A stretch of DNA of 64,000 bases, from positions 124,001-188,000 of IMG/VR virus record IMGVR_UViG_3300046665_000548; one strand, given 5' to 3'. How positions within the stretch are numbered: position 1 is the stretch's first letter; the number at the start of each line of letters is the position of its first letter. Below are positions 1 to 64,000 of the stretch, piece after piece. Under the pieces are notes generated by a model. The model worked only from the letters and a program-made list of their open reading frames with translations. It did not search any database and was not told the DNA's origin. The position numbers and the translations under genes were made by a program.

Positions 1-233
1 ACCGCAACTGCAAGCACCTGGGCGCTGTTCAGCCCGCGCTCGCCAAGATCACGGCGCACTGATGACCTCCAACGAGAGAGAATTACTGCTACAGATCGGC
101 CGTTGCATGTCTATGCTTATGGCCGAGGCTTCAAGGGGTCATCCGCACCGAACCCTGTTTGAAGATGTTCGAAACGAGCTAATCGGATCGATGGCGAAGG
201 TGCGTGAAGAATCACCTAAAGAGGTAGGCTGAA

Positions 234-602
234 ATGGGTCGCGCTCGTCTCACCCCGGAAGAACGTGATGCCAAGCGCCGCGAGCGTGCTAAGTTCTCGT
301 TCTCGGACGCCGCCTACACCCATTACAATCCGAAGACCGAAGGCTATGGTTCCTACGAAGAGTGGGTGCACACGGCCGAACAGCTTCTGAACGACAAGGG
401 CATTGCTCGCCCGCAGCGCGCCGATACGCAGTTGCAGCGCGATCTCGCGACGCTGTACTTGGACGCGCTGCCGGAGACTGGCGCGATGCTCAAGACGGCA
501 TTCCGCAACACCCTCAAGATCGTCCATCCGGACGTTGGCGGTTCGAACGAAGCGACGGTCGAGGCCATCAAGGCTTTCGAGCGCCTGTCGAAGCACTATT
601 GA
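234..602 (+). CDS. J-domain (DnaJ-like) protein
   Basis: C-terminal LKTAFRNTLKIVHPDVGGSNE with the HPD motif; GAGG SD upstream. Confidence 0.75.
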   Translation: MGRARLTPEERDAKRRERAKFSFSDAAYTHYNPKTEGYGSYEEWVHTAEQLLNDKGIARPQRADTQLQRDLATLYLDALPETGAMLKTAFRNTLKIVHPDVGGSNEATVEAIKAFERLSKHY

Positions 603-1235
603 AGGATATCCAGATGGTCTCCGCGTCGAGCAAGAAGGAAATGAAGCAGTCGTTCACCAACGTCGCGAAATTTCTGTCCGGTGTACTGGTTGGCGTTGCG
701 ATGCTGAAGTTTGGTTTTGGCGAGCGAGACGCAATCGCGGCGGCGGCGGGCATCCCGCTGATCGTCGGCTTCTTTGTGGATTGAGGACATGGGAATCACT
801 CGCGACAAGTTTCTGCTGAGGCACGTCACGTTCGGAAAGCGTGACGAACACGGCAACTATACTGTCAACTACAAGGGGCAGCGCATCGGTGATGTTGTCG
901 AAGACGGCGGCTACTGGTATGGTTGCCCAACGGGTCAGTCCAAGATCGAAGCGTCTTCGCGCCACAATGCCAGCGAGGCCCTGCTCGACGCCTGGATCGC
1001 GGAGCACGGGGAATAATGGCAAACACTGACGTAACATCTTCATTGAGCCGTTGCCGGTTCAGAGTCATGCTCTGGATTGATCTTCTCCCGGAAGAAGCAA
1101 AGGCAGAAGCGTCGATGGCAATGGATGCACTGATGCATACTGCTATTCGTGAAATCGAGCAGGCGTACCGGGATGGTATGACTCACCGATCCGATGCGGT
1201 GCAGTCTCAAAAGATGAAGAACGGAAAATAGGAGG

Positions 1236-1595
1236 ATGGACCCGTTTTTCTTCTTGACCAGCGATAATCCTCGCGTTCTTACCGAGGACGAGGTTCGGGA
1301 CCTGTTTCTCAAACGTGTGGCGGCTATCTCCAACTACTGGGCTACGAACAAAATCGACGGCGAGCAGGGCTCGGTCAAGGGTCGCTGCGAAGGCGTAGCA
1401 TTCTCCATACTTGCGCTGCTCGATGGCTCCAATGTCGGAATGCCCGGCATGAAGGTTATTCCGAACCCGCACGCCGAGGATGAAGAATATCTTCGGGGCG
1501 ATGGTAAGAATTGGTTTCCGGATGACGTGGATATCGCCGGAGGTCTTCACGAGCATATCCACAAATATTTCAACAACACTCCAGGGGATAAGTGA
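1236..1595 (+). CDS. hypothetical phage protein
   Basis: Strong GGAGG SD; part of a co-oriented gene string. Confidence 0.6.
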   Translation: MDPFFFLTSDNPRVLTEDEVRDLFLKRVAAISNYWATNKIDGEQGSVKGRCEGVAFSILALLDGSNVGMPGMKVIPNPHAEDEEYLRGDGKNWFPDDVDIAGGLHEHIHKYFNNTPGDK

Positions 1596-2050
1596 TGGGC
1601 GAGTATGCACGCAAGCTTCGAGCACGGACGCTCGGCAACACACAAGCCCCAACGGCGGCAGCCGATGCGCCGAAGCAAATGACCAACAGCGAATTTCTCC
1701 ATCAGCGCCAGATGTTCTGCGTGATCGATGGTATTCCATACGTGGCCGCGCCAAACGATTCGCGCTACCATCGGGAATGGATGAACGAACTTGTCGATGG
1801 CGGCCACATTGATGATCGAACCTACAATCAGTCGCCGCGTGGTTTCTACCTTGCGCCAGACATGGTTTGGTATCGCGGGCCGATGCAGCCCGTTGGTATG
1901 CGTGACATTACCGAAAAAATTGCGGTCCTCACGCTGATGATGGCGTTGCCGCAAGAGACCATGGTTTATTCGGGCGCGCGGTCGGGGCACGACGACGTGC
2001 TCAAGGGCGTCAACATGATCGGTACAATTCAGGATATTTCGGAGTATTAA
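1592..2050 (+). CDS. hypothetical phage protein
   Basis: Abuts the previous gene; co-oriented. Confidence 0.55.
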   Translation: MMGEYARKLRARTLGNTQAPTAAADAPKQMTNSEFLHQRQMFCVIDGIPYVAAPNDSRYHREWMNELVDGGHIDDRTYNQSPRGFYLAPDMVWYRGPMQPVGMRDITEKIAVLTLMMALPQETMVYSGARSGHDDVLKGVNMIGTIQDISEY

Positions 2051-2051
2051 G

Positions 2052-2624
2052 ATGCCCCGCTACGTCTGTCAGCATAACGGAATATGGTTCGAATGGTCCA
2101 CCGTCGTGGACGCTCCTGTCACGTATGGGATGAACAAGGAAGAGTTCATCGCTTACTACCAGGAAGAATACGGCAGGCGTGAGCGCGAGCAAGGTGCTCA
2201 GGACGCCGTTGCGGCCCGAATGACTCGCGCCGAGGTGAAAGGCACTTCTGCGTTGAACTATTCATCGCTCGAAGACCTGATCGTGGCCAATCGCGCGGGG
2301 TACCGTGAGAAATATCTCACGCTGAAAGAGATCGAACGCATCTACCTGATCGAGAAGCGTGACCTTGTTGAGGGCGATGGCACGAAGATGTGGCACGAAA
2401 TGCATGACGACAAAATTGAGGTCGCACTCGTTTCTCTCAACAAACATCTGATCGACAATCCAGGCGAAGAGATCGCCCATGTTCGAAATCGCGGCAAGAC
2501 AATCCAAGTCTTCCGCAAGAACGATCAATACGCGGTGTTCGCAGATGGCGTCGAACGTCATCCGAAATGCACCCCCGAAGATGCCATTCGTGCGCTCACC
2601 ACCTACATGCACGACGGAAGCTAA
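2052..2624 (+). CDS. hypothetical phage protein
   Basis: GGAG SD; 190-aa ORF in an operon. Confidence 0.6.
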   Translation: MPRYVCQHNGIWFEWSTVVDAPVTYGMNKEEFIAYYQEEYGRREREQGAQDAVAARMTRAEVKGTSALNYSSLEDLIVANRAGYREKYLTLKEIERIYLIEKRDLVEGDGTKMWHEMHDDKIEVALVSLNKHLIDNPGEEIAHVRNRGKTIQVFRKNDQYAVFADGVERHPKCTPEDAIRALTTYMHDGS

Positions 2625-2914
2625 TCATGGCGATAAACGTGCTTCTTCTAGTACGACTTGATAGTCTTCTAGAAGAAGTAAGCTCGCTCAGGAAAGTTAT
2701 TGCTGAGCAAACTCTCCAAGAGCTAACGGAAGAACCGAAATGCCCTGCGTGCGGAAGCGGTGTGTTGCGGCCGAAATGCATGTTAGCGTCGGACGATTGT
2801 CCTCGCCATCTTATAGTTCAAGAGTTGGGCGGTCACGACCGACTATGGACTCGCGTGCGTGAAGTCACGAAAGTAAAATTCATTCAAGATTTGGACGGAC
2901 GGAAGAAATAATAG

Positions 2915-3883
2915 ATGGCTAATAAGTTTGTAGGCCCGACATTGGCGGCGATCACGATTTTCATGAAGTCAACAAAACTGTTGGCTGTATTGAAATCCGT
3001 CAGCTTCGCCAAGCCTCTGATCACTGTCATATCGATGCTGATCTCGGCCATCGTTTACGGGCTATGGCTCGGACCGTGGTTCGGCATCGGTCTCGTAGGG
3101 ATCATCTTCGTTCACGAGATGGGGCATATCATTGCTTTGCGTCAACGAGGTTATGAGACGCCCGGACCTGTCTTCATCCCGTTTCTCGGCGCGGCTATTT
3201 TCGCCCCGAAATTCGAGGATCGAGACACCGAAGCTTATGTGGCTTTCGGCGGTCCGCTAATCGGGACGCTGTTCGCACTGATCACCTTTATCGCGTGGTA
3301 CGTCACGGGTTCGGAGATTATGATCATGCTGACTTACATTGGTGTGTTCTTAAATCTTTTCAATATGCTTCCAATCAGCCCGCTCGACGGCGGACGAATC
3401 ACACAGGCCGTGGGTTCTTGGTTCAAATGGATCGGCCTCGGTCTGTTATTGGCGTACAGCTTCTTGATGGCGCAGCCGTCTATTCTGCTGATCTGGATTC
3501 TGATCCTTGATAGTTTCGAGAATATGCCACTCCGCGTACGGCCGATCTTGGCGGGATTGATCACTGTTGTGATGGGTGTGTTCATGCTGCTCGGATACGG
3601 CTCTCAGCCACTGTGGGTTAATTGGCTGGATATCTTCCTGGCTTGCTTCTTTGTGTGGATGTTCAACTTTCGCGACAATCAGCGAGTGAAAAATCCAGAG
3701 GAAGAAGAGAAGCCTGACCTCCGACCGGCCGCGACTCCGGCGCAGCGACGGAAATGGCTGGTTTGCTTTATCGGCCTCACTGCCGTGCTTGCAGGTCTGT
3801 TGGTTATCACGGTCGGACATCTTCCTCAGAAGGTGAAGACGGATGCAGCCACGATGGCCGCTCCAACGCCAGAGAAGCAATAA
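2915..3883 (+). CDS. site-2 protease family (M50) membrane metallopeptidase
   Basis: HEMGH zinc motif, GGP, NMLPISPLDGG, multiple TM segments. Confidence 0.9.
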   Translation: MANKFVGPTLAAITIFMKSTKLLAVLKSVSFAKPLITVISMLISAIVYGLWLGPWFGIGLVGIIFVHEMGHIIALRQRGYETPGPVFIPFLGAAIFAPKFEDRDTEAYVAFGGPLIGTLFALITFIAWYVTGSEIMIMLTYIGVFLNLFNMLPISPLDGGRITQAVGSWFKWIGLGLLLAYSFLMAQPSILLIWILILDSFENMPLRVRPILAGLITVVMGVFMLLGYGSQPLWVNWLDIFLACFFVWMFNFRDNQRVKNPEEEEKPDLRPAATPAQRRKWLVCFIGLTAVLAGLLVITVGHLPQKVKTDAATMAAPTPEKQ

Positions 3884-4172
3884 CGCATGTTGCCTGGACA
3901 CCCTTCCCACGGTCTGCCACGACGTTTCGGGTATCTGATGCGTAATTGCGGCCTATCGTATCGCAACTTTTTAGTTGTCACGAGACCGTGGCAAGACTGG
4001 ACCGAGTTGGGGCCGATCAAGAAACGTCTCGGGATCAAGACCAAATACAAGGTGGAGCCTTGGACACCATCAACGACGACAGTTCGTTGGTGGATCGCGC
4101 TAGTATGCGCATTTTTATTTGGACGTTACCTCTAAACTTGACCATTGGGGATGCATCGCTGTAAATAGAGAC

Positions 4173-4211
4173 ATGCGTAACCCTCGAAACCCAATCTTTG
4201 CTGTCGATTGA
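4173..4211 (+). CDS. putative leader peptide MRNPRNPIFAVD
   Basis: ATG 5 nt after TAAATA (4162-4167); its stop lies in a hairpin (4204-4234) abutting the GAGG SD of the next gene. Confidence 0.55.
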   Translation: MRNPRNPIFAVD

Positions 4212-4242
4212 GCGGACTTTCCCGCTTTAATCGAGGTACATC

Positions 4243-4812
4243 TTGTCTAAGAAAGATTGGCGCAATCTGGGCGCTGTAACTGTTTGCGACTACAACAACC
4301 GTCGCTATCAGTTCAACTCTCTTGCCGAAGCTGCTCGTTACTTTGAACGCTACATCCCCGACCTGAAAAAGGGTCACCTGGGATATGAGCAGTTTGAGAC
4401 GCGTCCCTACCGGCGAGTTTTCATCGGCGGCGATAGCCACGTGTTCTACGACGAACTCGGGCTCACCATTCCTGTGTGGAAAGTTCAGGAAGCCTGCCGC
4501 AACCTGCCCTACGAAGCCCGCAGAAGCCGCTGGAGCCGTTTCCCTGATTACGATCATGCCAAGCACTACCGCAACGGTAGCGTGCCTGGAGTGCGTTGTA
4601 GGCGCTGGCATCGCGGCACTGGATCGCCGCGTCTCCACACTCAGTCGGAGATTCGCGAAAATGACTTTGCGAACAACTACGATGAGGACTGCGCGGAATT
4701 CCAAATCAAAACGCGCGGGCGGCGCTCTAAGCTTCCCCACCAGTGGGACGATCCAATGCGCTCGCGGCGCGGCGACGGATGGAAGCAGCACCGCCACAAT
4801 CAGTGGCGGTGA
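4243..4812 (+). CDS. Arg-rich hypothetical protein (TTG start)
   Basis: GAGG SD at 4233; 189 aa; basic C-terminus LPHQWDD...WK...QWR. Confidence 0.65.
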   Translation: MSKKDWRNLGAVTVCDYNNRRYQFNSLAEAARYFERYIPDLKKGHLGYEQFETRPYRRVFIGGDSHVFYDELGLTIPVWKVQEACRNLPYEARRSRWSRFPDYDHAKHYRNGSVPGVRCRRWHRGTGSPRLHTQSEIRENDFANNYDEDCAEFQIKTRGRRSKLPHQWDDPMRSRRGDGWKQHRHNQWR

Positions 4813-5242
4813 CTCAGACTTTTCGGATCATATAGTAGAGGTCCCAGACAAGGACCGAGACTGCGCCATCTTCGTGATCTTCCCACGGCCACGCCTCCTC
4901 ATCTGGAAAGGGCGGAAACGGAAACAGCATCACCGATGGGTCTTTGCGCGCCCAACGCGCAGACGCTTCCATACCGGCATGAAACGCTACCCGTGCTTGG
5001 GCATCAAGGAGAGTGGGAACCTCCGTAAACCCGTTCATCTCTACTAGCGCGTCATTGCAGTGAACAGTGAAACTCATGTGCTCAAATCGATGTCAGGGCG
5101 GACCCGAGTTAGGTATACGAATGCAGTGGCGAAGCCTATTGCCCCCGCCAAGTTATCCACGCGCGGTAGATCAAACATCCAACAAACTGTACCAGCGAGG
5201 GCTAATGCGGCCAAAGCTCCTCCGCATGACAATCTGACCACT

Positions 5243-5629
5243 TCAAGAAACCTGCGCATTTTTCATCATTTCTTGTTCGAGTTGACCCACGTCAAGAACA
5301 GGCATTGCGGTAATGTCTATCACGCCTTTGTATAGAAATACACCAGGAACGTCTATCAGATGAGGATCGTGTCTTAGCATGGTTTCATTCACGCGCGCAT
5401 CATCGATAACAATAACACGAAATTCTTTTAGCTGTTGAGAAGGAATACTATTCTCGTCACCCGCGTCGATATAGTGCTCGATCAGAAAATAGAGACAGAA
5501 TTCTGGCGTAAGACTGAGATAGACGCCGTTGTCACAGTCTGGATAGTTCTTCTCTACCAAAGCTCCGCCCAGCCCAAACCGGCGAATACTCGGGAGCTTC
5601 CAGGAGTGGGTTCCGTGATAGTAGGGCAT
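5243..5629 (-). CDS. ADP-ribosyltransferase-like / KptA-Tpt1-like fold protein
   Basis: YYHGT...IRRFGL...GVYLS pattern typical of the H-type ART/Tpt1 fold. Confidence 0.55.
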   Translation of the reverse strand: MPYYHGTHSWKLPSIRRFGLGGALVEKNYPDCDNGVYLSLTPEFCLYFLIEHYIDAGDENSIPSQQLKEFRVIVIDDARVNETMLRHDPHLIDVPGVFLYKGVIDITAMPVLDVGQLEQEMMKNAQVS

Positions 5630-5705
5630 CCAACGATGGTACCAGAAATATTTGGTTTGACCAGACAAGCATGATACCCAAGTGCATTGACTGGAAAGTT
5701 TTCGC

Positions 5706-6170
5706 ATGCTCGGATATTCGTACGAAGTTGATATCGTCTCAACACCCCTCTCAATCGATGAAATCCGGTCCTGGCTGGACGAATTTTTACCGCCAGAGCG
5801 ATGGAAGCTGATGAAGCATCCTTATGAGGATCGGTGCGTGCTGTTGTGGTTCAGGTTCGAAGCTGACGCTCTCATGTTCGGCTTTGCACATGATCGGAGA
5901 CCGAAAAGCGGTGCACTAGTTTATCTGTCGATGCTATCCCGTCTGGCATCCATATGCGTATTGGCGGGCATGATGCTTTGGTTGTATCTTTGGTCCAGAA
6001 TAGGATATCATATTGCTCGTCTCTTTCGAAGCAAGGATCATCTCGTCTATGAACCGGAGTTTGACGAGTTCGTAGAAGACCTAGTTCACGTTAGATTTCC
6101 ATTTCTACGAGGATTTGGTCAGTGGTTTGAAGATTGGCATAGAACTGCAACAGGAGGAGGCGAACTGTGA
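5706..6170 (+). CDS. hypothetical protein, F-x-F-x3-DA-x2-F paralog family, with TM segment
   Basis: WFRFEADALMF motif shared with other small ORFs in the window. Confidence 0.55.
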   Translation: MLGYSYEVDIVSTPLSIDEIRSWLDEFLPPERWKLMKHPYEDRCVLLWFRFEADALMFGFAHDRRPKSGALVYLSMLSRLASICVLAGMMLWLYLWSRIGYHIARLFRSKDHLVYEPEFDEFVEDLVHVRFPFLRGFGQWFEDWHRTATGGGEL

Positions 6171-6393
6171 TCTGTCAGGCGCTCTGGTTTCTGATCAAAG
6201 AAGGTCTGTTCAACTACGTCAAACATATGGGTTTCATATCCCATGAGGTCTACGTGGTCATAGAAAGCCATGGCTATCAGGAAGGCAACAAAATCTACCT
6301 TCCTAAGACCCGTGTGATCTCCAAGCTGAGGCTGCCAGGATTGAGCAAGATCGTCGGTCGATACCATCACGTCATTGAGCGTGAGTTGGTACT

Positions 6394-6792
6394 GTGACGG
6401 AACAGCTATGGGCGTTCGAAATCGAGCGCATGGGGATGTCTACTGATCTTGATCCCCATATAGATTCCCTCCTCAGTGCTGTTGGAGACGCCATAGATAA
6501 ATTTCGAAACAGTCCTTTTCCGCTGCGTGAGTGGTTACAGAGGTTCGATACGCTCATGGATTGGGTAGAAAAAAACCAAATTGAATGCTCAGTCTCTTAC
6601 GAGCTAATCGGACATGGCGTGAGCCATACCGGAAAGGTCGCGCATGTTCGTCTTATGCTAGTAATGGACGAGAAAACTGCTACGTTGTTTCGCTTATATC
6701 ATCCAGAGACGAAGCACGAACCATTCGAACGCCACTGGAAAGAATGCAAACTCAAATGGCCAAGAGTATCCGATGACGCTGTATGCGTTTAA
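6394..6792 (+). CDS. hypothetical protein, paralog of 6773-7210
   Basis: LVMDEKTATLFRLYHPE vs LVMEEKEASLFRIFFPE. Confidence 0.6.
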   Translation: MTEQLWAFEIERMGMSTDLDPHIDSLLSAVGDAIDKFRNSPFPLREWLQRFDTLMDWVEKNQIECSVSYELIGHGVSHTGKVAHVRLMLVMDEKTATLFRLYHPETKHEPFERHWKECKLKWPRVSDDAVCV

Positions 6793-7210
6793 GCTGGTCG
6801 ATAGAAATCTCTACGTATGGCCAGAGGCCAACATCGTTGATCCATTCGGCAGTTATCTACGAGACGACGCTATACTGCGTAAGAAGAGAAATGTATTTCT
6901 CGCCGCGATGAAGCACGTGGAAGAAAACCAAATCGCTTCTGCCACTGCCTGTCGCATTATTAAGAGCGACAATTGCAGCATTCGTGACGGGCAGCTTTAT
7001 CGGCGTGTCCACGTCTTCTTGGTAATGGAAGAAAAAGAAGCTTCGCTCTTCCGCATCTTTTTTCCAGAATTGAAATGGGAGAAATGGACCAAGACGCGAT
7101 TGAACAATGTGAAAAAACCGAAGCCGTCTAATTTCGAATTCGCTTCTTGGTACGCAACCATGCGCGCAAAGAAGACACTGGCGTCAGCCAAACAGACACC
7201 AGCCCAATAA
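6773..7210 (+). CDS. hypothetical protein, paralog of 6394-6792
   Basis: Shared motif, also VEKNQI/VEENQI. Confidence 0.6.
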   Translation: MTLYAFKLVDRNLYVWPEANIVDPFGSYLRDDAILRKKRNVFLAAMKHVEENQIASATACRIIKSDNCSIRDGQLYRRVHVFLVMEEKEASLFRIFFPELKWEKWTKTRLNNVKKPKPSNFEFASWYATMRAKKTLASAKQTPAQ

Positions 7211-7994
7211 GAATCGCGCAGACTATCCAATAGGTGCTCACCAAGGTATTAAGCCGCGACGCTTCGCATCGTAGTCATCCGCCTCTGCTTGAGTGCTGAG
7301 TTCGCGCACATCAGCCGTAGACCTGCCAGTCACATAATCCGCGAACTTGCCCTGAGCTTCATATGGGCGGATGCGATAACCGTTCGGTTTCACTCCTTCG
7401 ACCTTGCCGAAGCCAACCTCGCCCATACCTTCATAAACCATCACGAAATCACCGACCTCAAATACCGAGTCGGGAGCATCCGAGATAGCCTGGACGATTT
7501 TGGCCGCGTATTCGTCAGTTATCGTCAAGCCTTCATACCTGAGCATTTCGTGCAGGACTTTGATTTTCTGGTTAATCATCTTTGCTCACATTTCGGATCA
7601 GGACCCGCTTGCACGTAGTCCCAACTTTGTCAAATCAAGTTATTGGGTACAGGTTGTAAATTAATGGGTATTGACCCTGGAACAAACGGGAGTTCAAATT
7701 AACGGGCGATGAACGCTAACCACATTTAAGGGGCTTAGTATGATCTGCACCGTTGTCGAAGCTCGCTCCCTGAATAATAACGCAAAGATTCTAAAAAATA
7801 ACATTTCCCCTCACGAAATCGCCTGCCTTTACCACCTGACAGAGGGCGACCTACAACGAATGAAGGCAGAACTAATTCGGGTGGGGATTTATTACGTTAC
7901 GACGAATACCGTCATCACTCTACGACATGCCGTACATTAATATCAAGGTATCCTCTTGATCAGGGGTGTAACCACTCCAGATCAGGGTATCTGA

Positions 7995-8414
7995 TCAAGT
8001 ATCTCCACGGACGCAATTGAAGCCTAGCGGGGCGAGTGACTGCTCGATACGGTCAGCCAGGAAACGAATTTGATTGTGACCGAGGTGATGTTCGGCTGAT
8101 CGGTTGTACTCTTCGAGAGCTTCCTCGATCTGATGCCAATGAATATCATCTCCTTCGTCACACTGTGCCATCAGGCGCTTGACGATCTTACGGCAAATCT
8201 CGTCGTCCGACATCGGCAGACCATCTTCGATTTCATCGATAGTCACGATACGACTATCCAAACTCTTCGCAACGTCAATATACGACCAATCGACGGTAGC
8301 ATTGCTCAGATGAGGATGGATACCCTTGACCTCTAATGCCTCTTGAATGACTTTAGCCAACGTAGTTTTACCGGACCCCTTCGGGCCGCAAATCTTAATC
8401 GTAATGCTCATCAA
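7995..8414 (-). CDS. P-loop-containing small protein
   Basis: Walker A GPKGSGKTT near the N-terminus. Confidence 0.6.
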   Translation of the reverse strand: MMSITIKICGPKGSGKTTLAKVIQEALEVKGIHPHLSNATVDWSYIDVAKSLDSRIVTIDEIEDGLPMSDDEICRKIVKRLMAQCDEGDDIHWHQIEEALEEYNRSAEHHLGHNQIRFLADRIEQSLAPLGFNCVRGDT

Positions 8415-8438
8415 TACTCACAAATGAAAAAGTAGAAA

Positions 8439-8897
8439 TTATTTAACGACTACTGCCTTCAACGCGGATGCTGCACCGTAGAGCGAGAATTCAATCATCT
8501 CACCACCGTCGTTGGAGGTCATAAACGTAATAAACATACGCCTACTCGTTGCCAGCTTCTCTCTAAGATCGGCATCTATGTGGAGAGAACCTTCACACGA
8601 AGTCTGATCGCAGCTATCGTAGAAGCCTAGACCGTACTGCTTGCCGTCGAAACCGAAAGCAAACCTATCCGTGGCGCGCGGCGTCTTAACCTGGAGTTCA
8701 ACCCTGCGATGCTCATCCGACGAAATGACCAGCTTAGTCCACACGCTGTCATTATTCGCGGGTTTTGCCGTTAGGGTTGCTATACAATCGTCGTTTAGGC
8801 AATCAATAGACCACTGACCTGCGCTCTCTTCTGCAACAGACGCCACCGGGGTCGCCATGAGAAGCACCGCAAGACTTTTGAGGATCATCGATTTCAT
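8439..8897 (-). CDS. secreted IalB (invasion-associated locus B)-like protein
   Basis: Signal peptide, GQWSIDC...C, C-x4-C, FSLYGAASAL C-terminus. Confidence 0.55.
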   Translation of the reverse strand: MKSMILKSLAVLLMATPVASVAEESAGQWSIDCLNDDCIATLTAKPANNDSVWTKLVISSDEHRRVELQVKTPRATDRFAFGFDGKQYGLGFYDSCDQTSCEGSLHIDADLREKLATSRRMFITFMTSNDGGEMIEFSLYGAASALKAVVVK

Positions 8898-9088
8898 CTG
8901 TAGACCATAACTCGTTCGAACCGGTGCACGCAATATAAGCAATCAAGCTCGATTGATAGGCGCAGGCGGTCCCGGTCGCTCTAACGTGCCGCCGAAAGCC
9001 TTCCAGCGGCTCAGATCATTCACTCGAAGCCTCCGGCGCGGCGGTGGTGCTAGGAGAAGCGCAAACACCGCAAGACCAACAAGCCAAA

Positions 9089-9349
9089 TCATACCGTTAC
9101 TCCCGGAATATGTGCGACCCAGCCGTGGTTCTCTTCCAACTGCTCAATCCGACGTTCCTCGGCCTGCGCGGCGAGTGGACTCATTGCCATCGAATTCTCA
9201 ATCATCTGCCGCATAAACTCGGCAGGCTTGAGCTTCAATTCAGCAGCACGCCTCTTGACGTAATCTTGATGCTCGCGGCTAACCGCAAAGTTCATCGTGC
9301 ATACGAGAGAAGTTCTTGGGCTTCGCTTCCCCAGGTTGATCTTATACAT
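9089..9349 (-). CDS. possible ribbon-helix-helix DNA-binding protein
   Basis: TMNFAVSREHQDYVKRRAAELKLKPAEFMRQMI pattern. Confidence 0.4.
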   Translation of the reverse strand: MYKINLGKRSPRTSLVCTMNFAVSREHQDYVKRRAAELKLKPAEFMRQMIENSMAMSPLAAQAEERRIEQLEENHGWVAHIPGVTV

Positions 9350-10077
9350 TCACGCTCTCAAGAACAGTCGGGATATTAGCTGTGGACATTTCGCGAATTC
9401 TCTTTCGCTCGGCGGCTCTGTTTCGTGCTTGATACTCGGGCCACACCAGAATGAACAGTGATAGCAATATGCCCGCAGCGATAGCGATCCATGCAGCCGC
9501 AGTGGCCATCTGAGTATGAACCCCATCAGCTAAGACCTTATCTAGAAGCCAATCAATCCCTATCCACGCCACGGCATCAAACGCGAGCGCGTAGAGGAAC
9601 AACTTCCAATACGATGTTGGAATGAAGGTCTCGGGCTTGTCCAGCCGCATGAAGCCCCACTGGGCAAGACCAGATTCTATCTTTGCCTCAGGTCCATTCC
9701 ATCGGCCAAGAATGTTATCGGTTCTCACGATGGTTTCCACCGTGTCGCCCACACCATTTCCGAACAGCATTCGATACTCTGTCATCATATCCCCAACAAC
9801 CAAAGAACGAATTTTCCCCTCTCTATCACCCAAAACGACCTCTAACAAGAGAAACCAAATAACTTTAGAAATCTTTGACAAAATACCAAAGCATGCTACG
9901 CATACCGTGCTCGACGCGGCTCCCAACTGCACTCACTGAACCGTTACGCTTACCTGCTGTGGACGGATACTTGGAATCCCCCTCCAAGGACCAGTGGCGC
10001 GAAGAACAGGGTAGGGGACGGGGCTGCGTGGTGTAGGCTGAAGGCCCCCTTAGCCGCGTCGGGCACAAGGAGATCGC

Positions 10078-10464
10078 ATGAGAACCGAACCGATAGCTGA
10101 AATTTTGAAAAAAGCTTTCGATGAAGAAAGCCCTATTTCAGTTGCCCTGGTTGAAGCCGCTGGCAGAACCAAAGACGATCTGGACAATTTCCTGAACCAG
10201 ATCGCGATCATGATGTGCATCGATGTGGATGGGTATTGCGTCATCTCTCAGAACGATCTCATGAATTTGCGCATTGCGGCCGGACACTACGCAGACCTTA
10301 GCGAAGCCGCTATCCATCAAGTCAGAGAAATCTGTGTCGCTATGGATGCCAACGCGGCCTTCATAGATGACGCCGTGGTCCAGGCAATCCAGATCGCGTA
10401 CAAACGGGGGCAAGCTGGCGAACCATTGCAGCCGCCGCGCCCTACCGAGGAAGCAGCAGGATAA
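10078..10464 (+). CDS. hypothetical protein
   Basis: AAGGAG SD; preceded by a long structured leader. Confidence 0.6.
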   Translation: MRTEPIAEILKKAFDEESPISVALVEAAGRTKDDLDNFLNQIAIMMCIDVDGYCVISQNDLMNLRIAAGHYADLSEAAIHQVREICVAMDANAAFIDDAVVQAIQIAYKRGQAGEPLQPPRPTEEAAG

Positions 10465-10826
10465 TGCAAGGATACCTCTATCTGTCGCAAGAGCGCATAG
10501 AGATGCTTCTAAAGCTCAACATCCCCGATCCGGAGTTGGTCAAAACCTTAGAACATCATCTAGCACGCTATACCGAACAGGATTGGATAACGCTGCGGGT
10601 GAGATTCGGTCTAAGAAGCCGAGATGCAGCAAGTTCAATGTTTCGTTGGTGCAATGAGCATTTTGGAGACAGAAATATGATCGACCGTCGCTGGTATGTC
10701 GCGACAGATCATAAGACTAAGCTCTATCGCCACATCCGAGTTGCTTTCCGCTATCCAGCCGATCAGATGCATTTCAAGATTTACTGGCACGACAATCTGT
10801 GGGAACCGAAGGTGAAAGAAGCATGA
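10464..10826 (+). CDS. hypothetical protein, F-x-F-x3-DA-x2-F-K-L-x-W paralog family
   Basis: WCNEHFG...RW...FRYPADQMHFKIYW. Confidence 0.6.
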   Translation: MQGYLYLSQERIEMLLKLNIPDPELVKTLEHHLARYTEQDWITLRVRFGLRSRDAASSMFRWCNEHFGDRNMIDRRWYVATDHKTKLYRHIRVAFRYPADQMHFKIYWHDNLWEPKVKEA

Positions 10827-11425
10827 CCGCCTTAGTCACTATATCCACGATTATGTTCGCTATTTTGTGGTTCAACCGTAAAACTTGGTGGCCGATTTGA
10901 CGTTCACTGAGAAAGACCTCTCAATGCTACGCCTTCTGAAGCAGAACGCTCGGCGGCTAGACGGCGACGGACGATATATGGATCGTTTCTCAGAGGCTAC
11001 TGTCGGAAAGAAGCTTTTCCGAAAGATGCCCAGAGAATGGATGGTGCAAACTGGCATATTCCTGATGAGCGGGCGGGCCTGCTACCGGCTCACACCGGCC
11101 GGACTGAAAGCCATCGCATGACCATCCTCCCCCTAGACCCCGACAACCGCATGGCCCGTATGGGCTTCGGAAAGAATAAGGGCAACTGGTTCTTCCGAAT
11201 CGATCTGTGGTTTTTCGGATTTCGCTTCGGCGGTGCCAAATCTACAATGGAGATATCCAAATGTCTAAAGACGAAGTGATCGCCATTCTTAATCGTCTCC
11301 ATGAAGCCGCGTTGGATGAAATGAGCAACCTGATGGTCATCGAAACCATACCAGGACAAAGCGATGCGGCCAGCAACATCAGTATAAAAATACAGGAAGA
11401 GATCGACAAACTTAACGCTTGACGA

Positions 11426-11456
11426 AAGCCCCGGTGTAAAAGCCGGGGCTTCTTTC
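11426..11456 (+). terminator. intrinsic terminator
   Basis: AAGCCCCGG/CCGGGGCTT stem followed by CTTTC. Confidence 0.7.
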
Positions 11457-11482
11457 GTGTTGAGGCGGCACATAAATATTTA

Positions 11483-12637
11483 ATGACCCCAACATTCTGT
11501 GCTGCGGCTTGGTCGAACGCCGTTCTCAAAACAAACGGCCGAAGCTCTATCTGCTGCGCAAATTCGGAATCATACGAGGTGCCGCACCTCACCGAATCGC
11601 TTCAACATCCCGTTCGTCTCGCTGCACGCGAAACTATGTTGCTGGGTCAGCCCGCGCGCGGATGCGAATCCTGCTATATGACTGAGGCAAACGGATCAAA
11701 AAGCCTCAGACACGAATACAACAATATGTTCGAGAACTCGCTCGACCGCAAAAGGCTGAACGAGCCCGCATACAGCCCAATCATGTATTACGATCTCTCA
11801 CTGTCGAATACATGCAATCAGAAATGCAGAATGTGCGGCCCCGATTCCTCTACGCACTGGATAAAAGATTACGCCGCTCTCCAAAAAGAGGGAATAGCTC
11901 CGGCTCAGGAAAACCAAGCGCATAGTCAAATCAATTCAATCGATTCAATCATCGATTCGATGAAAAGAAGCCTTGTGATCAGGCTCTCACTGAAAGGGGG
12001 CGAACCCCTATACATGCGCGAGGTAAAAATTCTGCTGCGAAAGATGGTAGAAAATAATCTCCATAGACGAACAACCTTCCTCCAGATCATCACGAACGGA
12101 TCAGTAGCCGATCAAGAAACGCTCGATCTTCTTCGACATTTTCAAATCTGCTATATCACTCTAAGCATCGACGCGTGTGGTCCCCTCTACAATTACATTC
12201 GGGGATTTAACAAGCCGTTCGAAGAAGTCGAAGAATCATTCCGGAAGATCATCGAAGTGCTACCGAGACACGTCACGCCGCGCATCAACACGACTGTCCA
12301 AGCCCTCAACGTCCTGCATCTGAACGATCTCGAAATATGGATCAGAAAATTCTTCAACGGGCCAGTCGATCAATACCTGTCGTTGCTGATATACCCAAAT
12401 TTCCTCAACATCTCTAACCTTCCCCTCATCGTCAAAGAAACAGCCATCGCCCGGCTCCAGCCACTTGGAGCCAGAGCCAATCACATCATCGCTCGTCTGA
12501 ACGAAGAAGAAAATCCGGAACACTTTCGCCAGTTCTTCCCTTATACGAGGGCGCTCGATGCACGCCGCGACGAAAATCTTGAAAACGTAGCACCAGAACT
12601 TGCCGAAATGCTCAGTTACAAAAAAACTGAAAAATAG
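11483..12637 (+). CDS. radical SAM protein with N-terminal twitch/SPASM-like Cys cluster
   Basis: CNQKCRMC (CxxxCxxC), GGEP, N-terminal C...CC...CxxC; TAAATA 4 nt before the ATG. Confidence 0.85.
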   Translation: MTPTFCAAAWSNAVLKTNGRSSICCANSESYEVPHLTESLQHPVRLAARETMLLGQPARGCESCYMTEANGSKSLRHEYNNMFENSLDRKRLNEPAYSPIMYYDLSLSNTCNQKCRMCGPDSSTHWIKDYAALQKEGIAPAQENQAHSQINSIDSIIDSMKRSLVIRLSLKGGEPLYMREVKILLRKMVENNLHRRTTFLQIITNGSVADQETLDLLRHFQICYITLSIDACGPLYNYIRGFNKPFEEVEESFRKIIEVLPRHVTPRINTTVQALNVLHLNDLEIWIRKFFNGPVDQYLSLLIYPNFLNISNLPLIVKETAIARLQPLGARANHIIARLNEEENPEHFRQFFPYTRALDARRDENLENVAPELAEMLSYKKTEK

Positions 12638-12639
12638 TG

Positions 12640-12671
12640 TTGACTTTCGAAACATGGTCTGTGTATAAATA
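12640..12671 (+). promoter_or_regulatory. promoter of tRNA cluster 1 (TTGACT -35 overlapping T4-type late box TATAAATA)
   Basis: TTGACT 12640-12645, TATAAATA 12664-12671. Confidence 0.75.
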
Positions 12672-12674
12672 GAA

Positions 12675-12782
12675 ATGTTCGCGGATGGTCCGCGTCAAAA
12701 GGATTCGATACGTAAGATGTCCAGCTTGTTTAACAAACGCTTTTGGCGGCGCGTGCGCGCTGTCTCGGAGGTCGCAAGCTGA
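12675..12782 (+). CDS. attenuator leader peptide MFADGPRQKDSIRKMSSLFNKRFWRRVRAVSEVAS
   Basis: Codon run TTG TTT AAC AAA CGC TTT TGG CGG CGC GTG CGC matches the downstream tRNAs; 3' end overlaps the antiterminator arm (alternative start ATG at 12717). Confidence 0.75.
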   Translation: MFADGPRQKDSIRKMSSLFNKRFWRRVRAVSEVAS

Positions 12783-12813
12783 TCTGACGCTTTCACGTGT
12801 CATCAGGTTACCG

Positions 12814-12850
12814 AAGCCCTCCGAGGAAAATGATTTCCGGAGGGTTTTTT
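12814..12850 (+). terminator. attenuator terminator T1
   Basis: AAGCCCTCC/GGAGGGTTT stem plus T-tract. Confidence 0.8.
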
Positions 12851-12864
12851 CTTGTCTGCTTTGC

Positions 12865-12906
12865 AGAGCCCTCCCTGGAAAATCCTCGGAGGGCTTTTGT
12901 TGTTTT
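12865..12906 (+). terminator. attenuator terminator T2 (duplicate of T1)
   Basis: AGAGCCCTCC/GGAGGGCTTT stem plus TGTTGTTTT. Confidence 0.8.
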
Positions 12907-12939
12907 AGATAGGAGAAATACACGGGCGAATGCCCACAT

Positions 12940-13015
12940 GCTTCTGTAGCTCAGTTGGTAGAGCACTCGACTGAAAATCGGGGTGTCGGCGGTTCGAGCC
13001 CGCCTGGAAGCACCA
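12940..13015 (+). tRNA. tRNA-Phe(GAA)
   Basis: Cloverleaf, loop CT-GAA-AA, encoded CCA. Confidence 0.95.
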
Positions 13016-13031
13016 ATTCAATGCTGGTCAC

Positions 13032-13115
13032 GCGGGCGTGGCGGAATGGTTTAGACGCGCTGGCTTCAAACCCCAGTTCTTCGGAGTGGGGGTTCAAGTC
13101 CCTCCGCCCGCACCA
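13032..13115 (+). tRNA. tRNA-Leu(CAA)
   Basis: Class II, loop TT-CAA-AC, C31-C39 mismatch, A73, CCA. Confidence 0.85.
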
Positions 13116-13130
13116 GCATATACCAAGTTT

Positions 13131-13206
13131 AAGGGTGTAGCTCAATTGGTAGAGCGTCGGTCTCCAAAACCGAAGGTTGCAGGTTCGATGCCTGTCGCCC
13201 TTGCCA
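13131..13206 (+). tRNA. tRNA-Trp(CCA)
   Basis: Loop CT-CCA-AA, G73, CCA. Confidence 0.95.
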
Positions 13207-13207
13207 C

Positions 13208-13284
13208 GGTCTTATAGCTCAACTGGATAGAGCACCTGACTACGAATCAGGAGGTTTCAGGTTCGAGTCCTGATAAGACCGCCA
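13208..13284 (+). tRNA. tRNA-Arg(ACG)
   Basis: Loop CT-ACG-AA, A20, CCA. Confidence 0.95.
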
Positions 13285-13330
13285 CCTTATAGTCCACTTG
13301 GGCGCATCCACGGGGTGCTCTAGGCCGACT

Positions 13331-13405
13331 GGTCCGTTAGCGCAGCGGTAGCGCATTCGCCTTCGAAGCGACTGGTCGGCGGTTCGAATCCGTCACGGAC
13401 CTCCA
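13331..13405 (+). tRNA. tRNA-Arg(TCG), atypical identity elements
   Basis: Loop CT-TCG-AA, U73, no A20, CCA. Confidence 0.85.
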
Positions 13406-13448
13406 AATACGTGAAGGCTACGATAGTGCCAGCGAGACGATTTTTGAT

Positions 13449-13524
13449 GGGCGTATAACTCAGTTGGTAGAGTAGCTGACTCTTAATCAGTTTGTCGCAG
13501 GTTCGAACCCTGCTGCGCCCACCA
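13449..13524 (+). tRNA. tRNA-Lys(CTT)
   Basis: Loop CT-CTT-AA, A73, CCA. Confidence 0.95.
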
Positions 13525-13535
13525 AAAATCGTTTT

Positions 13536-13622
13536 GAGCCGGTGTCCCGAGTGGCGAAGGGGGCGGACTTTTAATCCGTTGTTGAGAGACCATCGTGGGT
13601 TCGAGTCCCACCCGGCTCCCCA
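13536..13622 (+). tRNA. tRNA with TTT (Lys) anticodon in a class II, Tyr-like body
   Basis: GAGCCGG/CCGGCTC acceptor, loop CT-TTT-AA, 15-nt variable region, C73, CCA. Confidence 0.8.
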
Positions 13623-13673
13623 TCTATCTCAGTTTCGCGAAGCTAAATACTAGTTTAGCTCAGTAGGACTGAA

Positions 13674-14213
13674 ATGTTTTCTTGTGATGTTTGCTCTAAA
13701 GATTTTGCCACTTATCGCGGCTTAAACGGACACAAAAGACTCCATGGAGAATCCAGGGGGACGTATGTTGAAGGCTCTAGAGTTGGCGTTGGAGGGAAGA
13801 AACCGTTTAGACAAAACAAACCGTGCCAACGGTGCGGTCAAGAGTCTTTGAACAGCAAATACTGTTCGAATAAGTGTCAGAACGCTTATGAAAAAAGCTC
13901 TTTGATTGAGGACTGGCTGAACGGAAAAGACTCAGGTCTAGCTGCGGGCAACCGTCTGAAGAAATCAATACGTGATCATCTTCTTGCAGAAGCAGAATAC
14001 AAGTGCTCTTCATGCGGTTGGGACAAGATCAATCCAAAGAGCGGAAAGACTCCGTTAGAGATAGATCACATCGACGGAAATTCGGACAATTGCGTGAAAG
14101 ATAACCTAAGGGTCTTGTGCCCTAACTGTCATTCTCTGACGCCCACATATCGGGCGTTAAATTACGGTCGCGCAAATAAAGGTAGACTAAGATACTCTCG
14201 CCTGTGTAAATAG
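13674..14213 (+). CDS. HNH homing endonuclease with N-terminal C2H2 zinc finger
   Basis: CDVC...H-x3-H, LEIDHIDGN...NLRVLCPNCH; inserted within the tRNA cluster. Confidence 0.9.
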   Translation: MFSCDVCSKDFATYRGLNGHKRLHGESRGTYVEGSRVGVGGKKPFRQNKPCQRCGQESLNSKYCSNKCQNAYEKSSLIEDWLNGKDSGLAAGNRLKKSIRDHLLAEAEYKCSSCGWDKINPKSGKTPLEIDHIDGNSDNCVKDNLRVLCPNCHSLTPTYRALNYGRANKGRLRYSRLCK

Positions 14214-14220
14214 GGGTATT

Positions 14221-14296
14221 GGCCGGTTAGCTCAGCGGTAGTAGCGTTTCCTTTACATGGAAAATGTCGGGAGTTCGATCCTCTCACCGGCTACCA
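14221..14296 (+). tRNA. tRNA-Val(TAC)
   Basis: Loop TT-TAC-AT, A73, CCA. Confidence 0.9.
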
Positions 14297-14565
14297 CAAT
14301 TTCCCAACGAGAATTCCATTGGCCAAATACTGGTATTTCGCAAAGTGCGATAAGTGCAAAGAAGTCGCGCACGTGATGGTGAATAATCCCATCGCTTCTG
14401 CCAGCTATCTTGGCGCGAAGAGCGGAAACATCCAGGCTTGGTTGACGAAGCATTATGCTTGCGAACTAACATTGGGATGGCGCGACGATCATCTCGATCA
14501 GCTTTGGGACGAAGGCTACACCAACGCCGATCTCCGAATGGATGACGACAAACCATAAATATCGG

Positions 14566-14943
14566 ATGAACTTGTCAGAAGTCATCCAGCCCGAACTTTC
14601 AAATGATTTGCTCGCCCAATTCACTGATGAGCTTGAGCAGCGTCTTGGCCTCAAGACCTTTTCCGTTTTCCTGTCCGGCAACGATATCAAGTTGAACCTG
14701 ATAGTCCTAGGAAAGGACAATCAGAGACTTGGGCGCGGCACTCAGGCCGTCTTCGCTCTGTGTGGACTGGCTGACAAGTATCACAAGCGAATCATCCTCA
14801 CGCCCGCTCAGAAGGACACGCACCATGGAACGACTTCCACTGCGCGGCTGGTCAATTTCTATAAGCGTTTCGGCTTCAAAGAGAACCGTGGGCGCAACAA
14901 GGATTTCTCGATTACTGCCGGAATGTATCGCGATCCTATGTAG
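14566..14943 (+). CDS. GNAT-family acetyltransferase-like protein, late leaderless
   Basis: QRLGRGT motif A, RLVNFYKRFGF; TAAATA 14556-14561 then ATG (MNLSEVIQPE). Confidence 0.7.
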   Translation: MNLSEVIQPELSNDLLAQFTDELEQRLGLKTFSVFLSGNDIKLNLIVLGKDNQRLGRGTQAVFALCGLADKYHKRIILTPAQKDTHHGTTSTARLVNFYKRFGFKENRGRNKDFSITAGMYRDPM

Positions 14944-14995
14944 AATTTGACTACACAACGCCGCTTTAGTAGTCACAAAGGACTCTCTAGCGATT

Positions 14996-15754
14996 GTGAA
15001 ACAGATGTCTGCAAAATTCGATAGCCTCGTTGAACGTTTGGTCAAGAAGATGGGTCTGTCTCAGACTCCAGTTCCTGGCTTCATCATTGGCCTCAGCGGC
15101 ACCGATTCAATCATTGCATTCCTCTTGGCTTACCGTGCATGTGAGCGCCTCGACCTCCCTCCTGGTGGGATGGCTGATCGCCTTCTTGGCGTTCACTACA
15201 AATCTGGCGATAAGGTCGATTGGTTCGAGGCTGAGATCATGCCTTGGCTTGCTGCCGAATGTCCCAAAGCTACTTTGATAACTCGCGTGCCACGTGGCGG
15301 AAACGCCGATCCTCAGCGTTGGGCGGATATGCACCTACGTGCGTTAAATTCAAACGTTGATGAGAACACCACGCGATACACGCCGCACGATGCAGGCAAG
15401 AACTATTGGGTTGCCGGGACCATCAACGCTACTGAAAAGGTTCTTGGCAAGTTCAGCATGCTCGCGGAGAGCGTCAGCATCCAACTTATTCAGACCGTGT
15501 GGAAGAGCGAGATCATGGCTCTTTGTGAAGAGTATGGTGTGCCGTCGATTGCGATGGAGATGTCGCGTATTCCTGATTGTCTATGCGGGCGTGACGAGAT
15601 CGCGGCCAACAACATTGAACTTATTGATCAAATCATTCGTCACAAGGTGAAGCCATCTGAGCATCCACCTGAATTGCTCGATACGCTGTTCTCGTACATC
15701 GCGATGGTCAGGTCAGAAAATGACTTTAAGAATCGCATTCCGTACACAATTTGA
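14996..15754 (+). CDS. NAD synthetase (NadE)-like PP-loop protein
   Basis: IIGLSGTDS PP-loop, GTINATE...LG, WKSEIMALCEEYGVP. Confidence 0.65.
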   Translation: MKQMSAKFDSLVERLVKKMGLSQTPVPGFIIGLSGTDSIIAFLLAYRACERLDLPPGGMADRLLGVHYKSGDKVDWFEAEIMPWLAAECPKATLITRVPRGGNADPQRWADMHLRALNSNVDENTTRYTPHDAGKNYWVAGTINATEKVLGKFSMLAESVSIQLIQTVWKSEIMALCEEYGVPSIAMEMSRIPDCLCGRDEIAANNIELIDQIIRHKVKPSEHPPELLDTLFSYIAMVRSENDFKNRIPYTI

Positions 15755-15875
15755 GCAGTCGAGCTTTACGAATTTACTAAAAAACCTTCTCTCGCGCCTT
15801 GACTAACTTCACGTTCTGGTAGACTTTACGCGTGCCGGGCGATTCCGGTGTGGTCAGCAACCAGGACGGGGAAAG

Positions 15876-17276
15876 ATGTCATCACAAGACTTGATCGCGG
15901 CGCGCGATCTTATTCGCGAGCAGGGTGAAATTCTTGAGCGTTACGCCGAGGGTGGATTGACGCTGGCTTCCGTTCTGTCCGTCACGAACGAGCGCGTGTT
16001 GATTTCCACATCGTCGGGAATCATGGAAACCGCTCGTCCCAAGGAGATTTGGGGTAAGAAACTTAAGCCGGGTTCGGCTGTTCTCATAATCGAAGGCGCA
16101 ATCGTCAAGACGTGCGATATGCTTGCCTATGGAAGTATTTCGACAGTCTCTCGGCTTGTGGACGCAACCACGGTCGAGGTTACCTCCGAAGGACAGCCAC
16201 GTTTGGTCTATTCTGGCGTTGCTTGTCAGGTTGGTGATACGGTTTGTCTTGACGCGACCAATCGCGTCGTCGTGCGAGTTCTTCCGCAAGACAGCAAACG
16301 TTTCGAGGTGGCTATTCCGTTCGTCTCTTGGGATCATATCGGCGGCCAAGAACAGGCCAAGATGGAGATGCGCGAGGCGGTCGAATTGCCGCTTCTGCAC
16401 CCGAAGCTTTTCGAAGCATACGGCAAGAAGCCGTCTCACGGCATCATGCTGTACGGTCCTCCCGGCTGCGGCAAGACCAAGATCGGCAAAGCAACGGCAT
16501 CGTCCCTTGCTCAGCGCGGTGATGGCGGCGGCTTCATGTATGTCAAGGGCGCGGAAGTGCTCGATCCTTACGTGGGCGTGGCTGAAGCTACTGTGCGGGC
16601 GATCTTCGACCGGGCGCGAAAATACAAGAACGAGACGGGGCAGCAGGCTGTGGTGTTCGTTGACGAAGCCGATGCTATTCTCGGTCGGCGCGGCGGGCGG
16701 CAGTCTCATATGGAGAAGACAATCGTCCCGACTTTCTTGACCGAAATGGACGGTCTCGAAGAGTCTGGCGCGATGGTGATCCTTTCCACGAATCGTCCGG
16801 ACACGCTCGACTCGGCCATTACTCGTGACGGTCGTATCAGCCGTCAGGTGAAGGTATCTCGACCGACGAAGAAGGATGCGGCTGAAATCTTCAACATCTA
16901 TTTGAAGGACAAGCCGCTGACAGACAAGTCGGCCGAGGTGGCTGAGGCTGCGAGCCACGCGTTGTATGATCCGGCTCTTCGGATTTTCTCGTTGAAGCTT
17001 TCGGACAACACCGATCATGATTTCACTCTCGCCAATCTCGCCAGCGGCGCGATGGTCGAAGGTATCGTGGATCGGGCGGTGTCTCGGGCTATGCGCCGGG
17101 ATATCGAAAACAAGGAACGTAAGGCCACGGGTCTCAAGGCAGAAGATGTGCTGGAGGCCGTTGTTAGCACGTATCGTCAGAACATCTCTGGCGATCACAT
17201 CGAGGCTCTAGTCGATTTCGCGGATGGTCGCGAGATCATGAGAAAGGATAGGTACCATGTTTCAGAAGCAGCGTAA
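15876..17276 (+). CDS. ARC/Mpa-like AAA+ ATPase
   Basis: N-terminal coiled coil and OB-like region, WDHIGG, GPPGCGKT, VFVDEAD, TNRPDTLDSAITRDGR, SGAMVEGIVDRA. Confidence 0.85.
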   Translation: MSSQDLIAARDLIREQGEILERYAEGGLTLASVLSVTNERVLISTSSGIMETARPKEIWGKKLKPGSAVLIIEGAIVKTCDMLAYGSISTVSRLVDATTVEVTSEGQPRLVYSGVACQVGDTVCLDATNRVVVRVLPQDSKRFEVAIPFVSWDHIGGQEQAKMEMREAVELPLLHPKLFEAYGKKPSHGIMLYGPPGCGKTKIGKATASSLAQRGDGGGFMYVKGAEVLDPYVGVAEATVRAIFDRARKYKNETGQQAVVFVDEADAILGRRGGRQSHMEKTIVPTFLTEMDGLEESGAMVILSTNRPDTLDSAITRDGRISRQVKVSRPTKKDAAEIFNIYLKDKPLTDKSAEVAEAASHALYDPALRIFSLKLSDNTDHDFTLANLASGAMVEGIVDRAVSRAMRRDIENKERKATGLKAEDVLEAVVSTYRQNISGDHIEALVDFADGREIMRKDRYHVSEAA

Positions 17277-17466
17277 GGTTGGTGACGGCGGCGGTTCCCC
17301 CAACATGCCGGGGTACGATCCGGCTGGTGGCCGCGAGGCCAAGGATGCTGTTGCCAAGGCAAAGGCGATGATGTCGAAGCTCGACGGCAGCATCAAGTCC
17401 TCGCAAAACGAGGAAAAGGCGCAGAAGAAGAAAGAGGAGTGGACGGGCCGTGGGTGTGTTTGCTGA
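17257..17466 (+). CDS. small disordered protein, Pup-like N-terminus, C-terminal GCVC
   Basis: MFQKQRKVGDGGG...; AAAGGA SD; overlaps the ATPase stop. Confidence 0.6.
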   Translation: MFQKQRKVGDGGGSPNMPGYDPAGGREAKDAVAKAKAMMSKLDGSIKSSQNEEKAQKKKEEWTGRGCVC

Positions 17467-17821
17467 ATACTTTATTCTGTGTGCTCTTGCGGTGTCGGCC
17501 ATCTCTTTGACGGTCGCCCGCACGAAGATCACAATGCAGGCAAGGGACTGGGCATTGGATCGATCTCCAATGCTCGGACACCTTTTGGGTTGCCCTTATT
17601 GCTTGTCGCACTGGGCGGCGTTCTTCGTAGCGTTCACCTTTCCCTACCAGGGCTTGGTGCATTTCGTGATCCTGACGTTCGGCCTCATTGGGGCTAGCGC
17701 GATTATCACTGCACTGGTCGTGCATTTCTTGCTCAAGCAAGAAAACGAGATCGAGTATCTTCGAGAAAAGCTCACGGAGTCTCGTGATATGATCCAGTCG
17801 CTACTCCCCAACGAAGACTAG
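17450..17821 (+). CDS. DUF1360-like membrane protein
   Basis: LGHLLGCPYCLSHW motif, TM helices; GAGGAG SD. Confidence 0.65.
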   Translation: MGVFAEYFILCALAVSAISLTVARTKITMQARDWALDRSPMLGHLLGCPYCLSHWAAFFVAFTFPYQGLVHFVILTFGLIGASAIITALVVHFLLKQENEIEYLREKLTESRDMIQSLLPNED

Positions 17822-18228
17822 CGGTTATCGAATTCGAATTTGGCGTATCCGACTGACTTTCTGCCGGTGATCCTGAATCCTTTGGTGATCCGCAGAAAGT
17901 TTGGTACGTCCTTGATGGCCCAGTCGTGGTCACCGAGTGGAATCCACTCGCACTGGATATCGCCGTCTTTGTCTGGCGTCACGATGATGATAGCCACCTC
18001 TCCATAAATGTGAAGACCCTGGCTCATTGGCGAATGGGTCGCTTCCATAGCATCCCAATAGTATTGATTCCCAGCCTCATCGATCAGACCGCGCAATTCG
18101 GTGTGCATCTTAAGCCCGGCGAGGAATTGCGTTCGGGAAGGGTTCGCGTACACCCTCACGTTCTTGTTGAAGATTTGTATCTGGAGGATTTTACCCTCGG
18201 TGAGGGTCAAGACTTCACGTATACGCAT
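17818..18228 (-). CDS. late leaderless hypothetical protein (paralog of 20176-20601)
   Basis: TAAATA 4 nt upstream; MRIREVLTLTE; NP...LRGL.D. Confidence 0.7.
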   Translation of the reverse strand: MRIREVLTLTEGKILQIQIFNKNVRVYANPSRTQFLAGLKMHTELRGLIDEAGNQYYWDAMEATHSPMSQGLHIYGEVAIIIVTPDKDGDIQCEWIPLGDHDWAIKDVPNFLRITKGFRITGRKSVGYAKFEFDNR

Positions 18229-18235
18229 CCGATAT

Positions 18236-18742
18236 TTAGGCTCTGTATCGATCAATTACCGCGAAGCATCGTGCGAGGTCTGGCATCATCTGCGTGGCCT
18301 CGATTTTGAAGCGGTCGTATTCCATTGGCTTCTGAATCTTGATTGCTCGGATAGCTTTCACGACGCCCTGAACGGGTCCGACAATCCGTTCCTCATATTC
18401 AGAATATGTTGGCGAGCCGCTTTTGAAACCGTCATCGAACGGCACGATCTTATGACGTTGCACGAGAATGTTGCGGTCGAAGACAATCACCGCGCCGCAT
18501 ACAGAATTTCCTGAGGGAAGGCATTGGATCAACTGATCTTCGATGTCGGTATCTTCGAGATCGATGAGCGTTCTGGTTGTTGCGAATTTCGAAGCGATAG
18601 CGGGTGATCGCGTGAGGCTTGCTGATCGAGCGCCTTCTGCGGTCAGTCTATCCGTTTCAATGATACGTACGAGCCATGGTAAACTGGTCCCGTGGTACAA
18701 GACAGATTGTCCAACATCTTCGTTGAGTTCGCGTACTAGCAT
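18236..18742 (-). CDS. ART-like protein, late leaderless
   Basis: LYHGT...SLTRS...EYEE; TAAATA 4 nt upstream; MLVRELNE. Confidence 0.6.
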   Translation of the reverse strand: MLVRELNEDVGQSVLYHGTSLPWLVRIIETDRLTAEGARSASLTRSPAIASKFATTRTLIDLEDTDIEDQLIQCLPSGNSVCGAVIVFDRNILVQRHKIVPFDDGFKSGSPTYSEYEERIVGPVQGVVKAIRAIKIQKPMEYDRFKIEATQMMPDLARCFAVIDRYRA

Positions 18743-18774
18743 CCGATATTTAGGATGTTCGAGTAAATACTTTC

Positions 18775-19041
18775 ATGGATATTCGTGCAATCATGAACCT
18801 CATTGAAGGTTCTTCAATCTACCCGTCGAAGAAGCATGGATCAGACCATGATTACGATGATAAGCATCTCGCTGCGCTAGAAAAAGCAGGCGTCGGTAAG
18901 GGTCCTTCTATTGAGGATCAGAAGAAGGAACGCGACGACGCCAAAGAGCGTGTTGCTGACAAGCGCGAAAAACGCGCCGTTTCCGAAGAAGAGCGCGTCC
19001 AGGTTCGCGAGTGGTTAGATCGGATTCTCGATAACCGCTAA
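18775..19041 (+). CDS. late leaderless small charged protein
   Basis: TAAATA 5 nt upstream; MDIRAIMNLIE. Confidence 0.7.
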   Translation: MDIRAIMNLIEGSSIYPSKKHGSDHDYDDKHLAALEKAGVGKGPSIEDQKKERDDAKERVADKREKRAVSEEERVQVREWLDRILDNR

Positions 19042-20099
19042 GAGACTATCTCTGGCAGCGGCCGACCGATGAACGGGATGTTTTCGAGTTCGAAGACATC
19101 CTTCGCCAAAATCAGGCAGCCGTGTCCGGTCAAATTGAAGCGCCGCGTATTGTGACGCTTTGCCAATTCAACCACCTCCTCAACCTCTTCCAACGCACCG
19201 CACGGCACGAGACTGTTCGTGTAAGGCGCGTCTTCGATATAGACGTGCGCGTGCATCATGTACTGGGCATCATCGAAGCGGCTGAACAGTTCACGCTGTA
19301 TCGGCGCATCGACTGACGGCTTTGCCTCTCCATAGTATTGGATTTGCGGCGTTAGTTCGGCTTCAATAGCCACGAAACCATCTGTGCTGATCTGGCGCTT
19401 GTCGATGTTACGCCGAGAGATGTAGAGCTTGTCTTCGTGTCGGAATGCCGGGAAGCCGCCCTTTGTACAGCGATACGAAGCATTGCCGAGGAAGCGCGAA
19501 GGGTTCACGCCATGGACCAATTCATGGAAGCGATCCGCGTAACCGTGGACGAACCCGAAGAACCGCTCCAGGTCTGCATTAGACGGCGACGCAATGGCTT
19601 CACCAACTTGCTTGGACCCAAGTCGGGTAAAACCCATAAGAGCCTTGGTGCGCCCATACAGGGCTTGCGCGACGGTTTCCACGTTTCCTTCACGCCACGC
19701 GAATGCGTTTCCGAGCGGATCGAGCACCGAAGCGTGGAAGGGAGCGCCGGTATCGATGATCAGGCTCAGGTTGGCGCGGGCCGCCAGCATGCGCCCCACG
19801 ATATCAATCGGCTGATACTTGTCTTGACTGTTGTTCTTTGAGATTACCAGGACGGTTCTCGGTGCATTCTGCTTCAATGATCCGACGAACTTCGGAACCG
19901 AGTTGTCGATCTCCGGCATCCACCAGATTGCCCGATACCGGTGACAGTCGCCAAGGATTCGCGAGAGATCATCGAGAGACCCGCCGTTGATCAGGGTTAT
20001 GTCCGCGTCAGGTAGGGCGGCTGCGATCTTCGCCATATAGCCCGATGGCTTACCGCCTTCATGATCGAAACGACCGGCCACGAACAGAATTTCTGACAT
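19038..20099 (-). CDS. class II aldolase/adducin-domain protein
   Basis: GNAS.R, KPSVDAPIQ, MHAH, GHG motifs. Confidence 0.65.
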   Translation of the reverse strand: MSEILFVAGRFDHEGGKPSGYMAKIAAALPDADITLINGGSLDDLSRILGDCHRYRAIWWMPEIDNSVPKFVGSLKQNAPRTVLVISKNNSQDKYQPIDIVGRMLAARANLSLIIDTGAPFHASVLDPLGNAFAWREGNVETVAQALYGRTKALMGFTRLGSKQVGEAIASPSNADLERFFGFVHGYADRFHELVHGVNPSRFLGNASYRCTKGGFPAFRHEDKLYISRRNIDKRQISTDGFVAIEAELTPQIQYYGEAKPSVDAPIQRELFSRFDDAQYMMHAHVYIEDAPYTNSLVPCGALEEVEEVVELAKRHNTRRFNLTGHGCLILAKDVFELENIPFIGRPLPEIVS

Positions 20100-20175
20100 T
20101 TTGTAATCCCACGGTGTATTGTTTCGACTCAATCTACATCATTTCGATATTCAAGCAAGCGAAGTAAATACTCTC

Positions 20176-20601
20176 ATGAATATGCGAGAGATCATGAACC
20201 TGACCGAACGAGCTTCGGCGGTCAGGGTGACGACCCGATACGGCGACGAGAAAAAGGTTGTGGTTCATCGCAATCCTACCGCTATGGACCTTCATGCGTT
20301 CTTCTCAAATAAGGGCGATCTACGTGGTTTGTTGGACGTATCTAGTGGTACCGTTTTCTGGTGGGCTGCGGAAGAAGCTGTTCATTACGACGTGATCGAC
20401 GCGCTCGGGCTGGATAACTCGAAGGCTCTCTATGTGTATCCGGAGAGTTCTCCCGAAGCCGAATACTACGAACGCAATACTGGACGCCAGCCCCACGAAG
20501 CTGTTCTGTTGTATCCTAATTTGGATCAGAAAGTTGTTTTGAGCAATCGTTTCATCAAGTCTTACATGGAAAGCGGAATGTTTGATCCGCAGCGATACTG
20601 A
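20176..20601 (+). CDS. late leaderless hypothetical protein (paralog of 17818-18228)
   Basis: TAAATA 5 nt upstream; MNMREIMNLTE. Confidence 0.7.
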   Translation: MNMREIMNLTERASAVRVTTRYGDEKKVVVHRNPTAMDLHAFFSNKGDLRGLLDVSSGTVFWWAAEEAVHYDVIDALGLDNSKALYVYPESSPEAEYYERNTGRQPHEAVLLYPNLDQKVVLSNRFIKSYMESGMFDPQRY

Positions 20602-20638
20602 CGCTTGACGAAATTGCAATCTGTCGTAGATTGCGTGA

Positions 20639-21262
20639 GTGAAACATCCCCTGACATTCAAGCGGGCTCTCGATACCGAGGGCGACAAAAATCGCGGTTG
20701 GCGCGTAGACCGGCTCGACGCGTTCCTGCATGGTCAGGAAGTCGGCTATCTAAAAATGTCCTATATTCCAAGTGATCGTTTCCGACGCTATTATCCGACG
20801 ATATTCAACTATATGGATCAAATCCTCGGTAAGCATGTTCTTCCATATGATCGGCGGACTGCTCTTTATGTTGAATTGTTCGCGCCGGAATTGAAGAAGC
20901 TTCTCTGGTATAGCCAGCACGGTTGGTCGTCCACTGAGCCCGAGGGCACACGCGTAGAGCTTCTACGGATGGCCACTCAGCGCGAGCGCGAGCTTCTTGA
21001 GGGGCGCTTAGGAAAGTCCTTCAAGCAATTCAAGGCTTTCCACGTGAACAAGCCGATTGTGGACTATATCAATGTGGATGTGCGTCGCCAGGGTATTGGC
21101 ACGGCGCTGTATTTCGAGGGTGCCCGCTGGATGTCCGAGCGGCGCATGAAGCTGTATCGGTCGGGTATTCAAACCGACGAAGCCAAGATGGCTTGGAACA
21201 AATTTACTCAAGACGGGAACACTGGCGAGGATCGTCGCGGGATGTTCCTGATCGCCCAATAA
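20639..21262 (+). CDS. GNAT-family acetyltransferase-like protein
   Basis: VDYINVDVRRQGIGTALY; TTGACG-N16-TAGATT promoter 6 nt upstream. Confidence 0.7.
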   Translation: MKHPLTFKRALDTEGDKNRGWRVDRLDAFLHGQEVGYLKMSYIPSDRFRRYYPTIFNYMDQILGKHVLPYDRRTALYVELFAPELKKLLWYSQHGWSSTEPEGTRVELLRMATQRERELLEGRLGKSFKQFKAFHVNKPIVDYINVDVRRQGIGTALYFEGARWMSERRMKLYRSGIQTDEAKMAWNKFTQDGNTGEDRRGMFLIAQ

Positions 21263-21782
21263 TTCGATTGACATTCGTCTGAATACTGGTAAATTGCGGC
21301 GAACAGGAGATCGTGATGGAAGAACCCGTCGAGAAACTACATTGGACCGACCGGTTGGTCACCATTCCGATTGTCGTTCTCATGATTTTGGTCTTCGGGA
21401 TCGTCGCGATCAGGTCGGGGATCGTTTGGCTCCTGAACCGAGGTCTGGCTCGTTTTGACTATGAGATCATCGAGCCCGATTTTAAGGGCCGTCACGGATA
21501 TCAGATTGTTCGGCCGAAACTCGATCTTGAGAGGAAGCTGCGTCAGGACGCAGAAGATTCAGCGCAGGTTGCTCGTTTCCGAGAATGGCTCAAGAAGGTT
21601 TAAATGCGCGCGCGGTCAATGGCATTGTATTCACCAGAGCATGAGAAATTCATGCGAGAAGAGTTCTATGGTCATCGATTTAATGACCATAGCAGTCCGT
21701 TGCGCGATGCATTCTACATCGGATTAATTCTGATGAATATTGCTGCTCCAATTGCAATTCTTGTCAAACTGATTGGTGGATA

Positions 21783-22100
21783 ATGTCACACTACCCGACG
21801 TGGAAATCACTCCACCCGCAATACGATCTCAGCTATCTTGGGCCGTTTCTGCCGACGTTCCTAAACGTGTCGGACCCGCGTCCGGCAGCGCAGCAGATCG
21901 ATGATGCGTACGTGTCGGGCTGGAGTCCATTTCCGGGCTTCGAGATGCTGGAGGGCAACCGCCTCAAGTATCCCGGCGATCCCGCGATTGCACCGCTGGC
22001 GACCACCACCCTTCGCGATGAAACGCTTTTCCTTTACGAGGGCGAATGGCTCGCCATCATCCAGAAGGATGGATCGTTCGAAGTCTGTCGGGTAGATTAG
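21783..22100 (+). CDS. hypothetical protein
   Basis: GGA SD; globular-looking 105-aa ORF. Confidence 0.6.
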   Translation: MSHYPTWKSLHPQYDLSYLGPFLPTFLNVSDPRPAAQQIDDAYVSGWSPFPGFEMLEGNRLKYPGDPAIAPLATTTLRDETLFLYEGEWLAIIQKDGSFEVCRVD

Positions 22101-22102
22101 CA

Positions 22103-22549
22103 ATGTATGTGTTGTGGATCATCCTGACATATTGGTTTGGCATCGTCGTCCATGAACTTGGCCACTACGTTGCGGCCAAGTCTATCGGAATGATGGTCTC
22201 GCACGTAGAGATCGGATCGGGAAAGTTGCTTTACCGGTTCACGATGTTTCACGATAACTGGCGTGTCTACATGTTGCCGAATCGGGCGTTCGTGGCGATG
22301 TTCGTGTCCGGAAAGCAATGGAAAAATCTCGTCTCGTTCGCCGCAGGACCATTTGCATCGTTTTCGTTGGCCCTTGTATTGTGGTGGTTTGGTCTTTCGT
22401 ATTTGGCAGTGATCCCGCTCTATCAAGGCGCGTTGAACTGCATCCCGTTCAAGACCAAACATTTCAATTCAGACGGATACAACATCCGCAAGGCATGGCG
22501 GAAGCGTAACGAGAAAGCCTATCCGAAATACATGTATTCGACGGAGTGA
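22103..22549 (+). CDS. M50-family peptidase (short)
   Basis: HELGH, AAGP, NCIP...SDG. Confidence 0.75.
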   Translation: MYVLWIILTYWFGIVVHELGHYVAAKSIGMMVSHVEIGSGKLLYRFTMFHDNWRVYMLPNRAFVAMFVSGKQWKNLVSFAAGPFASFSLALVLWWFGLSYLAVIPLYQGALNCIPFKTKHFNSDGYNIRKAWRKRNEKAYPKYMYSTE

Positions 22550-22733
22550 CAATGGTCGATCAATACGATCAGTATTTCGGAGTAATGCGGCTCTATTCAC
22601 AGTACGACAAAGAGCAGAGCGGGCTCCGCCGATATGACCTTTCGCTGTTCAATTGGGGTCTGACTGATCAGGAGATCGCGCGCGATATCGCCGTGTATTG
22701 TCGTAGTGTCGGTCTAAAGTGGAGAAAGCTTCG

Positions 22734-23024
22734 ATGAGCCTGACGACGATTGTCCGACGATACACGGCAATGATCCGGAACGGACGGACGCCCAAGACCA
22801 TCATCGCGCATATGCGCGGCGAGGTCGAAGAGCTTCAAGCCGAGATCGACGGCACCGGAGACGGCCGGGACGGAATTGTTGGCGAGAACATCGACGTAAT
22901 TGCCTGCGCGCTCGATATGATCTTCGAGGTTCAGCCAAATATTACCGACGAAGAACTCGATGCCATCATGGAAGCGAAATGCGCTAAGTGGGCCAGGAAG
23001 GTCAATGAGGGCGCATACCAGTGA
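22734..23024 (+). CDS. MazG-like nucleotide pyrophosphohydrolase
   Basis: GEVEEL...GENIDVIACALD pattern; ATGA coupling. Confidence 0.6.
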   Translation: MSLTTIVRRYTAMIRNGRTPKTIIAHMRGEVEELQAEIDGTGDGRDGIVGENIDVIACALDMIFEVQPNITDEELDAIMEAKCAKWARKVNEGAYQ

Positions 23025-23546
23025 TGGACTATATCAAAGGCATTTCACTGTTAATCGCTCCAATTGTTTGCGTAATCCTACTATTCTTGGCAGCTATGGG
23101 CATAGATAAAGGATTGGATGCCCAGCTAGGCCCCATGGTGTGCACCGAGAAATCCAAAATCAAAGAAATCACGTCACTCCGTTATAGGAGTGCTACTGTC
23201 CTGCTTGAGAATGGACAAAGTGTAGATGCTTATCAGGCAACGCTAAAGCCTGGAGATTACTGGTGTCTGAAAAGAGAACGAGTAAAGGTAGGTGAATGAC
23301 ATGGACCACGAGCTATTCTTCAACAAAGTCATGGAGCAGTTGCCTCCGGCCGATGGGATGCCGCTTATGCGAGCTTACATTATGAAGCATGGCGTAAACC
23401 CGGCTAACGCGCCTGCGCGATTTATCTCTGATTACGGGGCTCGCGCGTACGTCAACGGCAAACTGAACATTAACGAGCCCGCCGATCCTCACGCGGCGCT
23501 CGAAGAATTTCTTCACAGGAATAACCTAAAGGGCTAAATAAGCCCC

Positions 23547-24068
23547 ATGGACATGCGCACAATCATCGACGCTTCTCGGGCGTCTCCGCTTACAGAGAAA
23601 AAAGTCGGTGGTTCTGCGTGGGTGTTGATTGCCTGTCCAGATACCAGCGAAGTGCTATTGGCCAAGCGAGCCAAGTCAGCAAACAATCCAGGACAGTGGA
23701 ATCTATTTGGCGGCGGGCTCGAATACGGAGAGCAAGCCGTAGATACTGCATTGCGTGAGCTTGGCGAGGAAGCCGGAATAACCATTAACGTGGATATGCT
23801 CAAGTACAAGGGCTCCCACAACGGCATGAGCTTCTTCGTCCTGTATGCGCCACGCAATATGGTCAACTCTGCGATCCGCCCGAACCGCAAAGAAGTAGCG
23901 AAGATCAAGTGGTTTCCTCTCACCGCGCTCCCTAACGATCTGCATAAAAGCACGAAGATGTTCATCAAGGTTTGCACCCGACCAAAGAAGGTTTTCGGAG
24001 AGAGCCTGACAGAGACAATGGACCTGATCGAGTTCGAGAGTATCCTAACGGCCTCTCAGAAGACTTGA
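23547..24068 (+). CDS. Nudix hydrolase, late leaderless
   Basis: Nudix box GGGLEYGEQAVDTALRELGEEAG; TAAATA 6 nt upstream; N-terminal MDMRTII...PLTE. Confidence 0.9.
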   Translation: MDMRTIIDASRASPLTEKKVGGSAWVLIACPDTSEVLLAKRAKSANNPGQWNLFGGGLEYGEQAVDTALRELGEEAGITINVDMLKYKGSHNGMSFFVLYAPRNMVNSAIRPNRKEVAKIKWFPLTALPNDLHKSTKMFIKVCTRPKKVFGESLTETMDLIEFESILTASQKT

Positions 24069-24435
24069 CCAATTAATCATTGTCGGTAGATTGTCGGCCC
24101 GGAGGCCGATATGATCGATTTACTGTTTTACTTCACCGCTGTTCTTCTTTGGCTATTCACGGGATTGATCATCTGGTTCGTATGGGCCGATGGTATTTGG
24201 TTTTTGGCCTGGGGCAGAACCGGGCAAGCTTGCCTGTTGTTTGCGACCTTGGGTCCGGTAAGCATTTTATCATTTCCGGTCGAATGGATAATGTACCGGA
24301 TCATCGATCCGGATCATCCGGAAAAGACGCGCGCTCGTGTCTTGGCCATATTGCTCGGGATGATGCCGTTGCTAATGGCCGCATATCTAGCATTACGTTG
24401 ACAAACATCCTATACATGGTAGATTGGAGATCGAA

Positions 24436-24630
24436 ATGACCGAGCGTTTTTCCGCACATATCGGAAAGCCATACGACGAGATCGAAGACGAAATTAAATC
24501 CGAAAACCCAGGGATGAAGGTACATTTCCTCCCCGAGTTCTCCATCGTGACGATGGATTATAATACGAAACGTATGCGGGTTTGGTACAACAAAGACACG
24601 AAGAAGGTGAGCAGGATCACCATAGGATAA
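24436..24630 (+). CDS. protease inhibitor I78/potato-I family protein
   Basis: IVTMDYNTKRMRV reactive-loop motif. Confidence 0.7.
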   Translation: MTERFSAHIGKPYDEIEDEIKSENPGMKVHFLPEFSIVTMDYNTKRMRVWYNKDTKKVSRITIG

Positions 24631-24642
24631 TCGAGGACCGCC

Positions 24643-24807
24643 GTGGATTATCAAGAGCGTAAAGAAGAGCGCCGTAAGCGCTTCGCTGCCGAGTATGGCA
24701 AGAAGCTCGTGACTTGCACGGCGTGCAGCGGCTCCGGCTACTACGATAATCACGGCTCGCCCCGGTGCGGCGGATGCAATGGCACGGGCAAGGTTCGGGA
24801 ACGTTAG
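24643..24807 (+). CDS. small DnaJ-type zinc-finger protein (54 aa, not in ORF track)
   Basis: CTACSGSG...CGGCNGTG; GAGGA SD, GTG start. Confidence 0.7.
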   Translation: MDYQERKEERRKRFAAEYGKKLVTCTACSGSGYYDNHGSPRCGGCNGTGKVRER

Positions 24808-25066
24808 GTTTGGCTATCGTTAATTTTGAGCACGATTCTCTAAATAGTTTTGTGCCTAGACGACCGCAAACAAGATTTTCTCGATTTATGGTTCACCTTC
24901 GCGGCGCAATGCGTGCCGCTAAGGTGGCCTTCTGCGTTATCGCGGCCTCCGTGGTCCTTTATCGGATCATCTTCACTGAGATCGATATGGCCGAAGCGAT
25001 AACCTCGCTACTTTCGGTCATTGCGGCGATGAACTAAAATAATTCACGTCAAACATGATTTTCTCG

Positions 25067-25098
25067 TTGACATCGAAATAACACCTGTGTGATAAATA
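25067..25098 (+). promoter_or_regulatory. promoter of tRNA cluster 2
   Basis: TTGACA 25067-25072 and TAAATA 25093-25098. Confidence 0.75.
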
Positions 25099-25103
25099 AA
25101 ACC

Positions 25104-25178
25104 ATGAACAAGAATGTCACAACAACCGTCGTTATTATTACGACCGTACGAAGCGGGAGCTTCGAACGAACGATGTGA
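25104..25178 (+). CDS. attenuator leader peptide MNKNVTTTVVIITTVRSGSFERTM
   Basis: 11 consecutive Thr/Val/Ile codons; the 3' half forms the antiterminator 5' arm. Confidence 0.9.
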   Translation: MNKNVTTTVVIITTVRSGSFERTM

Positions 25179-25202
25179 CGCGAGTTCATCAGTTCAGTTT
25201 CG

Positions 25203-25233
25203 AAACTCCCAGGGAAACCTCGGGAGTTTTTTT
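25203..25233 (+). terminator. attenuator terminator directly before tRNA-Ile
   Basis: AAACTCCC-AGG-GAAA-CCT-C-GGGAG-TTTTTTT. Confidence 0.85.
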
Positions 25234-25308
25234 GTGCTTGTAGCTCAGTGGTAGAGCGCTCGGCTGATAACCGAGAGGTCGGAGGTTCGAGCCCTCCCAG
25301 GCACACCA
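25234..25308 (+). tRNA. tRNA-Ile(GAT)
   Basis: Loop CT-GAT-AA, CCA. Confidence 0.95.
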
Positions 25309-25325
25309 CATTTTTTGGAGGGAAG

Positions 25326-25523
25326 ATGAAGATCAGCGCGTTAGAACTACGACTCGCTGAGGCGAGAGAACGATTTGGTGATCTAGATGTCTACGTTGGA
25401 GAGGCAAGCTCTCAGCTTCGATCTCGTATCGACGTGAACGTGGATAGCGCCATCGCCAAAGGCGAAGACGAAACGGGTGAACGAAAAATCTGCATCGTCC
25501 AGGCTTATGTCATTTTCTCCTGA
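25326..25523 (+). CDS. small hypothetical protein within the tRNA cluster
   Basis: GGAGG SD, 65 aa. Confidence 0.6.
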   Translation: MKISALELRLAEARERFGDLDVYVGEASSQLRSRIDVNVDSAIAKGEDETGERKICIVQAYVIFS

Positions 25524-25547
25524 CTAAATTATTGAGTGAAATGGAAT

Positions 25548-25622
25548 GCTGGTGTAGCACAGCGGTAGTGCAGTCGCTTCGTAAGCGAAAGGTCGGGAGT
25601 TCAATCCTCTCCACCAGCACCA
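25548..25622 (+). tRNA. tRNA-Thr(CGT)
   Basis: Loop TT-CGT-AA, CCA. Confidence 0.93.
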
Positions 25623-25632
25623 TTTTCTCAAC

Positions 25633-25707
25633 GCCGGTTTAGCTCAGCGGTAGAGCAGCGGTTTTGTAAACCGAAGGTCGGGAGTTCAATCCTCTCAACC
25701 GGCACCA
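25633..25707 (+). tRNA. tRNA-Thr(TGT)
   Basis: Loop TT-TGT-AA, CCA. Confidence 0.93.
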
Positions 25708-25715
25708 CACGTTTA

Positions 25716-25790
25716 GCTGACTTAGCACAGTGGTAGTGCACCTCATTGGTAATGAGGAGGTCGCCGGTTCGAACCCGGCAGTCAGCACCA
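25716..25790 (+). tRNA. tRNA-Thr(GGT)
   Basis: Loop TT-GGT-AA, CCA. Confidence 0.95.
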
Positions 25791-25791
25791 C

Positions 25792-25866
25792 GGGAACATA
25801 GCTCAGCGGTAGAGCGTCTGCTCGACATGCAGAATGTCCAAGGTTCGATTCCTTGTGTTCCCACCA
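25792..25866 (+). tRNA. tRNA-Val(GAC) with C33
   Basis: Loop TC-GAC-AT, CCA. Confidence 0.9.
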
Positions 25867-25944
25867 CCTTTCACTGATCGATGATTATGGATTGAATTTG
25901 GATTTAGACTTATGGTCTTTCCGAAACCCCATTTTCGTAGGTGA

Positions 25945-26562
25945 TTGGTGAAGAAGAGTAAGATTGCTGACAAAATTTTTCTGGTTCGTACCAAAACACA
26001 ATACGAACTTACGGCGACCTTTTTGCGATTTCAGGAACATTATGAGTCCCCGAAATTTCACGGCAAAATCTTCTCACTCGAAACGTATATGGATTGGTAC
26101 GCCAAGACCTACGGCAATTTTACCTACTATAGCGACTGGTCTGGGTTCAATCTTCCCTCATCAACATTCAAAGCATTCTACGATGGAAAATTTGATCCAT
26201 TGTCAGAAAAAGAACAAGCGTTCTTGCGTCTCTTCGAAAATGAAACGGGATCATTCTACGTAATTGGCGTTTACGGTGACGGCGATGGTGCGCTTATACA
26301 TGAGAAGGCTCACGCTCTGTTCTCTGTCGATGACGAATATAAGAAACAGTCACTTAAGCTTATTCGAAAGTTTGATACAGACGATCTGCGCGAGACATTG
26401 CTTCAAGAAGGCTATACCAAGCATGTCCTTGACGACGAGGTACAAGCATATATGGTAGAAGGTCTCAAATCAGTTACAGATCAACGTTTCAAGATACTGC
26501 GCAAAGAGATGAAATCTCTCTATAAAGAAAGAGCCAAGGTGATCTATGGACCCGCTGTCTGA
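25945..26562 (+). CDS. hypothetical protein with HExxH-like motif
   Basis: LIHEKAHALF...DEVQAY; possible zincin. Confidence 0.55.
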   Translation: MVKKSKIADKIFLVRTKTQYELTATFLRFQEHYESPKFHGKIFSLETYMDWYAKTYGNFTYYSDWSGFNLPSSTFKAFYDGKFDPLSEKEQAFLRLFENETGSFYVIGVYGDGDGALIHEKAHALFSVDDEYKKQSLKLIRKFDTDDLRETLLQEGYTKHVLDDEVQAYMVEGLKSVTDQRFKILRKEMKSLYKERAKVIYGPAV

Positions 26563-27840
26563 CGAAGCTTCTCTTGATGACCGCATGAAAGCGGCTGGTA
26601 TGTTCACGATTGACCAAATGATGGGCATCACCCCGCTCAGTCGTTTCACGATCCATGCCGGGATGACCGATCTCAAGTTCTTCGAAGCATGGCTGGATCG
26701 CCGGGCGCGCGAGATGCTGATGATGCGCGTCAAGTATGAGCTTGGTGATAAGCCGAAAGACGACATGTACGAATGGGTCGTGTCGCATGCCGCCTCGCTC
26801 ATGGAGGTTCGGGCCAATTTCAAAGCGGCGCTGGCAGGGGGAAACCCTAGCCGAGCCGACGATGATCCAATACCAAATAATTGACGTACAGCCGCGTCGT
26901 GATAGACTACGGGCATGAACAACCGTAGTTACGCCATGAAACGCGACAGTTTTGATTATTTCTTTTGGGGGCTTGGTGCTTTCATCGCCTGCCTCTTTGC
27001 TTTGATTATCTTCGTCGTTGTTGACGAGGCTGGCGGCACCGATCAGTCAACCCTGTCCGGCAAGGTTACGGGACGATATTACACCCCGCCTCAGACCCGC
27101 ACCACGGTGGACGGCCAGGGTCGAGTTTCGACCACGACTGATCCGGAAGAGTTTCACGTCTATGTCGAGGTTGAACAGATCGGCAATCAGAACCTCTCCA
27201 CCGATAGCCGCATCTACGGACGCGCACTAATTGGTGCTCCGGCAACGGTCGTCGGACGTGCTGGATGGATGACCGGCAACATCTACTATCGACTGAAAAG
27301 CATCGGCTCGCAGGGCGGCTCTACCGTCCAGTTCTGATGGCTTGACATTTGACAATTTTCTGTTAGTTTTCGTAGACAATTCACAGAGGGTCGGATGGGT
27401 AATTTGGAAAACACGTCGGAACGCATTAAGGCCGTGAAATCGGCCTTTAGTATCCTTGGATACGACGTGACCAGCGATCCCATTGAAGGTGCCGAGGAAG
27501 CCTTTTTGGCTGAGATTTCGCAGGTCTATATCAAGACTGAGAATTTCTATAGGAAGATTCTCAAAAAGAATCGGTACACGATGTTCAGCGACCGGTCTCT
27601 CGCGGACTTGCATAAACAGTTCCCCGAACCCGCTTGGGGGATCGAGGTTCGCCATGCGTCGGAGAAGGAAGCTCTTGAGCAAAAGATCGCTCGCGCCAAG
27701 GTAGACTTAGAGCAAGCGATTGAAGAACGCGATTCGGCTCAGCGTCGGATTGACGAGGCTCGAAGCGCCTTCCATGTGGCCGAACGCGCGCTGTTAAACT
27801 TTGAAGTTAACGCAACTGCGGCAGCTATTACTGCGAGGGC

Positions 27841-28397
27841 GAATGGCATCGAACGGAAAAATTAAGCGCAAGCGCCTCAAGAAGGAATTAGCCAAAGAGC
27901 CTGCTGCTCTCCCGGCTCGTCCTCCAGTGCTGTGCCGCCTGGAAGTGGTCAATGACCATTATAGCCACACCACTCGTCATCCCGACACCAATGACAGGTG
28001 GGATCGCGGCAATACCCATTCAAATTGGACCGTGAGCGGTCTCCGTCTGACTAATCGGGAATATGGCGACGTTACCGCCGATTTCGAGGTCATGGCCGGG
28101 GACGTGCTCTACATGGTCTACGCGATCTATTCGACCGGCGATTCGTTCGGCCGGGACGAGAACGGTCGTATTGACTACATCACTGTCCACAAGAGCGGCG
28201 AGATCGCGCGAGCGAACGAGAAGGCGCTCAACGCCAAGACCACGCTCAAGGGCAAGAACGGCGACTACGAATGGAACGTCAATCTCCAGACCGATTCGGG
28301 GATTGTATTCCCATACCATGTGCCGTGGCTCGGATACTTTGAGTCGTTGACTGGCGTCTACGTCGAGGCGTTCGAGGTCCGACCATCGGAAGATTGA
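27841..28397 (+). CDS. hypothetical phage protein
   Basis: Long ORF in an operon; start approximate (MASNGKIKR). Confidence 0.55.
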
Positions 28398-28531
28398 TTT
28401 GGAACCAAATTTGGTTTACTGCTATCAGTGATCCGCTGGTGGCCACAGTGGAAGAGGACCCCCGGTGCGTGCTGGCCGGTTACAATAACAGTTGCGACCG
28501 GGGGCCTCGATATTTTGAAACAGGGGTTTGA

Positions 28532-29134
28532 TTGATGATTTGGATAGTTTTGATTCTCGCGCTAAACGTCGCGATCTCGTTCTGGAATGCAAAGGTTTGC
28601 GGCGAGGCTTGGGCCGAGTCGAAGGCGGTCGGCGGCTTCATCAGGTGGGTTGTCTGGTCAGGAGCCATCCAATCAGCCGTTGGCTTCTCAATGCTCTACG
28701 TCTTCATGATGGCTGGCGCGGGCTACGTCACGGGTTTTCTCTCACTTAAGGCTATCGAAGCTCTGCTGTCGCTTTGGTACCTCGCGGTCATCATTCCGGT
28801 TCTCGGCACCGGCCTGATCATCACCGTCCATTCATGGATTGTCGCTTATCGCGAACGAAGCCTGCTCAACATGGGCACGGCGGCCTACAACACCTTCGCC
28901 CAGGCCCATAACATGTACAGTGCCGTTGACGGCATCGGAAAGTCATTCGGCAAGGTTGGCGATCTGTTCGATTCGGATAGCGACAATCCTCAGGCCGCGA
29001 TTGTCTTCATTCTAGCGGCTGTGGCGCTTGCTGCCGGGGCTCTCACCACCTACTCGATCATCAACATCTACGCTGGCACGCTGCCGCTTCCGAAGCCCGT
29101 TGCTTCGGTTAGCAACAATCGTCGCTACGCCTAA
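28532..29134 (+). CDS. multi-pass membrane protein
   Basis: Four hydrophobic segments. Confidence 0.65.
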   Translation: MMIWIVLILALNVAISFWNAKVCGEAWAESKAVGGFIRWVVWSGAIQSAVGFSMLYVFMMAGAGYVTGFLSLKAIEALLSLWYLAVIIPVLGTGLIITVHSWIVAYRERSLLNMGTAAYNTFAQAHNMYSAVDGIGKSFGKVGDLFDSDSDNPQAAIVFILAAVALAAGALTTYSIINIYAGTLPLPKPVASVSNNRRYA

Positions 29135-29319
29135 GGCCGCACATGCGTTCGGATTTGATTATCGGAATACTGATGGGGATAGTGCTGCTGGGTGCCGTGT
29201 ATGCTTTGCTATCACACAAACTAGACTGAGACGTGACATGCCGTGGCTGTTGATTACATTCGTAATACTAGTCGCGGCTATGTTGTTCGTTGGAAAAATC
29301 ATTGAACGGAGGGCTGAAC

Positions 29320-29805
29320 ATGGGAAGGGTGATCATGAGTGACAATGCGACGTTTGCAACCATAGGGACGGGGGTGATAGCGGTTTTCTGTGCCTTCTTC
29401 TTCTGGATTTTCTGCCTCAATCATCTGGCAGTCCAAGAGGTCGGGATCACCTACAATTCGTGGACCGGCGATATTGGGGTGCAGCGTCAACCGGGCTGGC
29501 ATATCACTGGCCCGACAGTAAGTGTAGCCACGGTAAGCACGCTACCGACCCAGGTTTGCCTGTACGCGGGCAGTCGAATCACGAACTGTAAGCTCGTGCG
29601 GTTCAAAGCGACCGATGAGGCCGTGGCGGAGTTCGTGATGCAGCAGGGTTTCCACTACTACAATGGTGGGAACAGCAGGTCGAACTGTAACAACGGTGGC
29701 ACCTGCTCGGGAGTTCCGCTCATATTGAAGGGGTATGCGTTTAGCGGCGAGACTCCGAAATTCCTCGAAATTATCCGGGAAGAAAATCCCCTATCGAAAG
29801 GCTGA
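29320..29805 (+). CDS. membrane-anchored SPFH-like protein
   Basis: TM helix followed by EVGITYN...PGWH. Confidence 0.4.
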   Translation: MGRVIMSDNATFATIGTGVIAVFCAFFFWIFCLNHLAVQEVGITYNSWTGDIGVQRQPGWHITGPTVSVATVSTLPTQVCLYAGSRITNCKLVRFKATDEAVAEFVMQQGFHYYNGGNSRSNCNNGGTCSGVPLILKGYAFSGETPKFLEIIREENPLSKG

Positions 29806-30689
29806 ACTGATGGCACAGACGATTAACGATGACGCTGGCGAACCCCAGGCCACTGAACTGCTTGATGCAATTCTGACGCCTGAAATTCAGAACGCCATCG
29901 CAGAAGGGCGTCTCCGTTTCCAACTCAAGTACGAAATGTTTCGGGACGACATGAACGAAGAGACCTGCATGCGGCCCAATATTCTGATCGAACCCGCTTG
30001 ACAATTTGTGTTTCTCTGTTAGATTGAGTGTCTAACAGGGAGACGCTACGATGGCTGATCGACTCCGTATTACTGAGGCGGTTATCGCGAATCAGATCGA
30101 AGCCCATCATTACAAGGGCGACGACGGGTATCCGACCGCCAGCGTATTTTCTCCTGTCGGCGTCACGACCGAAGATGGTCGTGACTTTTTCTTTCCCATG
30201 GGGAAGAAGGTTGTCGATGAAGAGGGGTACGTATTTTACGCGCCGCGTTACGACGCCGTAACTTTTCGCGCCAAGGTCGAAGCGGAAGGCTCTATTGACC
30301 CTGATCTGTGGATCGAGGTTCTTCCAATCGATCTGGAAGCCGAGTTCGGCTGGCAGGCGGCTTGGCGCGAGCGCGAAGAAGATCGATGGGCTCATTGAGG
30401 GAGGATCGACAATGTATGCATGGGTACTAATTCTTACGCTGTACGGCGCAACCCAGCCTATCACGGTTTCAAATATCGAATCGGAGGATGGGTGCAGGAA
30501 GCTAGGCGAGCAGATTCTTAACGATCATTTCTCGGCCACGCCTGTGCCGCGCGCTGATAAGTCACCAATCAACTGTTACCGGTATCGCGCATCATATCGT
30601 TTTTAAACAAACACCTAGATTGGTCTCTTGACAGAGATCGATTTCGTGGGCAGTCTCGCTGATCTAATCTTACAACGGGGCTTTTTTAC

Positions 30690-31727
30690 ATGTTCAGACT
30701 TCTGACGTTTCTCGCAGGTATGTTCGCGGCGACATCTGCTCTTGCCGCAGTTGGCGACGCCTGCCAAGAACTCACCGGACTCCAGGTCGCGGTGGGCTTT
30801 GTCTCGTGGCTTGGCTTTCTCAAGGTCTTAGCCATCGTTATCGGCGTGGCCAGCGTTCTCGTCCTCGGCCGACATTACGTCATGCTTCTCGTGATGGCGT
30901 TCGCGATGATCCCCATCGTGGTCTACGAGGCATTGGGCTACGGCGCGGCTCTTACGCTGCTTTACTTTGCGACCAAGGTCGGGGCGGCCGATCAGTTCTG
31001 GTACGTGTTCGGTGGGGCTCTCTTCCTCGGCGGTATGTTCATGTTGACGTGTCGTCGGTTCGATAGTGAGAACCCGTCCATGTTCTTCGGCGTTCTCACC
31101 GCGCTGTGGGCTCCAATCGCGATCTACTTCAACAGCGATGCCGTGGGTTTCCTGGCCGTGCTATCGTTCATGGGTATGCTTGGCTTCTCAGCCGCAGTAA
31201 TCCCGATGGGCTATGTAGTTGGGTTCACCGACAAAGATTCTGTCGGCCGCGCTACTGCCGCTGCGTTCATCGTTACTGCCATGGCGACGTTCAACCATAT
31301 TATGACGAGCGGTGGAGCCAAGGTTCTGAACGTCACTGGCACGACGTACAACAACCCGTTCCAGTGGGGCGCGCTTTGGATTGGGCCGTTCGTCCTATTC
31401 TTGGGGCTCTTGATCGTGGCAAGCCGCTACTATGACTGGGCGGGCGGACGCGGCGGTCGTAGCAACAACTACATTGCTCGTCAGTTTCTTCCCATCGTGA
31501 TGGGAATCGTGGCGACGATGATCGGCACGACTTACGGGGTGCCTCATCTGGCCGGGATCGGCGGCACATTCTTTGTGCTTTACCTGATTGAAAAAGCCTC
31601 AGACATTCCAATCGATGGCATGGTAGGATATGCCACAGTTGGTTTGGTGACGGCATCCATTCTTGGAGTCGGCGTGTGGTGGGCGCAGCATCATATGGAC
31701 GTGATACAGCCATACTTGCTATTTTAG
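30690..31727 (+). CDS. multi-pass membrane protein
   Basis: About 10 hydrophobic segments, 345 aa. Confidence 0.75.
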   Translation: MFRLLTFLAGMFAATSALAAVGDACQELTGLQVAVGFVSWLGFLKVLAIVIGVASVLVLGRHYVMLLVMAFAMIPIVVYEALGYGAALTLLYFATKVGAADQFWYVFGGALFLGGMFMLTCRRFDSENPSMFFGVLTALWAPIAIYFNSDAVGFLAVLSFMGMLGFSAAVIPMGYVVGFTDKDSVGRATAAAFIVTAMATFNHIMTSGGAKVLNVTGTTYNNPFQWGALWIGPFVLFLGLLIVASRYYDWAGGRGGRSNNYIARQFLPIVMGIVATMIGTTYGVPHLAGIGGTFFVLYLIEKASDIPIDGMVGYATVGLVTASILGVGVWWAQHHMDVIQPYLLF

Positions 31728-31751
31728 GAAAACTAATTTTTGGAGTAATCT

Positions 31752-32333
31752 ATGTTGCGCGGCGTTATTTTAGTGTTTTTGTGTTTCTCTTCGATGGCCA
31801 ATGCGGCCGGTTATTTGAAAGTCGGAGAGGTAACGCGAGCGCCGCGCGGCTGGATAGAATTCTGCTCTGAAAATCCGAAAGAATGTGTCGTGGGCCAATA
31901 TCAGGCCCGCGACATCATTATTACGCAGACGGCGTGGAAGGATTTGGTACGGGTCAATCGTTGGGTCAACGAGACCATCAAGCCAATGACCGACATGGAC
32001 CATTGGGGTGTGATCGAGAAGTGGTCGCTACCGACTGATGGTTACGGCGATTGCGAAGATTACGTCTTGCTCAAGCGCAAAATGCTGATCGACGCTGGCT
32101 GGCCCCGCGAGGCGCTGCTTGTCGCCGTGGTGCGCGACAAGAAAAACGATGGCCATGCCGTGCTCATCGTGAAAACCGACAAAGGCGAGTATGCTCTGGA
32201 TAACCAGAACGAAAACGTTTTGCCGGTTGGAGAAACAGGGTATCGTTACGTAAAGCGTCAGTCGCAGACTGACGAAAATTCCTGGGTCTCGCTCGGTTAT
32301 TCGACGGGTCCGGAAGCTGTAGGCAGCAACTGA
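31752..32333 (+). CDS. bacterial transglutaminase-like cysteine proteinase (BTLCP, peptidase C93)
   Basis: Signal peptide, GDCEDYVLLKR, GHAVL, LDN catalytic triad. Confidence 0.92.
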   Translation: MLRGVILVFLCFSSMANAAGYLKVGEVTRAPRGWIEFCSENPKECVVGQYQARDIIITQTAWKDLVRVNRWVNETIKPMTDMDHWGVIEKWSLPTDGYGDCEDYVLLKRKMLIDAGWPREALLVAVVRDKKNDGHAVLIVKTDKGEYALDNQNENVLPVGETGYRYVKRQSQTDENSWVSLGYSTGPEAVGSN

Positions 32334-33398
32334 GGATTGCTATGCGAACCACACGGCAAGGCGGGATGATGCACGGTGGCCCATTCGGGGGCAAGGCCAT
32401 GGCCTATAATTCCCATTTGATTCCCGTGATCATCAATGGTCTACGTGTTGGGGCATATGTGTGGGACGAGGACCATTGGGTGTGGGAACGTGAATAATCG
32501 TTTCCAACCATGGCAATGCCAAAAATGCGGAGCACAGATCGGTTATCTCGGTCTGTTCTTCCAGAAATTCTTGGGGTGCTTCCTTTTCGTTGATTGCGAG
32601 AGGAAGAAATAACAACGGGGGTGTCATGTGTCGCAGTTTCTTGACGCGCTTAAGGACTTCTTCTCGTTCGGGAAGAACCGTCCTATTGTAATTTGCGTGA
32701 GGGTCGCTAATACGCGCGTGTGGCCTCCCTACCTTGATGAACGTTGCGAGGCAGTATGCTTTTCTTGCGACACAATGGTATCGTATGAAAAGAAGAATAC
32801 CCGATATAGAAAGCTCTGCTACGAGTGCCACTTGCAGGGGAGAGCTTGAGATTTGATTGGACTATAATGGCTAAGAAGAAGCTCGCGCGGCCTCCCGTGC
32901 GTTCAATTCGCAAGGACCTTCGCGAGTGTTTGAAAGAATGTGCTCACCGAGATGAACTGTATTCGTCTTCGGTGCATTGGGTAAAGATACTCGAAATCGA
33001 ACGTCGCAAAAAGCTAGCCAAGCTTCTCAGGCTGCAAATCAAAACATTCGCGAGAAAATCGTAATCAGCCACGAACCTACTGGTTCTCCAAACATCAGCA
33101 ATACACAAAACACAATGAGAAATGGCACTGCCAGACAACGGGCTTGCACGCGTTTTAGAATGTCCATCATCGCTCCTGTCTAATCATTTTGTTCATAGAT
33201 CGCATAGTGTTTAACTTGCGATCTATCTCTTTCAATTTATTCTGCAATTCGTCATTTTTGGTCAGCGTTGAATTGAAGCTCGCCATGCCGACCAAACACG
33301 TCAAAACGTCCAGTTCCTCGTTTGTGAATTTCGACATCATGTCCTCCCGTTGAAAGAATTTACTCGACTATCTACCAGATTTCGTTCTAAATAGGGTC

Positions 33399-33476
33399 AT
33401 GAAGAAGTTAGCCGTTCAGTTTTTGCGACTTATGAACCCGTCCGCCTTGGCGGCCGGGAACGATTTAGCGCACTGA
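33399..33476 (+). CDS. putative leuS leader peptide MKKLAVQFLRLMNPSALAAGNDLAH
   Basis: TAAATA 5 nt upstream; 5 Leu codons (TTA, TTG, CTT, TTG, TTA); followed by an SD-sequestering hairpin. Confidence 0.7.
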   Translation: MKKLAVQFLRLMNPSALAAGNDLAH

Positions 33477-33485
33477 CGGCATGCT

Positions 33486-33516
33486 CTCAAGAGTGTGTCG
33501 CCCACACACTTTTGAG
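33486..33516 (+). promoter_or_regulatory. 13-bp hairpin sequestering the leuS Shine-Dalgarno
   Basis: CTCAAGAGTGTGT/ACACACTTTTGAG includes GAG of GAGGA. Confidence 0.7.
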
Positions 33517-33522
33517 GACGAA

Positions 33523-34785
33523 ATGGAAAACGATTTTTACTGCACCGTCATGTTTCCGTATCCATCTGGAGCGGGACTGCACCTGGGCCATTACTACAAT
33601 TACGCGATCACCGACTCGTACTGCCGATGGCTGCGCTATCGCGGGCAGTCTGTGTTTCAACCATTCGGCTATGATGCCTTTGGTCTGCCCGCTGAGAACT
33701 ATGCACGCGAGATTGGCGGCGATCCGGCCGATGTGACGCGAGCGAACATTGCGCGTTTTCGCGTGCAAATGGATCGCATGAACACGCAGTTCGATGAGCG
33801 GCTGGTAACATGCGAGCCGCCATATGTGAAATGGACGCAGTGGCTGTTTCTGCGAATGCAGGAGCGCGGACTGGCTTACAAGGCTTGGGGTCGAGTGAAC
33901 TGGTGCCCATCGTGCGAAACCGTACTGGCTAATGAGCAGGTCCAAGACGGCCACTGCGAGCGCTGTAGTTCGGCCGTAGACCCACGAGAGATGAACCAGT
34001 GGTATTTCCGGATCACCGACTACAAAGACCGCCTGATTGCCGGACTGGATCATATCGATTATCCGGAAGGCACAAAGAAAATGCAGCGCGTCTGGCTGGA
34101 GAACCTGCAAGATTGGTGCGTGTCTCGTCAACGTAAATGGGGCTGCCCGATCCCGGTAGAGGGAGAAACGGATACCCTGGATACGTTCGTGGACTCGTCA
34201 TTTTACTTTCTGCGGTATCTGACCGATTCGACGGAGGAGTTTTTGCCAGAGGGTGCGTTCAAACAGGTCGATCTGTACGTGGGCGGGGCCGAGCATGCCT
34301 GTATGCATCTGATCTACGCGCGCTTTGTGCATATGTTTCTGTATGATATCGGCGTCGTTCCAGTTGAGGAGCCATTCAAAAAGGTCATTCACCAGGGCAT
34401 GATCACCAAGGATGGGGCAAAGATGTCCAAGTCCAAGGGAAACGCGGTCAACGCGGATGATTATGATGCGGATGAACTGCGGTTCTACCTGATGTTCCTG
34501 GGACATTACTTCGACGGTGGTGATTGGTCCGATCAACACATCACTGGCGTTCGTCGCTTTTTCGGCAAGATGAAACGTTGGATGAGCGAACCCGGCTCGG
34601 ATCAAATCGACACGTCTAAGTTCGAGGAACTGATCGACCGCAACACGCGAGCGTTCAAGTTCAACAAGGTGGTAAGCGGCTTCATGGAGTTCTATAATCA
34701 GAACAAATCACGTAAGCCTGATGCGGAAAGCTGTCAGAAAATCGAGACACTACTGCGAATATTCGCACCTGGATTCGGTAACTAA
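33523..34785 (+). CDS. leuS: leucyl-tRNA synthetase, minimal (no CP1 editing domain)
   Basis: MFPYPSGAGLHLGH, GYDAFGLPAEN, WCPSCETVLANEQV, DWCVSRQRKWG, DTFVDSS, KMSKS; only 420 aa. Confidence 0.9.
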   Translation: MENDFYCTVMFPYPSGAGLHLGHYYNYAITDSYCRWLRYRGQSVFQPFGYDAFGLPAENYAREIGGDPADVTRANIARFRVQMDRMNTQFDERLVTCEPPYVKWTQWLFLRMQERGLAYKAWGRVNWCPSCETVLANEQVQDGHCERCSSAVDPREMNQWYFRITDYKDRLIAGLDHIDYPEGTKKMQRVWLENLQDWCVSRQRKWGCPIPVEGETDTLDTFVDSSFYFLRYLTDSTEEFLPEGAFKQVDLYVGGAEHACMHLIYARFVHMFLYDIGVVPVEEPFKKVIHQGMITKDGAKMSKSKGNAVNADDYDADELRFYLMFLGHYFDGGDWSDQHITGVRRFFGKMKRWMSEPGSDQIDTSKFEELIDRNTRAFKFNKVVSGFMEFYNQNKSRKPDAESCQKIETLLRIFAPGFGN

Positions 34786-34834
34786 TGTCTGTGAAATTTT
34801 TGAAATACGTGCCGCGATGGCCAAAGCGGGTTGT

Positions 34835-34863
34835 TAGCCGGGCTCCTTTTTGGAGCCCGGTTA
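34835..34863. terminator. 12-bp hairpin downstream of leuS
   Basis: TAGCCGGGCTCC/GGAGCCCGGTTA. Confidence 0.5.
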
Positions 34864-35145
34864 CTCATCCAAGGTTACTGAGTAAAGGTTGGGGGCCGTT
34901 TCGTTCGGAATGGTATTCGTTCTGCTCTCGGCATCCATATCATGACGAGACCTGCGGCGCGTGTCACGCCGGAACATGGAATAACATCTATAAGCTGTGG
35001 ATTTCCAACAAAGTCCACGACTGGGCGTATCCGCTATGGTATTGGTGGAAGAACTCAAGGATATCGAAATGACTTTTGATCTCGGAATACCTCCATTCAC
35101 CCGCGCGCGGCATCGGGCCGCACCACCTCGCGGGTGGAGGATGAC

Positions 35146-35391
35146 ATGGCTAAACGAGCAGAACGACGACACCACCGTGCCCGCCTAAAGCAAGCGCGAA
35201 GCGGCTATCATGGAGCCGGAAAATATTGGACTCCAGACGAAAAGGTACTTTCACGTTGGGTTGACACACCGTGCCCATGTTCGTGCATGGGATGTGGCAA
35301 TCCGCGCCGTACTTCTTGGTCTACCGGAGAACGACTAACGATCCAGGAGCGCCGGTTCTTTTGCGCACCGATTGATCCCATGGAGATGTAA
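35146..35391 (+). CDS. small basic Cys-rich protein
   Basis: MAKRAERRHHRARLK...CSCMGCGNPRR...LTIQERR; GGAGG SD within a hairpin. Confidence 0.7.
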   Translation: MAKRAERRHHRARLKQARSGYHGAGKYWTPDEKVLSRWVDTPCPCSCMGCGNPRRTSWSTGERLTIQERRFFCAPIDPMEM

Positions 35392-36193
35392 TGCAGATCG
35401 AGAACCGCATTAGTATCATCAAGCGTCGCATCAGCGATCTTGAGCAACGATCAGAAGAAAATGGCGATCATGTTTACCAGTTAAGGGATGATATCTTGTC
35501 TGGAAAGATCAGCCAAAGTGAATTTACCGCTAGACTAGATCGGGTTCGCGAAGTACATTCCAGTCTTCGTGTCGAGCTTGATGCTTTGGCGCGCGAAGCT
35601 GGAGCGTTACGTGGAGCAATTACATCGTGATTATCTAGATATCTTGGCGAAGAAGTTTCGCGCCGAGGTAATGATCGTAACTGCCGATGCTTTTATTGAT
35701 AGGCATCTCGACACTGGTCTGACAATCGAAGACATGGCGACGCGGTTGAACACCAGCGCCGATGCGATTCGCCGTATGTTCGACATGAATGACCCCGCTA
35801 CCAAACGGGGTCTCGGTCTGTTGTCCGATATGTGCGCCGCTTTGGGATGCCGCCCGGTCGTTACCATTCGCGATATCGGCAGTCCTCCTGAAATCACTAC
35901 AGATCGCGAAACTCGTACCGGGGACCATCTGCTCCAAGTGGCGAAATCGCTCGGGTGGCCCGACGATGGCGAGGGCGCGCTTGAGTTCGTTATGCGGAGG
36001 ACACGTGAGGTTGCGCTCGAAGATGCAGCAGCCACGACCGCGCTCCGAGAGATCGCGTCTATCGGTGCCCAAATCACTGATCCGGACAACGTATACGGGG
36101 TTCAGATGACGAACCTTGCCATCGCCGCGTTGGCGCGTCCTCCTGGTTCACAAAACACTTGACGTTTTTCTAATTCCTGTCATTGGATACGGC

Positions 36194-38002
36194 ATGCACG
36201 AATATCGTTCCCATACTTGCGACTCGCTGTCGCCATCACAAATCGATCAGACAGTTCGCCTGTCCGGTTGGTGTCACCGTATCCGTAACCATGGTGGTAT
36301 CCTTTTCATCGATCTTCGCGATCACTACGGCATCACGCAGTGCGTGATCGATCCCGCAGTTCTCCCTCAGGCTGAAAGCCTTGGTGAAGAATGGGTGATT
36401 CGCGTCGATGGTACAGTGCGATTTCGACCCCCAGGTACCGAGAATTCAAAACTCTCGACAGGAGAGATCGAGGTAAAGGTAGCTTCGCTTGACGTGCTCG
36501 GACCGGTCGTCGGGGCGCTGCCGATGCCTGTCGCGCATCTCCATTCCACGAGCGACGGTACGTTGCAGGAAGTCGAATATCCAGAAGACCTTCGGTTGAA
36601 ATATCGATTCTTGGACCTTCGCCGCGAACGGCTGCACGAGAACATGATGAAGCGAATGAAAATCATTCGCTGGCTGCGTCATCGCATGGAGGACGAAGGC
36701 TTCTTCGAATTCCAGACGCCCATCCTTACCGCATCGTCCCCAGAAGGGGCGCGAGACTTTCTCGTGCCTGCTCGGTTGCATCCAGGCAAGTTCTACGCGT
36801 TGCCGCAGGCTCCGCAGCAGTTCAAGCAACTTACCATGGTTGCTGGCTTCGACCGATACTTTCAAATTGCGCCATGCTTCCGTGATGAAGCTGCACGTTC
36901 AGATCGGTCACCGGGCGAGTTCTATCAACTCGACATCGAAATGAGTTTCGTAACTCAGGAAGACGTGTTTCGGGTTGTCGAACCGACGATTCGAGATTTG
37001 TTCAAGGAGTTCGGCGGCGACAAAGCCATCACCGAGACCTTCCCGCGTATTCCGTACAAGGAAGCGTTGCTGCGTTTTGGTACCGATAAGCCAGACCTGC
37101 GTAACCCTCTGCGTATTGTGGACGTGTCCAAGGCTCTCCAAGCCGACGACATGACACTCGCCCCTTTCAAGAAAGGCGTCGGCAGAGCTATCGTTGTGCC
37201 AGCCGCGATGCTGGCCGGGAAGTCGCGCAAGTGGTTCAAGGATATGGAAGGCTGGGCACAATCCCAAGGCGCGGCCGGTTTAGGATATCTGAGCGTCATG
37301 CTGACCGATGGTCGCGTGAGCTTCGCTGGACCGCTTGCTAAGTTTTTCGGTGAGCAATCTAGCGAGTTGGTTCGCGTCGCCGCCGACACAATCTTTGACG
37401 AGGGAGATGTCATTTTCTTCGCCGTTGGCGAGGAAAGCTCCACCATCAAATTCAGTGGACTGCTTCGTACAAAGCTCGGAGAGGAGCTTGGTCTGATCGA
37501 GCAAGACCGGTTCGAGTTCTGCTGGATCGTGGATTATCCCATGTTCGAGTGGAATTCTGACGAGAAGAAGATCGACTTCTCCCACAACCCCTTCTCGATG
37601 CCTCAGGGCGGCCTGGAGGCGCTTGAGGGCGATCCATTAGGTGTTCTTGCCTATCAGTACGATATCGTCTGTAATGGCATCGAGCTTTCGTCTGGTGCCA
37701 TCCGGAACCATCGACCAGATATCATGGAGAAGGCGTTCTCCATCGCTGGCTACGACAAGGAGGTGTTGGAAGAAAAGTTCGGCGGCATGCTGAATGCATT
37801 CCGTTGCGGAGCACCACCGCATGGTGGAATTGCACCGGGTATCGACCGCATGGTTATGCTTCTGTGCGAAGCTGAGAACCTGCGCGATGTCGTGCTGTTC
37901 CCAATGAACCAGAAAGGACAAGACCTGATGATGGGCGCTCCGTCTTCAGTAACTGCAAAGCAACTTGACGAGTTGAATATCAGGATCATTCCGAGGAAAT
38001 AA
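36194..38002 (+). CDS. aspS: aspartyl-tRNA synthetase (non-discriminating type)
   Basis: [50 protein letters not shown]. Confidence 0.95.
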
Positions 38003-38014
38003 ACGGAGGATATC

Positions 38015-38176
38015 TTGCCAGCAGCACGTAAATCGAACAACGGACCTAGCTTCTCGAAGAAGTCTCTCACGAAGCCCCGCGCCGAGTATAGTGATCGAGT
38101 CAATCGACGTTGGGGAAACTTGAAGACCAGCAAGAGCACTAAGATCGGCAACCTGAAACGCTGGAGCCGTTGGTAA
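38015..38176 (+). CDS. small basic protein (53 aa, TTG start, not in ORF track)
   Basis: GGAGGA SD; MPAARKSNNG...KRWSRW. Confidence 0.6.
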   Translation: MPAARKSNNGPSFSKKSLTKPRAEYSDRVNRRWGNLKTSKSTKIGNLKRWSRW

Positions 38177-38182
38177 TTCCCA

Positions 38183-38371
38183 ATGGGTGATGGCTCTAAA
38201 AATGGCGTCGGAACGGGCATGCGCAAGCATGGCCGTTCCGGTCATAACGGAAAATCTCCGAAGATGCGTCACCACGAACGTCTCTTAGCTGAACGTAACG
38301 AGGTCAAGGATCGCACACGTCTGAAGGACCCCAAAGAATCGGTCTCTGACCTTTTCCATAAGAAACCCTGA
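38183..38371 (+). CDS. small basic protein
   Basis: K/R/H-rich 62 aa in an operon. Confidence 0.55.
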   Translation: MGDGSKNGVGTGMRKHGRSGHNGKSPKMRHHERLLAERNEVKDRTRLKDPKESVSDLFHKKP

Positions 38372-38652
38372 TGTTGGACAAGGACGAGGCGTCGCTTCTA
38401 AATTCAATCTACACGCGGTCTATGGAGCAGGGTCGTGAGTGGTTTCCTTGCATCTGCAAAAAACAAGCGAGAATGGATGCGAGCGTACGGCTTATCAAAG
38501 CCGGGTTAATTGCTGTCGGAGAACGCGAGCCGCACCATCAGAGACTTCCACATTATTGGAGGATTCTCGGCCTCACCGAACAGGGAAAATTTATCGCCAA
38601 ACTATCTGGTTTCGATCTAGACATTTCAGACGAAGATTGGTAAATAACAACG

Positions 38653-38697
38653 ATGAATTCCACTCTCACCTACTTTGAGGCGATACGCACGCTCTAA
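38653..38697 (+). CDS. putative leader peptide MNSTLTYFEAIRTL with an ATA codon
   Basis: TAAATA 6 nt upstream; ATA at 38683; hairpin and two AUA-type tRNAs directly downstream. Confidence 0.6.
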   Translation: MNSTLTYFEAIRTL

Positions 38698-38714
38698 CCC
38701 CGAAAGGGGCTTTT

Positions 38715-38806
38715 GGGCGTGACCTTAGGTAGGGCGAGGGATTTATATCCCCTTTCAGGCGGTAGATGACCGTTCGGCTGTTGAGGTTCGAATCCTCCCG
38801 CGCTCA
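38715..38806 (+). tRNA. atypical tRNA-Ile(TAT) with long variable arm
   Basis: GGGCGTG/CGCGCTC acceptor, loop TT-TAT-AT, GGTTCGAATCC T-loop; reduced D-arm, ends ACTA rather than ACCA. Confidence 0.65.
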
Positions 38807-38817
38807 CTACATTTTTC

Positions 38818-38892
38818 GGGGGTGTAGCTCAATGGTAGAGCCGTTCACTCATAATGGACCGGTCGCTGGTTCGATTCCAGCCGCCCCCACCA
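38818..38892 (+). tRNA. tRNA(CAT), most likely Ile2 (lysidine type)
   Basis: Loop CT-CAT-AA; CTCATAAT...GGTCGCTGGTTC resembles E. coli Ile2; paired 1-72, so not an initiator. Confidence 0.85.
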
Positions 38893-39365
38893 TAAATGTC
38901 TCAAACGCAGTCTTGGGCGTGTATTCGTTGTCGTGAAACTCAAAGAGAAGTCCCTATGAAGAAGTTTCTGAAGACGATCATCGATCCGAACTGGCGACCG
39001 CATGATGGACCTATTCCGTTCATGAGAAATTACGGCGCGGCAATTGTCGCGATTGATCTGGCAATCATCATCGCTATCTTATTGCGAAAGATAGTAGGGT
39101 TGTCGCTATAGTCGTTTCATGTCAGATCATCTCGCATATGCATTCGTAATGGAAACCTTCCTCAAGCGGGAGCGCATTGGTTACAGCCGCCGTAACGCGG
39201 CGACCTCCAACAGCATTTACTTTCGACTGCAAGGGAAACGCCATCCATACACACTGCGGATCAGCGATCACGCAGCGATAGAAGAGAAATCCGAAACAGG
39301 ATGGGCAAGGTCTCCGGATTTCAACATCCAATCCTTTGCCGATCTAAAACGGGTTCAAACTACTC

Positions 39366-40076
39366 TCAGCGCGTTGATGAGATAGGGTGTAAATCTTCCT
39401 GGTGGAATACAAGGAAGATGGTCTGTGATTCTGGGCTGCTATCCCAATGTCTGCGGTTCCAAATGATCCCGCGTAGACCAGAGCCCTCCAGCAAGGCTCG
39501 ATACGCCTTGCAGTAGTCGGCGCTCTTACAAACCCGCGTGTAGTATTCCCGGCTCTTCTCAAGCGCGCGATACTTAGCAACCTTATCGGGTTGGCTCCAT
39601 CGAAGAACAGCCACTTCCATAGAGTTTTCGCCCTGTCGCTCCGCTTCGCGCTTTGCCTCGATCCTCAGGTCTTTCATGAACTTGATGTTCGCGCCGTTCA
39701 GGGGATACTTGGAGAGATGATCGGCGGCATCTTTGCCTACTGTGTCGCGAATGATCGGCAGACAATTCAGTACAAGCTCCCAGAAATCCTGATCGCGGCG
39801 AGCTAACAGGTATCGGCCTGGAGGAATTTGATAACCCTCAACGTTTGGCCCGTACATAGTCGTGGCCATCTCGCGGTTCGACGTGAGGTAAGTCCCCATA
39901 CTGTCGTAGGTCTTGATCTCGCGATTGGTAAGGACCTTGCCTAGAGCTTCGTGCGTGGCATGATATGCCATGACCGGCTTCTGTAGCGTGATTTCCTGAC
40001 CAAAAGACGAGCGAGAGTTCGGTTCGATAACCCCGCGATAACGTTCTGAAGCCTCTTTGATCTCACTGTAGCGCAT
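39366..40076 (-). CDS. ART-like protein, late leaderless
   Basis: AYHAT...GTYLTSNREMA..YG; TAAATA 4 nt upstream; MRYSEIKE. Confidence 0.55.
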   Translation of the reverse strand: MRYSEIKEASERYRGVIEPNSRSSFGQEITLQKPVMAYHATHEALGKVLTNREIKTYDSMGTYLTSNREMATTMYGPNVEGYQIPPGRYLLARRDQDFWELVLNCLPIIRDTVGKDAADHLSKYPLNGANIKFMKDLRIEAKREAERQGENSMEVAVLRWSQPDKVAKYRALEKSREYYTRVCKSADYCKAYRALLEGSGLRGIIWNRRHWDSSPESQTIFLVFHQEDLHPISSTR

Positions 40077-40136
40077 CACCTATTTAGAACCTTCAACTTA
40101 TTGCGTTTACTCCTCATCTGGCGATATTCTGGTTCG

Positions 40137-41123
40137 ATGCACGAATATACGCACAACGGTCATTTCAAGTGGGGCTTCAACGGCGTGTGGGGGTCGCCGC
40201 CTTCTAAAGAAGCTGGTCCCCAAAGCTACGCTGTGAAGTTTGGCGTGTCGAGTGGGCGCAAGCCGAATTTCGGTAAGGCGTGTCTGTCGGCCGCTCAGTT
40301 GATACGCGACAAAACCGATCTTCCAATCAACGTCGCGTTGTCCGGAGGTTACGACAGCGAAGTCACACTGCGATCTTTCGTTGATAGCGGCATTCCTGTT
40401 ACGGCGTACGTTGCGCGCTTCAAAGATGATGTAAACGTTGAGGAGTTCGAAACAGCCTGTTCGGTAGCAGATCGTTACGGCGTTCCTCTAAAGATTCTTG
40501 ATCTCGATGTGATCAAGTTCTGGGAAGAGAACTGGCGAGACTACGCTGACAGATACCATGTCATCTCTGGTCAATTCATGGTTCACATCTGGATCATGTC
40601 TCAACTCGATGGCTTCCCCGTTATCGGCGGGGGCGATCCCTATTTGGTGCTGACTAATCCGGATGACTATCAGGCGGCGGACGAAGACAAACGCTGGTAT
40701 TGTCGCTTCCTATCGAGGCAGCTTTCGACTACGCATTACCTGACCAGTGTTGATCGTCCAGGCGTCCCATTGTTTTATTACTATACTCCGGAACTTATTC
40801 TGTCATCGTTCGCCAACAATCACGTGGAATCTTTCATCCGTTACTGGGGCGACATCTACGCGAAATACATTACGAACTCACGGATCAAAAAACTCGTCTA
40901 TGGAGATGACTTTCCAACTCACATAGACAGACCGAAGCGAACTGGTTTCGAAGACATCGAGATCGAAGATATGGCCATTCGAAAGAAGTTGCGCACGATC
41001 TCAGAAAACCGAAACCCGCAGGCCATCTATCCGCGTGAGGATTTTGTAGCTGCGCTTCGTGGTGAACGAGAGTATCCAATCGATTGGGCCGCCCACTCCT
41101 ATACAAAGAGACTGTTTCCGTGA
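40137..41123 (+). CDS. PP-loop (asparagine synthase-like) adenine nucleotide alpha-hydrolase
   Basis: VALSGGYDSE; paralog of the next gene. Confidence 0.7.
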   Translation: MHEYTHNGHFKWGFNGVWGSPPSKEAGPQSYAVKFGVSSGRKPNFGKACLSAAQLIRDKTDLPINVALSGGYDSEVTLRSFVDSGIPVTAYVARFKDDVNVEEFETACSVADRYGVPLKILDLDVIKFWEENWRDYADRYHVISGQFMVHIWIMSQLDGFPVIGGGDPYLVLTNPDDYQAADEDKRWYCRFLSRQLSTTHYLTSVDRPGVPLFYYYTPELILSSFANNHVESFIRYWGDIYAKYITNSRIKKLVYGDDFPTHIDRPKRTGFEDIEIEDMAIRKKLRTISENRNPQAIYPREDFVAALRGEREYPIDWAAHSYTKRLFP

Positions 41124-42550
41124 CACGCATTCCTACACTGACGAAAAACAACTATTTCAAATTCGGTTACAACAACGAGTGGTTTCGTCTGAGACAGTCT
41201 CCAGATGAGGTCTTTACGGTTGATTTCGACCGGTGCACGCGCATGCCAAAAGACTGGCGAACGGAGACTATTCAGGCAGCGCGCGACATCTATGATTCCA
41301 CAGACCTTCCGATCCAAGTCATGTTCAGTGGTGGGATCGACAGCGAGGTTGTAGTGCAGGCTTTCCAAGCGGCCGGTGTGCCTTTCTCATGCGCGATCAT
41401 GCGCTTCAACAAGGGATACAATCAGCACGATATCAAGTTCGCGATAGACTATTGCACCACGCACTCAATTCCAAAGCAGATGTACGAACTCGACCTTGAT
41501 GATTTCTACGAGGGCGGACGGCTGCTTGAATATGCGGACGCCGTGAAGGCTTGCTCGTCCCATCAATGTGTGACGATGTGGTTAGCAGATCAGCTTGATG
41601 GATACCCGGTGATCGGCCAGGGCGAAGGCTATCTCTCGCGCATCGATCACGAGGCCACCGCGAAGCTTAGGGAAGACCCTATGAGCGGCGACGACTATGT
41701 TCTGATGGATAGATGGCAATATCGAGAGAAAGAGCGCATGGCCGCTTGGTATCGCTTCTTTCTTCTCCGCGAGCGTGACGGAGCGCCGGGGTTTCATCAG
41801 TATACGCCTGAGCAGCTTCTCAGCTACATTTCTGATCCTGGCGTGATGTCAGTGGTGAGCCGCAATCTCAAATACTCTACTGCGACCTCTAAGCCGGTCA
41901 TTTACGGTCGGCATTTTGGTTTGAGGCCGCGCGACAAATTCACGGGCTTCGAACAGGCTCTTCACCTTACGGAGAAATGGCAACCGTTTCTTCATGAGAG
42001 GCACATATATGCGGATCAAACCGCTTATTTTGAATATCATGAAATTCTCGATAAGCTAGCGGTAGCTCCTCTCATTCCTGATGATCTTCCGTTCGTTCGC
42101 GACGATTATCCGGATGGCGTATCGGAGGTTGACTACGAGGATTGCGTACCACTGCTGCGCAAGCTCTGGCCCGACAAGGTACCGACGCCTCGCTTCGATG
42201 ATACGCTCAAGCGGATCAAGGTGCCAAAGAGCACTCTGAAGCCTACATTCCTGATTCACGCTATCAATGGCATTCCTGTCGGCACCACGCATGCGTATCG
42301 AACTGGCGACGGCGAGGTTCGTATTCGAGGCACCTATGTTGAGCCCGAGTATAGGCGAACCAGTATTGCTAGCGATCTCGTGCTGGAGGTTCTTAAACTA
42401 TTCCCGGATTGTCACACCGCCTATACGTATCCGCGTGTTGGTTCTGAACAGTTCTATCAGAGCCTGGGTTTCGAGATTACAGGCGGACCATTTCCGATCT
42501 ACAAAGGCATCTATGAGGCCGAAAAATCCTTGCGCGGCAAAGTAGAATAA
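41120..42550 (+). CDS. PP-loop protein fused to a C-terminal GNAT domain
   Basis: VMFSGGIDSE; IRGTYVEPEYRRTSIAS...FYQSLGF; GTGA overlap. Confidence 0.75.
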   Translation: MTRIPTLTKNNYFKFGYNNEWFRLRQSPDEVFTVDFDRCTRMPKDWRTETIQAARDIYDSTDLPIQVMFSGGIDSEVVVQAFQAAGVPFSCAIMRFNKGYNQHDIKFAIDYCTTHSIPKQMYELDLDDFYEGGRLLEYADAVKACSSHQCVTMWLADQLDGYPVIGQGEGYLSRIDHEATAKLREDPMSGDDYVLMDRWQYREKERMAAWYRFFLLRERDGAPGFHQYTPEQLLSYISDPGVMSVVSRNLKYSTATSKPVIYGRHFGLRPRDKFTGFEQALHLTEKWQPFLHERHIYADQTAYFEYHEILDKLAVAPLIPDDLPFVRDDYPDGVSEVDYEDCVPLLRKLWPDKVPTPRFDDTLKRIKVPKSTLKPTFLIHAINGIPVGTTHAYRTGDGEVRIRGTYVEPEYRRTSIASDLVLEVLKLFPDCHTAYTYPRVGSEQFYQSLGFEITGGPFPIYKGIYEAEKSLRGKVE

Positions 42551-42968
42551 TATACGAGATTTGGTAGAAACGGAGCTTGTGAAGATGGCGTCAAATTTTT
42601 CAGAGCGAGAAAAACGATTTCTCGGAATTGGCGCGCTCATGGCGGTTGGCCTCGTATTTCTTCTTGCTCGGTCACCAAGCGTTGTGGTGATGCCTGCGTC
42701 GCCACCACCACCACCACCGGCAGCCGCTCCTGAGGTCCCCGTGACGCCTGTGGCCGCAAATATATCGCCCGTGACAAGAGCCCCGCTGGAATACAAAAAA
42801 GAGACAATGGAGGCTCTGAAGCTCCAGGGCGGTGATTTGGAGATCGGTCGATTGATGATCTACATCGATCCCGAAACACGTTGCCAGTATATCCGGGCAT
42901 TTTACCGAGATGGTTTGACGCCGAGGCTCCGTAAAGACGGTCACCCTTGGTGCGATTGAGGAATTAAC

Positions 42969-43391
42969 ATGGCAGCAATCGTAAAAGAAGTTTTGCTCGT
43001 AGAGCCCCATCCGACGCATGCCGGAGTGGACATCTTCCATTTGGACGGGGCGCAGGCAATCGGCGGGAAGAATGATGACGGAACGCCCCGATTCCAAGCT
43101 GGCGATCACGTTTTGTTCGTGTCTGACGGTAGCATTGTGCCCGAATATCTGCTTCGTCCCGGTTTCTGGAACGAAGACAAGAACGAGGGCACGCTCGCCG
43201 GAAACAAGAAAAACCGGGTGAAGGCTGGCCTGTTCAAGGGTGTGCAGAGCGACGGCATCATGCTGTACAAGGTCACCGACGCTGACCCGATCAGAAACGA
43301 TAAGACGAGTATCGAGAACGAACCCGAGACAGTGTTCGCCCAATTGGGATCGGATGTCAGCGAGTTCTTGGGTATTACGGAGCGCGCGTAA
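42969..43391 (+). CDS. tRNA-binding OB-fold protein (like the N-terminus of DRB0094-type RNA ligase / EMAP)
   Basis: VEPHP...GD.V.F...SIVP...RVKA..FKGVQSDGI. Confidence 0.65.
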   Translation: MAAIVKEVLLVEPHPTHAGVDIFHLDGAQAIGGKNDDGTPRFQAGDHVLFVSDGSIVPEYLLRPGFWNEDKNEGTLAGNKKNRVKAGLFKGVQSDGIMLYKVTDADPIRNDKTSIENEPETVFAQLGSDVSEFLGITERA

Positions 43392-43982
43392 TGTGGACTG
43401 TGATCAGTGAATGGGACCTCGGTTTGGGGGACGTTGTGTTCGCCTCCAAAGATGAAGCTAGAGCCGAGGCCAAGACTGCTCTAGAAAGCTGCGGCATCGA
43501 AGAAAGTCTTGAGGAGTGCGAAGGCGACGGTTTGGTTAGCTACAAACAGTTGAAGGCGCGATGATGCACGATTTAAGACCGGGCGACGGGACAACCGCGA
43601 AGAGCTTCACCAAGGTTCTTCGTTCTGATGATGGCCGCGATGCACTCACCTTGACCTTCAAGCCACCACGTGGCCAGGAATTCGTCACCTTGTTTCTCGG
43701 AGTTGTTCAGAAAGGAACAGCGGACGTGGACATTGATGCGATGTTGGAACGATTGGGTTACGTGCCGAAGAGTAAACCATGAGCGAGAAGATCAAATTAT
43801 ACTCGGAATGGTTTCGTGATCCGTCTTATCATGGCAGCTACGCAGACTACGTGCTGCAAATGACGGTCGCCAATCAACGAGCCAACGAGGATAGGTTGGC
43901 AAATAAAATTGCTGATCTCGTTGTCGAGAAATTGAAGAAGAAAAGCATCGCAGATGCGATGTAACGGCCTAAATAACTTTGT

Positions 43983-44057
43983 GAGCGCGTAGTTCAGCGG
44001 AAGAACACCGCCGTCCTAAGGCGGGTGTCGCAGGTTCAAATCCTGCCGTGCTCTCCA
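43983..44057 (+). tRNA. tRNA-Arg(CCT)
   Basis: Loop GT-CCT-AA, A20, U73, CCA; TAAATA at 43970-43975. Confidence 0.9.
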
Positions 44058-44059
44058 CA

Positions 44060-44569
44060 TTAAACGAAAGGCTTTACGCCTTTCATGGCTTTAGCGCGTT
44101 GCTTCTGTTCTTCCCCATCAACGCTACCTTCGTGGCCAAACTCATCACGTGACCATTTCTTCATCGGACCGTAAAGCTTCGCGATGATCTGCTTTTCCTG
44201 CGGGTCCTGCATATCAAGGATCGCATTCCCATGCATTCCTGCGACTTGCGTCAACCAACCATCTACGATGTAACGTCCATCAACCAGCGCAAAATCATGC
44301 CCGCCGTAGTCCTTAGCTATCAAAGATGATGGGTTGTTCTCGTCACTAAAGCCGAACAACTGCACACGATTTCCAAGTAATCGACGCACGTATTTGGCCC
44401 AACTTGTGCAGATTGCCGAAGCATCTCCATTGGGAAACACATGGCATTCTTCGCTGCGATTGAATTTGTCGGGCAGACTTTTAGCATCGTTGAAGTAACG
44501 TTCGAGTGATGCTCGCACCGGGTTGGCGCTTTCGTTCAACGTACTAGCAAGGTCTATCCAATTCCGCAT
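44060..44569 (-). CDS. hypothetical protein with putative capsid-targeting N-terminus; possible papain-like fold
   Basis: MRNWIDLASTLNE; C...H...D pattern (ICTSWA, GHDFALVDGRYIVD). Confidence 0.55.
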   Translation of the reverse strand: MRNWIDLASTLNESANPVRASLERYFNDAKSLPDKFNRSEECHVFPNGDASAICTSWAKYVRRLLGNRVQLFGFSDENNPSSLIAKDYGGHDFALVDGRYIVDGWLTQVAGMHGNAILDMQDPQEKQIIAKLYGPMKKWSRDEFGHEGSVDGEEQKQRAKAMKGVKPFV

Positions 44570-44570
44570 T

Positions 44571-44801
44571 CTAGGCTCCGATTAGTTTGGTGCGCGCCTG
44601 GATCAGTTTGACCCATGGTGTCGCATGAAAAACGCCCATCAGCACGTACATGACCGTCATACCGGTCAATACCGAGCCGGACCCTGCTACGCACAGCAGG
44701 TCAGGCGGTCCCCAGAAGATATTGAACAGAGCCATGAAGGCGAAAGTCGGTGTTGCTGCCAGGGCCAGCAATTCGATTTTTAACCAATTTGGCATAGGCA
44801 A
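44571..44801 (-). CDS. small two-TM membrane protein of proteobacterial type
   Basis: LALAATPTFAFMAL...GMTVMYVLMGVFHATPW. Confidence 0.6.
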   Translation of the reverse strand: MPMPNWLKIELLALAATPTFAFMALFNIFWGPPDLLCVAGSGSVLTGMTVMYVLMGVFHATPWVKLIQARTKLIGA

Positions 44802-44864
44802 ATCTCCAGGAATCGGTTATTTATTAGCGAACGGAACTCGTCTTTACTGGAGCTATCGGCCGAT

Positions 44865-46151
44865 ATGCATGACATTAACTACATTCGCGATAATCCAGAT
44901 GCTTTCGATGCTGGTCTGGCGGCGCGCGGCCTCAAATCTCAGTCCGAAATATTGATCAACATCGATCAGTCGCGTCGGCACGCCCTGACCGAGCTTCAGC
45001 AAAGACAATCCAAGCGCAACGAGTTGTCGGCGCAAATTGGCGCGGCGATGAAGGCTGGTCAACGCGATGAGGCCGAACGCCTTAAGACAGAGGTGGTAAC
45101 GCTTAAGCACGCAATCGAAGATTGGACCGGTCGCGCTGCAACGTCTCAGACCATACTAACGCATGAACTGGAGCGTATCCCGAATCTACCGGCCGCCGAT
45201 GTGCCCGTTGGCAAGGATGAAACTGCAAATCATTTGGAAACAGTTTGGGAGCCGGACGGTGGGAGGCGCGTGATCGCCAATCCGAAGCCTCACTGGGAGC
45301 TAGGCGAGGCCCTGGGGATGATGGACTTCCAAGCTGGCACGATGCTGGCTGGGCCGAGAAGCACTGTTCTCCGTGGTCCTCTGGCCAAGCTAGCGCGGGG
45401 TCTCGGCAACTGGATGATCGACACTATGACGTTGGAGGGATACAGCGAGGTCGATGTGCCTTGTATCGTCAACGGTGAGATCATGCACGGCACAGGCCAA
45501 CTCCCCAAGTTCGAGGCCGACGCTTATCGGCTGAACGATGCCGACCAATATCTGATCCCCACGGCCGAAGTACCTCTCACCAATCTTGTACGAGACCAGA
45601 TCGTAGATGAGGATGCGCTTCCTCTTCTGTATACGGCTCTGACCCCTTGCTTTCGAAAAGAAGCAGGATCGGCTGGCCGCGACGTGCGTGGCATGATGCG
45701 CCAGCACCAGTTCATGAAATGCGAAGTCGTGATGATCACTCAGCCAGAGTTTTCTGAGATCGACCACATGAAAATGCTCATGCATGTAGGCAACCTCCTC
45801 AAACGACTTTTCCTACCTCACCGGTACATGAAGTTGTGCAGCGGGGACATGGGCTTTTCGGCAAAGAAGACTTACGATTTCGAGGTTTGGCTTCCGAGCC
45901 AAGATGCGTATCGTGAGATTTCTTCCGTGTCGAATTGCGGAGATTTCCAGGCTAGGCGAATGAACGCTCGCTTCCGCAAAAAGGATGGCTCGATCCACTA
46001 TCTGCACACTCTCAATGGGTCTGCTATGGCTGTCGGCCGGACGTTGATTGCCGTCATGGAGAACTACCAGAACGACGACGGATCGATCACGATCCCAGAC
46101 GTTCTCATTCCCTATGTTGGTTTCGGTAAAATCGAAGCGGGCATGCGCTGA
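44865..46151 (+). CDS. serS: seryl-tRNA synthetase
   Basis: GTGQLPKF, YLIPTAEVPL, FRKEAGSAGRDVRGMMRQHQF, EISSVSNCGDFQARR, TLNGSAMAVGR. Confidence 0.96.
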   Translation: MHDINYIRDNPDAFDAGLAARGLKSQSEILINIDQSRRHALTELQQRQSKRNELSAQIGAAMKAGQRDEAERLKTEVVTLKHAIEDWTGRAATSQTILTHELERIPNLPAADVPVGKDETANHLETVWEPDGGRRVIANPKPHWELGEALGMMDFQAGTMLAGPRSTVLRGPLAKLARGLGNWMIDTMTLEGYSEVDVPCIVNGEIMHGTGQLPKFEADAYRLNDADQYLIPTAEVPLTNLVRDQIVDEDALPLLYTALTPCFRKEAGSAGRDVRGMMRQHQFMKCEVVMITQPEFSEIDHMKMLMHVGNLLKRLFLPHRYMKLCSGDMGFSAKKTYDFEVWLPSQDAYREISSVSNCGDFQARRMNARFRKKDGSIHYLHTLNGSAMAVGRTLIAVMENYQNDDGSITIPDVLIPYVGFGKIEAGMR

Positions 46152-46561
46152 TGTCGAAATACGTCAACAAACCGCATGGGCTCGTCATAGGGTCGGACAA
46201 CATCTTTTTCATTGTCGGTGACGGCGAGATGCGCTCTGATTATCGCGCTATCGTATCGTCGTACGACTATCAGTTGGACAACATCGATTCGCTTACTGTG
46301 CAGGTGCGAACCCCGGCTCAACAAATTATTTGGACTCGGGTAGACGGCACCGAAGACACCGATTTTAGGCATCACTATTTGTTAACGCGATGGTGTCGCG
46401 GTTGGCTTGACCAGAACGTAGGGGCGGAACGGGATGCTTGGGATGTTCGCTCCAAGAGCGAAAGAACAACTGAGCCTATTTTCTTCAGACGACGAACTGA
46501 TGCTCTTGCATTTGTTCGTCAAATAGATGATCGTCTCAAGGGCATCAGAATAGAGAAATAA
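46151..46561 (+). CDS. hypothetical protein, F-x-F-x3-DA-x2-F paralog family
   Basis: WLDQNVG...W...IFFRRRTDALAF. Confidence 0.55.
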   Translation: MSKYVNKPHGLVIGSDNIFFIVGDGEMRSDYRAIVSSYDYQLDNIDSLTVQVRTPAQQIIWTRVDGTEDTDFRHHYLLTRWCRGWLDQNVGAERDAWDVRSKSERTTEPIFFRRRTDALAFVRQIDDRLKGIRIEK

Positions 46562-48565
46562 TGATGGTCGAAGATACTGTTGAAGCGCGATATGAAAATC
46601 TGCGCGCCGAATTCCTTGACCTTCAAGAGCGCCACGAGGTGCTTAAGAAAACAGGCGTTTCGGTCGAAGCAATGGAGCCAGAGCGCGCGGTCCTCGTAAA
46701 GTGGGCTTGCGCCGAGGCCGCGCGATGGCTTGATCCGCGCGGCGGTAATGGCTCGACTGATGAAATGGGCAAGAAGCTGCTGGCGATGGCGTACCACCTC
46801 GCCCAAGACTCCTCACTCAAGATGAGCGCGGCAAGAAGCGCTGTGGTCGAAGAGTGCGCAACATATGTGGACGACGTTGCGACGTTCTATCCCCCAACTG
46901 GTGGTAGTAAATCGTTGCTGGATATCATTGCAAAGGAAATTCGAACCTTAGCGGCTCGTCCAAACAATCCGCGTATTCGCCAGGAGCGCGAGATACCGAT
47001 TCCGAGTGCCGTTCTCTGGTCTGCGCGCGAGGACATGTTTATTAGCGATTACGGACGCTGGGGCAACGATACGAAGTTTTATCGAAAGTGGTTCTCGCGA
47101 CGAGAGGAATTCCCAGTCCGAGACGGAGCAATTGGTGACCACTCGCAATGATACTAAGCGCAACAACGGCGGTGGTGATGACAATCACCATGTTCACGCC
47201 GAACGGCACCGAGTTGAAGATGGAGTGGCAAAAAGTCGAGCGCGTAACGCTGGAAGAATGCCTTGATACGAATCGAATTTACGGCCAGGGCGGCAAGGCT
47301 CGTGTTGTAACGGTTCAGTGCAAAGTACAGGAATGATCATGTCTATTTTCAAAGCAGAAGCTCTGTCCGGCAACGCCATTGAGGTGCTTGGCCAACTCTA
47401 CACACGAGGCCCGATCTGGGACGGAAACATTTGCAGTAAGGTTGGACGAGGCGAGCTTGTCCGTGCCGGTCTCGCTCATCACGAACACGGCTACGCCTTC
47501 CTAACATCCGAGGGCGTTCGGACTGCCGTGGAGTGGCCTATCGCTGATTTGCGGGTACGAAAAGAAGATCAGTGGATCGAGAAACGGAAACGATCATGAC
47601 CGTAGAATTCGAAGACCCACGCGTACAAGCGGTCTACGCAATACTGTGCGATGACACGATGCCTCCGAACCCGGAAGAACATTGGGAGGGATGGAAGGCT
47701 CGACGGATCGTTGACGCGCTGATTAATTTTCCAGATGTGCCGCGCGAAAAGATCAAGGGCGTCATCGACGGTTACGCGGATAGCTATCGTCGCATGTCTG
47801 GCGACGGCACGGGTACGGTTCATGCGGCGAGCGTTCGCGCCGACCTGATCAACAACATTCTTCCGCAAATTCTCTCTTTGCTCCCAGAACCAGCGCCAAG
47901 TGTCGTTGCATCACCAACAGCCTTGGAGCCCTTCTTAACGTTCGCCAAGGACAATGTAGATTTCGATGGCGAGACCTACACCTGGAAGACAAAATGCCAT
48001 CAAGAGCGCGTCTCGGATTGGTTTGGCCCAACCGATTTCGGATTGCTTGAACAATTTGCAGGCACCGAGACTGCATCGCCGGATGCGGTAAGCGCGCTAG
48101 CATCTATTGCTGAGTTTTGCAGCGGAGACGACAGCAAGCTTGGAGCGATAGCTCGTCTAGCCGAAGTGCAAAAGGTCGCACACGATGCCCTTTCTCGACA
48201 CGGAAAATGGCAAGGAAAAACCGTAAGCATCGAGCACGATGTTTTTACGGGTAGCGTGATTGGCTCTTATGTCACTCACGAAGGAAAGCGCGGTGTCGTA
48301 GTTCAGCAGGATGGCACTCGCGTTGTCCACGTTTACGGCGAAAAATGGCTTACGGAGAAAAAGTAATGGCTACCGATTGGCGCGTCGTCAAACAAGATTG
48401 GGGTGGCCACGCGGCAGGGTGGCCCTCAGTATGGAGCGACGAAGAAGATCGCTCGGTTATTCATACAGACGGCTTCAAGCAGGAATACTGGAGCGGGCCG
48501 ACTCTGAAGGAGGCGATGGAGATCGCCCAGCTTGTAGCTGATTACATGAACAGCAAAGGCGCAAA

Positions 48566-49279
48566 ATGACAACGCGCGTCACAGAGGAAATGGTCATCGC
48601 TGCGATGCGCGCTTTCGAGCCGTTCGCAATGCGTCTGCTTCGATATCCGGAAAAAGATCGTTGGCACCTGAATGACATTCAAGGCATGCGTCATGCTTTG
48701 TGGGCGGCATTCGAGTTGGATAAGAAGGATGACCCTTCGCTTGTCGAAGCGTACAAGATGGCGCGCACTCGTCTTGAGCGATTTGCCGACGAGGCCCAAG
48801 CCGGTCGTGTTCACTATGATGCCCGAGAACTGAAGAGAAAAATCTGGGGCGCTTTTTCCGACGCCGATGCATTGCCGAGTCCAACCGCGTGGCAGGATGT
48901 CAGCACGGCACCTAAGGATGGCTCTGAAATCTATTTTCTGCGAAAGCCTCCATACGGCGGGACGGGCAATATCTGTATCGGTTTCTGGCACGATGGACAG
49001 AACGAGCCGTGTTTCGTAGCGGATGGAACGGGCCATCGTATTGACCTCAATGTTTGGTCGCGATGGAAGCCAGTAGAAACGTTCATCGATTTGGAGTATA
49101 CTGACCGCACCTCTGCCGCTGAACGAGAGTACCGCATATCGCTCGCGACAGATGCTATCATGTCGTGTCCGGCGTTCTCTGATTTCAGCGCTCCTCCAAG
49201 TTTTTGTGCTCGCGATATGGCAATCGCGGTCATTGACGCTATTCAACCTAACACGCCGATGCCGGGCACCGCGCCATGA
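48566..49279 (+). CDS. DUF551-like domain protein
   Basis: WQDVSTAPKDGSEI...WKP. Confidence 0.55.
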   Translation: MTTRVTEEMVIAAMRAFEPFAMRLLRYPEKDRWHLNDIQGMRHALWAAFELDKKDDPSLVEAYKMARTRLERFADEAQAGRVHYDARELKRKIWGAFSDADALPSPTAWQDVSTAPKDGSEIYFLRKPPYGGTGNICIGFWHDGQNEPCFVADGTGHRIDLNVWSRWKPVETFIDLEYTDRTSAAEREYRISLATDAIMSCPAFSDFSAPPSFCARDMAIAVIDAIQPNTPMPGTAP

Positions 49280-50497
49280 CCCGACACCCACCACTCTGGT
49301 TTATCCGACTGATGATCTGGTTGCATGTCTGGTGCGAAGACGAAGGTGATACTCGTCACTGTCGTAAATGCGGAAGGCCATCCGCATGACGCATCCATAT
49401 ACCGAATGCGGTTGTGATCCGCCGCTTGGTAGCCTTTGCGATAGATGCAAAGCGGAGCGTGTCTGCGTTCATGGCGTTTCGCTTCAATCAGCGTGTACAT
49501 CGTGCGAGCTTAGGCGGTTGCGCGAGGTTCTTGTGATAGCCGAAGATGTTCTGTCTCGTGCACCTTTTTCTACTGGTATTTGGCCTAACGGAATGCACCC
49601 CAACGAGGGAATTGAGATTATCAGATCGGCAATAAAGTCTCCCTTGCTTGGTGACCGATCTGAGTAGAGCATGCCGGATATTCCACGCGGAAAATTTATG
49701 GGAAATCCTGTCACCGCGACGGATAATGCGGAGCACTTTATCAAGTGCGAAGAATGCGGCGGTTGGATTGACTGTCGCGACCTGGGATCGGTGTTCGATC
49801 ACGAAGGACCATTGCCACATCCTATTGGGGATCAAGTACAATGACACTGGAACAGCTTCGCGCTTGGCGCGATGGTGAAGCTCTGAAAGACACGGGGCCA
49901 AAGTTCATGAATATACCCGATGCGTGGTACGAAGATCGCCACTGGTTCTGCACAAATGGGCACGTCTCTAGTGCATTCTTGAAGAGCGAAGAGCGCGGTG
50001 ACCGTTGCTTGGGATGTCGCGAGCCTGTACTACTTGGTCCGCCAATCGGTGAAGATGAATTCGCCAGACTGGCTCCCGCTATCACCACGTCGAGAATTCA
50101 AGATGGCGCTTCTACATGAGCGCTTCAGTCGAGGGCATTCACATACACGTTCTCCTTCGTCTGGCTGAGTTGAAGCCGGATGTCGGAACTAAACCCGATC
50201 CGCTCGCAATTGGTATGATCACGGCATTCGATGAAGTACGCGCACACATTGAAAGCCTGTTGAGCCAAAGGACCACCAAATGAGCCTGCAATCGCTAGTA
50301 TTATTGCCGATAACATTACTCTTGTCCGTGGTGTTGATTGCGACAGGCGAAACATACCTAACGCCTCATAATGCGATCATTTTCGCTTGGGTAATCGGAA
50401 CAATTTCTGCGACAATCATCATTCATTGTGCCGAGCACGACGCGCGACTGAGAACAGAGCGCCGGAACAATGACAACCGAACCGGAGGGCCGCGCTC

Positions 50498-51022
50498 ATG
50501 AGCACTACTACGATTTACGTTCTAGGCGCAGAGCCGGGCGAGATAGGAGAATGCCGCAACGCGTGGCGCGGCGCGATGTATGTTTGGAACGACATCGCCA
50601 AGCGCTATTTCAATCTTGAGGGCTTTCCTATGGGCATGAGTGGTCCAGGAGGAAAAGCCAACGAAATTTGGAATGCTGCATCCACGCATCCGCTGTCCAA
50701 GCATGAACAAATCGTTCTGCTCTCGACAATGGACAATGCCATCATCTGGGCAAAGGACATCGAAGAGGCTGCCCAAGCTTTCGACAAGTACGGCGAAGAA
50801 CATCCGAACAGCAGTCTTGCCGAACAGGCAAAAATTATGCGTTCACATTTTATTCGCCCCGACGACGCCGTTGCATGGTTGCAGACATCCGTGTCCGAGT
50901 TTTGGGGGCACGACTGGAACGATGAACGCGAAGACTACGATTGGTATGAACCCGCATCAGGTACGAAGCATTTTGACGTGATGGCGGAAGTGCGATCACG
51001 AGTGTTGGAGGAAGAGACATGA
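50498..51022 (+). CDS. hypothetical phage protein
   Basis: GGAGG SD, 174 aa. Confidence 0.6.
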   Translation: MSTTTIYVLGAEPGEIGECRNAWRGAMYVWNDIAKRYFNLEGFPMGMSGPGGKANEIWNAASTHPLSKHEQIVLLSTMDNAIIWAKDIEEAAQAFDKYGEEHPNSSLAEQAKIMRSHFIRPDDAVAWLQTSVSEFWGHDWNDEREDYDWYEPASGTKHFDVMAEVRSRVLEEET

Positions 51023-51774
51023 AGGTCGATGAACCGTTTACAGGTCTTGGATTTCTGATGTTCTCATGGGCATCATATTGCGATGGTGCGATCTGGGCAT
51101 CCGGCTGCTGCGCAGGAGTCGGGTTGATGTTCACTGCCTGCTGGCTCTCCACAATAGCAGAGCGTCGTAACCTGGAGAAAGCGCAATGATGCCTCCACAT
51201 CACGAAGCCTATTGTAACGCAAACCCTTCTTTGGAAGTTGGTTGCGACGGTTGTTCTTGCCGAGCCGGGCGTGAGATCAAACGGCTACGCCGCTTGTTGT
51301 CCAACACCGATCCCGTCGCGTGGGAGGTCTGGTGGGGCATTGGCGAGATGACCAGAAGTGACCAAGTTTTTCGGAACCGCGTTGACGCTCTGACACATGC
51401 GGCACAGATCAAAAGCGGCACCGATGTTCGGCCGCTATACGATACCCCGGCCGTCTCGCCTGATGATATCGCGTCTCCTCCTCCGGCCGAAAACAGAATG
51501 AATGACGAGCCGCGCCTCGCTCTTTGGTGTGCTCAACATCCTGATGATGCAGCAGCCGAGATCGAGCGATTGCGAGCGATTATATCCTCACAGCACTGGA
51601 CAGAGCCAAGCTTGCTTCAGCAGCGCGTAGACGCGTTGTTCGCCGCGCACGATGCATCTACGGATCACAAAACCCGCGATGCCCTTCGCGCCGCTATGTC
51701 CGCATTAGAGCAGCGACGTGATTAATTCGGATCAAGCCGATTACGATAAGCCTTTGCAAGGACTCGGCTTCATA

Positions 51775-52449
51775 TCATTTCCTGGAAATTGTTCGAACCG
51801 TACGATCCTGCACGTCCTCCGGAAGGATCACGATTTCATCCTCACGGTCTAACAGCGCCAGAACTTTGTTTTTTGGAGCTAACCCCGACGCAAGCCGAGG
51901 ATTCCGGCACTGACCATCTGAAAAGCGACGAGCAAACCATATCGCGGCCTCCTTGTCGAAGCTCCAAGAGAGCCCATCCAAGCCGTCCTTGTGCGTGAAC
52001 CCTCGCCATATCGGGATTAGGTCTGGCATGGAAGAAAGTCGCTGGCGCTGCTCTTTGCTCATCGCGTAATTGATTTCTTCGTCCAGCACCGGCTGCCACG
52101 TATCGCGCCAGTCATCCAAATTCTGCCAGATGTTCTCGCTGTCCACCCATACCTTTCCGACAGCGCTCCAATAAGCCTTGGGATCGCGCTGAGCGAGATC
52201 ATCACCAAGGTACTGGTGCAGAGCGTTGAACCGATAAGGACGCTCATGGAGCCATATAACGGCATCCCATCGTCGTTCTTTGAGAGCTTCCTCCAGAGCA
52301 TCCTTCTTACGAAGATACATCCGGTTGATCAGATCATATTCGTTGGAGAAAATACTCGCGATCACCAAAGGCGAATGGACGAGCCGCCCGAGAACGGTCG
52401 CTTCCTGAACCCAAGGAACGAGGTCATCATGCAGAGCGGCGTCGCTCAT
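51775..52449 (-). CDS. putative R-S-E type ADP-ribosyltransferase-like protein
   Basis: IWRG...GLSWS...REDEIVI. Confidence 0.55.
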   Translation of the reverse strand: MSDAALHDDLVPWVQEATVLGRLVHSPLVIASIFSNEYDLINRMYLRKKDALEEALKERRWDAVIWLHERPYRFNALHQYLGDDLAQRDPKAYWSAVGKVWVDSENIWQNLDDWRDTWQPVLDEEINYAMSKEQRQRLSSMPDLIPIWRGFTHKDGLDGLSWSFDKEAAIWFARRFSDGQCRNPRLASGLAPKNKVLALLDREDEIVILPEDVQDRTVRTISRK

Positions 52450-53231
52450 TTGGGTTCCCATCCAAGAAGAACTGTTTCGGTAACCTCCGGCAACAGGGCA
52501 GCAATTTCAGCGGCCTTGGCTTCTCGAATTGGCTTGTTGTCTTTTACCCAATCTGTCGCCCGGTGCAGAAGCTCGAATACATTGCTGGCCGTGACGCCAC
52601 CGTTGTCTTGCACGTGACGATCTACGAGAATATCGCTCGCAAGACTCCAGGCTCTTGCTTCGATGGTGTCGATGAATGGAAGCACCTCAGACGGCTTAGG
52701 ATAGCCGACAGCGGACAATACGCTAAACTCTAGTCCTGCGTTGCCGGGGCGGCCATCGCGCCCCAGGATGGCATCCCAGGTCTTTTTACGGGCCGTCCAT
52801 TGGCGGGCGGAGATACCGTCTTCGCGATCCGAATTGTCCCAGTACGAGTAATCCTCGATCTCGGGCAACGCCGTGAACCACGTCGTCCACTCACGTTGAT
52901 CGCAATGCAAGATTCCATAGACGCGGCTCTTGTGCGGCATCACACTGATAGAGAATTCAAAATCCACCTGCGGATCGCGATGTCCCGTTGTTTTTATTTC
53001 TTTTTGCCTGTCACGCAATTCGTTTCCAACATGCGACAACGGATGTTCGATTTTCTCGCCACGTCCAATGGAGTTGCGGTCGATAATACCGATTGCGTTG
53101 CTGGCCAAAAACTGCAAATGCGCAGCGCGTTGTTTCTCTTGAACTACCGGCCGCAGTTCCGCCAATAGACGATAGACGCCATCAAGCGTTCTAGGCTTGA
53201 AGCGAAAACCGTTATAGATGCGGGTGCTCAT
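52446..53231 (-). CDS. hypothetical phage protein
   Basis: 261-aa ORF coupled to its neighbours. Confidence 0.65.
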   Translation of the reverse strand: MSTRIYNGFRFKPRTLDGVYRLLAELRPVVQEKQRAAHLQFLASNAIGIIDRNSIGRGEKIEHPLSHVGNELRDRQKEIKTTGHRDPQVDFEFSISVMPHKSRVYGILHCDQREWTTWFTALPEIEDYSYWDNSDREDGISARQWTARKKTWDAILGRDGRPGNAGLEFSVLSAVGYPKPSEVLPFIDTIEARAWSLASDILVDRHVQDNGGVTASNVFELLHRATDWVKDNKPIREAKAAEIAALLPEVTETVLLGWEPK

Positions 53232-53443
53232 CGGCCGGAATCCCACCTGAGTTTGAACAGCAACGCAAGCTGCTGTTCCTTAAAATAGAACATCGTCGCG
53301 TCGCCGGGTTCTTCGACGTGACAGTCATCCCAAAATTCACAATTACCAGTCTGCTGAATCAACCATGCGGTGATTTCAGCAAGCTCTCCGCGCGTGAAGG
53401 AGCGACGAATCATCACTCGTTCTGCATAATCGTCTTTGATCAT
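53228..53443 (-). CDS. paralog family protein (FYFKEQQLALLFKLRW)
   Basis: Shared C-terminal motif. Confidence 0.6.
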   Translation of the reverse strand: MIKDDYAERVMIRRSFTRGELAEITAWLIQQTGNCEFWDDCHVEEPGDATMFYFKEQQLALLFKLRWDSGR

Positions 53444-53444
53444 T

Positions 53445-53909
53445 CTACCTGAACTTTTCGACGGCCCTACAAAGGGCTTCGATTTCGAAGTTGGACATTT
53501 GCGAGCGGAGACGATCACGAACCGCTTCAATAGCGGCACGGGTTTCGTCACGATCCTTTTGCGCCTGTTCGGCGGCGGCGCGGGCCTTCTCGTCTTCAAG
53601 TCGGCGCTTCTCAGAAACGGCGGCTGCGTGAGCAATACGGTCCTCGATGGCCTTAAGACCATCTTCGGTTATCGTGTATAAACGGACAGTCCAAACCCGT
53701 CCATGCTTCTCTGGATCGTACCCAAACGAGTGGCGAGGCGCTGGGATATCTTTTTCCTCAGCGGAGACCAGCCCTCGCTTCATGAGGCTTTCGAGGATGC
53801 TTGCGTGGGTACTGCCCCACAGCCATCCAGCGCCCTGATACCAACCTTTCTCCCTGTACAGGGTCCAGAGAAAGCTCTTCTGTGAGGTGCCGAGTGGGCG
53901 GGTTTTCAT
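53445..53909 (-). CDS. winged-helix-like hypothetical protein
   Basis: LESLMKRGLV...YTITEDG; TTGACG-N16-TAGATT promoter 7 nt upstream. Confidence 0.55.
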   Translation of the reverse strand: MKTRPLGTSQKSFLWTLYREKGWYQGAGWLWGSTHASILESLMKRGLVSAEEKDIPAPRHSFGYDPEKHGRVWTVRLYTITEDGLKAIEDRIAHAAAVSEKRRLEDEKARAAAEQAQKDRDETRAAIEAVRDRLRSQMSNFEIEALCRAVEKFR

Positions 53910-53945
53910 GGTTGCAAATCTACCATGAAACTGAGTTTCGTCAAG

Positions 53946-54608
53946 TCATTTCTTGAACTGGATAGGTTGCTCGGCAGGGTCTATCATGACTAATCCGGCA
54001 TATGCAGCCCAAGTCTTGGGGTCGCCAAGATTCTTTTCCAAAGCCGCAAGATGAATTTCAACCTGGGGGAAATTCATTAGACCAACCTCTACGGCGGCCT
54101 GTCTGGCGTTCCACTGCGCCTCGTTATAGACAGTAAGCGCGGCATGAGCGTTCGCGTAAACTCGACCAGCCTGTTTCAGTTCTTCGAAAAACTGTTCGTA
54201 GGTCCCGTGATAACGTCCGTCTTCTTTTCTGTATTCGAAATTATTACGGATATTGTCCATGATTTCTCGTTCATGGCCGTATTCGTTCCTGAGGTAGCGA
54301 AGAGCTTTCCTGACCTTGGGCGCAACCGTTCCGTAGCCGCAGTTGCCGTGAACAACGTGTTCGCCATCAGCCATGCGATGAGTCAAATCACCGATATGCT
54401 CGGTATCCCAAGCGTAAAGACCTGCGCCGTGGTGAATATTAGGATTGCCGTTACAGGCACCGCCCATATTTTCAGGCTTTCCCAACTGACCTTTCGCGAG
54501 ACCATCGAACGCTTTGATAGCATTTGATTTGGCTGGCTCCGGTAGAGCCAAGATGACGGCCCATCCGCGAATAACCTCTTCTTCATTGATCAGATCACGA
54601 TATCGCAT
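53946..54608 (-). CDS. late leaderless hypothetical protein
   Basis: TAAATA 4 nt upstream; MRYRDLINE. Confidence 0.7.
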   Translation of the reverse strand: MRYRDLINEEEVIRGWAVILALPEPAKSNAIKAFDGLAKGQLGKPENMGGACNGNPNIHHGAGLYAWDTEHIGDLTHRMADGEHVVHGNCGYGTVAPKVRKALRYLRNEYGHEREIMDNIRNNFEYRKEDGRYHGTYEQFFEELKQAGRVYANAHAALTVYNEAQWNARQAAVEVGLMNFPQVEIHLAALEKNLGDPKTWAAYAGLVMIDPAEQPIQFKK

Positions 54609-54822
54609 GCGATATTTAGTGCTTCTCTACCTTGCGAACGAGTTGAGTCAGTTGATCGGATGTAATGTCGTATACGCGTAAATTCGGCGTTGGTGCGAGA
54701 AGCCAGTATTTCGAATCGAACTCGGACGAGCACGAGGAATCAGCGCCCATGGCTGCTGCGAGTAACACGCATCCTGGGCGCATTAGCGTAATGTCAAAGC
54801 ATATTTTCATCTGAACAGTCCA

Positions 54823-55095
54823 TTAGCCCCATCGGAGCTTAAAGAGTGCGGCGTCACGTGCCCGTCTGAAATAGAAACTCGATTTGTACCATGTCCAGTT
54901 AAATCCTTCATCGTACATATCGTGAAAGATTCCACCATCCTGATAATGGATCGATCCGGTAATTGGAGTTTTAAAGATATGCTCACCCCACTCGCCAGCC
55001 TCCTGTAGAGGTCCGAATTCATTGAGCGTTATGACGTGAGGTAAGCGCTTCTTAAGCCAATCATCAAGCTCAGACTGTTTAACCCGCGTCGGCAT
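54823..55095 (-). CDS. paralog family protein (FYFRRARDAALFKLRWG)
   Basis: Shared C-terminal motif. Confidence 0.65.
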   Translation of the reverse strand: MPTRVKQSELDDWLKKRLPHVITLNEFGPLQEAGEWGEHIFKTPITGSIHYQDGGIFHDMYDEGFNWTWYKSSFYFRRARDAALFKLRWG

Positions 55096-55903
55096 GGAAC
55101 ACCGGATCGGCGTCTTCGAAGATCATTTCCACTCGGTTTTTTATCTTTAGTATCTTTGGGAAGTGGAACGTCCGTAGACGACTTCTCACAACGGGACCAG
55201 TCGGCCGTCTTGCCTCTGGAATGAGAACTAATTTCTCAGCAGGAAGCTCAGCCTCGAACACCTCTGAACGAATGAACGTCCCGCGTTTGAACGCTTCGGG
55301 ATAATCCTCGAACGTCACACCCTTCTCGCTCAGCAATTCAACCATTCCCTGACGAGATACGCCATTAAGCCGCTTGTGGCTCAAATGATGATGTGCGGCC
55401 ATCGAAACGGAATTGCGTTCGGCGTCGAGCACTCTCCAGAGAATTGCATTGGCAGCTTCTTCCTTTGACGGAAGCTCAAACACCCGAGCGTCGAAATGCG
55501 GAAGCTTGTCAGCATTCTTCGCGAACTGTTCGCTGCTTGCTAGCACAGCCTGATTGAAACGGGCCGTCGCCATGCCAGCAAGGATCGAGCATAGCTTCTG
55601 CACCTTGCCGCCAAACATCAGTTCCTGAGCCGGGTTCTCGCCATCGAGGTACCAAAGCAGAGAAATTTCATCCGACTGCGTATAGCCGATAACCGCATTT
55701 GTTTTCTGAACCAAATAAGATGCGGTCTCAACCATGCAGGCGTGAAACTCGGCGTCGAACGGGCGGACCATTCCCTTAGTGAACTTAGAGAAACCTCGGC
55801 CGTCAATTCGAGCATAGAGCGGCTGCCGCGCATCGAAACGAAGGGAGGTCTGCGCCGACTCGTACTGTTTCATACGGTCGCCCAAATCATCTTTAAACAT
55901 CAC
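55079..55903 (-). CDS. tRNA(His) guanylyltransferase Thg1-like protein
   Basis: RMKQYE, RIDGRGFSKFT, GYTQSDEISL, FGGKVQK, FDARVF. Confidence 0.93.
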   Translation of the reverse strand: MMFKDDLGDRMKQYESAQTSLRFDARQPLYARIDGRGFSKFTKGMVRPFDAEFHACMVETASYLVQKTNAVIGYTQSDEISLLWYLDGENPAQELMFGGKVQKLCSILAGMATARFNQAVLASSEQFAKNADKLPHFDARVFELPSKEEAANAILWRVLDAERNSVSMAAHHHLSHKRLNGVSRQGMVELLSEKGVTFEDYPEAFKRGTFIRSEVFEAELPAEKLVLIPEARRPTGPVVRSRLRTFHFPKILKIKNRVEMIFEDADPVFHADAG

Positions 55904-56568
55904 TGTCCTCTCGGAGGAGACCTTTTCGTTTCAGTCCGGCAACCTCGTCGTCAGGCACGAATCTTTTCATCCCGTTGATGAACGTGACTTTCGTGTAGCT
56001 GGTTGTCGTCCCACCCGTGTAAAGATCAAGCTCGATCTCGCGCTTGATCTCGTCTAGTACACGCGACCGTTCTTCGTTGAGTTCAACGACAAGCTTTTCA
56101 TTCAGCCGGAGTGCTTCAACGGCAGCAAGAAACTCACTCACGTTGCCTTCATTACGAGGATCAGCGTGTAGGGCTTCGACAGCCTTCCGGTGCCGCTCAC
56201 GCGCCTTCTCGCCATCAACCTTCCACGCTTTCGTGTAGGCTTCGTTAGCAAGGTCGAAACGTTTTCGCTCGTCTTTGGTCTGGGCTCGCATTACTTTACT
56301 CGAAAGCATGTATGATAGGGACGAACTAGCTGAAAATACTCGTCCTTTTTGGGCTCAGATGGCTTCGCGGACTTTTCATCTTTTTCCGCGTCATCTTCTT
56401 CTTCGGTAGCGTGCTCTTGGGCTATACCCGTGTGAGTCTTTACCAAAGCGAGGCCCGCTGCTTCGCACAAGTCCTTGGAAGCGAAACCGTCGAAACGATC
56501 TCGCTCCAAGCGCACGTCAGCACCACTCGATTGCTGGATGAAGAGCAGCGTGAATAGGAGCGTCCACA

Positions 56569-56988
56569 TTAGACGAGCGCATCCTTGACTACCTGCGACG
56601 CAACCTTGCCGTCATAACGACCACCGTAGTTGTCCTTCAGGTGCTTCATCACGATGCCCATGTTCGCGCTGGGGTTCTCTCGGCGGATGACGAGAACGAC
56701 TTCACGAAGCTCATCCTGGCTCATCTGCTGCGGCAGATAAGCTTCGAGAATTTTGATTTCGGCCGCGATCTTGTCCGAGGGGGCAAGACCCATGGTCTCG
56801 CGGGCATTCTTGAGGAACTTTTGAACCATCGCGATAGCCTCCTCCTCGGTGGTCTCGCGATTACCCGCGTCCTTTCCGACGCGATCCGCTTCGCCCTTCA
56901 GGGCGGTAAGCAGACCGATGGCGGTCTCGTCCTTTGCCTTGCGAGCCTGGAGTTGATCGGCGCGAATGCGCTCCATCAGCGTCGTCAT
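56569..56988 (-). CDS. GatB/YqeY domain protein
   Basis: ARKAKD, EIKILEAYLPQQMS, MGIVMKHLK...G.YDGK. Confidence 0.9.
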   Translation of the reverse strand: MTTLMERIRADQLQARKAKDETAIGLLTALKGEADRVGKDAGNRETTEEEAIAMVQKFLKNARETMGLAPSDKIAAEIKILEAYLPQQMSQDELREVVLVIRRENPSANMGIVMKHLKDNYGGRYDGKVASQVVKDALV

Positions 56989-57030
56989 GATACGGTCCTC
57001 TATATTAAAGAATGCGTGTGTACCAGAAAA

Positions 57031-57573
57031 TCAGCTTTTGGCAACATTGTTTCGTGAATTTGGTGCAGAAGAACCACTGCACAGGAGTGGTACCAGAGGG
57101 CGCTTCGCCAGATTGCTGTTGGCATATCGGTTATCGTGAGAGACCTCTTCGCCAAGCCAGTCCGGCGTAACAAAGTCTTCATCCTCTCCCCCAAGCTCGA
57201 TTTCGGCCGTCACAAGCCCGTCGTGCGCACCTTCGAACACATCCACATGCCAGACATGCGAGGGATCATCTTTAACCAACACGTGATATCGCGTCTTGGA
57301 AAGAACGTACTCGCACAATTTGAGCATTTCGTTCGCGTCATCGTATGGCACCTCATATTCGTACTCGGCGCGAGATACCCCGGATGTCTTGCCCTTGACT
57401 GTCAAAAATCCCTGACGCCGGTCGCCGTCCACGACTGTACGAACGCGCACGACCGATGGCTTGGTTTGAAGGTAGCCCTGGCAGAGCTTTTCGCCGTTGG
57501 CGCTTTTCCAGCAGCCAATCTCCCGCCAGCCATCACTCTTAACTAGGAATTTTCTCTCAATCTCTACAGGCAT
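57031..57573 (-). CDS. CYTH-domain triphosphate tunnel metalloenzyme
   Basis: EIERKFLV, QGYL, VRVR, TVKG, EYEY, AEIEL. Confidence 0.92.
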   Translation of the reverse strand: MPVEIERKFLVKSDGWREIGCWKSANGEKLCQGYLQTKPSVVRVRTVVDGDRRQGFLTVKGKTSGVSRAEYEYEVPYDDANEMLKLCEYVLSKTRYHVLVKDDPSHVWHVDVFEGAHDGLVTAEIELGGEDEDFVTPDWLGEEVSHDNRYANSNLAKRPLVPLLCSGSSAPNSRNNVAKS

Positions 57574-57620
57574 TCATTTTCCCCAACTAAAGTAAGTTCT
57601 GATCCCTCCTAAATAGCAGG

Positions 57621-58097
57621 ATGATGACCATTCGGGAAATACTGTTGTTGCTTGAGAGCGAAGAAATTCAGCCTCCGGATCACGTTCGGGCGGCGGAGAT
57701 GGATTCCAGGCTGCGCGACGTTGTGAGCGCTCTCCCACCGGTTACAGAGTGGGTCCCGCTTTTGAGGTCTCAAGCATGGTTCTCTCCGTTGCATTTCAGC
57801 GGCAACGAGGCAAATGCCATGGACTTCCAACCGAACGAATACGTATATTCACCAGTGGTCGATATTAGAACTGACCCGACCGCAAGAAGCGCGCATTATC
57901 GTAGAGGCGTGAAGAAGTATGTCGCGGCATTACGGCGCGGCGATACCTTGCCTCCGATCACGTACGTGTGGAATGCCCATTACTTAAAATGGAACATGCT
58001 CGACGGCAACCACCGTTCACAAGCTTACGCAGAGACAGGCACCTCAAAGATGCCTGCCATCTTTGCTTACCCTATTCGGGCTTTACTCCAACGGTAG
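57621..58097 (+). CDS. ParB/Srx-like domain protein, late leaderless
   Basis: LPPI...MLDGNHR; TAAATA 5 nt upstream; MMTIREILLLLE. Confidence 0.65.
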   Translation: MMTIREILLLLESEEIQPPDHVRAAEMDSRLRDVVSALPPVTEWVPLLRSQAWFSPLHFSGNEANAMDFQPNEYVYSPVVDIRTDPTARSAHYRRGVKKYVAALRRGDTLPPITYVWNAHYLKWNMLDGNHRSQAYAETGTSKMPAIFAYPIRALLQR

Positions 58098-58469
58098 GTC
58101 GCGATCTCGTTCAATAGGGGAATTGAGGAAGGCCGTCTTATCAGGACGAGTCGCTTTGTCCTCACGGGTCTCTCGTTTACGGCGACGCATCTGCTTGGCA
58201 ACCTTCTCCATGGCTACACCAAACGCGACGTAGATATCCTTGTGGGAATGTTCGCCAATGAATGGAGGTATACTTCCAACGTGAACGTTTACTGTGCAAA
58301 CGTAAGACGAGCCTTCTTGGCGGAAATGCACGGATGCAGATGTTATTCGATTGAACCATTTCGAAGCTGTCAGGACGATAGTGCTACGAACATGTTCGGG
58401 GAGAGCATCTCCTAGATCAATATGAGCCCCTTGAACTGTGATCTCTTTATCGACACCTTGAAGCTTCAT
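58083..58469 (-). CDS. hpf: ribosome hibernation promoting factor (HPF/RaiA, S30AE)
   Basis: ITVQGAHIDLGDAL...DIYVAF..AMEKVAKQMRRRKR. Confidence 0.85.
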   Translation of the reverse strand: MKLQGVDKEITVQGAHIDLGDALPEHVRSTIVLTASKWFNRITSASVHFRQEGSSYVCTVNVHVGSIPPFIGEHSHKDIYVAFGVAMEKVAKQMRRRKRETREDKATRPDKTAFLNSPIERDRDLPLE

Positions 58470-58870
58470 GCATTCTCTCCATTGGGTGACATATTTGTGG
58501 TTCGATTCCACGATGCCGTCAAGGACCCCTGAACTAAATATAACCGTGCAGATCATTGGAACAAATCGTCGCGAAGGAATTGACTGGGTTCAAGATAAAC
58601 TCGGTCCTATGTGCCCGCGCACCACGGCCGAAACAACTTTCTTGGGGCTTCTCAAGGAAGGTCAGATCATCGGCTGCAAATCCGCATTCATTCTAGCGGA
58701 AGACATGGGAGACGATGATCTTCGCAACATCGCTACCGATGAAGTAAAAAAGCGAATGTCCGAACAGGACAAGAAGCGACGTAAAGCACCTCGCGCGAAT
58801 AACAATTTCGCAGTAAAGCGAGACGGCAGCGAGGACGATGGTTCTTTGATCACCGTCCAAGTGCCAAACC

Positions 58871-59539
58871 CTACGCCTTCTTCGCAACCTTAATTCGATA
58901 GCTGCGAACCTGCGCGCGGATTTCACCCCGATCATACTTTGCGAACCGCACAAGATTTTCCATCAACGCCAGCACCAGAGCGGGACTGTACTTGTGGCCG
59001 TACAAGGGCCAGAGAGTATCGAGCAGGACGCGCGGGATGGTGGGCTTGGCTTGGACGAACATCACGTACTCAGGAGCGCCGTTCTTATTGAAGCGGCGCT
59101 TGAACTTGCTCTGGCCACCCTTGCCCTGGACGAAAATGGGCGGATGCTTAGAACGATCATTATAGAGCTTGCTCACCACCTTTTGGACCTCAGCCATGGT
59201 TGCAGGCTTCGCCTTGGGCGTAACCTCTTCGTACCACCAACGCCAAATGCGTGAAGATTGATAGTCACGAGGCTTTGACGCCTTGAACCTTTTAGGTCCT
59301 GCTTCTAGCTGAGCGTAAAATCCGACCTCGGCCGAATCATAATCAGTAAAGCTTTGTACCCAACGCAACTGGGTACTAGCGACAACCGTTCGGCCGTTCC
59401 AACCTTCCCAGCCAACAAAGTACCAGTTATTGGCCGCCCGACCCAAGACCAACTTGGCTTCGGTCTGGAGATGAGGAACCCTCATAAGAATTTCGGCTGG
59501 TTGTAGTGTAAGATCAAGAGTTGATCCAAACAAACCCAT
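58871..59539 (-). CDS. hypothetical protein
   Basis: GAGGAG SD, 222 aa. Confidence 0.65.
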   Translation of the reverse strand: MGLFGSTLDLTLQPAEILMRVPHLQTEAKLVLGRAANNWYFVGWEGWNGRTVVASTQLRWVQSFTDYDSAEVGFYAQLEAGPKRFKASKPRDYQSSRIWRWWYEEVTPKAKPATMAEVQKVVSKLYNDRSKHPPIFVQGKGGQSKFKRRFNKNGAPEYVMFVQAKPTIPRVLLDTLWPLYGHKYSPALVLALMENLVRFAKYDRGEIRAQVRSYRIKVAKKA

Positions 59540-59817
59540 GGCAAACTCCTCTGTTATGGGCTCAGATGATGTAAATCACCAACGCATATATTGTACGATA
59601 CTTCACGTATACACACAAGAGCTATGTTATTTGCTCAAACGACTTTGTTGCTTCAACTATTGTTCGTTTTTACTTTGGCTTGTTTTTGGCTTTACTTGTC
59701 TAATCTTAAAGTATGCACGTTTTGAACAGTATTCTCATAGATCAATACAATCATAAAACGAGTGACAAATTCGGAGAATCTGGTAAATACAAGCCATTCC
59801 CAACTATGGAGAAGGAA

Positions 59818-60135
59818 ATGCGTAAGGTGCCCAGGCGAAGGAGCACGACTGCTCGTGCTCTGTCCGACACTCGCTACCGTCAGCGGGTAGTCATCTCGAA
59901 GAAGGTTTATTCCAGGAAGGCTCGATCTCAGAAGGTCGAGCCTTCTGACTTCCGGGGATGCGGAGATTGGGTGGGGTATTCTCCGCATATAGTGCGGAGA
60001 ATGATTGGCACGCCCGGAGAGATTCGAACTCCCGACCTACAGGGTAGAAACCTGCCGCTCTACCGGCTGAGCTACGGGCGCATGCGATTATTTAACATTC
60101 TCGATACCAAAAGAATAGCAAAAATGCTTGCATAA
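59818..60135 (+). CDS. ArfA-like (alternative ribosome-rescue factor) basic protein, probably from a truncated mRNA
   Basis: ARALSDTRYRQRVVISKKVYSRK resembles ArfA [30 protein letters not shown] SD; in-frame hairpins before any stop. Confidence 0.55.
   Translation: MRKVPRRRSTTARALSDTRYRQRVVISKKVYSRKARSQKVEPSDFRGCGDWVGYSPHIVRRMIGTPGEIRTPDLQGRNLPLYRLSYGRMRLFNILDTKRIAKMLA
60006..60081 (-). tRNA. tRNA-Arg(TCT)
   Basis: Reverse-complement cloverleaf, loop TT-TCT-AC, G73, CCA; TAAATA at 60089-60094. Confidence 0.92.
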
Positions 60136-60233
60136 CTTGATATTTTGGTGCATCTTGAATGCTCGTTGTGTGAGCACCGCAGTTCATGAGTCGATCCGAT
60201 GGTTGCATTGCATTGCAGCAGAAGGAGAAGATC

Positions 60234-60608
60234 ATGTATTACGGAGATTTCAGCAACACCGAGGACGTGTGCAGAGCGTTCGACATCGGCTACGTCGATG
60301 GCGTAATCGTCTTTGCGGCCTACGAGATAGACGGGTACGAAGGCTCCGCCGACGTGCTTTATATCAAGGACGGCAAAATCTATCATGTTACGGGCAGTCA
60401 TTGTTCCTGCTACGGCTTGGAAAATCAATGGTCGCCCGACGAGATGCCCATCGAGGCTCTGCGACACGTCGTGGAGAATGGGAGTTACGGCATTATGCAC
60501 GACCACAAGGAGGGCTTGCTCTCACTGTTGGAAGTGTTGCACGAACTGAACCTCGAAGGAGCTAAGCCGGAAACGGTTCAAATGGCTCTAAAGCTCGTCT
60601 ACGGATGA
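60234..60608 (+). CDS. conserved-type hypothetical phage protein
   Basis: YEGSA...GSHCSCYGLE; AAGGAG SD. Confidence 0.65.
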   Translation: MYYGDFSNTEDVCRAFDIGYVDGVIVFAAYEIDGYEGSADVLYIKDGKIYHVTGSHCSCYGLENQWSPDEMPIEALRHVVENGSYGIMHDHKEGLLSLLEVLHELNLEGAKPETVQMALKLVYG

Positions 60609-60612
60609 GACC

Positions 60613-60650
60613 AAACGGCTCCCTCGAAGAGATTCGACGGGGCCGTTTTG
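60613..60650 (+). terminator. intrinsic terminator
   Basis: AAACGGCTCC/GGGGCCGTTTT. Confidence 0.6.
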
Positions 60651-60667
60651 CGTTGGTATACTAGCCT

Positions 60668-60928
60668 ATGGCTTGCAAACGAAATTCAAAACTGACGGAA
60701 GCAATTGCCCCGCATCGCGTAGAGGTACGCGTGGCCGCAGAGTATTCCGGCCGCTGGAGCAAGCAACGCTGGAGGGATGCACAAAACCAGATGTTCTGGC
60801 TCGGTCACCCAGACAATGGCGCGGTTGGTGAATTCAACAACCGCTGGATCAATGAGGACGAAGGGCACGCCTGCTACTTGTTTACGGACGAGCGGACCGC
60901 TCTCCATTTCAAGATGGCGTTCGGCTAA
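60668..60928 (+). CDS. paralog family protein (YLFTDERTALHFKMAFG)
   Basis: Shared C-terminal motif. Confidence 0.6.
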   Translation: MACKRNSKLTEAIAPHRVEVRVAAEYSGRWSKQRWRDAQNQMFWLGHPDNGAVGEFNNRWINEDEGHACYLFTDERTALHFKMAFG

Positions 60929-61093
60929 TCAGCTTTCGAGATTAACTGCGTCGATGCGATACATGCTCTGCTCGACGCCAGCCGCAGCAGCGACAGCCGC
61001 AACCTTCTGCTGAGCTTTGATGTTCGTGGTGTGCACGCTGATCACAGTAACTCCGGTATTGGTCTTGCGGGAGACGACGTATACGATCTTCAT
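60929..61093 (-). CDS. small late leaderless protein (54 aa, not in ORF track)
   Basis: TAAATA 6 nt upstream of the ATG; MKIVYVVSRK. Confidence 0.55.
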   Translation of the reverse strand: MKIVYVVSRKTNTGVTVISVHTTNIKAQQKVAAVAAAAGVEQSMYRIDAVNLES

Positions 61094-61102
61094 GGTGATT
61101 AT

Positions 61103-61324
61103 TTATCCCTGATGTTGATGCGAACGTAAGCTCCTGGCCTTGTCGGCTAGACGCATTACGATGTTTGCTGAGTAGAATGGAAACAGAGCAGGGATTAACG
61201 CGTGTATGATCGAAGCCACCCCGGCAACGACTAATAAAACGCCAGCACTCAATGCGAAACAGGCATGAGCCATATAAGACTTGCCAGCTTCTTTGAGATG
61301 TTTAGCCGCAAAGGTTTCCCACAT
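61103..61324 (-). CDS. DUF6356-like small membrane protein
   Basis: KHLKEAGKSYMAH..FAL...IHALIP; TAAATA 5 nt upstream. Confidence 0.65.
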   Translation of the reverse strand: MWETFAAKHLKEAGKSYMAHACFALSAGVLLVVAGVASIIHALIPALFPFYSANIVMRLADKARSLRSHQHQG

Positions 61325-61354
61325 AACCCTATTTAGAGCGATGTAAATAGTCGC

Positions 61355-62833
61355 ATGACAGACGTTATTACGCGAAACTTGATTTCGCAGACCATTGAAA
61401 TCCATGAGCCATCTGGAGAGATCGTCCGTTACGAAGTCATAATTCGAATGATTGATTTCTATCGGGATTGGCTTGGCAGTGTTGGGATCGTTCGCGGCCA
61501 ACGCGGCATCATCTGCTTGCCCAACAGTGCAAACATGCAGGCATTGTTCTTCGCGTGTTTGGAGCTAGGGATACGGTTCATTGGTGCAGAGGAAAGGGAA
61601 TTCTACAAGTTTCCACGCTATCGAGTAGCCAACGTCGATTTTGCAATCACCTGTTCGGACTGGAAAGAGGAGATGGACGACCTTCCTTACCCTTTGCATG
61701 TTATGCCTGATGTAGCAGATATCAGCGGCATCGAGCTTCGGACACACATTGACCCAGAGGTCGAACCAGATGAGCCAGCCATCTTGGCGATCACCTCCGG
61801 AACGACCGGTGCTCCAAAAATTATTCAACACACGCACCAAACAATTTTGCCAGCAATCCGCCGCGCCATGGAATGGTACGACCCCAAAGATCGAGTTCTG
61901 TTCTACATGAACCTCAACCATCTTGGCGTGCTTACTATCTTTACCCTGCCAGTGCTCCTCACCGGCTGTCGGATCGTTCTCTGTCGCAACAATTTCGTAG
62001 AGCCACTTATCGAGGGGCTAACGACACGAAGCCTTGGCGGAATAGATAAGCTGCTCATGTTTGATTGGTCTTGGGGGCGGATCGTCAACGCGTATAAAGG
62101 CGAGCAGCCGTTGCTCGGTACAAACAAACCAACGGTGATAACTGGCGGAAAACCAATCCCGCCATCGTTCATTGAGAGCTTGCTGATCAACGGGGCAGGA
62201 GAAGTCAAAGTCGCTTATGGAATGACCGAAGCCCCGCCACCAGTGATAGTGAAGTCTGTGACCTCGGTCGAAGGTTACAGTCGTTCATTTCTGGGCCAAC
62301 CCCTGGAAGGCTGGCGTACAATCGTCATGGCAAACGGATCGCTTCTCCTACGAGGAGACGGCATTGGTTTAGACAATCGGGGCAGGTCTTTGAGCGACCC
62401 GCTTGGATGGTTTATGACCCCTGACTTGTGCTGGTTGGAGGGCGATGAGATACACATTCGATCCAGGCGAACGATCAATAAACGAAACGGTCAAACCGTA
62501 TTCCTTGACGACATTATCGCTGAGATGTTTTTCAAGCCGCTCGATGTGCCTTTTGTAATCTGTCCGCTTCAAACGAAAGAGGACGAAGACCTCAAAATAT
62601 GTGCGTTCACGGGTCGCAATCAAATTATGATCGATGGTGGACCCACGAACCTGGAAACGATCAACTCGATAATTCGCTCCACCATGATACCCGAGTACCA
62701 GATCGACCATCTGTTTCTGATGGATGAGATACCCGATAACGGTCTAAAGCCAGATCACACAAAGCTACGAAAGATTGCGCTTCAGACCATTGCGGAACAG
62801 GGAGAAAAAGGGGAATATCTGGTGAAGATTTAA
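61355..62833 (+). CDS. AMP-binding (ANL superfamily) adenylate-forming enzyme
   Basis: TSGTTGAPK, YGMTEA, C-terminal K; TAAATA 5 nt upstream. Confidence 0.85.
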   Translation: MTDVITRNLISQTIEIHEPSGEIVRYEVIIRMIDFYRDWLGSVGIVRGQRGIICLPNSANMQALFFACLELGIRFIGAEEREFYKFPRYRVANVDFAITCSDWKEEMDDLPYPLHVMPDVADISGIELRTHIDPEVEPDEPAILAITSGTTGAPKIIQHTHQTILPAIRRAMEWYDPKDRVLFYMNLNHLGVLTIFTLPVLLTGCRIVLCRNNFVEPLIEGLTTRSLGGIDKLLMFDWSWGRIVNAYKGEQPLLGTNKPTVITGGKPIPPSFIESLLINGAGEVKVAYGMTEAPPPVIVKSVTSVEGYSRSFLGQPLEGWRTIVMANGSLLLRGDGIGLDNRGRSLSDPLGWFMTPDLCWLEGDEIHIRSRRTINKRNGQTVFLDDIIAEMFFKPLDVPFVICPLQTKEDEDLKICAFTGRNQIMIDGGPTNLETINSIIRSTMIPEYQIDHLFLMDEIPDNGLKPDHTKLRKIALQTIAEQGEKGEYLVKI

Positions 62834-62847
62834 CGCCGGGGATTTAA

Positions 62848-63135
62848 ATGACTCTCAGTGAGATGGAAACACTCTTCGAGAAACACGACGGGGAATACGG
62901 CAAATACGACCGTGTGATACCTAAGGCCAGCGGAAGGCCCGATCTCGATGCTTTCATACTCTTGAACACGCTCTGCCCCGGTAGTGGCGACATTATTTCA
63001 GCGGCAGAGCACGACGAATTCTGGATAAGCGTTGACCCTGCCGATTTCGCCAAGGTTGCCGACGAGGGTCACATCCTTACGCTAATCCGCTGCGGCGTCT
63101 TCTTGATAGATGATGGTTTTAAGATGAATGCCTAG
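62848..63135 (+). CDS. hypothetical phage protein
   Basis: 95-aa ORF after the ANL gene. Confidence 0.55.
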   Translation: MTLSEMETLFEKHDGEYGKYDRVIPKASGRPDLDAFILLNTLCPGSGDIISAAEHDEFWISVDPADFAKVADEGHILTLIRCGVFLIDDGFKMNA

Positions 63136-64000
63136 CGGCAGAGTCCATCGCAGTAAGCTGGGCCTGTTCACGTCGTTGGTCAGGTACGGTGCGCTGGAGT
63201 TCTGGATTGAAGATCACGATTTCCATCGATTCTTTCTCATCTGCATATTGGTAGACATCGTTGGTGGAAGTAAACACCACAAAATCGTACTTTCCGAACA
63301 CCGCATCGCTAATCTTCGGAAGAACGTCTTCGTAAGCTTCACCGATCTGCTCACCAAAAATAATTTGTATCAGAGCGGCGCTCTCATAAAGACCCTCGTA
63401 TGGGCTCATGCGTGCGAGAAGCTGGAAAAGTTGGATACGAAACTGGCTGATCTTGCGGCCCTTCTCGTAATCGCGATCCTTGGGGCCAAACTTTACTTTG
63501 TTCTTAAGCTCTGCCAGGAGCGCGGCATCATCGAAGCGAGTCGCGTTCTGTCGGACAGTCTGCTCCATTTGTGGGGACCAGTCGCTGCGAGATTTTTGAA
63601 GGCATGTGATGAGTGCGTTCAGCACATCATCACGAGACATCTTCTTGTTTGCCGTGGAAACGAGCGGCGATCCGTTGTCCCAATGATCGTAGTTCTCACC
63701 GCATCGCTTGAACGCGGCTTTCAAAGCGCGAAGAACTAGGCTGAAACCGGTGTTCTTCCACGAGGCGTCATTGATGCGCTTATATCGGCAGCCCTGGGGG
63801 ATAACAACGCGAAACACGTTCGGGCCAAACTGAGCCGCAAAGCGTGGATTGTTTGTCGCATACATTCCGTTACCGAGGGGATTCCAATACTGCTCGCCTT
63901 TGTCGGCCGCGTGCGGGTTGAACTTATCAAAGGCAGCACTCTTCGTGCCGTGATAAAAAACCCACTCTCTCTTATTGACCTCTTCGTCAATGACAATCTC
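63119..64000 (-). CDS. ART-like protein, 5'-truncated by the window edge
   Basis: Frame open to the window end: EIVIDEE...FYHGT..AFDKF...LGNGMYATNN..FA. Confidence 0.6.
   Translation of the reverse strand, partial: EIVIDEEVNKREWVFYHGTKSAAFDKFNPHAADKGEQYWNPLGNGMYATNNPRFAAQFGPNVFRVVIPQGCRYKRINDASWKNTGFSLVLRALKAAFKRCGENYDHWDNGSPLVSTANKKMSRDDVLNALITCLQKSRSDWSPQMEQTVRQNATRFDDAALLAELKNKVKFGPKDRDYEKGRKISQFRIQLFQLLARMSPYEGLYESAALIQIIFGEQIGEAYEDVLPKISDAVFGKYDFVVFTSTNDVYQYADEKESMEIVIFNPELQRTVPDQRREQAQLTAMDSAARHSS

What the first reader, a model, noticed from the sequence alone, without database searches (positions are those of the whole stretch)
4138..4812. MRNPRNPIFAVD leader with alternative pairings over the RBS of an Arg-rich gene
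Seen: a 12-codon leaderless ORF. Hairpin TCGATTGAGCGG/CCGCTTTAATCGA (4204-4234) spans its TGA and touches the GAGG SD. Leader segment CCTCGA (4182-4187) is complementary to TCGAGG (SD, 4231-4236), and CCAATCTTT (4191-4199) to AAAGATTGG (4252-4260) in the first codons of the TTG-start gene. Inference: a translational attenuator. The signal is unknown (Arg-CGA or Pro decoding, RF2 termination, or drug-dependent stalling, since IFAV/VD loosely recalls erm leaders). It implicates the uncharacterised basic protein in a translation-stress response.
Basis: partly seen in the sequence, partly recalled or inferred. Interest (0 to 1): 0.6.

Follow-up and report, generated by a model that had tools for sequence, protein, structure and literature searches.

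The report
Conserved leader ORF gating a phage gene
A 12-codon leader ORF ends inside a hairpin that hides the ribosome-binding site of an unknown basic gene in a 608-kb phage, and every relative examined keeps this design, so ribosomes on the leader probably control how much of the protein is made.

Summary
The window is part of a 607,744-bp phage record. The 12-codon ORF (4173-4211) sits 5 nt after a conserved promoter-like TTGACC-N18-TAAATA. Its last codons and its stop form the 5' arm of a hairpin (4199-4238, about -17 kcal/mol). That hairpin pairs the GAGG Shine-Dalgarno (SD) of a TTG-start 189-aa gene.

All 15 informative homologous loci (down to 29% protein identity) have an 8-12 codon upstream ORF whose stop lies in the 5' arm of an SD-masking hairpin. 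Only 3.7% of control gene starts in this genome show this.

One leader class, [RK]N[PV][IL]F[AI][VI]D-stop, is kept while the main protein drops to 43-48% identity. All third codon positions vary and the hairpin changes by compensation, so the leader is translated and its sequence is selected.

Best reading: ribosome occupancy at the leader's end unmasks the SD, by coupling or attenuation. A peptide-dependent pause is possible. The inducing signal and the protein's function remain unknown.

In passing: the same promoter-plus-leaderless-ORF design precedes seven tRNA clusters in this phage. Each leader is enriched in the amino acids of the tRNAs downstream.

The parts
4138..4143 (+). -35-like box TTGACC
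   Evidence: Invariant TTGAC in window, L004 and L005, while the 18-nt spacer has diverged completely. The same box heads 7 other leaderless short ORFs in the genome.
4160..4167 (+). -10-like box TGTAAATA (TAAATA at 4162-4167), 5 nt before the leader ATG
   Evidence: Conserved in L004 and L005. (TA)TAAATA followed by 3-7 nt and then ATG recurs at 8 sites in the genome. The consensus scan did not flag it, because its rule needs T at position 6 of the hexamer.
4173..4211 (+). Leader ORF: 12 sense codons plus TGA, no room for an SD, probably leaderless
   Evidence: Orthologous leader ORFs occur in L005, L004, L007 and L008 with variable third codon positions.
4185..4208 (+). Conserved core of the leader peptide (R N P I F A V D)
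   Evidence: 5-7 of 8 residues are shared with L004, L005 and L007, although the L007 main protein is only 45% identical. Variable columns by codon position are 5/3/8 of 8.
4176..4193 (+). Window-specific tandem RNP-RNP codon repeat. It holds CCTCGA (4182-4187), a second anti-SD.
   Evidence: Absent from L004, L005, L007 and L008. It pairs with TCGAGG in some folds of the window RNA.
4199..4238 (+). SD-sequestering hairpin: 5' arm 4199-4215 (leader codons 10-12 and the stop), loop 4216-4221, 3' arm 4222-4238
   Evidence: Folds (-14.5 to -17.6 kcal/mol). Conserved in L004 and L005. Replaced by different but equivalent hairpins in 12 other loci.
4233..4236 (+). Shine-Dalgarno GAGG of the main gene, inside the 3' arm, 6 nt before TTG
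   Evidence: It becomes unpaired when a ribosome footprint is placed on leader codon 8.
4243..4812 (+). Main gene: TTG start, 189 aa, basic, function unknown
   Evidence: N-termini of homologues align at this start. The family has 204 clusters at E <= 0.001. No Pfam match and only a weak PHROG match. The model has pLDDT 81 and no convincing fold match.
4252..4260 (+). AAAGATTGG, the partner of CCAATCTTT (4191-4199) in a 9-bp long-range pairing
   Evidence: Present in the window's minimum-free-energy fold. L005 has a different register and L004 has none. Treated as not conserved.

Best explanation
This is a leader-ORF translational gate.

Transcription probably starts at or within a nucleotide or so of the leader AUG, so 70S ribosomes load directly on the 5' end and translate the 12-codon leader. 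On a ribosome-free RNA, the last three leader codons and the stop codon pair with the SD of the main gene in a stable hairpin, so independent initiation at the weak TTG start is blocked.

A ribosome occupying the end of the leader (roughly codons 7-12 and the stop) holds the 5' arm in its channel and leaves the SD single-stranded just beyond its leading edge. The main gene is then translated in one of two ways: the terminating ribosome reinitiates, or a new 30S subunit binds before the hairpin refolds. Output therefore depends on how often, and for how long, ribosomes sit at the leader's end.

In this lineage the leader peptide (core RNPIF-A/I-V/I-D) is itself conserved. I read that as tuning ribosome dwell time (a nascent-peptide-dependent pause or slow termination). 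The trigger is unknown.

Shown: the anatomy, its conservation, the coding-type selection on the leader, and SD exposure under modelled ribosome footprints.
Inferred: the transcription start, dependence of main-gene translation on leader translation, any pause, and the biological signal.
For: - Anatomy at the stated coordinates.
- The promoter boxes, leader ORF, hairpin, SD and TTG are conserved in L004 and L005, against a fully diverged promoter spacer.
- All 15 informative homologous loci, down to 29% protein identity, carry an 8-12 codon upstream ORF whose stop lies in the 5' arm of a hairpin (-11 to -24 kcal/mol) whose 3' arm overlaps the SD. The stop-to-start gap is 21-33 nt.
- A fixed test (upstream ORF plus at least 8 pairs between its 3' end and the SD zone) is met by 13 of 14 family loci. 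It is met by only 20 of 536 SD-bearing ORF starts in this genome.
- Outside this lineage the upstream ORFs have their own well-spaced SD in 8 of 11 cases. Examples are GGAGG in L008 and GGGAGGGG in L006.
- Leader residues are 7 of 8 identical between L004 and L007, whose main proteins are 43% identical. There are five synonymous changes and a different, compensating 3' arm. Third codon positions vary in 8 of 8 core codons, against 5 and 3 for positions 1 and 2.
- Placing a ribosome footprint on leader codon 8 frees the SD in the fold.
- The same promoter-plus-leaderless-ORF layout is used at 7 tRNA attenuator-like sites in this genome, so ribosome-sensing leaders are a habit of this phage.
- Both coupling by RNA unfolding and coupling by reinitiation are established mechanisms (PMC12548453). 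Leaderless short ORFs whose stalled ribosomes block RBS-sequestering structures are known in mycobacteria (bioRxiv 10.1101/834739).
Against: - There is no transcript, ribosome-profiling or reporter data. No RNA run holds the locus.
- The start of transcription at the AUG rests on promoter geometry only.
- The second leader class shows little peptide conservation beyond codons that are themselves the anti-SD (UUC C..). A peptide-specific pause therefore cannot be the family-wide mechanism.
- In loci with a 21-24 nt gap, a second 30S would clash with a terminating ribosome. Which initiation route is used is open.
- In the window, the extra CCTCGA can re-pair with the SD when the modelled ribosome sits at the stop. 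This complicates the simple picture.
Confidence: 0.6

Rival explanations
1. Constitutive dose-limiting coupling. The leader and hairpin simply ensure that the main gene is made only at a low fixed ratio, by termination-reinitiation. No signal is sensed, and the peptide has no role of its own beyond being translatable.
For: - The architecture is universal while peptides differ between classes.
- The start is the weak TTG in the window, L004 and L005.
- Gaps of 21-33 nt suit reinitiation (PMC12548453).
- Very stable hairpins would block free initiation.
Against: It does not explain why the N-P-I-F codons are held at the amino-acid level across 43-48% main-protein identity, with all third positions free. 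These codons lie outside the hairpin in the window group.
Confidence: 0.25
2. An aminoacyl-tRNA supply sensor, like the sibling tRNA leaders. Slow decoding of leader codons during tRNA or amino-acid shortage holds the ribosome over the 5' arm and induces the gene.
For: - Seven leaders with the same promoter in this genome are enriched in residues cognate to the tRNAs they precede. The observed pairing is the single best of 5040 permutations.
- Conservation of amino-acid identity with free third positions fits sensing by amino acid.
Against: - The core holds eight mostly different residues, with no run of one kind.
- No tRNA gene follows.
- L008 replaces Pro-Ile with Val-Leu.
Confidence: 0.08
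3. The hairpin is an operator bound by a protein, for example the basic gene product itself (autogenous repression). The upstream ORF is secondary.
For: The product is basic (pI 9.85) with an Arg-rich, partly disordered C-terminal half. Translational operators over an SD are common in phages (established knowledge of T4 RegA and gp32).
Against: Loop and stem sequences are not conserved between lineages. What is conserved is the position of the stop codon and the upstream ORF. An operator model does not need either.
Confidence: 0.05
4. A chance short ORF and chance hairpin with no function.
For: Short ORFs are the default in random sequence. The promoter scan did not flag the site.
Against: 15 of 15 loci against a 3.7% background, the coding-type substitution pattern, and conserved boxes flanking a diverged spacer.
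Confidence: 0.01

Closest known systems
Inducible erm/cat leader-peptide translational attenuators (ermC type)
   Same: A short leader ORF, with the SD of the downstream gene held in a hairpin that a ribosome on the leader can open. The leader is about 10 residues long, and its core [IL]F[AI][VI] has the form of the erm IFVI stalling motif (PMC11721399).
   Different: - A single hairpin, not a four-segment switch.
- The leader's own stop codon lies in the 5' arm.
- No inducer is known.
- The controlled gene is an unknown phage protein, not a resistance gene.
- It is conserved across a phage protein family with two unrelated leader classes.
Leaderless polycysteine short ORFs of mycobacteria (the 'ribulon'; bioRxiv 10.1101/834739)
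   Same: A leaderless short ORF as the first cistron. Ribosomes held on it block a structure that sequesters the RBS of the next gene. Several such leaders in one genome give a collective ribosome-directed response.
   Different: There is no run of one sensed codon in this leader. The host is a phage. Its sibling leaders act on tRNA genes through terminators rather than on an RBS.
Translational coupling by RNA unfolding or reinitiation (review PMC12548453), and 5'-terminal uAUG ORFs of E. coli (PMC4965119)
   Same: Translation of an upstream ORF that ends close to the next start opens inhibitory structure or hands on the ribosome. 5'-terminal AUGs bind 70S ribosomes and can affect the downstream cistron.
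   Different: The upstream partner here is a dedicated 8-12 codon ORF rather than a real gene. Its peptide is conserved in one class, which plain coupling does not require.
Arrest peptides that expose a downstream SD (SecM-secA, MifM-yidC2)
   Same: A ribosome paused near the end of an upstream ORF melts a stem that contains the SD of the next gene (established knowledge).
   Different: Those peptides are long and sense secretion or membrane insertion. Here the whole peptide is 9-12 residues, and no arrest has been shown.
Phage T4 gene 60 translational bypass
   Same: A stop codon (mostly UAG) inside a stem-loop, an SD-like element downstream, a nascent peptide that matters, and a phage setting (established knowledge).
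   Different: Matched take-off and landing codons exist only in the window and L005 (GAT at 4206 and 4255). They are absent in L004, L007 and L008. Every main gene has its own SD and start codon aligned with the family N-terminus.
trp/his/thr-type leader-peptide transcription attenuators
   Same: The sibling elements in this genome fit this type: a leader rich in the sensed residues, an antiterminator, and a terminator with a T-run.
   Different: The finding itself has no terminator and no cognate codon run.

Membership tests
Leader-ORF translational attenuator (erm/cat type) | A short translated ORF upstream of the regulated gene | tested here: met
   Comparative evidence only: the ORF is conserved, third codon positions vary in 8 of 8 core codons, and the upstream ORFs of other lineages have their own SD. 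There is no direct translation data.
Leader-ORF translational attenuator (erm/cat type) | The SD of the regulated gene is sequestered in a hairpin that a ribosome on the leader can open | tested here: met
   Hairpin 4199-4238 contains GAGG. A modelled footprint on codon 8 frees it. Equivalent hairpins occur in 15 of 15 loci.
Leader-ORF translational attenuator (erm/cat type) | Conserved mutually exclusive alternative helices (segments 1:2/3:4 versus 2:3) | tested here: not met
Leader-ORF translational attenuator (erm/cat type) | Inducer-dependent programmed stall at a defined leader codon | not testable with these tools
   Needs toeprinting or reporters. There is only a motif resemblance ([IL]F[AI][VI] versus IFVI, PMC11721399).
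Translational coupling (unfolding or reinitiation) | The upstream ORF ends close to the downstream start and overlaps an inhibitory structure at its RBS | tested here: met
   Gap of 21-33 nt, and the stop codon is paired within the SD-masking stem in all loci.
Translational coupling (unfolding or reinitiation) | Downstream translation depends on upstream translation | not testable with these tools
   Requires start-codon and early-stop mutants in a reporter.
Leaderless mRNA / 5'-terminal uAUG | Transcript 5' end at, or within a nucleotide or so of, the AUG, with no SD before it | tested here: inconclusive
   The -10-like box ends 5 nt before the ATG and leaves no room for an SD. The same geometry occurs at 8 sites in the genome. 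No 5'-end data exist.
Leader-peptide transcription attenuator (trp type) | An intrinsic terminator between the leader and the regulated gene | tested here: not met
   No T-run follows the hairpin and no terminator call falls at 4199-4242. The seven sibling leaders do have one.
Leader-peptide transcription attenuator (trp type) | A run of codons for the sensed amino acid | tested here: not met
   The core is R N P I F A V D, and the repeated RNP is window-only.
Ribosome arrest peptide | A conserved C-terminal peptide segment acting in the exit tunnel | tested here: inconclusive
   Conservation is met for class 1 but not for class 2. Arrest itself is untested.
T4 gene 60-type bypass | Matched take-off and landing codons flanking the gap | tested here: not met
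   Present in the window and L005 only. The main genes have their own SD and start.

The most novel reading that the evidence does not exclude
The class-1 leader ([RK]NP-IF-[AI][VI]-D-stop) is a true sensing arrest peptide. It would resemble the IFVI erm leaders, but act at or next to its stop codon inside the SD-masking hairpin. It would make a widespread phage gene inducible by a tunnel-binding small molecule, or by impaired termination or elongation in the infected cell. Together with at least seven leader-controlled tRNA clusters that share its promoter, it would form a phage-encoded 'ribulon': a set of ribosome-read sensors through which a 608-kb phage monitors and repairs the host's translation capacity.
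Probability: 0.2. Interest if true: 0.85.

Novelty: new variant of a known kind. Interest (0 to 1): 0.7.

Why it matters
- A single regulatory design (a short ORF that stops inside the hairpin masking the next gene's SD) has been kept in front of one phage protein family through almost complete sequence turnover. That marks the unknown protein as something whose dose or timing must follow ribosome behaviour. It also gives a compact, testable module of about 70 nt.
- The conserved 8-residue leader is a candidate new short regulatory nascent peptide.
- The element belongs to a genome-wide set of leaderless leader ORFs. The others appear to switch phage tRNA clusters on when the matching tRNAs run short. 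I found no description of leader-peptide control of phage tRNA genes in the searchable literature.
- If confirmed, this would show that very large phages do not just carry tRNAs but regulate them by sensing translation. Cultured relatives (CcrColossus, CcrPW, Phosso, vB_OspM_OC) carry the upstream-ORF module, so experiments are possible.

Tried and rejected
1. Rfam found only tRNAs in the window and nothing at the locus.
2. The consensus promoter/terminator scan did not flag the promoter and found no terminator after the hairpin.
3. The protein's function stays open. There is no Pfam hit for it or for 60 relatives, one weak PHROG of unknown function, and no PDB sequence match. The best structural matches are Z 5.2 (ERH) and Z 3.1 (I-HmuI DNA-binding part), below the noise level quoted by the tool. 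The Atlas model was too poor to use.
4. Relatives were sought in IMG/VR by single protein, by profile and by hairpin pattern, and none was found. The metagenome scan gave one locus. Most loci came from exact-protein look-ups. One had no DNA (P0004) and one was cut at the contig end (L015).
5. The class-1 leader pattern was scanned in viral and prokaryote genome collections. It gave 0 and 2 hits. Both hits are chance: one lies inside a 1283-codon ORF on the other strand and neither has a homologue nearby.
6. Gene 60-like bypass, readthrough and frameshift fusion were rejected. Matched codons are not conserved, the gap frame varies, and downstream in-frame stops are present.
7. Recoding of TAG was rejected. 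TAG ends 19% of long frames evenly along the genome.
8. Sequencing runs gave only two DNA runs holding under 10% of the words and no RNA.
9. The records behind L004 and L005 are not held, so their tRNA leaders could not be checked.
10. Phosso's tRNA region shows no cognate leaders.
11. Equilibrium folding of the full tRNA leaders keeps the terminator. Only folding of the nascent RNA showed the antiterminator.

Full report
**Setting.** The window is bases 124001-188000 of a single 607,744-bp virus record. It has 52% G+C and 57 tRNA genes. The region of the finding holds one rightward gene, 4243-4812. An M50-peptidase-like gene (2915-3883) lies upstream, and a convergent leftward ORF ends at 4814.

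**Observation.**
- TTGACC lies at 4138-4143 and TAAATA at 4162-4167.
- Five bases later an ATG opens a 12-codon ORF that ends with TGA at 4209-4211.
- The arms 4204-4215 and 4222-4234 pair. Folding extends the helix to 4199-4238, so the whole GAGG (4233-4236) is paired, at -14.5 to -17.6 kcal/mol.
- The main gene starts with TTG at 4243, six bases after the SD.
- The product has 28 Arg in 189 residues and a pI of 9.85.

**Close relatives.** Two metagenomic relatives (77% and 72% protein identity; L004 and L005) align through the upstream region.
- The two promoter boxes, the leader ORF, the hairpin, the SD and the TTG start are conserved. The 18 bases between the boxes share essentially nothing, so neutral sites are saturated.
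- Their leaders read MTKNPIFIID and MTRNPIFAID, ending in TAG.
- So the CGA codon, the TGA stop and the CCTCGA anti-SD are private to this window. The 9-bp long-range pairing is replaced by a shorter one in another register in L005, and is missing in L004.

**The wider family.**
- An exhaustive profile-free search found 204 clusters of relatives, most about 190 residues long.
- I recovered DNA for 13 further loci, plus four cultured phages: CcrColossus, CcrPW, vB_OspM_OC and Phosso.
- One locus is cut at the contig end. In each of the other 15 there is an 8-12 codon upstream ORF whose stop codon is base-paired in the 5' arm of a hairpin of -11 to -24 kcal/mol. The 3' arm of that hairpin overlaps the SD of the main gene, and the gap from stop to start is 21-33 nt. 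This holds down to 29% protein identity (L017).
- With a fixed computational criterion, 13 of 14 family loci pass, against 20 of 536 SD-bearing ORF starts of this genome. The window itself scores low on that test only because its private CCTCGA competes in the fold.
- Outside the window's lineage the upstream ORFs have their own SD at proper spacing in 8 of 11 cases. That is independent evidence that they are translated.

**Two leader classes.**
- Class 1 (window, L005, L004, L007, L008) ends [RK]N[PV][IL]F[AI][VI]D-stop. L004 and L007 share 7 of the last 8 leader residues although their main proteins are 43% identical. They differ by five synonymous changes, and the 3' arm of the hairpin has changed to match the altered codons. 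Across the five leaders, all eight third codon positions vary, against five first and three second positions.
- In the window group the N-P-I-F codons lie outside the hairpin, so RNA pairing does not explain their conservation.
- Class 2 leaders are unrelated in sequence and mostly end (G)F[R/H/D]-stop. There the UUC C.. codons are themselves the anti-SD, so RNA and peptide constraints cannot be separated.
- The stop is TAG in 10, TAA in 4 and TGA in 1 of 15 loci. The next base is G in 12.

**Mechanism.**
- A hairpin this stable over an SD should prevent free initiation (established knowledge on SD masking). The weak TTG start adds to that.
- When a 27-nt footprint is placed with leader codon 8 in the P site, the SD becomes unpaired in the fold. 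With the ribosome on codon 3 the hairpin stays closed.
- A ribosome at the stop holds the whole 5' arm, and the SD lies just past its leading edge.
- I therefore read the element as a gate: ribosome occupancy at the leader's end opens the SD. Initiation follows either by reinitiation of the same ribosome or by a new 30S subunit. These are the two accepted models of coupling (PMC12548453).
- In loci with gaps of 21-24 nt a second subunit would clash with the terminating ribosome, which favours reinitiation there.
- The conserved class-1 peptide suggests that dwell time at the end of the leader is tuned by the nascent chain. Its core has the form of the IFVI stalling motif of erm leaders (PMC11721399), and its length matches drug-sensing leaders. 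This is resemblance only.
- The closest described system in logic is the set of leaderless polycysteine ORFs of mycobacteria, where stalled ribosomes block RBS-sequestering structure (bioRxiv 10.1101/834739). E. coli 5'-terminal uAUG ORFs show that such starts bind 70S ribosomes (PMC4965119).

**Genome context that bears on the reading.**
- The motif TTGAC, 17-22 bases, TAAATA, 3-8 bases, ATG occurs eight times in the genome, where about 0.2 is expected from base counts (my estimate). Each time it is followed by a short ORF.
- Seven of these precede tRNA clusters, and each leader is enriched in exactly the amino acids of the tRNAs downstream. Of 5040 ways of pairing leaders with clusters, the observed one is the unique maximum: 61 cognate residues against a mean of 21.
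- All seven have G+C-rich hairpins with T-runs before the first tRNA.
- For the Ile/Thr/Val leader (window 25104-25178), the nascent RNA folds into a -25 kcal/mol antiterminator that uses the terminator's CTCCC. It forms whenever the ribosome is on codons 9-13. A ribosome at the stop disrupts it and leaves the -17 kcal/mol terminator free to form.
- An eighth tRNA cluster (Tyr, Pro, Leu, Met, Cys) has an SD-led leader containing LYPMPCYP.
- The finding is thus the one member of this promoter-leader set that controls a protein gene, and it does so at the level of translation. Phosso shows no such tRNA leaders.

**The protein.**
- The model is confident for an N-terminal alpha/beta domain (residues 1-92) and for helices at 134-162. 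The Arg-rich stretches are poorly ordered.
- No fold or family match is convincing.
- Neighbours vary. In L007 a tRNA lies directly upstream, in L011 a CCA-adding-type enzyme lies nearby, and other loci have DNA polymerase fragments or gp32. Function stays unknown.

**Verdict.** The general interpretation (a leader-ORF translational control element) is supported. The particular signals and alternative pairings are not. It is a new variant of a known kind. The peptide's role, the inducing condition and the protein's function all need experiments.

Noticed in passing
window 25067-25233 (leader ORF 25104-25178), ahead of tRNAs at 25234-25866: A leaderless 24-codon leader with a TTTVVIITTV run follows the same TTGAC/TAAATA promoter. 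It is followed by an antiterminator (-25 kcal/mol), then a terminator with a T7 run that abuts tRNA-Ile, three tRNA-Thr and tRNA-Val. This looks like trp-type attenuation of phage tRNA genes by their own cognate codons.
   Followed up: yes
window 12640-12906 (leader ORF 12675-12782), ahead of tRNAs at 12940-13622 and 14221: A 35-codon leaderless leader whose second half is rich in Phe, Lys, Arg, Trp and Val. Two tandem terminators follow (stems near 12816-12844 and 12867-12895, each with a T-run). Then come tRNA Phe, Leu, Trp, Arg, Arg, Lys, Lys and later Val.
   Followed up: partly
G000 outside the window: leader ATGs at genome 343196, 523723, 259639(-), 253282(-), 238115(-); SD-led leader 209 nt upstream of the cluster ending at 231678(-): Asn-, Asp/Glu-, Ser-, Leu/Gln- and His-rich leaders precede tRNA-Asn x2, Asp+Glu x3, Ser x4, Gln/Leu x7 and His, each with a terminator. 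A Tyr/Pro/Met/Cys-rich leader precedes the Tyr-Pro-Leu-Met-Cys cluster. Leader-to-cluster matching is the best of 5040 permutations. I found no paper describing leader-peptide control of phage tRNA genes. It was not seen in phage Phosso.
   Followed up: partly
window 38640-38830: Another TAAATA-proximal short ORF (38654-38698, 14 codons) runs straight into a small terminator-like hairpin. It lies ahead of a sequence with a tRNA-like 3' end (about 38786-38810) that neither ARAGORN nor Rfam calls, and ahead of tRNA-Met at 38818. The leader shows no cognate enrichment.
   Followed up: no
G000 genome 4091-4256 (outside the window): Two adjacent tRNA genes with anticodon CUA (amber-suppressor type; ARAGORN labels them Pyl), plus a tRNA with a four-base anticodon call at 1944-2020. 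TAG still ends 19% of long frames, so there is no sign of recoding. This phage's leader ORF uses TGA where relatives use TAG.
   Followed up: partly
window 4243-4812 and relatives: The 189-aa protein belongs to an unnamed family of at least 204 clusters, with invariant or near-invariant Trp, Arg, Asp and Lys positions. It has no Pfam model. It occurs in cultured phages of Caulobacter, Ochrobactrum and Sinorhizobium. There is a weak, repeated hint of a homing-endonuclease-type DNA-binding module in the N-terminal domain.
   Followed up: partly
L007 100-186; L011 1570-2276: In L007 a tRNA gene ends about 34 nt before the leader ORF. In L011 a CCA-adding/poly(A) polymerase family gene lies two genes downstream. 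This is a possible but inconsistent link of the family to tRNA biology.
   Followed up: no
window 2915-3883 versus L004 695-2880: The M50-peptidase-like membrane protein upstream is syntenic in L004. There, a 406-aa radical SAM gene on the opposite strand is inserted between it and the leader.
   Followed up: no

Follow-up and report, generated by a model that had tools for sequence, protein, structure and literature searches.

The window analysed here is a 64-kb part of a 607,744-bp phage record (genome G000), whose genes were called with a crude ORF scorer. It contains 28 copies of the hexamer TAAATA, compared with 14.1 ± 3.8 in shuffled sequences, and none of 100 shuffles reached 28. In 20 of the 28 copies a start codon lies 3–6 nt downstream (chance expectation 12%, binomial p = 4e-13). 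The first-pass annotation had listed all of these starts, as well as two tRNA-Arg genes with the same hexamer 7 nt ahead of them, and every one of these positions is confirmed.

On the plus strand, TAAATA stands 4 nt before the ATG of a radical SAM gene (384 aa, start 11483, element 11473–11485, with a palindromic partner formed by the minus-strand copy at 11477–11482) and of a 125-aa ORF (start 14566, 14556–14568). The spacer is 5 nt at a 141-aa ORF (start 20176, 20165–20178) and a 158-aa ORF (start 57621, 57610–57623), and 6 nt at a NUDIX gene (173 aa, start 23547, 23535–23549). Two further plus-strand starts, both at spacer 5, are GTG codons: that of a 61-aa ORF (24852, 24841–24854), the weakest case given its GTG and short ORF, and that of a 115-aa ORF (58546, 58535–58548), which has an alternative, longer ATG start at 58468. 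The minus strand carries spacer-4 sites at ORFs of 136 aa (start 18228, 18226–18238), 236 aa (start 40076, 40074–40086) and 220 aa (start 54608, 54606–54618), and a spacer-6 site at a 54-aa ORF (start 61093, 61091–61105).

Four further sites form divergent pairs. At 18740–18777, ATG codons at 18742 (minus) and 18775 (plus) are separated by 32 nt that hold one box on each strand (18747–18752 minus, 18764–18769 plus), so close that no −35 box, leader or Shine–Dalgarno element could fit. At 61322–61357, 30 nt with a box for each gene separate the ATG at 61324 (minus) from that of an AMP-binding enzyme at 61355 (plus, 492 aa). An identical 13-mer, TAAATATCGGATG, occurs at 14556 (plus), 18238 (minus) and 18752 (minus), as had been noted; the accompanying claim that the three genes are unrelated may not hold for two of them, as those starting at 18228 and 18742 share an N-terminal motif and may be related.

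Five plus-strand sites in the window precede ORFs of just 12–35 codons. Three of them are composite promoters that include a −35 box: TTGACC-N18-TAAATA-N5-ATG at 4138–4175, followed by a 12-codon ORF only (start 4173); TTGACT-N20-TAAATA-N3-ATG at 12640–12677, with a 35-codon leader ORF (start 12675) before a seven-tRNA operon (12940–13622); and TTGACA-N20-TAAATA-N5-ATG at 25067–25106, with a 24-codon Thr/Val/Ile-rich leader ORF (start 25104) before a tRNA-Ile/Thr/Thr/Thr/Val operon. The other two are a spacer-5 site with a 25-codon ORF (start 33399, 33388–33401) upstream of a class I (Met-type) tRNA synthetase gene and a spacer-6 site with a 14-codon ORF (start 38653, 38641–38655) upstream of tRNA-Met (38818).

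Single tRNA genes are preceded directly. TAAATA is found 7 nt upstream of tRNA-Arg(CCT) at 43983 (43970–43982, plus) and of tRNA-Arg(TCT) at 60081 (60082–60094, minus); at the latter, positions 5 and 6 after the box are C and A. At 14183–14220 (plus), TAGACT-N18-TAAATA ends 8 nt before tRNA-Val(TAC) at 14221, and the sixth base after the box is A. Two sites have leaders instead: one of 24 nt before the ATG at 13674 (179 aa, 13644–13676, plus), and one of 22 nt with a GGAG-type core before the ATG of a 74-aa ORF (44793–44823, minus).

The whole genome holds 210 copies of TAAATA, with an ATG 4–6 nt downstream in 83 (about 40%); spacers of 4, 5 and 6 nt account for 27, 44 and 12 sites, so that the counts peak at 5. 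The proposed check by positional enrichment thus gave a very strong signal genome-wide at spacers 4–6. Six copies precede a tRNA, which in four of the six begins 7–10 nt after the box, and 92 are otherwise intergenic, with neither an ATG at 4–6 nt nor a tRNA. Only 28 of the 210 lie inside genes; the other 182 are intergenic, although intergenic DNA makes up 15.6% of the genome. Among hexamers upstream of starts, TAAATA is the most enriched (62 observed, 1.35 expected), ranking above the Shine–Dalgarno hexamers. The exact hexamer is required for the association with starts, and every single mismatch abolishes it: the start-proximal share is 32% for TAAATA and 0–3.4% for each of its 18 single-mismatch variants.

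A logo of 84 start-abutting sites (hereafter the leaderless class) shows conservation limited to the hexamer, preceded by any base but T, and contains no −35 or TGn signal. TTGAC is found at −35, 17–21 nt upstream, in 12 of the 210 sites, often as TA-TAAATA. These include the leader-peptide sites of tRNA operons; since they carry TTGAC, they may be read by host σ70 and are not necessarily late. Roughly half of the intergenic copies lie away from gene starts, and most of these are followed by a 15–30 nt leader, usually with a Shine–Dalgarno element; 58 of the 92 otherwise intergenic copies have a gene start 8–60 nt on, 37 of them with a Shine–Dalgarno-like core. The upstream neighbour is divergent in 42 of the 84 leaderless-class genes and on the same strand in the other 42. 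Three divergent pairs have only 28–32 nt between their ATGs. Because neighbours diverge, some at such short distances, a promoter is needed at these places.

The genes behind the box encode structural proteins (tail sheath, baseplate hub, fibre, head–tail adaptor, sheath stabiliser and virion proteins), as well as ribonucleotide reductase, PhoH and methyltransferases; the major capsid gene has no TAAATA box of its own. Since the latter enzymes and tRNAs also carry it, the box is not confined to classic late functions. The earlier assignment to a late class is supported by the structural genes and may not extend to every site, given the 12 with a −35 box. In the closest relative (G001), 6 of 12 sites have a spacer of 4–5 nt, and the arrangement is kept in three orthologue pairs.

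A gene for a gp55-family late sigma factor, which had been set beforehand as a test, is encoded outside the window at 390863–391693 on the minus strand (phrog_12791, E 5e-65; phrog_234, E 2.7e-19). The protein is 24% identical to T4 gp55 over the whole alignment, in which only its C-terminal half is alignable; it has a long N-terminal extension and a basic, proline-rich C-terminus unlike that of gp55. The sigma gene itself has a σ70-like promoter and a Shine–Dalgarno element, as would be predicted if its expression precedes that of the late genes. No phage RNA polymerase was detected in G000, and no σ70 region 2 domain scored above the Pfam cut-off there.

In T4, gp55 acts together with gp33 and the gp45 clamp on the late box TATAAATA at −13 to −6, whose variants differ at −13/−12. 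TAAATA corresponds to −11 to −6 of this box, which would place +1 on the sixth base after the hexamer. The match proposed in the first-pass annotation is thus upheld for the core hexamer; the full T4 8-mer is not conserved. At spacer 5, the commonest class, the sixth base is the A of the ATG. The 92 otherwise intergenic sites have A as the sixth base in 44 cases (p = 1e-6) and C as the fifth in 34, and in a relative (G005) A is enriched at bases 5–7 after the box. In the spacer-5 class a pyrimidine precedes the ATG in 32 of 36 sites. In the spacer-4 class this base is G, not a pyrimidine, in 19 of 29, which counts against the start-site reading.

The genome also contains a separate promoter class, TTGACR-N16-TAGATT, with its own leaderless subset: a sharp ATG peak at spacer 6, comprising nine sites, all with ORFs of at least 40 codons. 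Examples of this class in the window are TTGACG-N16-TAGACT-N6-ATG (140 aa, 26881–26917, plus), which is leaderless at spacer 6, and TTGACG-N16-TAGATT-N7-ATG (154 aa, 53907–53944, minus). The ATG peak of the TAGATT class lies one base beyond that of TAAATA, as would be expected if its −10 box has the usual σ70 end point of −7 and so stands one base more distant from +1 than the T4 box does. The claim that transcripts start at the AUG fits T4 geometry at the modal spacer; that leaderless starts are peculiar to the late class was not borne out. The further idea that such starts synchronise ribosome and polymerase is speculative.

Several properties of the leaderless-class genes are consistent with translation from a 5′-terminal AUG. 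A Shine–Dalgarno-like core (GGAG, GAGG or AGGA) is found at −16 to −4 in 2 of 74 genes. Folding energies over the first 36 nt show less structure than in Shine–Dalgarno-led genes (−3.3 versus −4.6 kcal/mol, p = 5e-4), and ATG is the start codon in 74 of 84 (88%) versus 225 of 288 (78%), a weak difference (p = 0.04). For three leaderless-class proteins, the alignment with a PHROG profile opens at profile position 2 and residue 3 or 4, indicating that their N-termini are the true ones. The host is probably an alphaproteobacterium; leaderless mRNAs occur commonly in this group and are translated efficiently there. Although unproven, leaderless mRNAs in this phage would agree with the geometry, with the preference for C and A at positions 5 and 6, and with the offset of one base between the two promoter classes.

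We consider it probable (roughly 0.68) that TAAATA is the core of a T4-type late promoter, used by host RNA polymerase with the phage gp55-family sigma factor and giving leaderless transcripts where the ATG coincides with +1. We infer start site, timing, sigma dependence and mode of translation as follows. The holoenzyme would read TAAATA with no need of a −35 element and start transcription at the sixth base after it, give or take one. For 83 of the 210 sites in the genome (about 40%), and 20 of the 28 in the window, the start codon would then coincide exactly with +1. An mRNA that begins with AUG and has no Shine–Dalgarno element could be translated only in the leaderless mode, whose known route is initiation by 70S ribosomes. 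The remaining intergenic sites would mostly yield 15–30 nt leaders, usually with a Shine–Dalgarno element, or a tRNA 7–10 nt on (four of six). If this is true, the phage has an unusually large set of leaderless mRNAs.

An alternative is that TAAATA is the −10 element of host σ70 promoters that are constitutive or early, and not of a phage-sigma late class. The 12 sites with TTGAC 17–21 nt upstream, which drive tRNA operons and the tmRNA region, speak for this, as does the tRNA and metabolic cargo, which is not classically late. However, the other approximately 170 intergenic copies lack a −35 or TGn signal. A σ70 −10 element normally requires both an A at −11 and a T at −7 and is usually accompanied by a −35 box or a TGn extension; no register of TAAATA provides the two bases together. 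The σ70 role is, moreover, filled by the distinct TTGACR-N16-TAGATT class, which has another −10 box and whose leaderless peak lies one base away. A strict requirement for all six bases is characteristic of T4 late promoters and not of −10 boxes. We therefore regard a general σ70 origin as unlikely. It is still less probable that the hexamer acts on longer mRNAs as an A/U-rich, non-Shine–Dalgarno ribosome-binding or translation-enhancer element, with no promoter function. Its position directly ahead of start codons devoid of a Shine–Dalgarno element would suit such a role, and the 42 of 84 genes that follow a same-strand gene could share an upstream transcript. Yet tRNA genes, which are not translated, also have the box ahead of them (in four of six at 7–10 nt), which argues against a translation signal, and 37 of the 58 more distant gene starts have a Shine–Dalgarno-like core of their own. 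A/U-rich enhancers tolerate variation, whereas any single mismatch abolishes the association here. The preference for C and A at bases 5 and 6 is also seen where no ATG is near, the divergent pairs 28–32 nt apart need promoters exactly there, and the phage encodes a sigma of the gp55 type, whose known target matches TAAATA.

The fixed distance to both AUGs and mature tRNA 5′ ends would also fit a processing signal, that is, an endoribonuclease cleavage site that trims transcripts to leaderless or short-leader mRNAs and releases tRNAs. MazF-type processing that yields leaderless mRNAs is cited in the literature. We nevertheless hold cleavage to be very improbable. Half of the sites stand at the head of divergently transcribed units, which require a promoter and show no conserved element besides the hexamer, and TAAATA is identical to the core sequence of a promoter already known, for which the phage encodes the sigma factor. 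We also considered whether the association might be an artefact, produced by gene duplication or by the TAA that ends the upstream gene, as the hexamer contains TAA and 16 of the 84 proteins have a common N-terminal motif, so that some are paralogues. This reading was rejected, since the flanks of the 84 sites are unconserved outside the hexamer, TAA serves as the upstream stop codon in only 10 of 84, and the genes behind the box include unrelated families (radical SAM, NUDIX, AMP-binding enzyme, tail fibre, adaptor and methyltransferase).

The putative late promoters of G000 resemble those of T4 in their TAAATA core, lack of a −35 element, very strict consensus and phage-encoded gp55-family sigma, as well as in having structural genes downstream and promoters on both strands. 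They differ in that only the hexamer is conserved and −13/−12 are not TA, a kind of variation reported for phage Aeh1, and in that the bases after the box are AT-rich in T4 and not in G000. In T4, the gp45-type sliding clamp is the activator, and gp55 binds to it through a hydrophobic C-terminal motif. No match to gp33 (phrog_254), a small and fast-diverging protein, was found at E ≤ 1 in G000 or five relatives, and none to a gp45-type clamp (phrog_223) in G000, a search in which control genomes likewise gave none. Given these results and the different C-terminus of the sigma factor, which sets it apart from gp55 together with its N-terminal extension, activation may differ from that in T4. 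Spacing differs as well: nearly all T4 TATAAATA sites with an ATG within 30 nt have it at 12–30 nt, typically with a Shine–Dalgarno-like core, and a distance of 5 nt or less is seen in only about three, whereas 40% of TAAATA copies in G000 abut a start codon.

The same long gp55-like sigma is present in Pseudomonas phage PA5oct and Sinorhizobium phage Phosso (43–45% identical to that of G000) and in Escherichia phage PBECO4 (Asteriusvirus, about 40%). As in G000, transcription in these jumbo phages depends on the host polymerase, and in Phosso an adenylyltransferase gene is likewise divergent from the sigma gene. TAAATA-N4–6-ATG is not enriched in PA5oct, PBECO4 or Phosso (6/141, 33/611 and 9/213, at or below a reversed-pattern control); the published promoters of PA5oct consist of TTGAC plus TATAATA. 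The arrangement is thus lacking in the cultured relatives and in T4.

In the Thermus phages phiYS40 and Lalka27a, most middle and late transcripts are leaderless, their 5′ end being the first base (A or G) of the start codon, and late promoters have no −35 element, the specificity of the host polymerase being altered. Transcripts that begin at the start codon were mapped experimentally there and are predicted here; host phylum, promoter motif (TAGGGT-type in Lalka27a) and specificity factor differ. Among alphaproteobacteria, 375 leaderless mRNAs are reported in Caulobacter crescentus, where they are translated as well as leadered ones, and 171 in Sinorhizobium meliloti. The G000 transcripts would resemble these in their predicted 5′ AUG, lack of a Shine–Dalgarno element and unstructured 5′ region. 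The bacterial examples are cellular genes with σ70-type promoters, whereas in G000 a phage-specific box is fused to the start codon.

TAAATA occurs 28 times in the window, against 14.1 ± 3.8 in shuffles. An ATG or GTG follows the box after 3–6 nt in 20 of the 28 sites (12% by chance, p = 4e-13), and three further sites lie 7–8 nt upstream of tRNA genes. The first-pass annotation had placed the box 3–6 nt before start codons; its coordinates were all correct on checking, and the positional enrichment holds across the full phage record (G000), of which the window is bases 124001–188000. There, among 210 TAAATA sites, ATG stands at a spacer (nucleotides from the end of the box to the start codon) of 4, 5 and 6 in 27, 44 and 12 cases, respectively, while counts at most other short spacers are 0–8. 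Relative to our gene set, a rough call based on simple codon usage (781 genes, 84.6% coding), an ORF of at least 40 codons opens at spacer 3–7 in 84 of the 210 sites, hereafter the leaderless class. The remaining sites comprise 6 before tRNAs, 92 otherwise intergenic and 28 within genes.

When hexamers upstream of starts were counted without bias, TAAATA ranked first by enrichment (62 vs 1.35 expected), with AGGAGA behind it. The exact box abuts a long ORF in 32% of its occurrences, compared with 0–3.4% for each of 18 single-mismatch variants. Beyond the hexamer nothing is conserved around the sites, save for a near-absence of T immediately before it. The likeness to the T4 late box that had been proposed therefore extends to the core TAAATA, the full TATAAATA not being conserved. 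Two artefactual origins of the motif were considered: duplication is rejected because the site flanks lack conservation beyond TAAATA, and an artefact of upstream-gene stop codons was also tested and rejected.

The search for a gp55-like sigma factor suggested in the first-pass annotation yielded a gp55-family gene in G000. T4 gp55 maps to PHROG families 234 and 12791, and a single 276-aa ORF (G000 390863–391693, minus strand) is matched by both phrog_234 (E 2.7e-19) and phrog_12791 (E 5e-65). Its C-terminal half aligns with T4 gp55, and its nearest annotated kin, at 40–45% identity, are the 'sigma factor for late transcription' of the jumbo phages PA5oct, PBECO4 and Phosso, the last a Sinorhizobium phage. 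The gene itself is preceded by a TTGCGA-N18-TATAAC element and a GAGG Shine–Dalgarno core. The T4 late promoter has been described as a box of 8 bp, spanning −13 to −6, whose consensus is very tight and which lacks a −35 element; relatives vary at −13/−12. TAAATA corresponds to the −11 to −6 portion of this box. The two systems agree in strictness, lack of a −35 element, use of both strands and structural-gene cargo. Besides virion proteins, genes carrying the box encode ribonucleotide reductase, PhoH, methyltransferases and radical SAM enzymes. The major capsid gene lacks a TAAATA of its own and probably sits inside an operon. Profile searches of G000 for gp33 (phrog_254) and gp45 (phrog_223) gave no match, the gp45 profile also missing in the control genomes, so the T4 clamp-activation mechanism is not to be assumed. 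Pfam searches of G000 with RNA_pol_Rpb2_6, RNA_pol_Rpb1_2 and T7-type RNA_pol also gave no match, the T7-type search having been run without a positive control, and Sigma70_r2 returned just a 13-bit match with stop codons within.

Since TAAATA also stands before tRNA genes, its role cannot be purely translational. At 12 sites, belonging to tRNA operons, tmRNA and leader peptides, TTGAC is found 17–21 nt upstream of TAAATA, and these composite promoters may be recognised by host sigma-70, the phage sigma factor or both. The designation late should not be extended to these 12 sites.

Applying the T4 geometry places +1 at the sixth base after TAAATA. Where a site is intergenic and does not adjoin a gene start (92 sites), A occupies the sixth position in 44 cases (p = 1e-6) and C the fifth in 34, with a tendency to G at the fourth, which reads as the usual pyrimidine–purine start signature. 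In the 462-kb uncultured relative G005, A is enriched at bases 5–7 after the box. In the spacer-5 class of G000 a pyrimidine precedes the ATG in 32 of 36 cases. These two lines of evidence, and a third from the second promoter class described below, are independent of the ATG and point to the sixth base. Start sites, timing and sigma dependence are all inferred.

A Shine–Dalgarno core is present in 2 of 74 spacers of the leaderless class. The first 36 nt of these genes are less structured than those of Shine–Dalgarno-led genes (p = 5e-4), and ATG is used by 88% of them vs 78%. In three leaderless-class proteins the second position of the PHROG profile aligned to residues 3–4, and the corresponding ATGs are therefore the real N-termini. 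Half of the 84 genes face a divergent neighbour upstream and thus need their own promoter. In three divergent pairs only 28–32 nt separate the ATGs and two boxes are placed back to back in the gap, two of these pairs being in the window (ATGs at 18742 on the minus and 18775 on the plus strand, and at 61324 minus and 61355 plus); such a gap is too short to hold a −35 element, leader or ribosome-binding site. Among the 92 other intergenic sites, 58 have a gene start 8–60 nt downstream, 37 of them with a Shine–Dalgarno-like core.

An MNMRDLMxLxE-like N-terminus is found in 16 of the 84 leaderless-class proteins vs 22 of 710 others (p = 2e-7), about ten of these 22 looking like true family members by eye. 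Window examples are the ORFs at 18775, 20176, 23547 and 57621 on the plus strand and at 18228 and 54608 on the minus strand, with more genome-wide, and several of the proteins share a YHGT/FHGS motif. Capsid-targeting propeptides of T4 are cleaved at LxE, and the N-terminal motif recalls them in form. A Pfam search of ten leaderless-class proteins from the window named one, with a NUDIX domain, and left nine without a match.

A second promoter class, TTGACR-N16-TAGATT, has 89 matches in G000, 61 of them intergenic; the two boxes are 16 nt apart in 49 of the 61, and TGG often stands right before the −10 box. Window sites are at 15799–15825, 20605–20632, 21268–21295, 24065–24092, 24398–24425, 26881–26908, 27342–27369 and 29998–30025 on the plus strand and at 53944–53917 on the minus strand. 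These are probably early promoters read by host sigma-70. Most have Shine–Dalgarno-bearing leaders of 18–30 nt, and there is a sharp ATG peak at spacer 6, made up of nine sites that all open ORFs of at least 40 codons. The sigma-70 −10 hexamer ends at −7, one base from the −6 end of the T4 box; if the A of the ATG is +1, this accounts for the one-base shift in spacer between the classes (5 vs 6). The geometry of TAAATA starts agrees with the leaderless late class put forward earlier, but its restriction to late genes does not hold, since the presumably early class has leaderless starts too. They are therefore a feature of the phage and not of late genes only.

Short ORFs of the leaderless type, rich in the amino acids of the downstream tRNAs, are followed by a GC-rich hairpin, a T-run and a tRNA operon. 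Such loci lie at 25067–25233 and 12640–12906 in the window and, elsewhere in G000, at 343185, 523712, 259652 (minus), 253293 (minus) and 238128 (minus). The leader peptides read MNKNVTTTVVIITT... ahead of tRNA-Ile/Thr/Thr/Thr/Val, MMMNRNNSNN... ahead of two tRNA-Asn, ...SSSSSS... ahead of a tRNA-Ser cluster, ...HQHSHH... ahead of tRNA-His, ...DEREED... ahead of tRNA-Asp/Glu and ...LLQQLQL... ahead of a tRNA-Gln/Leu cluster. From their sequences, these ORFs look like leader-peptide attenuators governing tRNA supply. A literature search of incomplete coverage found nothing relevant on leader-peptide control of tRNA operons.

In T4, TATAAATA sites with an ATG within 30 nt are nearly all 12–30 nt from it, typically with a Shine–Dalgarno-like core, and TAAATA-N4-6-ATG is not over-represented in the genomes of PA5oct, PBECO4 and Phosso. 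A megablast of window positions 30000–50000 against the phage collection found no near-identical DNA, and a single-protein sigma scan of viral contigs found no relative. An alignment-based sigma scan recovered uncultured relatives, all fragments except G005. The closest, G001 (sigma 62% identical, 39.5-kb fragment), has 12 TAAATA sites, 6 at spacer 4–5 and 5 at spacer 20–31. G005 (sigma 49% identical, complete) has 140, of which 16 are at spacer 4–6 vs 1 in the reversed control and 63 are leadered by our ORF criteria. The fused arrangement is kept in three orthologue pairs. On these site counts, the box looks old in the clade, and its fusion to start codons looks to have expanded in the G000/G001 lineage.

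Leaderless late transcripts have been mapped experimentally in the Thermus phages phiYS40 and Lalka27a, and in Caulobacter leaderless mRNAs are common and translate well; Sinorhizobium, too, has them in numbers. With incomplete literature coverage, no published case of start codons fused to a gp55-type promoter came up, nor any relevant account of leaderless mRNAs in huge phages.

A joint reading of these observations is tentative, and we give it a probability of roughly 0.3. Fusion of box and start codon would license translation, in that translatable transcripts would come only from a gene's own gp55-type promoter, since leaderless-class genes lack a Shine–Dalgarno sequence. Transcripts running in from early promoters further upstream would remain untranslated, and timing would be gated at transcription and translation alike. 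The lineage would have spread this design to ~80 genes, and leader peptides that are themselves leaderless, on composite promoters retaining a −35 box, would run amino-acid-sensing attenuators before the phage tRNA operons. The lack of a detected IF3 gene would belong to the same shift. IF3 disfavours leaderless initiation; homologues are encoded in G005 (226695–226946) and in another uncultured relative, G006 (217302–217547), and none was found in G000, the genome richest in leaderless-type starts. G005 and G006 mostly use leadered late transcripts; with three genomes, the comparison is anecdotal.

Taken by itself, the arrangement would give T4-type late transcription a mode absent from T4 and the cultured relatives tested, in which the promoter is fused to the start codon, leaders are missing and divergent genes lie 30 bp apart, and the gene set would be among the largest leaderless sets of any phage. 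It suggests a way for a phage to couple translation competence to promoter choice, and would offer compact, portable expression parts: a 6-bp promoter and one sigma factor, without a ribosome-binding site. The adjacent tRNA-operon leader peptides, recast as leaderless attenuators, may represent a new regulation of tRNA supply. For annotation, TAAATA plus 4–6 bases plus ATG is a rule fixing the true starts of ~80 genes of this uncultured phage for which ORF callers pick longer or other starts.

G000 (607,744 bp, complete per CheckV, 51.7% G+C) carries 57 tRNA genes and a permuted tmRNA. Its structural genes include one for a T4-type major capsid protein (Pfam Gp23, E 2.5e-93) as well as those for tail sheath, baseplate, fibre and adaptor. 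The aspartyl-tRNA synthetase of the window (36116–38002) is closest to Hyphomicrobiales enzymes (60–63% identity), and the tmRNA consists of two pieces and has an ANDN...ALAA tag; both point to an alphaproteobacterium as the probable host. TAG is the stop of 12% of called genes. Outside the window, at G000 1944–4256, two tRNAs have a CTA (amber-reading) anticodon and one tRNA was called with a four-base anticodon. TAG recoding, an idea raised by the two CTA tRNAs, finds no support, as the ORF gain with TAG as sense is not above that with TAA as sense. Two more synthetases are encoded in the window, a class I (Met-type) enzyme that is a fragment or paralogue (33481–34785) and a seryl-tRNA synthetase (44865–46151), and the 16 tRNA genes of the window adjoin the three synthetase genes. 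One of these tRNA genes, tRNA-Lys(TTT) at 13536–13622, was called with a length of 87 nt, more than is usual for a type I tRNA.

Follow-up and report, generated by a model that had tools for sequence, protein, structure and literature searches.

A cluster of eight tRNA genes in the genome of an uncultured huge bacteriophage (IMG/VR record IMGVR_UViG_3300046665_000548) is preceded by a short ORF whose codons correspond to those read by these same tRNAs, raising the question of whether this ORF acts as a leader peptide gene controlling their transcription. The locus was examined within a 64,000-nucleotide stretch of this record (positions 124,001 to 188,000), hereafter the window, whose numbering is used throughout. 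ARAGORN and Rfam identified the tRNA genes, all on the plus strand, as Phe-GAA (12940-13015), Leu-CAA (13032-13115), Trp-CCA (13131-13206), Arg-ACG (13208-13284), Arg-TCG (13331-13405), Lys-CTT (13449-13524), a tRNA with anticodon UUU (13536-13622) and Val-TAC (14221-14296). The ORF lies upstream of these on the same strand (12675-12782, 35 aa), and its codons at 12726-12758 read TTG TTT AAC AAA CGC TTT TGG CGG CGC GTG CGC (L F N K R F W R R V R). Under ordinary wobble rules ten of these eleven codons are read by the downstream tRNAs, with seven of the eight tRNAs represented in the run, confirming what the preliminary description had noted at these positions.

This match is far beyond what would be expected by chance. 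The run is the single best of 89,077 stop-free 11-codon windows in all six frames of the window (the next best score nine) and the single best of 725 short ORFs (the next best scores eight), with a binomial tail of 2.7e-6 at a background of 0.22. A second leader in the window, situated ahead of Ile, Thr (x3) and Val tRNAs (leader MNKNVTTTVVIITTVRSGSFERTM, 25104-25178; whole module 25067-25236, plus strand), is likewise the best match to its own cluster.

A -35-like hexamer TTGACT (12640-12645) and a -10-like TATAAATA (12665-12672) precede the ORF. The former is conserved as TTGAC in L104, the closest relative found (about 81% identity in a neighbouring protein), as is GGTCTGTG upstream of the -10 element, with the block GGTCTGTGTATAAATA being identical. 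The preliminary description held that the two leaders of the window share no sequence; however, they share the promoter motif CTGTGT(G)ATAAATA (25067-25098 for the second leader). No other promoter for the tRNAs is visible. A hairpin at the start of the transcript (12680-12694) folds at -8.9 kcal/mol, and L104 keeps a 6-bp stem here through G-C to G-U changes and a different loop.

Comparison with L104 also bears on the extent of the ORF. Only the portion from ATG 12717 onwards is conserved (12717-12782, 21 aa: MSSLFNKRFWRRVRAVSEVAS), with 63 of 66 nt identical and no indel inside it. Single-base indels outside this core break the long overlapping ORFs on both strands (12612-12923 on the minus strand and 12685-12912 on the plus strand), which were rejected on this basis. 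The start at 12675 and the two upstream AAG codons, which the preliminary description had matched to Lys-CTT, are therefore not supported. The Asn codon and tRNA-Lys(CTT) have no partner in the conserved ORF. The start codon remains uncertain, as ATG 12675 lies only 5 nt after the -10 element, while ATG 12717 has only an AGGA 13-14 nt upstream, which is far for a Shine-Dalgarno site. Within the control codons, the only change in L104 is a synonymous AAC to AAT at the one unmatched codon.

Two strong hairpins with T runs, putative intrinsic terminators, lie between the ORF and the first tRNA. T1 (12813-12850) folds at about -20 kcal/mol and is followed by six T (12845-12850); both of its arms (region 3, around 12816-12826, and region 4, 12834-12844) are identical in L104, with only the loop differing. 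T2 (12866-12906) folds at about -21 kcal/mol, with its arms (regions 5 and 6) at 12868-12879 and 12883-12894 and a T-rich tract at 12895-12906, and in L104 a U-A pair of this hairpin becomes C-G, a change on both sides. tRNA-Phe begins 33 nt later, with no promoter in between. It could be supposed that the ORF is a chance occurrence in an ordinary intergenic region whose hairpins terminate the upstream radical-SAM gene, as this gene ends 3 nt before the promoter on the same strand, and a simple consensus scan flagged neither the promoter (its -10 hexamer ends in A, not T) nor the terminators (long loops, a bulge). This possibility is remote and is already contradicted by the codon match, the conservation of the ORF and the covariation described below; furthermore, in L104 the upstream gene is divergent, so T1 and T2 cannot end another operon there.

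A sequence just after the control codons, region 2 (12763-12773), is predicted to form the 5' strand of an antiterminator. Its core CUCGGAGG (12764-12771) is an exact complement of CCUCCGAG (12818-12825) in the 5' arm of T1, and in folds of the nascent RNA it pairs with 12816-12826, enclosing a spacer hairpin (12777-12808) that was predicted in all folds and is present in L104. This antiterminator forms in the folds when the A site is at 12726-12750, and is blocked when the A site is at the last control codon or at the stop codon. Region 4 pairs with region 5 in the minimum-energy fold before region 6 is made. L104 has UUCGGAGG in region 2, which keeps the pairing through a C-G to U-G change although the peptide changes from Val to Ala, and folding gives the same logic. 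However, the duplex taken alone is only marginally significant (-17.8 kcal/mol, with 111 of 2000 shuffles as good), and the terminators always win in equilibrium folds, so that the model needs kinetic, co-transcriptional control. For the leader at 25104, the antiterminator reaches -16.5 kcal/mol and only 3 of 2000 shuffles do as well.

As only one ortholog of this particular leader was found, and it is close, covariation for the leader itself is thin, and the wider evidence comes from sister leaders. About ten further leaders were found to precede tRNA clusters in more distant huge-phage contigs. Among these, MNTTTSSTTISWSITFG precedes Ile, Trp-like, Thr and Ser tRNAs, MNTNTTFVAGRGVVANRANRG precedes Gly, Arg, Val, Asn and Ala tRNAs, MNIRRHKFHNNRISISIS precedes Arg, Ile, Lys, Asn, His and Phe tRNAs and MNTQSHHTYYHYHA precedes His tRNAs, while a non-MN leader rich in P, H, F, D and Y precedes Pro, Asp, Phe, Tyr and His tRNAs. 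Leader codon content changes together with tRNA content, with the true leader-cluster pairing beating all 200,000 permutations at both codon and amino-acid level (p < 5e-6). As a negative control, the same promoter plus ATGAAC pattern gave 120 stretches in bacterial and archaeal genomes, none of which has a short ORF followed by a tRNA; the strict promoter pattern gave nothing in the genome contigs searched.

DNA searches of GenBank phages with the cluster and with both leader regions found only generic tRNA similarity or nothing, and the closest relatives of the upstream radical-SAM protein are at most 40% identical and have no tRNAs nearby. A first promoter pattern in IMG/VR gave 99 mostly chance matches, of which only the window's own two promoters preceded a leader ORF and a tRNA cluster, and a degenerate pattern for the K-R-F-W-R-R-V-R stretch found only the window's own contig in IMG/VR. 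An NAD-synthase-like anchor reached many huge-phage contigs, but tRNA clusters are often not adjacent to it. Sinorhizobium phage Phosso has scattered tRNAs between ORFs and no leader modules, and no leader-like ORFs were seen upstream of the three synthetase genes in the window.

Taken together, these elements are probably best explained as a ribosome-mediated transcription attenuator controlling a phage tRNA operon, although in the absence of experimental evidence for this uncultured phage the translation of the ORF, termination at T1 and T2 and the direction of the response are inferred. In this model, host RNA polymerase starts at the sigma-70-type promoter (12640-12672) and a ribosome translates the short ORF. 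When aminoacyl-tRNAs for the control codons are plentiful, the ribosome would run to the end of the ORF and cover region 2, allowing T1 and T2 to fold and transcription to stop before tRNA-Phe. When any of these tRNAs is scarce, through depletion, cleavage, lack of charging or phage demand that outstrips supply, the ribosome would stall within 12726-12750, leaving region 2 free to pair with the 5' arm of T1. The released 3' arm of T1 would then pair with the 5' arm of T2, so that neither terminator forms and the eight tRNA genes are transcribed, a negative feedback in which tRNA is supplied on demand. A second, strong terminator after the first is unusual for attenuators, and its defeat through pairing of regions 4 and 5 is a prediction only.

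The same sensor may instead work through something other than intrinsic-terminator antitermination, for example by a stalled ribosome blocking Rho loading or an RNase cleavage site, or with T1 being regulated while T2 only trims basal readthrough. The tandem terminators, the marginal antiterminator and the 250-480 nt structured spacers of several sister modules, with weak or no canonical terminators, are in keeping with this. It is nevertheless considered unlikely, given the strength and conservation of T1 and T2, the fit of region 2 and the stop codon to the classical geometry and the highly significant antiterminator of the leader at 25104.

A classical sensor of amino-acid shortage, with tRNA transcription merely tied to nutritional state, appears less likely still. 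A ribosome cannot tell a missing tRNA from an uncharged one, so amino-acid starvation would also give readthrough, and the amino-acid-level match is as good as the codon-level match. However, the regulated genes are tRNAs and not biosynthetic enzymes, extra tRNA does not relieve amino-acid shortage, and the amino-acid sets are metabolically unrelated and differ from module to module exactly as the tRNA genes do; decoding capacity is thus the logical feedback variable. Furthermore, the single Leu codon is TTG, the only codon read by the encoded Leu-CAA, while TTG is only 17% of Leu codons in the phage's genes.

It is also improbable that the unit is a separate small gene for a basic, arginine-rich peptide or a small RNA of roughly 180 nt, with the tRNAs expressed by leak-through. 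The unit has its own promoter and strong terminators, the peptide is rich in Arg and Lys, and attenuator RNAs and leader peptides that act in trans are known in Sinorhizobium (PMC6614838, PMC7298713). This does not explain why leader composition follows tRNA content in unrelated modules, and the Val to Ala change alters the peptide where the RNA pairing is kept. An arginine-rich, N-like antiterminator peptide was likewise discounted, as sister leaders have quite different compositions that follow their tRNAs.

No description of such a system was found in the searchable literature or in Rfam. The closest systems are the multivalent leader-peptide attenuators of enterobacterial amino-acid operons (thr leader, Thr and Ile; ilvGMEDA leader, Leu, Val and Ile; also trp, his, leu and pheA), in which a short ORF with clustered regulatory codons, an intrinsic terminator before the first structural gene and an antiterminator strand just after the control codons probably allow ribosome position to choose the fold, with several amino acids sensed at once. 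Here, in a phage genome, the downstream genes are eight tRNAs plus an inserted endonuclease gene rather than enzymes of amino-acid biosynthesis, transport genes or a synthetase, up to six to nine unrelated amino acids appear, mostly with one to four codons each rather than long runs of one or two, and there are two tandem terminators. No Rfam leader family was matched, the best hit being His_leader at 21.1 bits against a threshold of 49 (E = 0.25), and nothing relevant was found for the 25-kb leader. The pheM leader of E. coli, which appears to apply leader-peptide attenuation to a component of the translation machinery (pheST, phenylalanyl-tRNA synthetase), controls a synthetase for a single amino acid, whereas here the products are the tRNAs themselves, which would close a direct feedback loop on decoding of the codons in the leader. 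T-box riboswitches also sense tRNA status and switch between terminator and antiterminator, but a T-box binds uncharged tRNA directly through a specifier codon and the acceptor end, has no ORF and reads one tRNA per element, while sensing here would go through the translating ribosome and cover many tRNAs at once; no T-box match was found at the gathering threshold or at E up to 10. Leaderless mRNAs, of which lambda cI from P_RM is probably an example, fit transcripts that begin at the AUG, as holds for the sister leaders, but for the leader studied here the conserved ATG lies about 45 nt inside the transcript.

The preliminary description linked the leader to countering anticodon-nuclease defences. 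Phage-encoded tRNAs have been regarded as a reserve against loss of host tRNAs and an escape from tRNA-targeting defences (PMC10264068, PMC11555353, PMC12409363), and Lys-UUU, a known nuclease target, is in this cluster; those studies concern the tRNAs and their resistance to cleavage, not a sensor that switches them on. The link is a plausible motive with no direct evidence here. It is no more than a tentative possibility that huge phages carry a modular, 'bar-coded' sensing system measuring, codon by codon, the decoding capacity of the infected cell, and switching on matching tRNA genes only when host tRNAs are depleted or cleaved by such defences, an inducible counter-defence built from attenuation. 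The modules recur in a family of 150-600-kb phages, each leader being composed to match its own tRNA set. Should the attenuation model hold, phage tRNAs would be a regulated, demand-driven reserve and not constitutive helpers, making the question of why phages carry them (codon compensation or defence evasion) directly testable; leader codons would predict which tRNAs a cluster is meant to back up, and the modules would be compact natural sensors of the availability of specific tRNAs that could be used as reporters.

Other features of the cluster were also noted. A small hairpin just 5' of tRNA-Phe (12923-12936), which may be a processing signal, is lengthened by one compensatory pair in L104. 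The gene with anticodon UUU, listed as Lys(TTT) in the preliminary description, is an atypical 87-nt tRNA with a long variable arm, whereas its ortholog in L104 is a normal 77-nt tRNA-Lys. An ORF inserted in the cluster (13674-14213, plus strand) shows Pfam and PHROG matches to an HNH / C2H2 zinc-finger endonuclease and is absent from L104.

The window belongs to the 607,744-bp viral contig IMGVR_UViG_3300046665_000548, with window position 1 corresponding to contig position 124,001. Sixteen tRNA genes were identified in it, along with genes for a class I aminoacyl-tRNA synthetase, an aspartyl- and a seryl-tRNA synthetase, and an AAA ATPase. No GenBank phage was found to be close at the DNA level.

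All of the coordinates in the preliminary description proved correct. The promoter hexamer TTGACT lies at 12640 and TATAAATA at 12665-12672, while the ORF spans 12675-12782. The codon run at 12726-12758 reads TTG TTT AAC AAA CGC TTT TGG CGG CGC GTG CGC, and the eight tRNAs at 12940-14296 are Phe-GAA, Leu-CAA, Trp-CCA, Arg-ACG, Arg-TCG, Lys-CTT, an 87-nt tRNA with anticodon UUU, and Val-TAC. Under ordinary wobble rules this cluster reads twelve codons, and ten of the eleven codons of the run are among them. Among all 89,077 stop-free 11-codon windows in the six frames of the 64 kb, the run is the single best match to this codon set, and, independently, the run at 25113-25116 is the single best match to the codons of the Ile/Thr/Thr/Thr/Val cluster that follows it. 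Among 725 short ORFs, each leader is the top scorer for its own cluster. The background frequency of the twelve codons in the long ORFs of the phage is 0.22, giving a binomial tail of about 3e-6 for ten of eleven. At codon level, the one Leu codon is TTG, the only codon read by Leu-CAA and one that accounts for only 17% of Leu codons in the genes of the phage.

A small 5' hairpin (12680-12694) follows the promoter and precedes the ORF. Region 2 (12763-12773) lies six bases after the last control codon and nine bases before the stop codon. It is followed by a spacer hairpin, terminator T1 (12813-12850, about -20 kcal/mol, six T) and terminator T2 (12866-12906, about -21 kcal/mol, T-rich tract). 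A small GC hairpin (12923-12936), possibly a processing signal, lies just 5' of tRNA-Phe, which starts at 12940. No promoter-like site was seen between T2 and the tRNA, so the tRNAs can be transcribed only by reading through T1 and T2.

At equilibrium the terminators always win in predicted folds, as is usual for attenuators, which work kinetically. In folds of the nascent RNA up to the 5' arm of T1, region 2 pairs with that arm whenever the modelled ribosome has its A site at 12726-12750, and this pairing is lost when the ribosome sits on the last CGC or on the stop codon. The predicted geometry is the classical one, in which stalling gives readthrough and smooth translation gives termination. 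The five G-rich and C-rich segments (regions 2 to 6) can pair in two registers: pairings 3:4 and 5:6 give two terminators, while pairings 2:3 and 4:5 leave region 6 without a partner, the latter register being the minimum-energy fold before region 6 has been made. It is therefore predicted that one antiterminator could defeat both terminators, although this two-terminator relay is a model. On its own, the 2:3 duplex (-17.8 kcal/mol) is reached by 111 of 2000 shuffles of the upstream 96 nt, and the pairing is suggestive and not proof. For the sister leader at 25104, the corresponding duplex (-16.5 kcal/mol) is reached by only 3 of 2000 shuffles, and the same ribosome logic holds. In this sister attenuator (25067-25236), a promoter is followed by an ATG located 5 nt after GATAAATA, which suggests a leaderless mRNA; the leader MNKNVTTTVVIITTVRSGSFERTM is followed by the antiterminator and by a terminator that ends right at the start of tRNA-Ile.

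A PP-loop "NAD-synthase-like" protein (14996-15754) was found to have homologues (43-81% identity) on many 150-640-kb phage contigs and in giant Caulobacter phages. The closest, at 81% identity, lies on a 92.5-kb contig (locus L104). In both the window and L104 the protein is encoded just downstream of the tRNA cluster, so a role in tRNA modification is conceivable. L104 possesses the same eight tRNAs in the same order. It lacks the HNH endonuclease with an N-terminal C2H2 zinc finger that sits between two tRNA genes in the window (13674-14213); in L104 these two tRNAs are 50 nt apart, and the endonuclease is probably a homing-endonuclease insertion. The tRNA with anticodon UUU of the window (13536-13622) is also unusual, possessing a 3-bp D stem, a long variable arm (a type II body like that of Ser/Leu/Tyr tRNAs), discriminator C and an encoded CCA, whereas its orthologue in L104 (9339-9415) is an ordinary 77-nt tRNA-Lys(UUU) with the same anticodon stem-loop. 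It is of note that the phage also encodes a seryl-tRNA synthetase (44865-46151).

The leader regions of the window and L104, the only close orthologue of this particular leader that was found, align at 88% identity. From ATG 12717 to the stop codon, 63 of 66 bases are identical with no indel, while upstream of 12717 the sequence diverges, and single-base indels on both sides of the ORF break the long overlapping ORFs seen in the window on either strand. Among the control codons the only change is AAC to AAT, which is synonymous and falls on the one codon without a tRNA in the cluster. In region 2 a Val codon becomes Ala, but the RNA pairing is kept (C-G to U-G, and a U-G becomes C-G). The arms of T1 are identical, T2 has a U-A pair replaced by C-G, the 5' hairpin keeps its stem through one-sided changes, and the hairpin 5' of tRNA-Phe is lengthened by one compensatory pair. 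L104 folds with the same logic. Moreover, the gene upstream of its leader is on the opposite strand, and T1 and T2 therefore cannot be the terminators of an upstream operon. These data move the likely start codon to 12717, and they remove support for the two upstream AAG codons that had been matched to Lys-CTT in the preliminary description.

The leader at 25104 and its L104 orthologue begin with ATG AAC exactly 5 nt after KATAAATA. Pattern searches for this promoter-plus-start motif, which were blind to the rest of the ORF and to tRNAs, together with the NAD-synthase anchor, recovered further modules in other huge-phage contigs (loci designated by L numbers, as for L104). In the window, the leader MNKNVTTTVVIITTV... 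precedes tRNAs for Ile, Thr (three) and Val, and in L104 MNSIVTTTIITTV... precedes Ile (two), Thr (three) and Val (two). Leaders rich in T, S, I and W precede Ile, Trp, Thr and Ser tRNAs in L107, L120, L137 and L212. In L154, MNTNTTFVAGRGVVANRANRG precedes Met, Gly (two), Arg (two), Val, Asn (two) and Ala tRNAs; in L167, MNIRRHKFHNNRISISIS precedes Arg, Ile, Lys, Asn, His and Phe tRNAs; in L171, MNRMTTRTTTTIA precedes three Thr tRNAs; and in L174, MNTQSHHTYYHYHA precedes two His tRNAs. In L209, a leader with Q, L, Y and E codons precedes Gln, Glu, Leu and Tyr tRNAs. A promoter-agnostic scan of 303 short ORFs upstream of tRNA clusters in all retrieved loci ranked these leaders first, and added a leader of a different type in L165, rich in P, H, F, D and Y, before Pro, Asp, Phe, Tyr and His tRNAs.

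With twelve non-redundant modules, two doubtful ones included, the true pairing of leaders with clusters beats all 200,000 random pairings at both codon and amino-acid level. The own cluster ranks first for nine of the twelve leaders, including the one studied here. The same pattern gave 120 stretches in bacterial and archaeal genomes, none of which had a short ORF followed by a tRNA. Between the window and L104, the Thr/Val/Ile leader has changed many codons and lost two but has kept its amino-acid classes, while the downstream antiterminator and terminator stay almost unchanged, with one added G-C pair. That leader codons change when tRNA content changes is the result which the preliminary description had named as a test. 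Some sister modules, however, lack an obvious terminator. In L107 (13358-13661), L120 (8428-8742) and L137 (500-820), the leader is followed by a weak terminator ending in TTTGACA, possibly a second -35 element, and about 130 nt of structured RNA then precede the first tRNA. Unusual tRNAs were also identified among the relatives (L107 about 13848; L167 and L166; L151), two having eight-base anticodon loops (reported anticodons TCCA and CTTA) and one being called SeC(TCA), a possible UGA reader.

On this computational evidence, the best-supported explanation is ribosome-mediated transcription attenuation used as negative feedback on the supply of the operon's own tRNAs. As the ribosome senses aminoacyl-tRNA, amino-acid shortage would also be read; however, the products are tRNAs, and the amino-acid sets are metabolically unrelated and follow the tRNA genes. 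Decoding capacity is therefore the variable that the loop can actually correct. Candidate events that may lower this capacity are host shut-off, a mismatch in codon usage, or tRNA-cleaving defences. It has been shown that phage tRNAs can rescue infection from such defences (PMC10264068, PMC11555353, PMC12409363), making the countering of anticodon nucleases, as proposed in the preliminary description, a reasonable motive, though still a hypothesis.

In architecture the element resembles a leader-peptide attenuator of the thr/ilv type, which senses several amino acids. It differs in that its target is tRNA genes, it uses many different codons (mostly one to four times each), it has tandem terminators and it lies in a phage. 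It is not a member of any Rfam leader family, nor is it a T-box. No description of leader-peptide control of tRNA genes was found in the available literature searched, and the huge-phage paper (PMC7162821) mentions neither leaders nor attenuation.

A third short ORF starting Met-Asn (14 aa) was noted in the region 38655-38892 of the window, located 6 nt after TAAATA. It is followed by a hairpin with a T run, a 93-nt degenerate tRNA-like element (38714-38806, found only at a lowered ARAGORN threshold) and then tRNA(CAT); the ORF has one ATA codon but no clear codon-tRNA match. No leader-peptide-like ORF was seen in the sequence upstream of the three aminoacyl-tRNA synthetase genes (class I, AspRS and SerRS; 33481-34785, 36116-38002 and 44865-46151). 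On the contig of L102, a relative of the radical-SAM gene of the window (11483-12637), homologues of the radical-SAM protein lie among tRNA-repair-type genes (RNA ligase, Thg1-like, YqeY), hinting that the radical-SAM enzyme of the window acts on RNA.

What the first reader, a model, noticed from the sequence alone, without database searches (positions are those of the whole stretch)
12764..12906. Tandem domino terminators in the cluster-1 attenuator
Seen: two near-duplicate terminators, T1 (12814-12850) and T2 (12865-12906). The T1 3' arm GGAGGGTTTT can pair with the T2 5' arm AGAGCCCTCC. The T1 5' arm AAGCCCTCCGAGGA (12814-12827) is a perfect 14-nt complement of the T2 3' arm TCCTCGGAGGGCTT (12883-12896). 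Inference: when the leader arm captures T1-5', the freed T1-3' captures T2-5', so one stalled ribosome disables both terminators. The default state has two terminators in series, giving tighter OFF and higher dynamic range.
Basis: partly seen in the sequence, partly recalled or inferred. Interest (0 to 1): 0.75.

Follow-up and report, generated by a model that had tools for sequence, protein, structure and literature searches.

The report
Two linked terminators gating phage tRNAs
Two near-identical stop signals sit in series inside a leader-peptide attenuator that controls a cluster of tRNA genes in a 608-kb phage, and they are wired so that one stalled ribosome could weaken both, although that second step is only inferred.

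Summary
T1 (12814-12850) and T2 (12865-12906) are near-duplicate hairpin-plus-U-tract terminators. The 14-nt T1-5'/T2-3' complement is perfect, and the 8-nt leader arm (12764-12771) is a perfect complement of the T1 5' arm.

The attenuator context holds. A blind scan of the 608-kb phage genome for promoter, short ORF and terminator returns exactly 8 units. All 8 lie upstream of tRNA clusters, and their leader codons match the cluster's anticodons; here the run is LFNKRFWRRVR before Phe, Leu, Trp, Arg, Arg, Lys, Lys and Val tRNAs. Three related huge-phage contigs carry 11 more.

Tandem terminators occur only in attenuators: 2 of 8 units here, none among the other 68 strong terminators, and one more in a relative.

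The domino pairings (2:3, then 4:5) exist and follow the logic of the his-operon leader (B:C, D:E). Barrier estimates say 2:3 blocks T1 (12.5 kcal/mol). They also suggest T2 hairpin formation is slowed roughly 100- to 10,000-fold.

The 14-nt complement gives T2's 3' arm a second partner. At equilibrium the module folds as one compound hairpin that ends at T2's U-tract. T2 is therefore probably weakened, not abolished.

Verdict: partly supported, a new variant of a known kind. No transcript or bench data exist.

The parts
12640..12671 (+). Sigma-70-type promoter: TTGACT (12640-12645), an 18-nt spacer, then TATAAATA (12664-12671). It lies immediately after the stop codon of the radical-SAM gene (11483-12637).
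   Evidence: Sequence. The same TTGACN-N17/19-TA(T)AAATA element heads all 8 attenuator units. The built-in promoter scan missed it only because it requires T as the last base of the -10 hexamer.
12675..12782 (+). Leader ORF of 35 codons plus stop. The ATG lies 3 nt after TATAAATA, so the mRNA is probably leaderless. An in-frame ATG at 12717 is an alternative start.
   Evidence: Listed as an ORF and translated. It has no protein-family match. The other units also place the ATG 3-7 nt after the -10 element.
12726..12758 (+). Regulatory codon run, codons 18-28: UUG UUU AAC AAA CGC UUU UGG CGG CGC GUG CGC. Ten of the 11 codons are read by tRNAs of the downstream cluster.
   Evidence: The best 10-codon window scores 9 of 10 cognate codons, p about 0.003 against random genome windows. 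tRNA anticodons are.
12739..12752 (+). Segment 1, which can pair with segment 2 (12757-12772) when no ribosome is present.
   Evidence: Seen in the minimum-energy folds (-16.9 kcal/mol). It is not better than shuffles (z -0.58), so this part is weakly supported.
12763..12772 (+). Segment 2, the anti-terminator ('leader arm'), in codons 30-32. It pairs with 12818-12826 of the T1 5' arm.
   Evidence: I5. Energy -12.6 kcal/mol. Barrier to the T1 hairpin about 12.5 kcal/mol. Marginal on its own, p 0.09.
12777..12806 (+). Spacer hairpin lying between segments 2 and 3.
   Evidence: -12 kcal/mol, z -2.4.
12814..12853 (+). T1: segment 3 (12814-12828), loop, segment 4 (12834-12847), and the U-tract from 12845.
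   Evidence: It starts 34 nt after the leader stop codon, the canonical position in this family.
12855..12867 (+). Small apical hairpin between T1 and T2. It caps the 4:5 helix.
12865..12906 (+). T2: segment 5 (12865-12881), segment 6 (12883-12897), and the U-tract 12895-12906.
12940..13622 (+). Regulated tRNA genes: Phe(GAA), Leu(CAA), Trp(CCA), Arg(ACG), Arg(UCG), Lys(CUU), Lys(UUU).
   Evidence: Only 33 nt separate the end of T2 (12906) from the first tRNA (12940), and the scan found no separate promoter there.
14221..14296 (+). tRNA-Val(UAC). It probably belongs to the same unit but is separated from it by an HNH endonuclease gene (13674-14213).
   Evidence: GUG codons occur in the leader run.

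Best explanation
The region is a ribosome-mediated (leader-peptide) transcription attenuator for a phage tRNA cluster, built from six pairing segments.

Host RNA polymerase starts at the TTGACT/TATAAATA promoter. A ribosome translates a 35-codon leader whose codons 18-28 call for the very tRNAs encoded downstream.

When those charged tRNAs are plentiful, the ribosome runs to the stop codon and covers segment 2. T1 (3:4) then forms and terminates. Polymerases that leak through meet T2 (5:6).

When any of those tRNAs is scarce, the ribosome stalls on segment 1. Segment 2 pairs with segment 3, so T1 cannot form. The freed segment 4 pairs with segment 5 as it emerges. Segment 6 then has no free partner while the polymerase crosses the T2 U-tract.

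This is the his-leader logic (A:B, C:D, E:F against B:C, D:E), except that the middle hairpin is itself a terminator.

Because segment 6 is perfectly complementary to segment 3 over 14 nt, it can slowly displace segment 2. T2 is therefore expected to be strongly slowed rather than abolished. After the polymerase has passed, the RNA should relax into one compound hairpin.

Shown here: the sequences, the pairings, their energies and their recurrence. Inferred: the transcription start, translation of the leader, stalling, and actual termination and read-through.
For: Attenuator class:
- A generic scan for promoter, short ORF and terminator finds 8 loci in 608 kb. All 8 lie upstream of tRNA genes.
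- Codon runs match the downstream anticodons, with p of 0.003 or less at four loci.
- The Gln/Leu and Ser units were found by inspection.
- Eleven more units occur in three related huge-phage contigs.
- Anti-terminator complementarity is individually significant in 3 of 8 units and marginal in 3 more.

T1 is the canonical terminator, 34 nt after the stop codon.

Tandem terminators are specific to attenuators. Of 78 compact strong terminators, the only two same-strand pairs within 100 nt are this one and the Gln/Leu unit. A third tandem pair sits in the Ser/Cys/Tyr/His unit of a relative.

Energetics for this unit:
- 2:3 -12.6, 3:4 -15.7, 4:5 -20.7, 5:6 -18.0 kcal/mol.
- Barrier from 2:3 to 3:4: 12.5 kcal/mol.
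- T2's own hairpin forms over 3.2 kcal/mol when T1 is folded, but over 9.9 kcal/mol when 4:5 is formed.
- The 3:6 helix stays 3.5-5 kcal/mol uphill until nucleotide 12892 has emerged.

In the Gln/Leu unit the domino state leaves the last 8 nt of T2 unpaired, with a 10.8 kcal/mol barrier.

The his leader uses the same two-step alternative pairing (PMC4046918, read).
Against: - There are no transcript, 3'-end or probing data; no sequencing run holds this locus.
- There is no close relative with which to test covariation of 4:5 or 2:3.
- At equilibrium the T2 3' arm is paired (P about 0.98) in every ribosome state modelled, mostly with segment 3.
- The route to that fold has only a 6.9 kcal/mol barrier, with a mean passage time of 0.014-1.4 s. 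That is comparable with the polymerase's dwell on a U-tract.
- The 2:3 pairing is short (8-9 bp) and only marginal against shuffles (p 0.09).
- The 1:2 pairing is no better than shuffles.
- 4:5 and 3:6 complementarity follow automatically from T1 and T2 being duplicates.
Confidence: 0.55

Rival explanations
1. T2 is an independent, unconditional back-up terminator created by a local duplication of T1. Only T1 is regulated by the leader. The cross-complementarity is a by-product of the duplication. T2 simply lowers output in both states and insulates the tRNA genes from read-through coming from the upstream radical-SAM operon.
For: T1 and T2 are near-duplicates. Any duplicated hairpin can cross-pair. 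No compensatory change specific to 4:5 could be shown. There is no terminator between the radical-SAM gene and the promoter, so T1/T2 are also that operon's first terminators. At equilibrium T2's 3' arm is always paired.
Against: An unconditional T2 would cut induced and basal output alike, which gives the attenuator nothing. Tandem terminators occur only in attenuators in this genome, 2 of 8 against 0 of the other 68 terminators, and again in a relative. The Gln/Leu unit has its own upstream terminator and still carries a tandem pair. Once 4:5 is formed, the barrier to T2's own hairpin rises from 3.2 to 9.9 kcal/mol.
Confidence: 0.25
2. The functional unit is the compound hairpin (3:6 enclosing 4:5) rather than two terminators. 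It would be a single very stable structure that ends at the T2 U-tract. Possible roles are as a strong terminator, as a protective or processing structure at the 5' end of the tRNA precursor, or as the body of a stable attenuator-derived small RNA.
For: 3:6 is the strongest helix in the whole set: -30.4 kcal/mol, against -17.7 to -23.8 for the ten terminators' own stems. It is perfect over 14 bp, whereas the own stems of T1 and T2 carry a bulge or mismatches. The compound fold is the minimum-energy structure in all three tandem units. Attenuator-derived small RNAs are known in Sinorhizobium (PMC6614838; I saw only its abstract).
Against: During transcription segment 4 emerges some 45 nt before segment 6, so T1 folds first. 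The barrier from 3:4+5:6 to the compound fold is 13.3 kcal/mol. T1 has the better U-tract and sits at the family's canonical position. In the Gln/Leu unit 3:6 is no stronger than the other helices.
Confidence: 0.12
3. This is not an attenuator at all. T1 and T2 are ordinary 3' terminators of the upstream operon or of a small non-coding RNA, and the short ORF and its codon run are chance.
For: The built-in scan did not report the promoter or these terminators. No known RNA family is matched above threshold.
Against: Eight of eight units of the same design precede tRNA clusters with matching codons, and 11 more occur in relatives. The spacing from stop codon to terminator is conserved. There is no room for a promoter between T2 and the first tRNA.
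Confidence: 0.03

Closest known systems
Histidine operon leader of Salmonella/E. coli (hisL attenuator; Rfam RF00514)
   Same: A leader peptide with a run of regulatory codons. Six pairing segments give three hairpins in the terminating state (A:B, C:D, E:F) and two alternative hairpins (B:C, D:E) when the ribosome stalls. That is the same two-step 'domino' (PMC4046918). It is also the best, though sub-threshold, Rfam match to 12800-12902.
   Different: In his the middle hairpin C:D is not a terminator; here it has a six-U tract and is one. The genes controlled here are tRNAs, not biosynthetic enzymes. The codon run mixes seven amino acids. There is no sequence homology: 21.1 bits against a gathering score of 49.
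trp operon attenuator (trpL; segments 1:2, 2:3, 3:4)
   Same: The position of the regulatory codons in segment 1, a segment 2 inside the leader ORF that is covered by a ribosome at the stop codon, and a 3:4 terminator. This comparison rests on established knowledge recalled from memory.
   Different: trp has one terminator and one amino acid, and senses tRNA charging as a proxy for amino-acid supply. Here there is an extra terminator, and the output is the tRNA itself.
Multi-amino-acid leaders (thr, ilvGMEDA, ilvBN, leu)
   Same: Leader peptides that mix codons for several amino acids. The neighbouring unit in this window (VTTTVVIITTV) looks like a thr/ilv leader. The comparison is recalled from memory.
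   Different: Those operons make the amino acids. Here each codon type corresponds to an anticodon encoded downstream.
pheST (pheM leader) attenuation and T-box leaders
   Same: Both are leaders that tune a component of the translation apparatus (an aminoacyl-tRNA synthetase) to tRNA status. T-boxes are also known in tandem. This is recalled from memory.
   Different: No T-box or other known leader family is detected here. T-boxes bind uncharged tRNA directly and need no ribosome. The targets in those systems are synthetases, not tRNA genes.
Fail-safe tandem intrinsic terminators at operon ends
   Same: Two hairpin-plus-U-tract elements in series, about 50 nt apart.
   Different: Such pairs normally have unrelated stems and follow a structural gene. 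Here the two are near-duplicates, lie between a promoter with its leader ORF and the regulated genes, and occur only in attenuators in this genome.

Membership tests
Ribosome-mediated (leader-peptide) transcription attenuator | A promoter followed by a short ORF that carries a run of regulatory codons | tested here: met
   Promoter 12640-12671 and ORF 12675-12782. Nine of 10 codons in the best window are cognate to the downstream tRNAs, p about 0.003. The design is repeated in 8 of 8 scan hits.
Ribosome-mediated (leader-peptide) transcription attenuator | An intrinsic terminator between the leader ORF and the regulated genes | tested here: met
   T1 and T2 are hairpins with U-tracts. T1 starts 34 nt after the leader stop codon, as in the other units.
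Ribosome-mediated (leader-peptide) transcription attenuator | An anti-terminator pairing that excludes the terminator, is left free by a ribosome stalled on the regulatory codons, and is covered by a ribosome at the stop codon | tested here: met
   12764-12771 pairs with 12818-25 perfectly, with a 12.5 kcal/mol barrier to T1. It lies in codons 30-32, two codons after the run and three to five codons before the stop. Statistically it is only marginal when taken alone, p 0.09. The ribosome footprint is assumed from general knowledge.
Ribosome-mediated (leader-peptide) transcription attenuator | A 1:2 protector or pause hairpin that forms when the leader is not translated | tested here: inconclusive
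   A 1:2 hairpin is predicted at -16.9 kcal/mol, but it is no better than shuffles (z -0.58).
Ribosome-mediated (leader-peptide) transcription attenuator | Read-through that depends on translation and on the supply of the cognate charged tRNA | not testable with these tools
   No RNA data exist for this uncultured phage.
his-type six-segment leader (RF00514) | Six segments that form A:B, C:D, E:F or alternatively B:C, D:E | tested here: met
   The pairings 1:2, 3:4 and 5:6, and alternatively 2:3 and 4:5, all have favourable energies.
his-type six-segment leader (RF00514) | Sequence and structure match to the Rfam covariance model | tested here: not met
   21.1 bits, E 0.25, against a gathering score of 49. 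The resemblance is in logic only.
T-box riboswitch | Specifier loop, T-box motif and terminator/anti-terminator, as detected by the Rfam model | tested here: not met
   No hit at the gathering threshold or at E up to 10.
Fail-safe tandem terminators of an upstream operon | Position directly after a structural gene, with no promoter or leader ORF in between | tested here: not met
   There are 176 nt between the radical-SAM stop codon (12637) and T1, and they hold the promoter and the leader ORF.

The most novel reading that the evidence does not exclude
Huge phages meter their own tRNA supply by demand. Each tRNA cluster sits behind a leader peptide that is a codon-by-codon mirror of the cluster's anticodons, so a shortage of any one of those tRNAs opens the gate. 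That shortage could arise, for example, after host shut-off or an attack by an anticodon nuclease.

In the tandem-terminator variant the two coupled terminators would act as a time gate. The ribosome must stay stalled while the polymerase crosses both U-tracts, about 55 nt apart. Brief pauses are rejected and only sustained tRNA shortage is passed on.
Probability: 0.3. Interest if true: 0.85.

Novelty: new variant of a known kind. Interest (0 to 1): 0.7.

Why it matters
Leader-peptide attenuation is a textbook mechanism, but it is known for amino-acid biosynthesis and a few synthetase genes, not for tRNA genes.

Here a 608-kb phage and its relatives place it in front of most of their tRNA clusters, with the leader codons matched to the anticodons. 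That would be a direct negative-feedback loop on tRNA supply during infection. It gives a concrete, testable answer to how and when phage tRNAs are expressed.

Six searches of the held literature found no description of this arrangement.

The tandem, mutually complementary terminators are a natural example of a two-stage RNA switch. If both stages respond to one ribosome, the arrangement raises dynamic range without any protein factor. That is of interest for RNA-switch design and for models of co-transcriptional folding.

Tried and rejected
**Relatives for covariation**
- Blastn against phage records gave only tRNA-level hits.
- Searches with the upstream radical-SAM protein found nothing closer than 40% identity and no synteny.
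- An exact pattern for T1 found nothing in IMG/VR.
- The more distant relatives, found through the aspartyl-tRNA synthetase, share the design but not this unit's sequence.

**Transcript evidence**
- Only DNA-type or unclassified runs were listed, each holding 5-7% of the sampled words, which I take to be the conserved tRNA parts.

**Known RNA families**
- Nothing was found above threshold.

**Protein-coding readings of the region**
- The 75-aa + strand ORF, the 103-aa - strand ORF and the leader peptide have no family match. The two long ORFs run through the hairpins, so they were rejected as genes.

**A dispersed repeat family**
- Rejected: T1 and T2 are the only such hairpins in the genome.

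**Equilibrium folding with ribosome masks**
- This cannot separate the models, because terminator-competent folds dominate in every state, as is usual for attenuators.

**Base-pair-level stochastic co-transcriptional simulation**
- Not attempted: no Kinfold was available and a Python version would be too slow. One-dimensional barrier and first-passage estimates were used instead. Their outcome depends on an assumed elementary rate of 1e6 to 1e8 per second.

**Compensatory changes specific to 4:5**
- Comparison of the arms by eye showed none that duplication would not also give.

Full report
**Setting**

The window is bases 124001-188000 of a single 607,744-bp virus record. The record has 51.7% G+C, 57 tRNA genes and a permuted tmRNA. 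The genes around the finding are phage-like: a radical-SAM protein at 11483-12637, an HNH endonuclease at 13674-14213, and several aminoacyl-tRNA synthetases further on.

The finding lies in the 302-nt gap between the radical-SAM stop codon (12637) and tRNA-Phe (12940). tRNA-Phe is the first of seven tRNAs: Phe, Leu-CAA, Trp, Arg-ACG, Arg-UCG, Lys-CUU and Lys-UUU. tRNA-Val-UAC follows after the HNH gene.

**Checking the observation**

- 12814-12827 and 12883-12896 are a perfect 14-nt inverted repeat.
- 12764-12771 and 12818-12825 are a perfect 8-nt inverted repeat.
- The two hairpins are near-duplicates. Direct repeats are 88% identical over 17 nt and 92% over 12 nt, and the alignment has 79% mean column identity.
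- Each folds as a G+C-rich hairpin followed by a U-run: T1 at -20.0 kcal/mol and T2 at -21.8 kcal/mol.
- They are the only CCCTCC...GGAGGG hairpins in the genome, so this is a local duplication and not a dispersed repeat.
- The module as a whole folds at -48.7 kcal/mol, z -6.6.

**What the region is**

Reading the sequence upstream of every tRNA cluster in the genome showed a repeated unit. Its parts are:
- a promoter, TTGACN-N17/19-TA(T)AAATA;
- an ATG 3-7 nt after it, or in one case a Shine-Dalgarno-led ATG;
- a short ORF;
- a hairpin with a U-tract;
- then the tRNA genes.

The middle of each short ORF spells the amino acids, and the very codons, read by the tRNAs that follow.

| Leader run | tRNAs that follow |
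|---|---|
| LFNKRFWRRVR | Phe, Leu, Trp, Arg, Arg, Lys, Lys, Val (this unit) |
| VTTTVVIITTV | Ile, Thr x3, Val |
| LYPMPCYP | Tyr, Pro, Leu, Pro, Met, Cys, Pro, Cys |
| HQHSHH | His |
| LLQQLQL | Gln and Leu |
| SQSSSSSSAS | Ser x4 |
| NRNNSNN | Asn x2 |
| DEREED | Asp, Glu x3 |

I then ran a blind scan of both strands for 'TTGAC promoter, short ORF, terminator within 150 nt'. It returned exactly these 8 loci and nothing else in 608 kb.

Against random genome windows, the codon match has p of 0.003 or less at four loci. The terminator starts 26-34 nt after the leader stop codon in seven of the eight units. A segment complementary to the terminator's 5' arm lies just after the codon run; it is individually significant in three units and marginal in three.

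The design is not private to this genome. Three huge-phage contigs were found through the aspartyl-tRNA synthetase, at 51-57% identity. They carry 59, 71 and 23 tRNA hits, and I found 11 more such leaders in them. Examples are LRLKLLRKW before Arg/Leu/Lys, HSYCYSSS before Ser/Cys/Tyr/His, and YIMFV..VVW before Trp/Tyr/Phe/Val/Ile/Met.

I therefore take it as very likely (about 0.9) that 12640-12906 is a leader-peptide attenuator of the tRNA cluster. No protein family, known RNA family or T-box explains the region.

**Anatomy of this unit**

| Part | Coordinates |
|---|---|
| Segment 1 | 12739-12752, inside the codon run |
| Segment 2 | 12763-12772, codons 30-32 |
| Spacer hairpin | 12777-12806 |
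| Segment 3 | 12814-12828 |
| Segment 4 | 12834-12847, U-tract from 12845 |
| Small apical hairpin | 12855-12867 |
| Segment 5 | 12865-12881 |
| Segment 6 | 12883-12897, U-tract to 12906 |

Evaluated energies, in kcal/mol:

| Pairing | Energy |
|---|---|
| 1:2 | -16.4 |
| 2:3 | -12.6 |
| 3:4 core | -15.7 |
| 4:5 with its apical hairpin | -20.7 |
| 5:6 core | -18.0 |
| 3:6 plus 4:5 | -48.7 |
| 2:3 plus 4:5 | -33.3 |
| 3:4 plus 5:6 | -39.9 |

A ribosome at the stop codon (12780-12782) would cover segment 2. A ribosome stalled with its A site on codons 21-26 would cover segment 1 and leave segment 2 free. The footprint size is assumed from general knowledge.

**Does the domino work?**

*Step one is well supported.* Once 2:3 has formed, the estimated barrier to the T1 hairpin is 12.5 kcal/mol. 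That is far too slow to matter during transcription.

*Step two is plausible.* Segment 4 is then free. Segment 5 pairs with it as it emerges, giving -20.7 kcal/mol, z -3.35. The 4:5 hairpin is not followed by a U-run.

With 4:5 formed, the barrier to T2's own hairpin rises from 3.2 to 9.9 kcal/mol.

*The difficulty is the 14-nt complement.* Segment 6 can pair with segment 3 by displacing segment 2, whose 8 nt are identical to the core of segment 6 (D4). The resulting compound hairpin ends at the T2 U-tract, and it is the equilibrium fold in every ribosome state I modelled.

The displacement is a near-isoenergetic exchange. It stays 3.5-5 kcal/mol uphill, with occupancy below 0.4%, until nucleotide 12892 is out of the polymerase. 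The overall barrier is 6.9 kcal/mol. Mean passage time is 0.014-1.4 s for elementary rates of 1e8 to 1e6 per second.

That overlaps the time a polymerase spends on a U-tract, so the calculation cannot decide the outcome.

What it does show is that T2 hairpin closure is slowed by roughly two to four orders of magnitude in the stalled state compared with the default state. This is my comparison of the barrier-derived rates. That is enough for T2 to add dynamic range: any reduction of T2's efficiency under stalling means the two terminators together discriminate better than T1 alone.

**Independent support from other tandem units**

Of 78 compact strong terminators in the genome, only two same-strand pairs lie within 100 nt of each other. 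They are this one and the Gln/Leu attenuator at genome 253191-253122 on the minus strand. That is 2 of 8 attenuators against 0 of the other 68 terminators.

In the Gln/Leu unit 2:3 is -18.6, 4:5 is -20.6 and 3:6 is -19.0 kcal/mol. The domino state leaves the last 8 nt of T2 unpaired, and the barrier to a terminator-competent fold is 10.8 kcal/mol.

The two units share the sequence just after T2 (the U-run followed by GGAGAAAU). The tandem arrangement may therefore predate their divergence and have been kept in both.

A third tandem pair, again of mutually similar hairpins, sits in the Ser/Cys/Tyr/His attenuator of a related 578-kb contig. There 4:5 (11 bp) is stronger than T1's own stem.

Cross-pairing between tandem partners is -19.6 and -21.0 kcal/mol. 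That is stronger than between terminators of different loci, which average -13.5 with sd 3.3.

None of this separates selection for cross-pairing from the simple fact that duplication is the easiest way to gain a second terminator. I could not find a compensatory change that only 4:5 would explain.

**Comparison with known systems**

The logic is that of the his-operon leader, where a stalled ribosome allows B:C and then D:E to form in place of the E:F terminator (PMC4046918). The differences are:
- the middle hairpin here is itself a terminator;
- the codon run mixes seven amino acids;
- the controlled genes are tRNAs.

The best Rfam match to 12800-12902 is in fact His_leader. At 21 bits against a threshold of 49 this is a resemblance, not membership.

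Six full-text searches found no report of leader-peptide attenuators on phage tRNA genes, or of coupled tandem terminators in an attenuator. That library is incomplete, so this is absence of evidence only.

**Verdict**

- The attenuator reading is strongly supported by internal and cross-genome replication.
- The domino reading is partly supported. The pairings, their order of synthesis and their recurrence fit.
- The perfect 3:6 complement argues that T2 is weakened rather than switched off in this unit.
- Nothing has been measured.

Noticed in passing
window 25067-25226, then tRNAs at 25234-25866: A second attenuator of the same design lies in the window. It has the promoter TTGACA..GATAAATA, a leader ORF at 25104-25178 (MNKNVTTTVVIITTVRSGSFERTM), and a single terminator at 25206-25226, 8 nt before tRNA-Ile. 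Thr x3 and Val tRNAs follow. Ten of 10 codons in the best window are cognate, and none of 1500 random windows did as well.
   Followed up: partly
genome-wide (G000:C1), and loci L009-L028 of related contigs: Eight leader-peptide attenuators precede tRNA clusters in this genome. At least 11 more occur in three related huge-phage contigs (IMG/VR records of 517, 578 and 240 kb). Many leaders begin with MF(A). The His and Ser leaders share the tail GTGATGCGATA(A/G)CGCG, which suggests that the units are paralogues.
   Followed up: partly
genome 253282-253122, minus strand (outside the window): The Gln/Leu attenuator (leader MFKNLLQQLQLTNEGQPRVQ) also has two tandem, mutually complementary terminators. 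A small protein gene lies between them and the tRNAs.
   Followed up: yes
window 12664-12677 and about ten other sites in the genome: TATAAATA followed 3-7 nt later by ATG recurs, also in front of ordinary genes. This suggests that the phage makes many leaderless mRNAs.
   Followed up: no
window 13674-14213: An HNH homing-type endonuclease gene with an N-terminal C2H2 zinc finger is inserted between tRNA-Lys and tRNA-Val, splitting the cluster.
   Followed up: no
window 13536-13622: tRNA-Lys(UUU) is called at 87 nt, about 11 nt longer than its neighbours, and scores lower against the tRNA model (49.8 bits). It may carry an insertion.
   Followed up: no
window 33481-34785, 36116-38002, 44865-46151: Phage-encoded aminoacyl-tRNA synthetases: a class I enzyme that looks like MetRS, an aspartyl-type class II enzyme, and seryl-tRNA synthetase.
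   Followed up: no
genome 1944-2020, 4091-4256 and 576377-576796 (outside the window): ARAGORN calls a tRNA with a four-base anticodon (GGAA), two tRNAs with anticodon CUA (amber-suppressor type; relatives have them too), and a permuted two-piece tmRNA with the tag ANDNVAVSEYALAA. This hints at an alphaproteobacterial host and possibly at recoding of TAG.
   Followed up: no
window 12920-12939: A short G+C-rich hairpin lies immediately before tRNA-Phe. The scan scored it as a minus-strand terminator-like site. It may instead belong to the tRNA precursor's 5' leader.
   Followed up: no
window 12732-12740 and 12893-12901: A 9-nt imperfect inverted repeat (I4, 89% complementary) links codons 20-22 of the leader to the end of T2 and its U-tract. 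It is probably chance.
   Followed up: no
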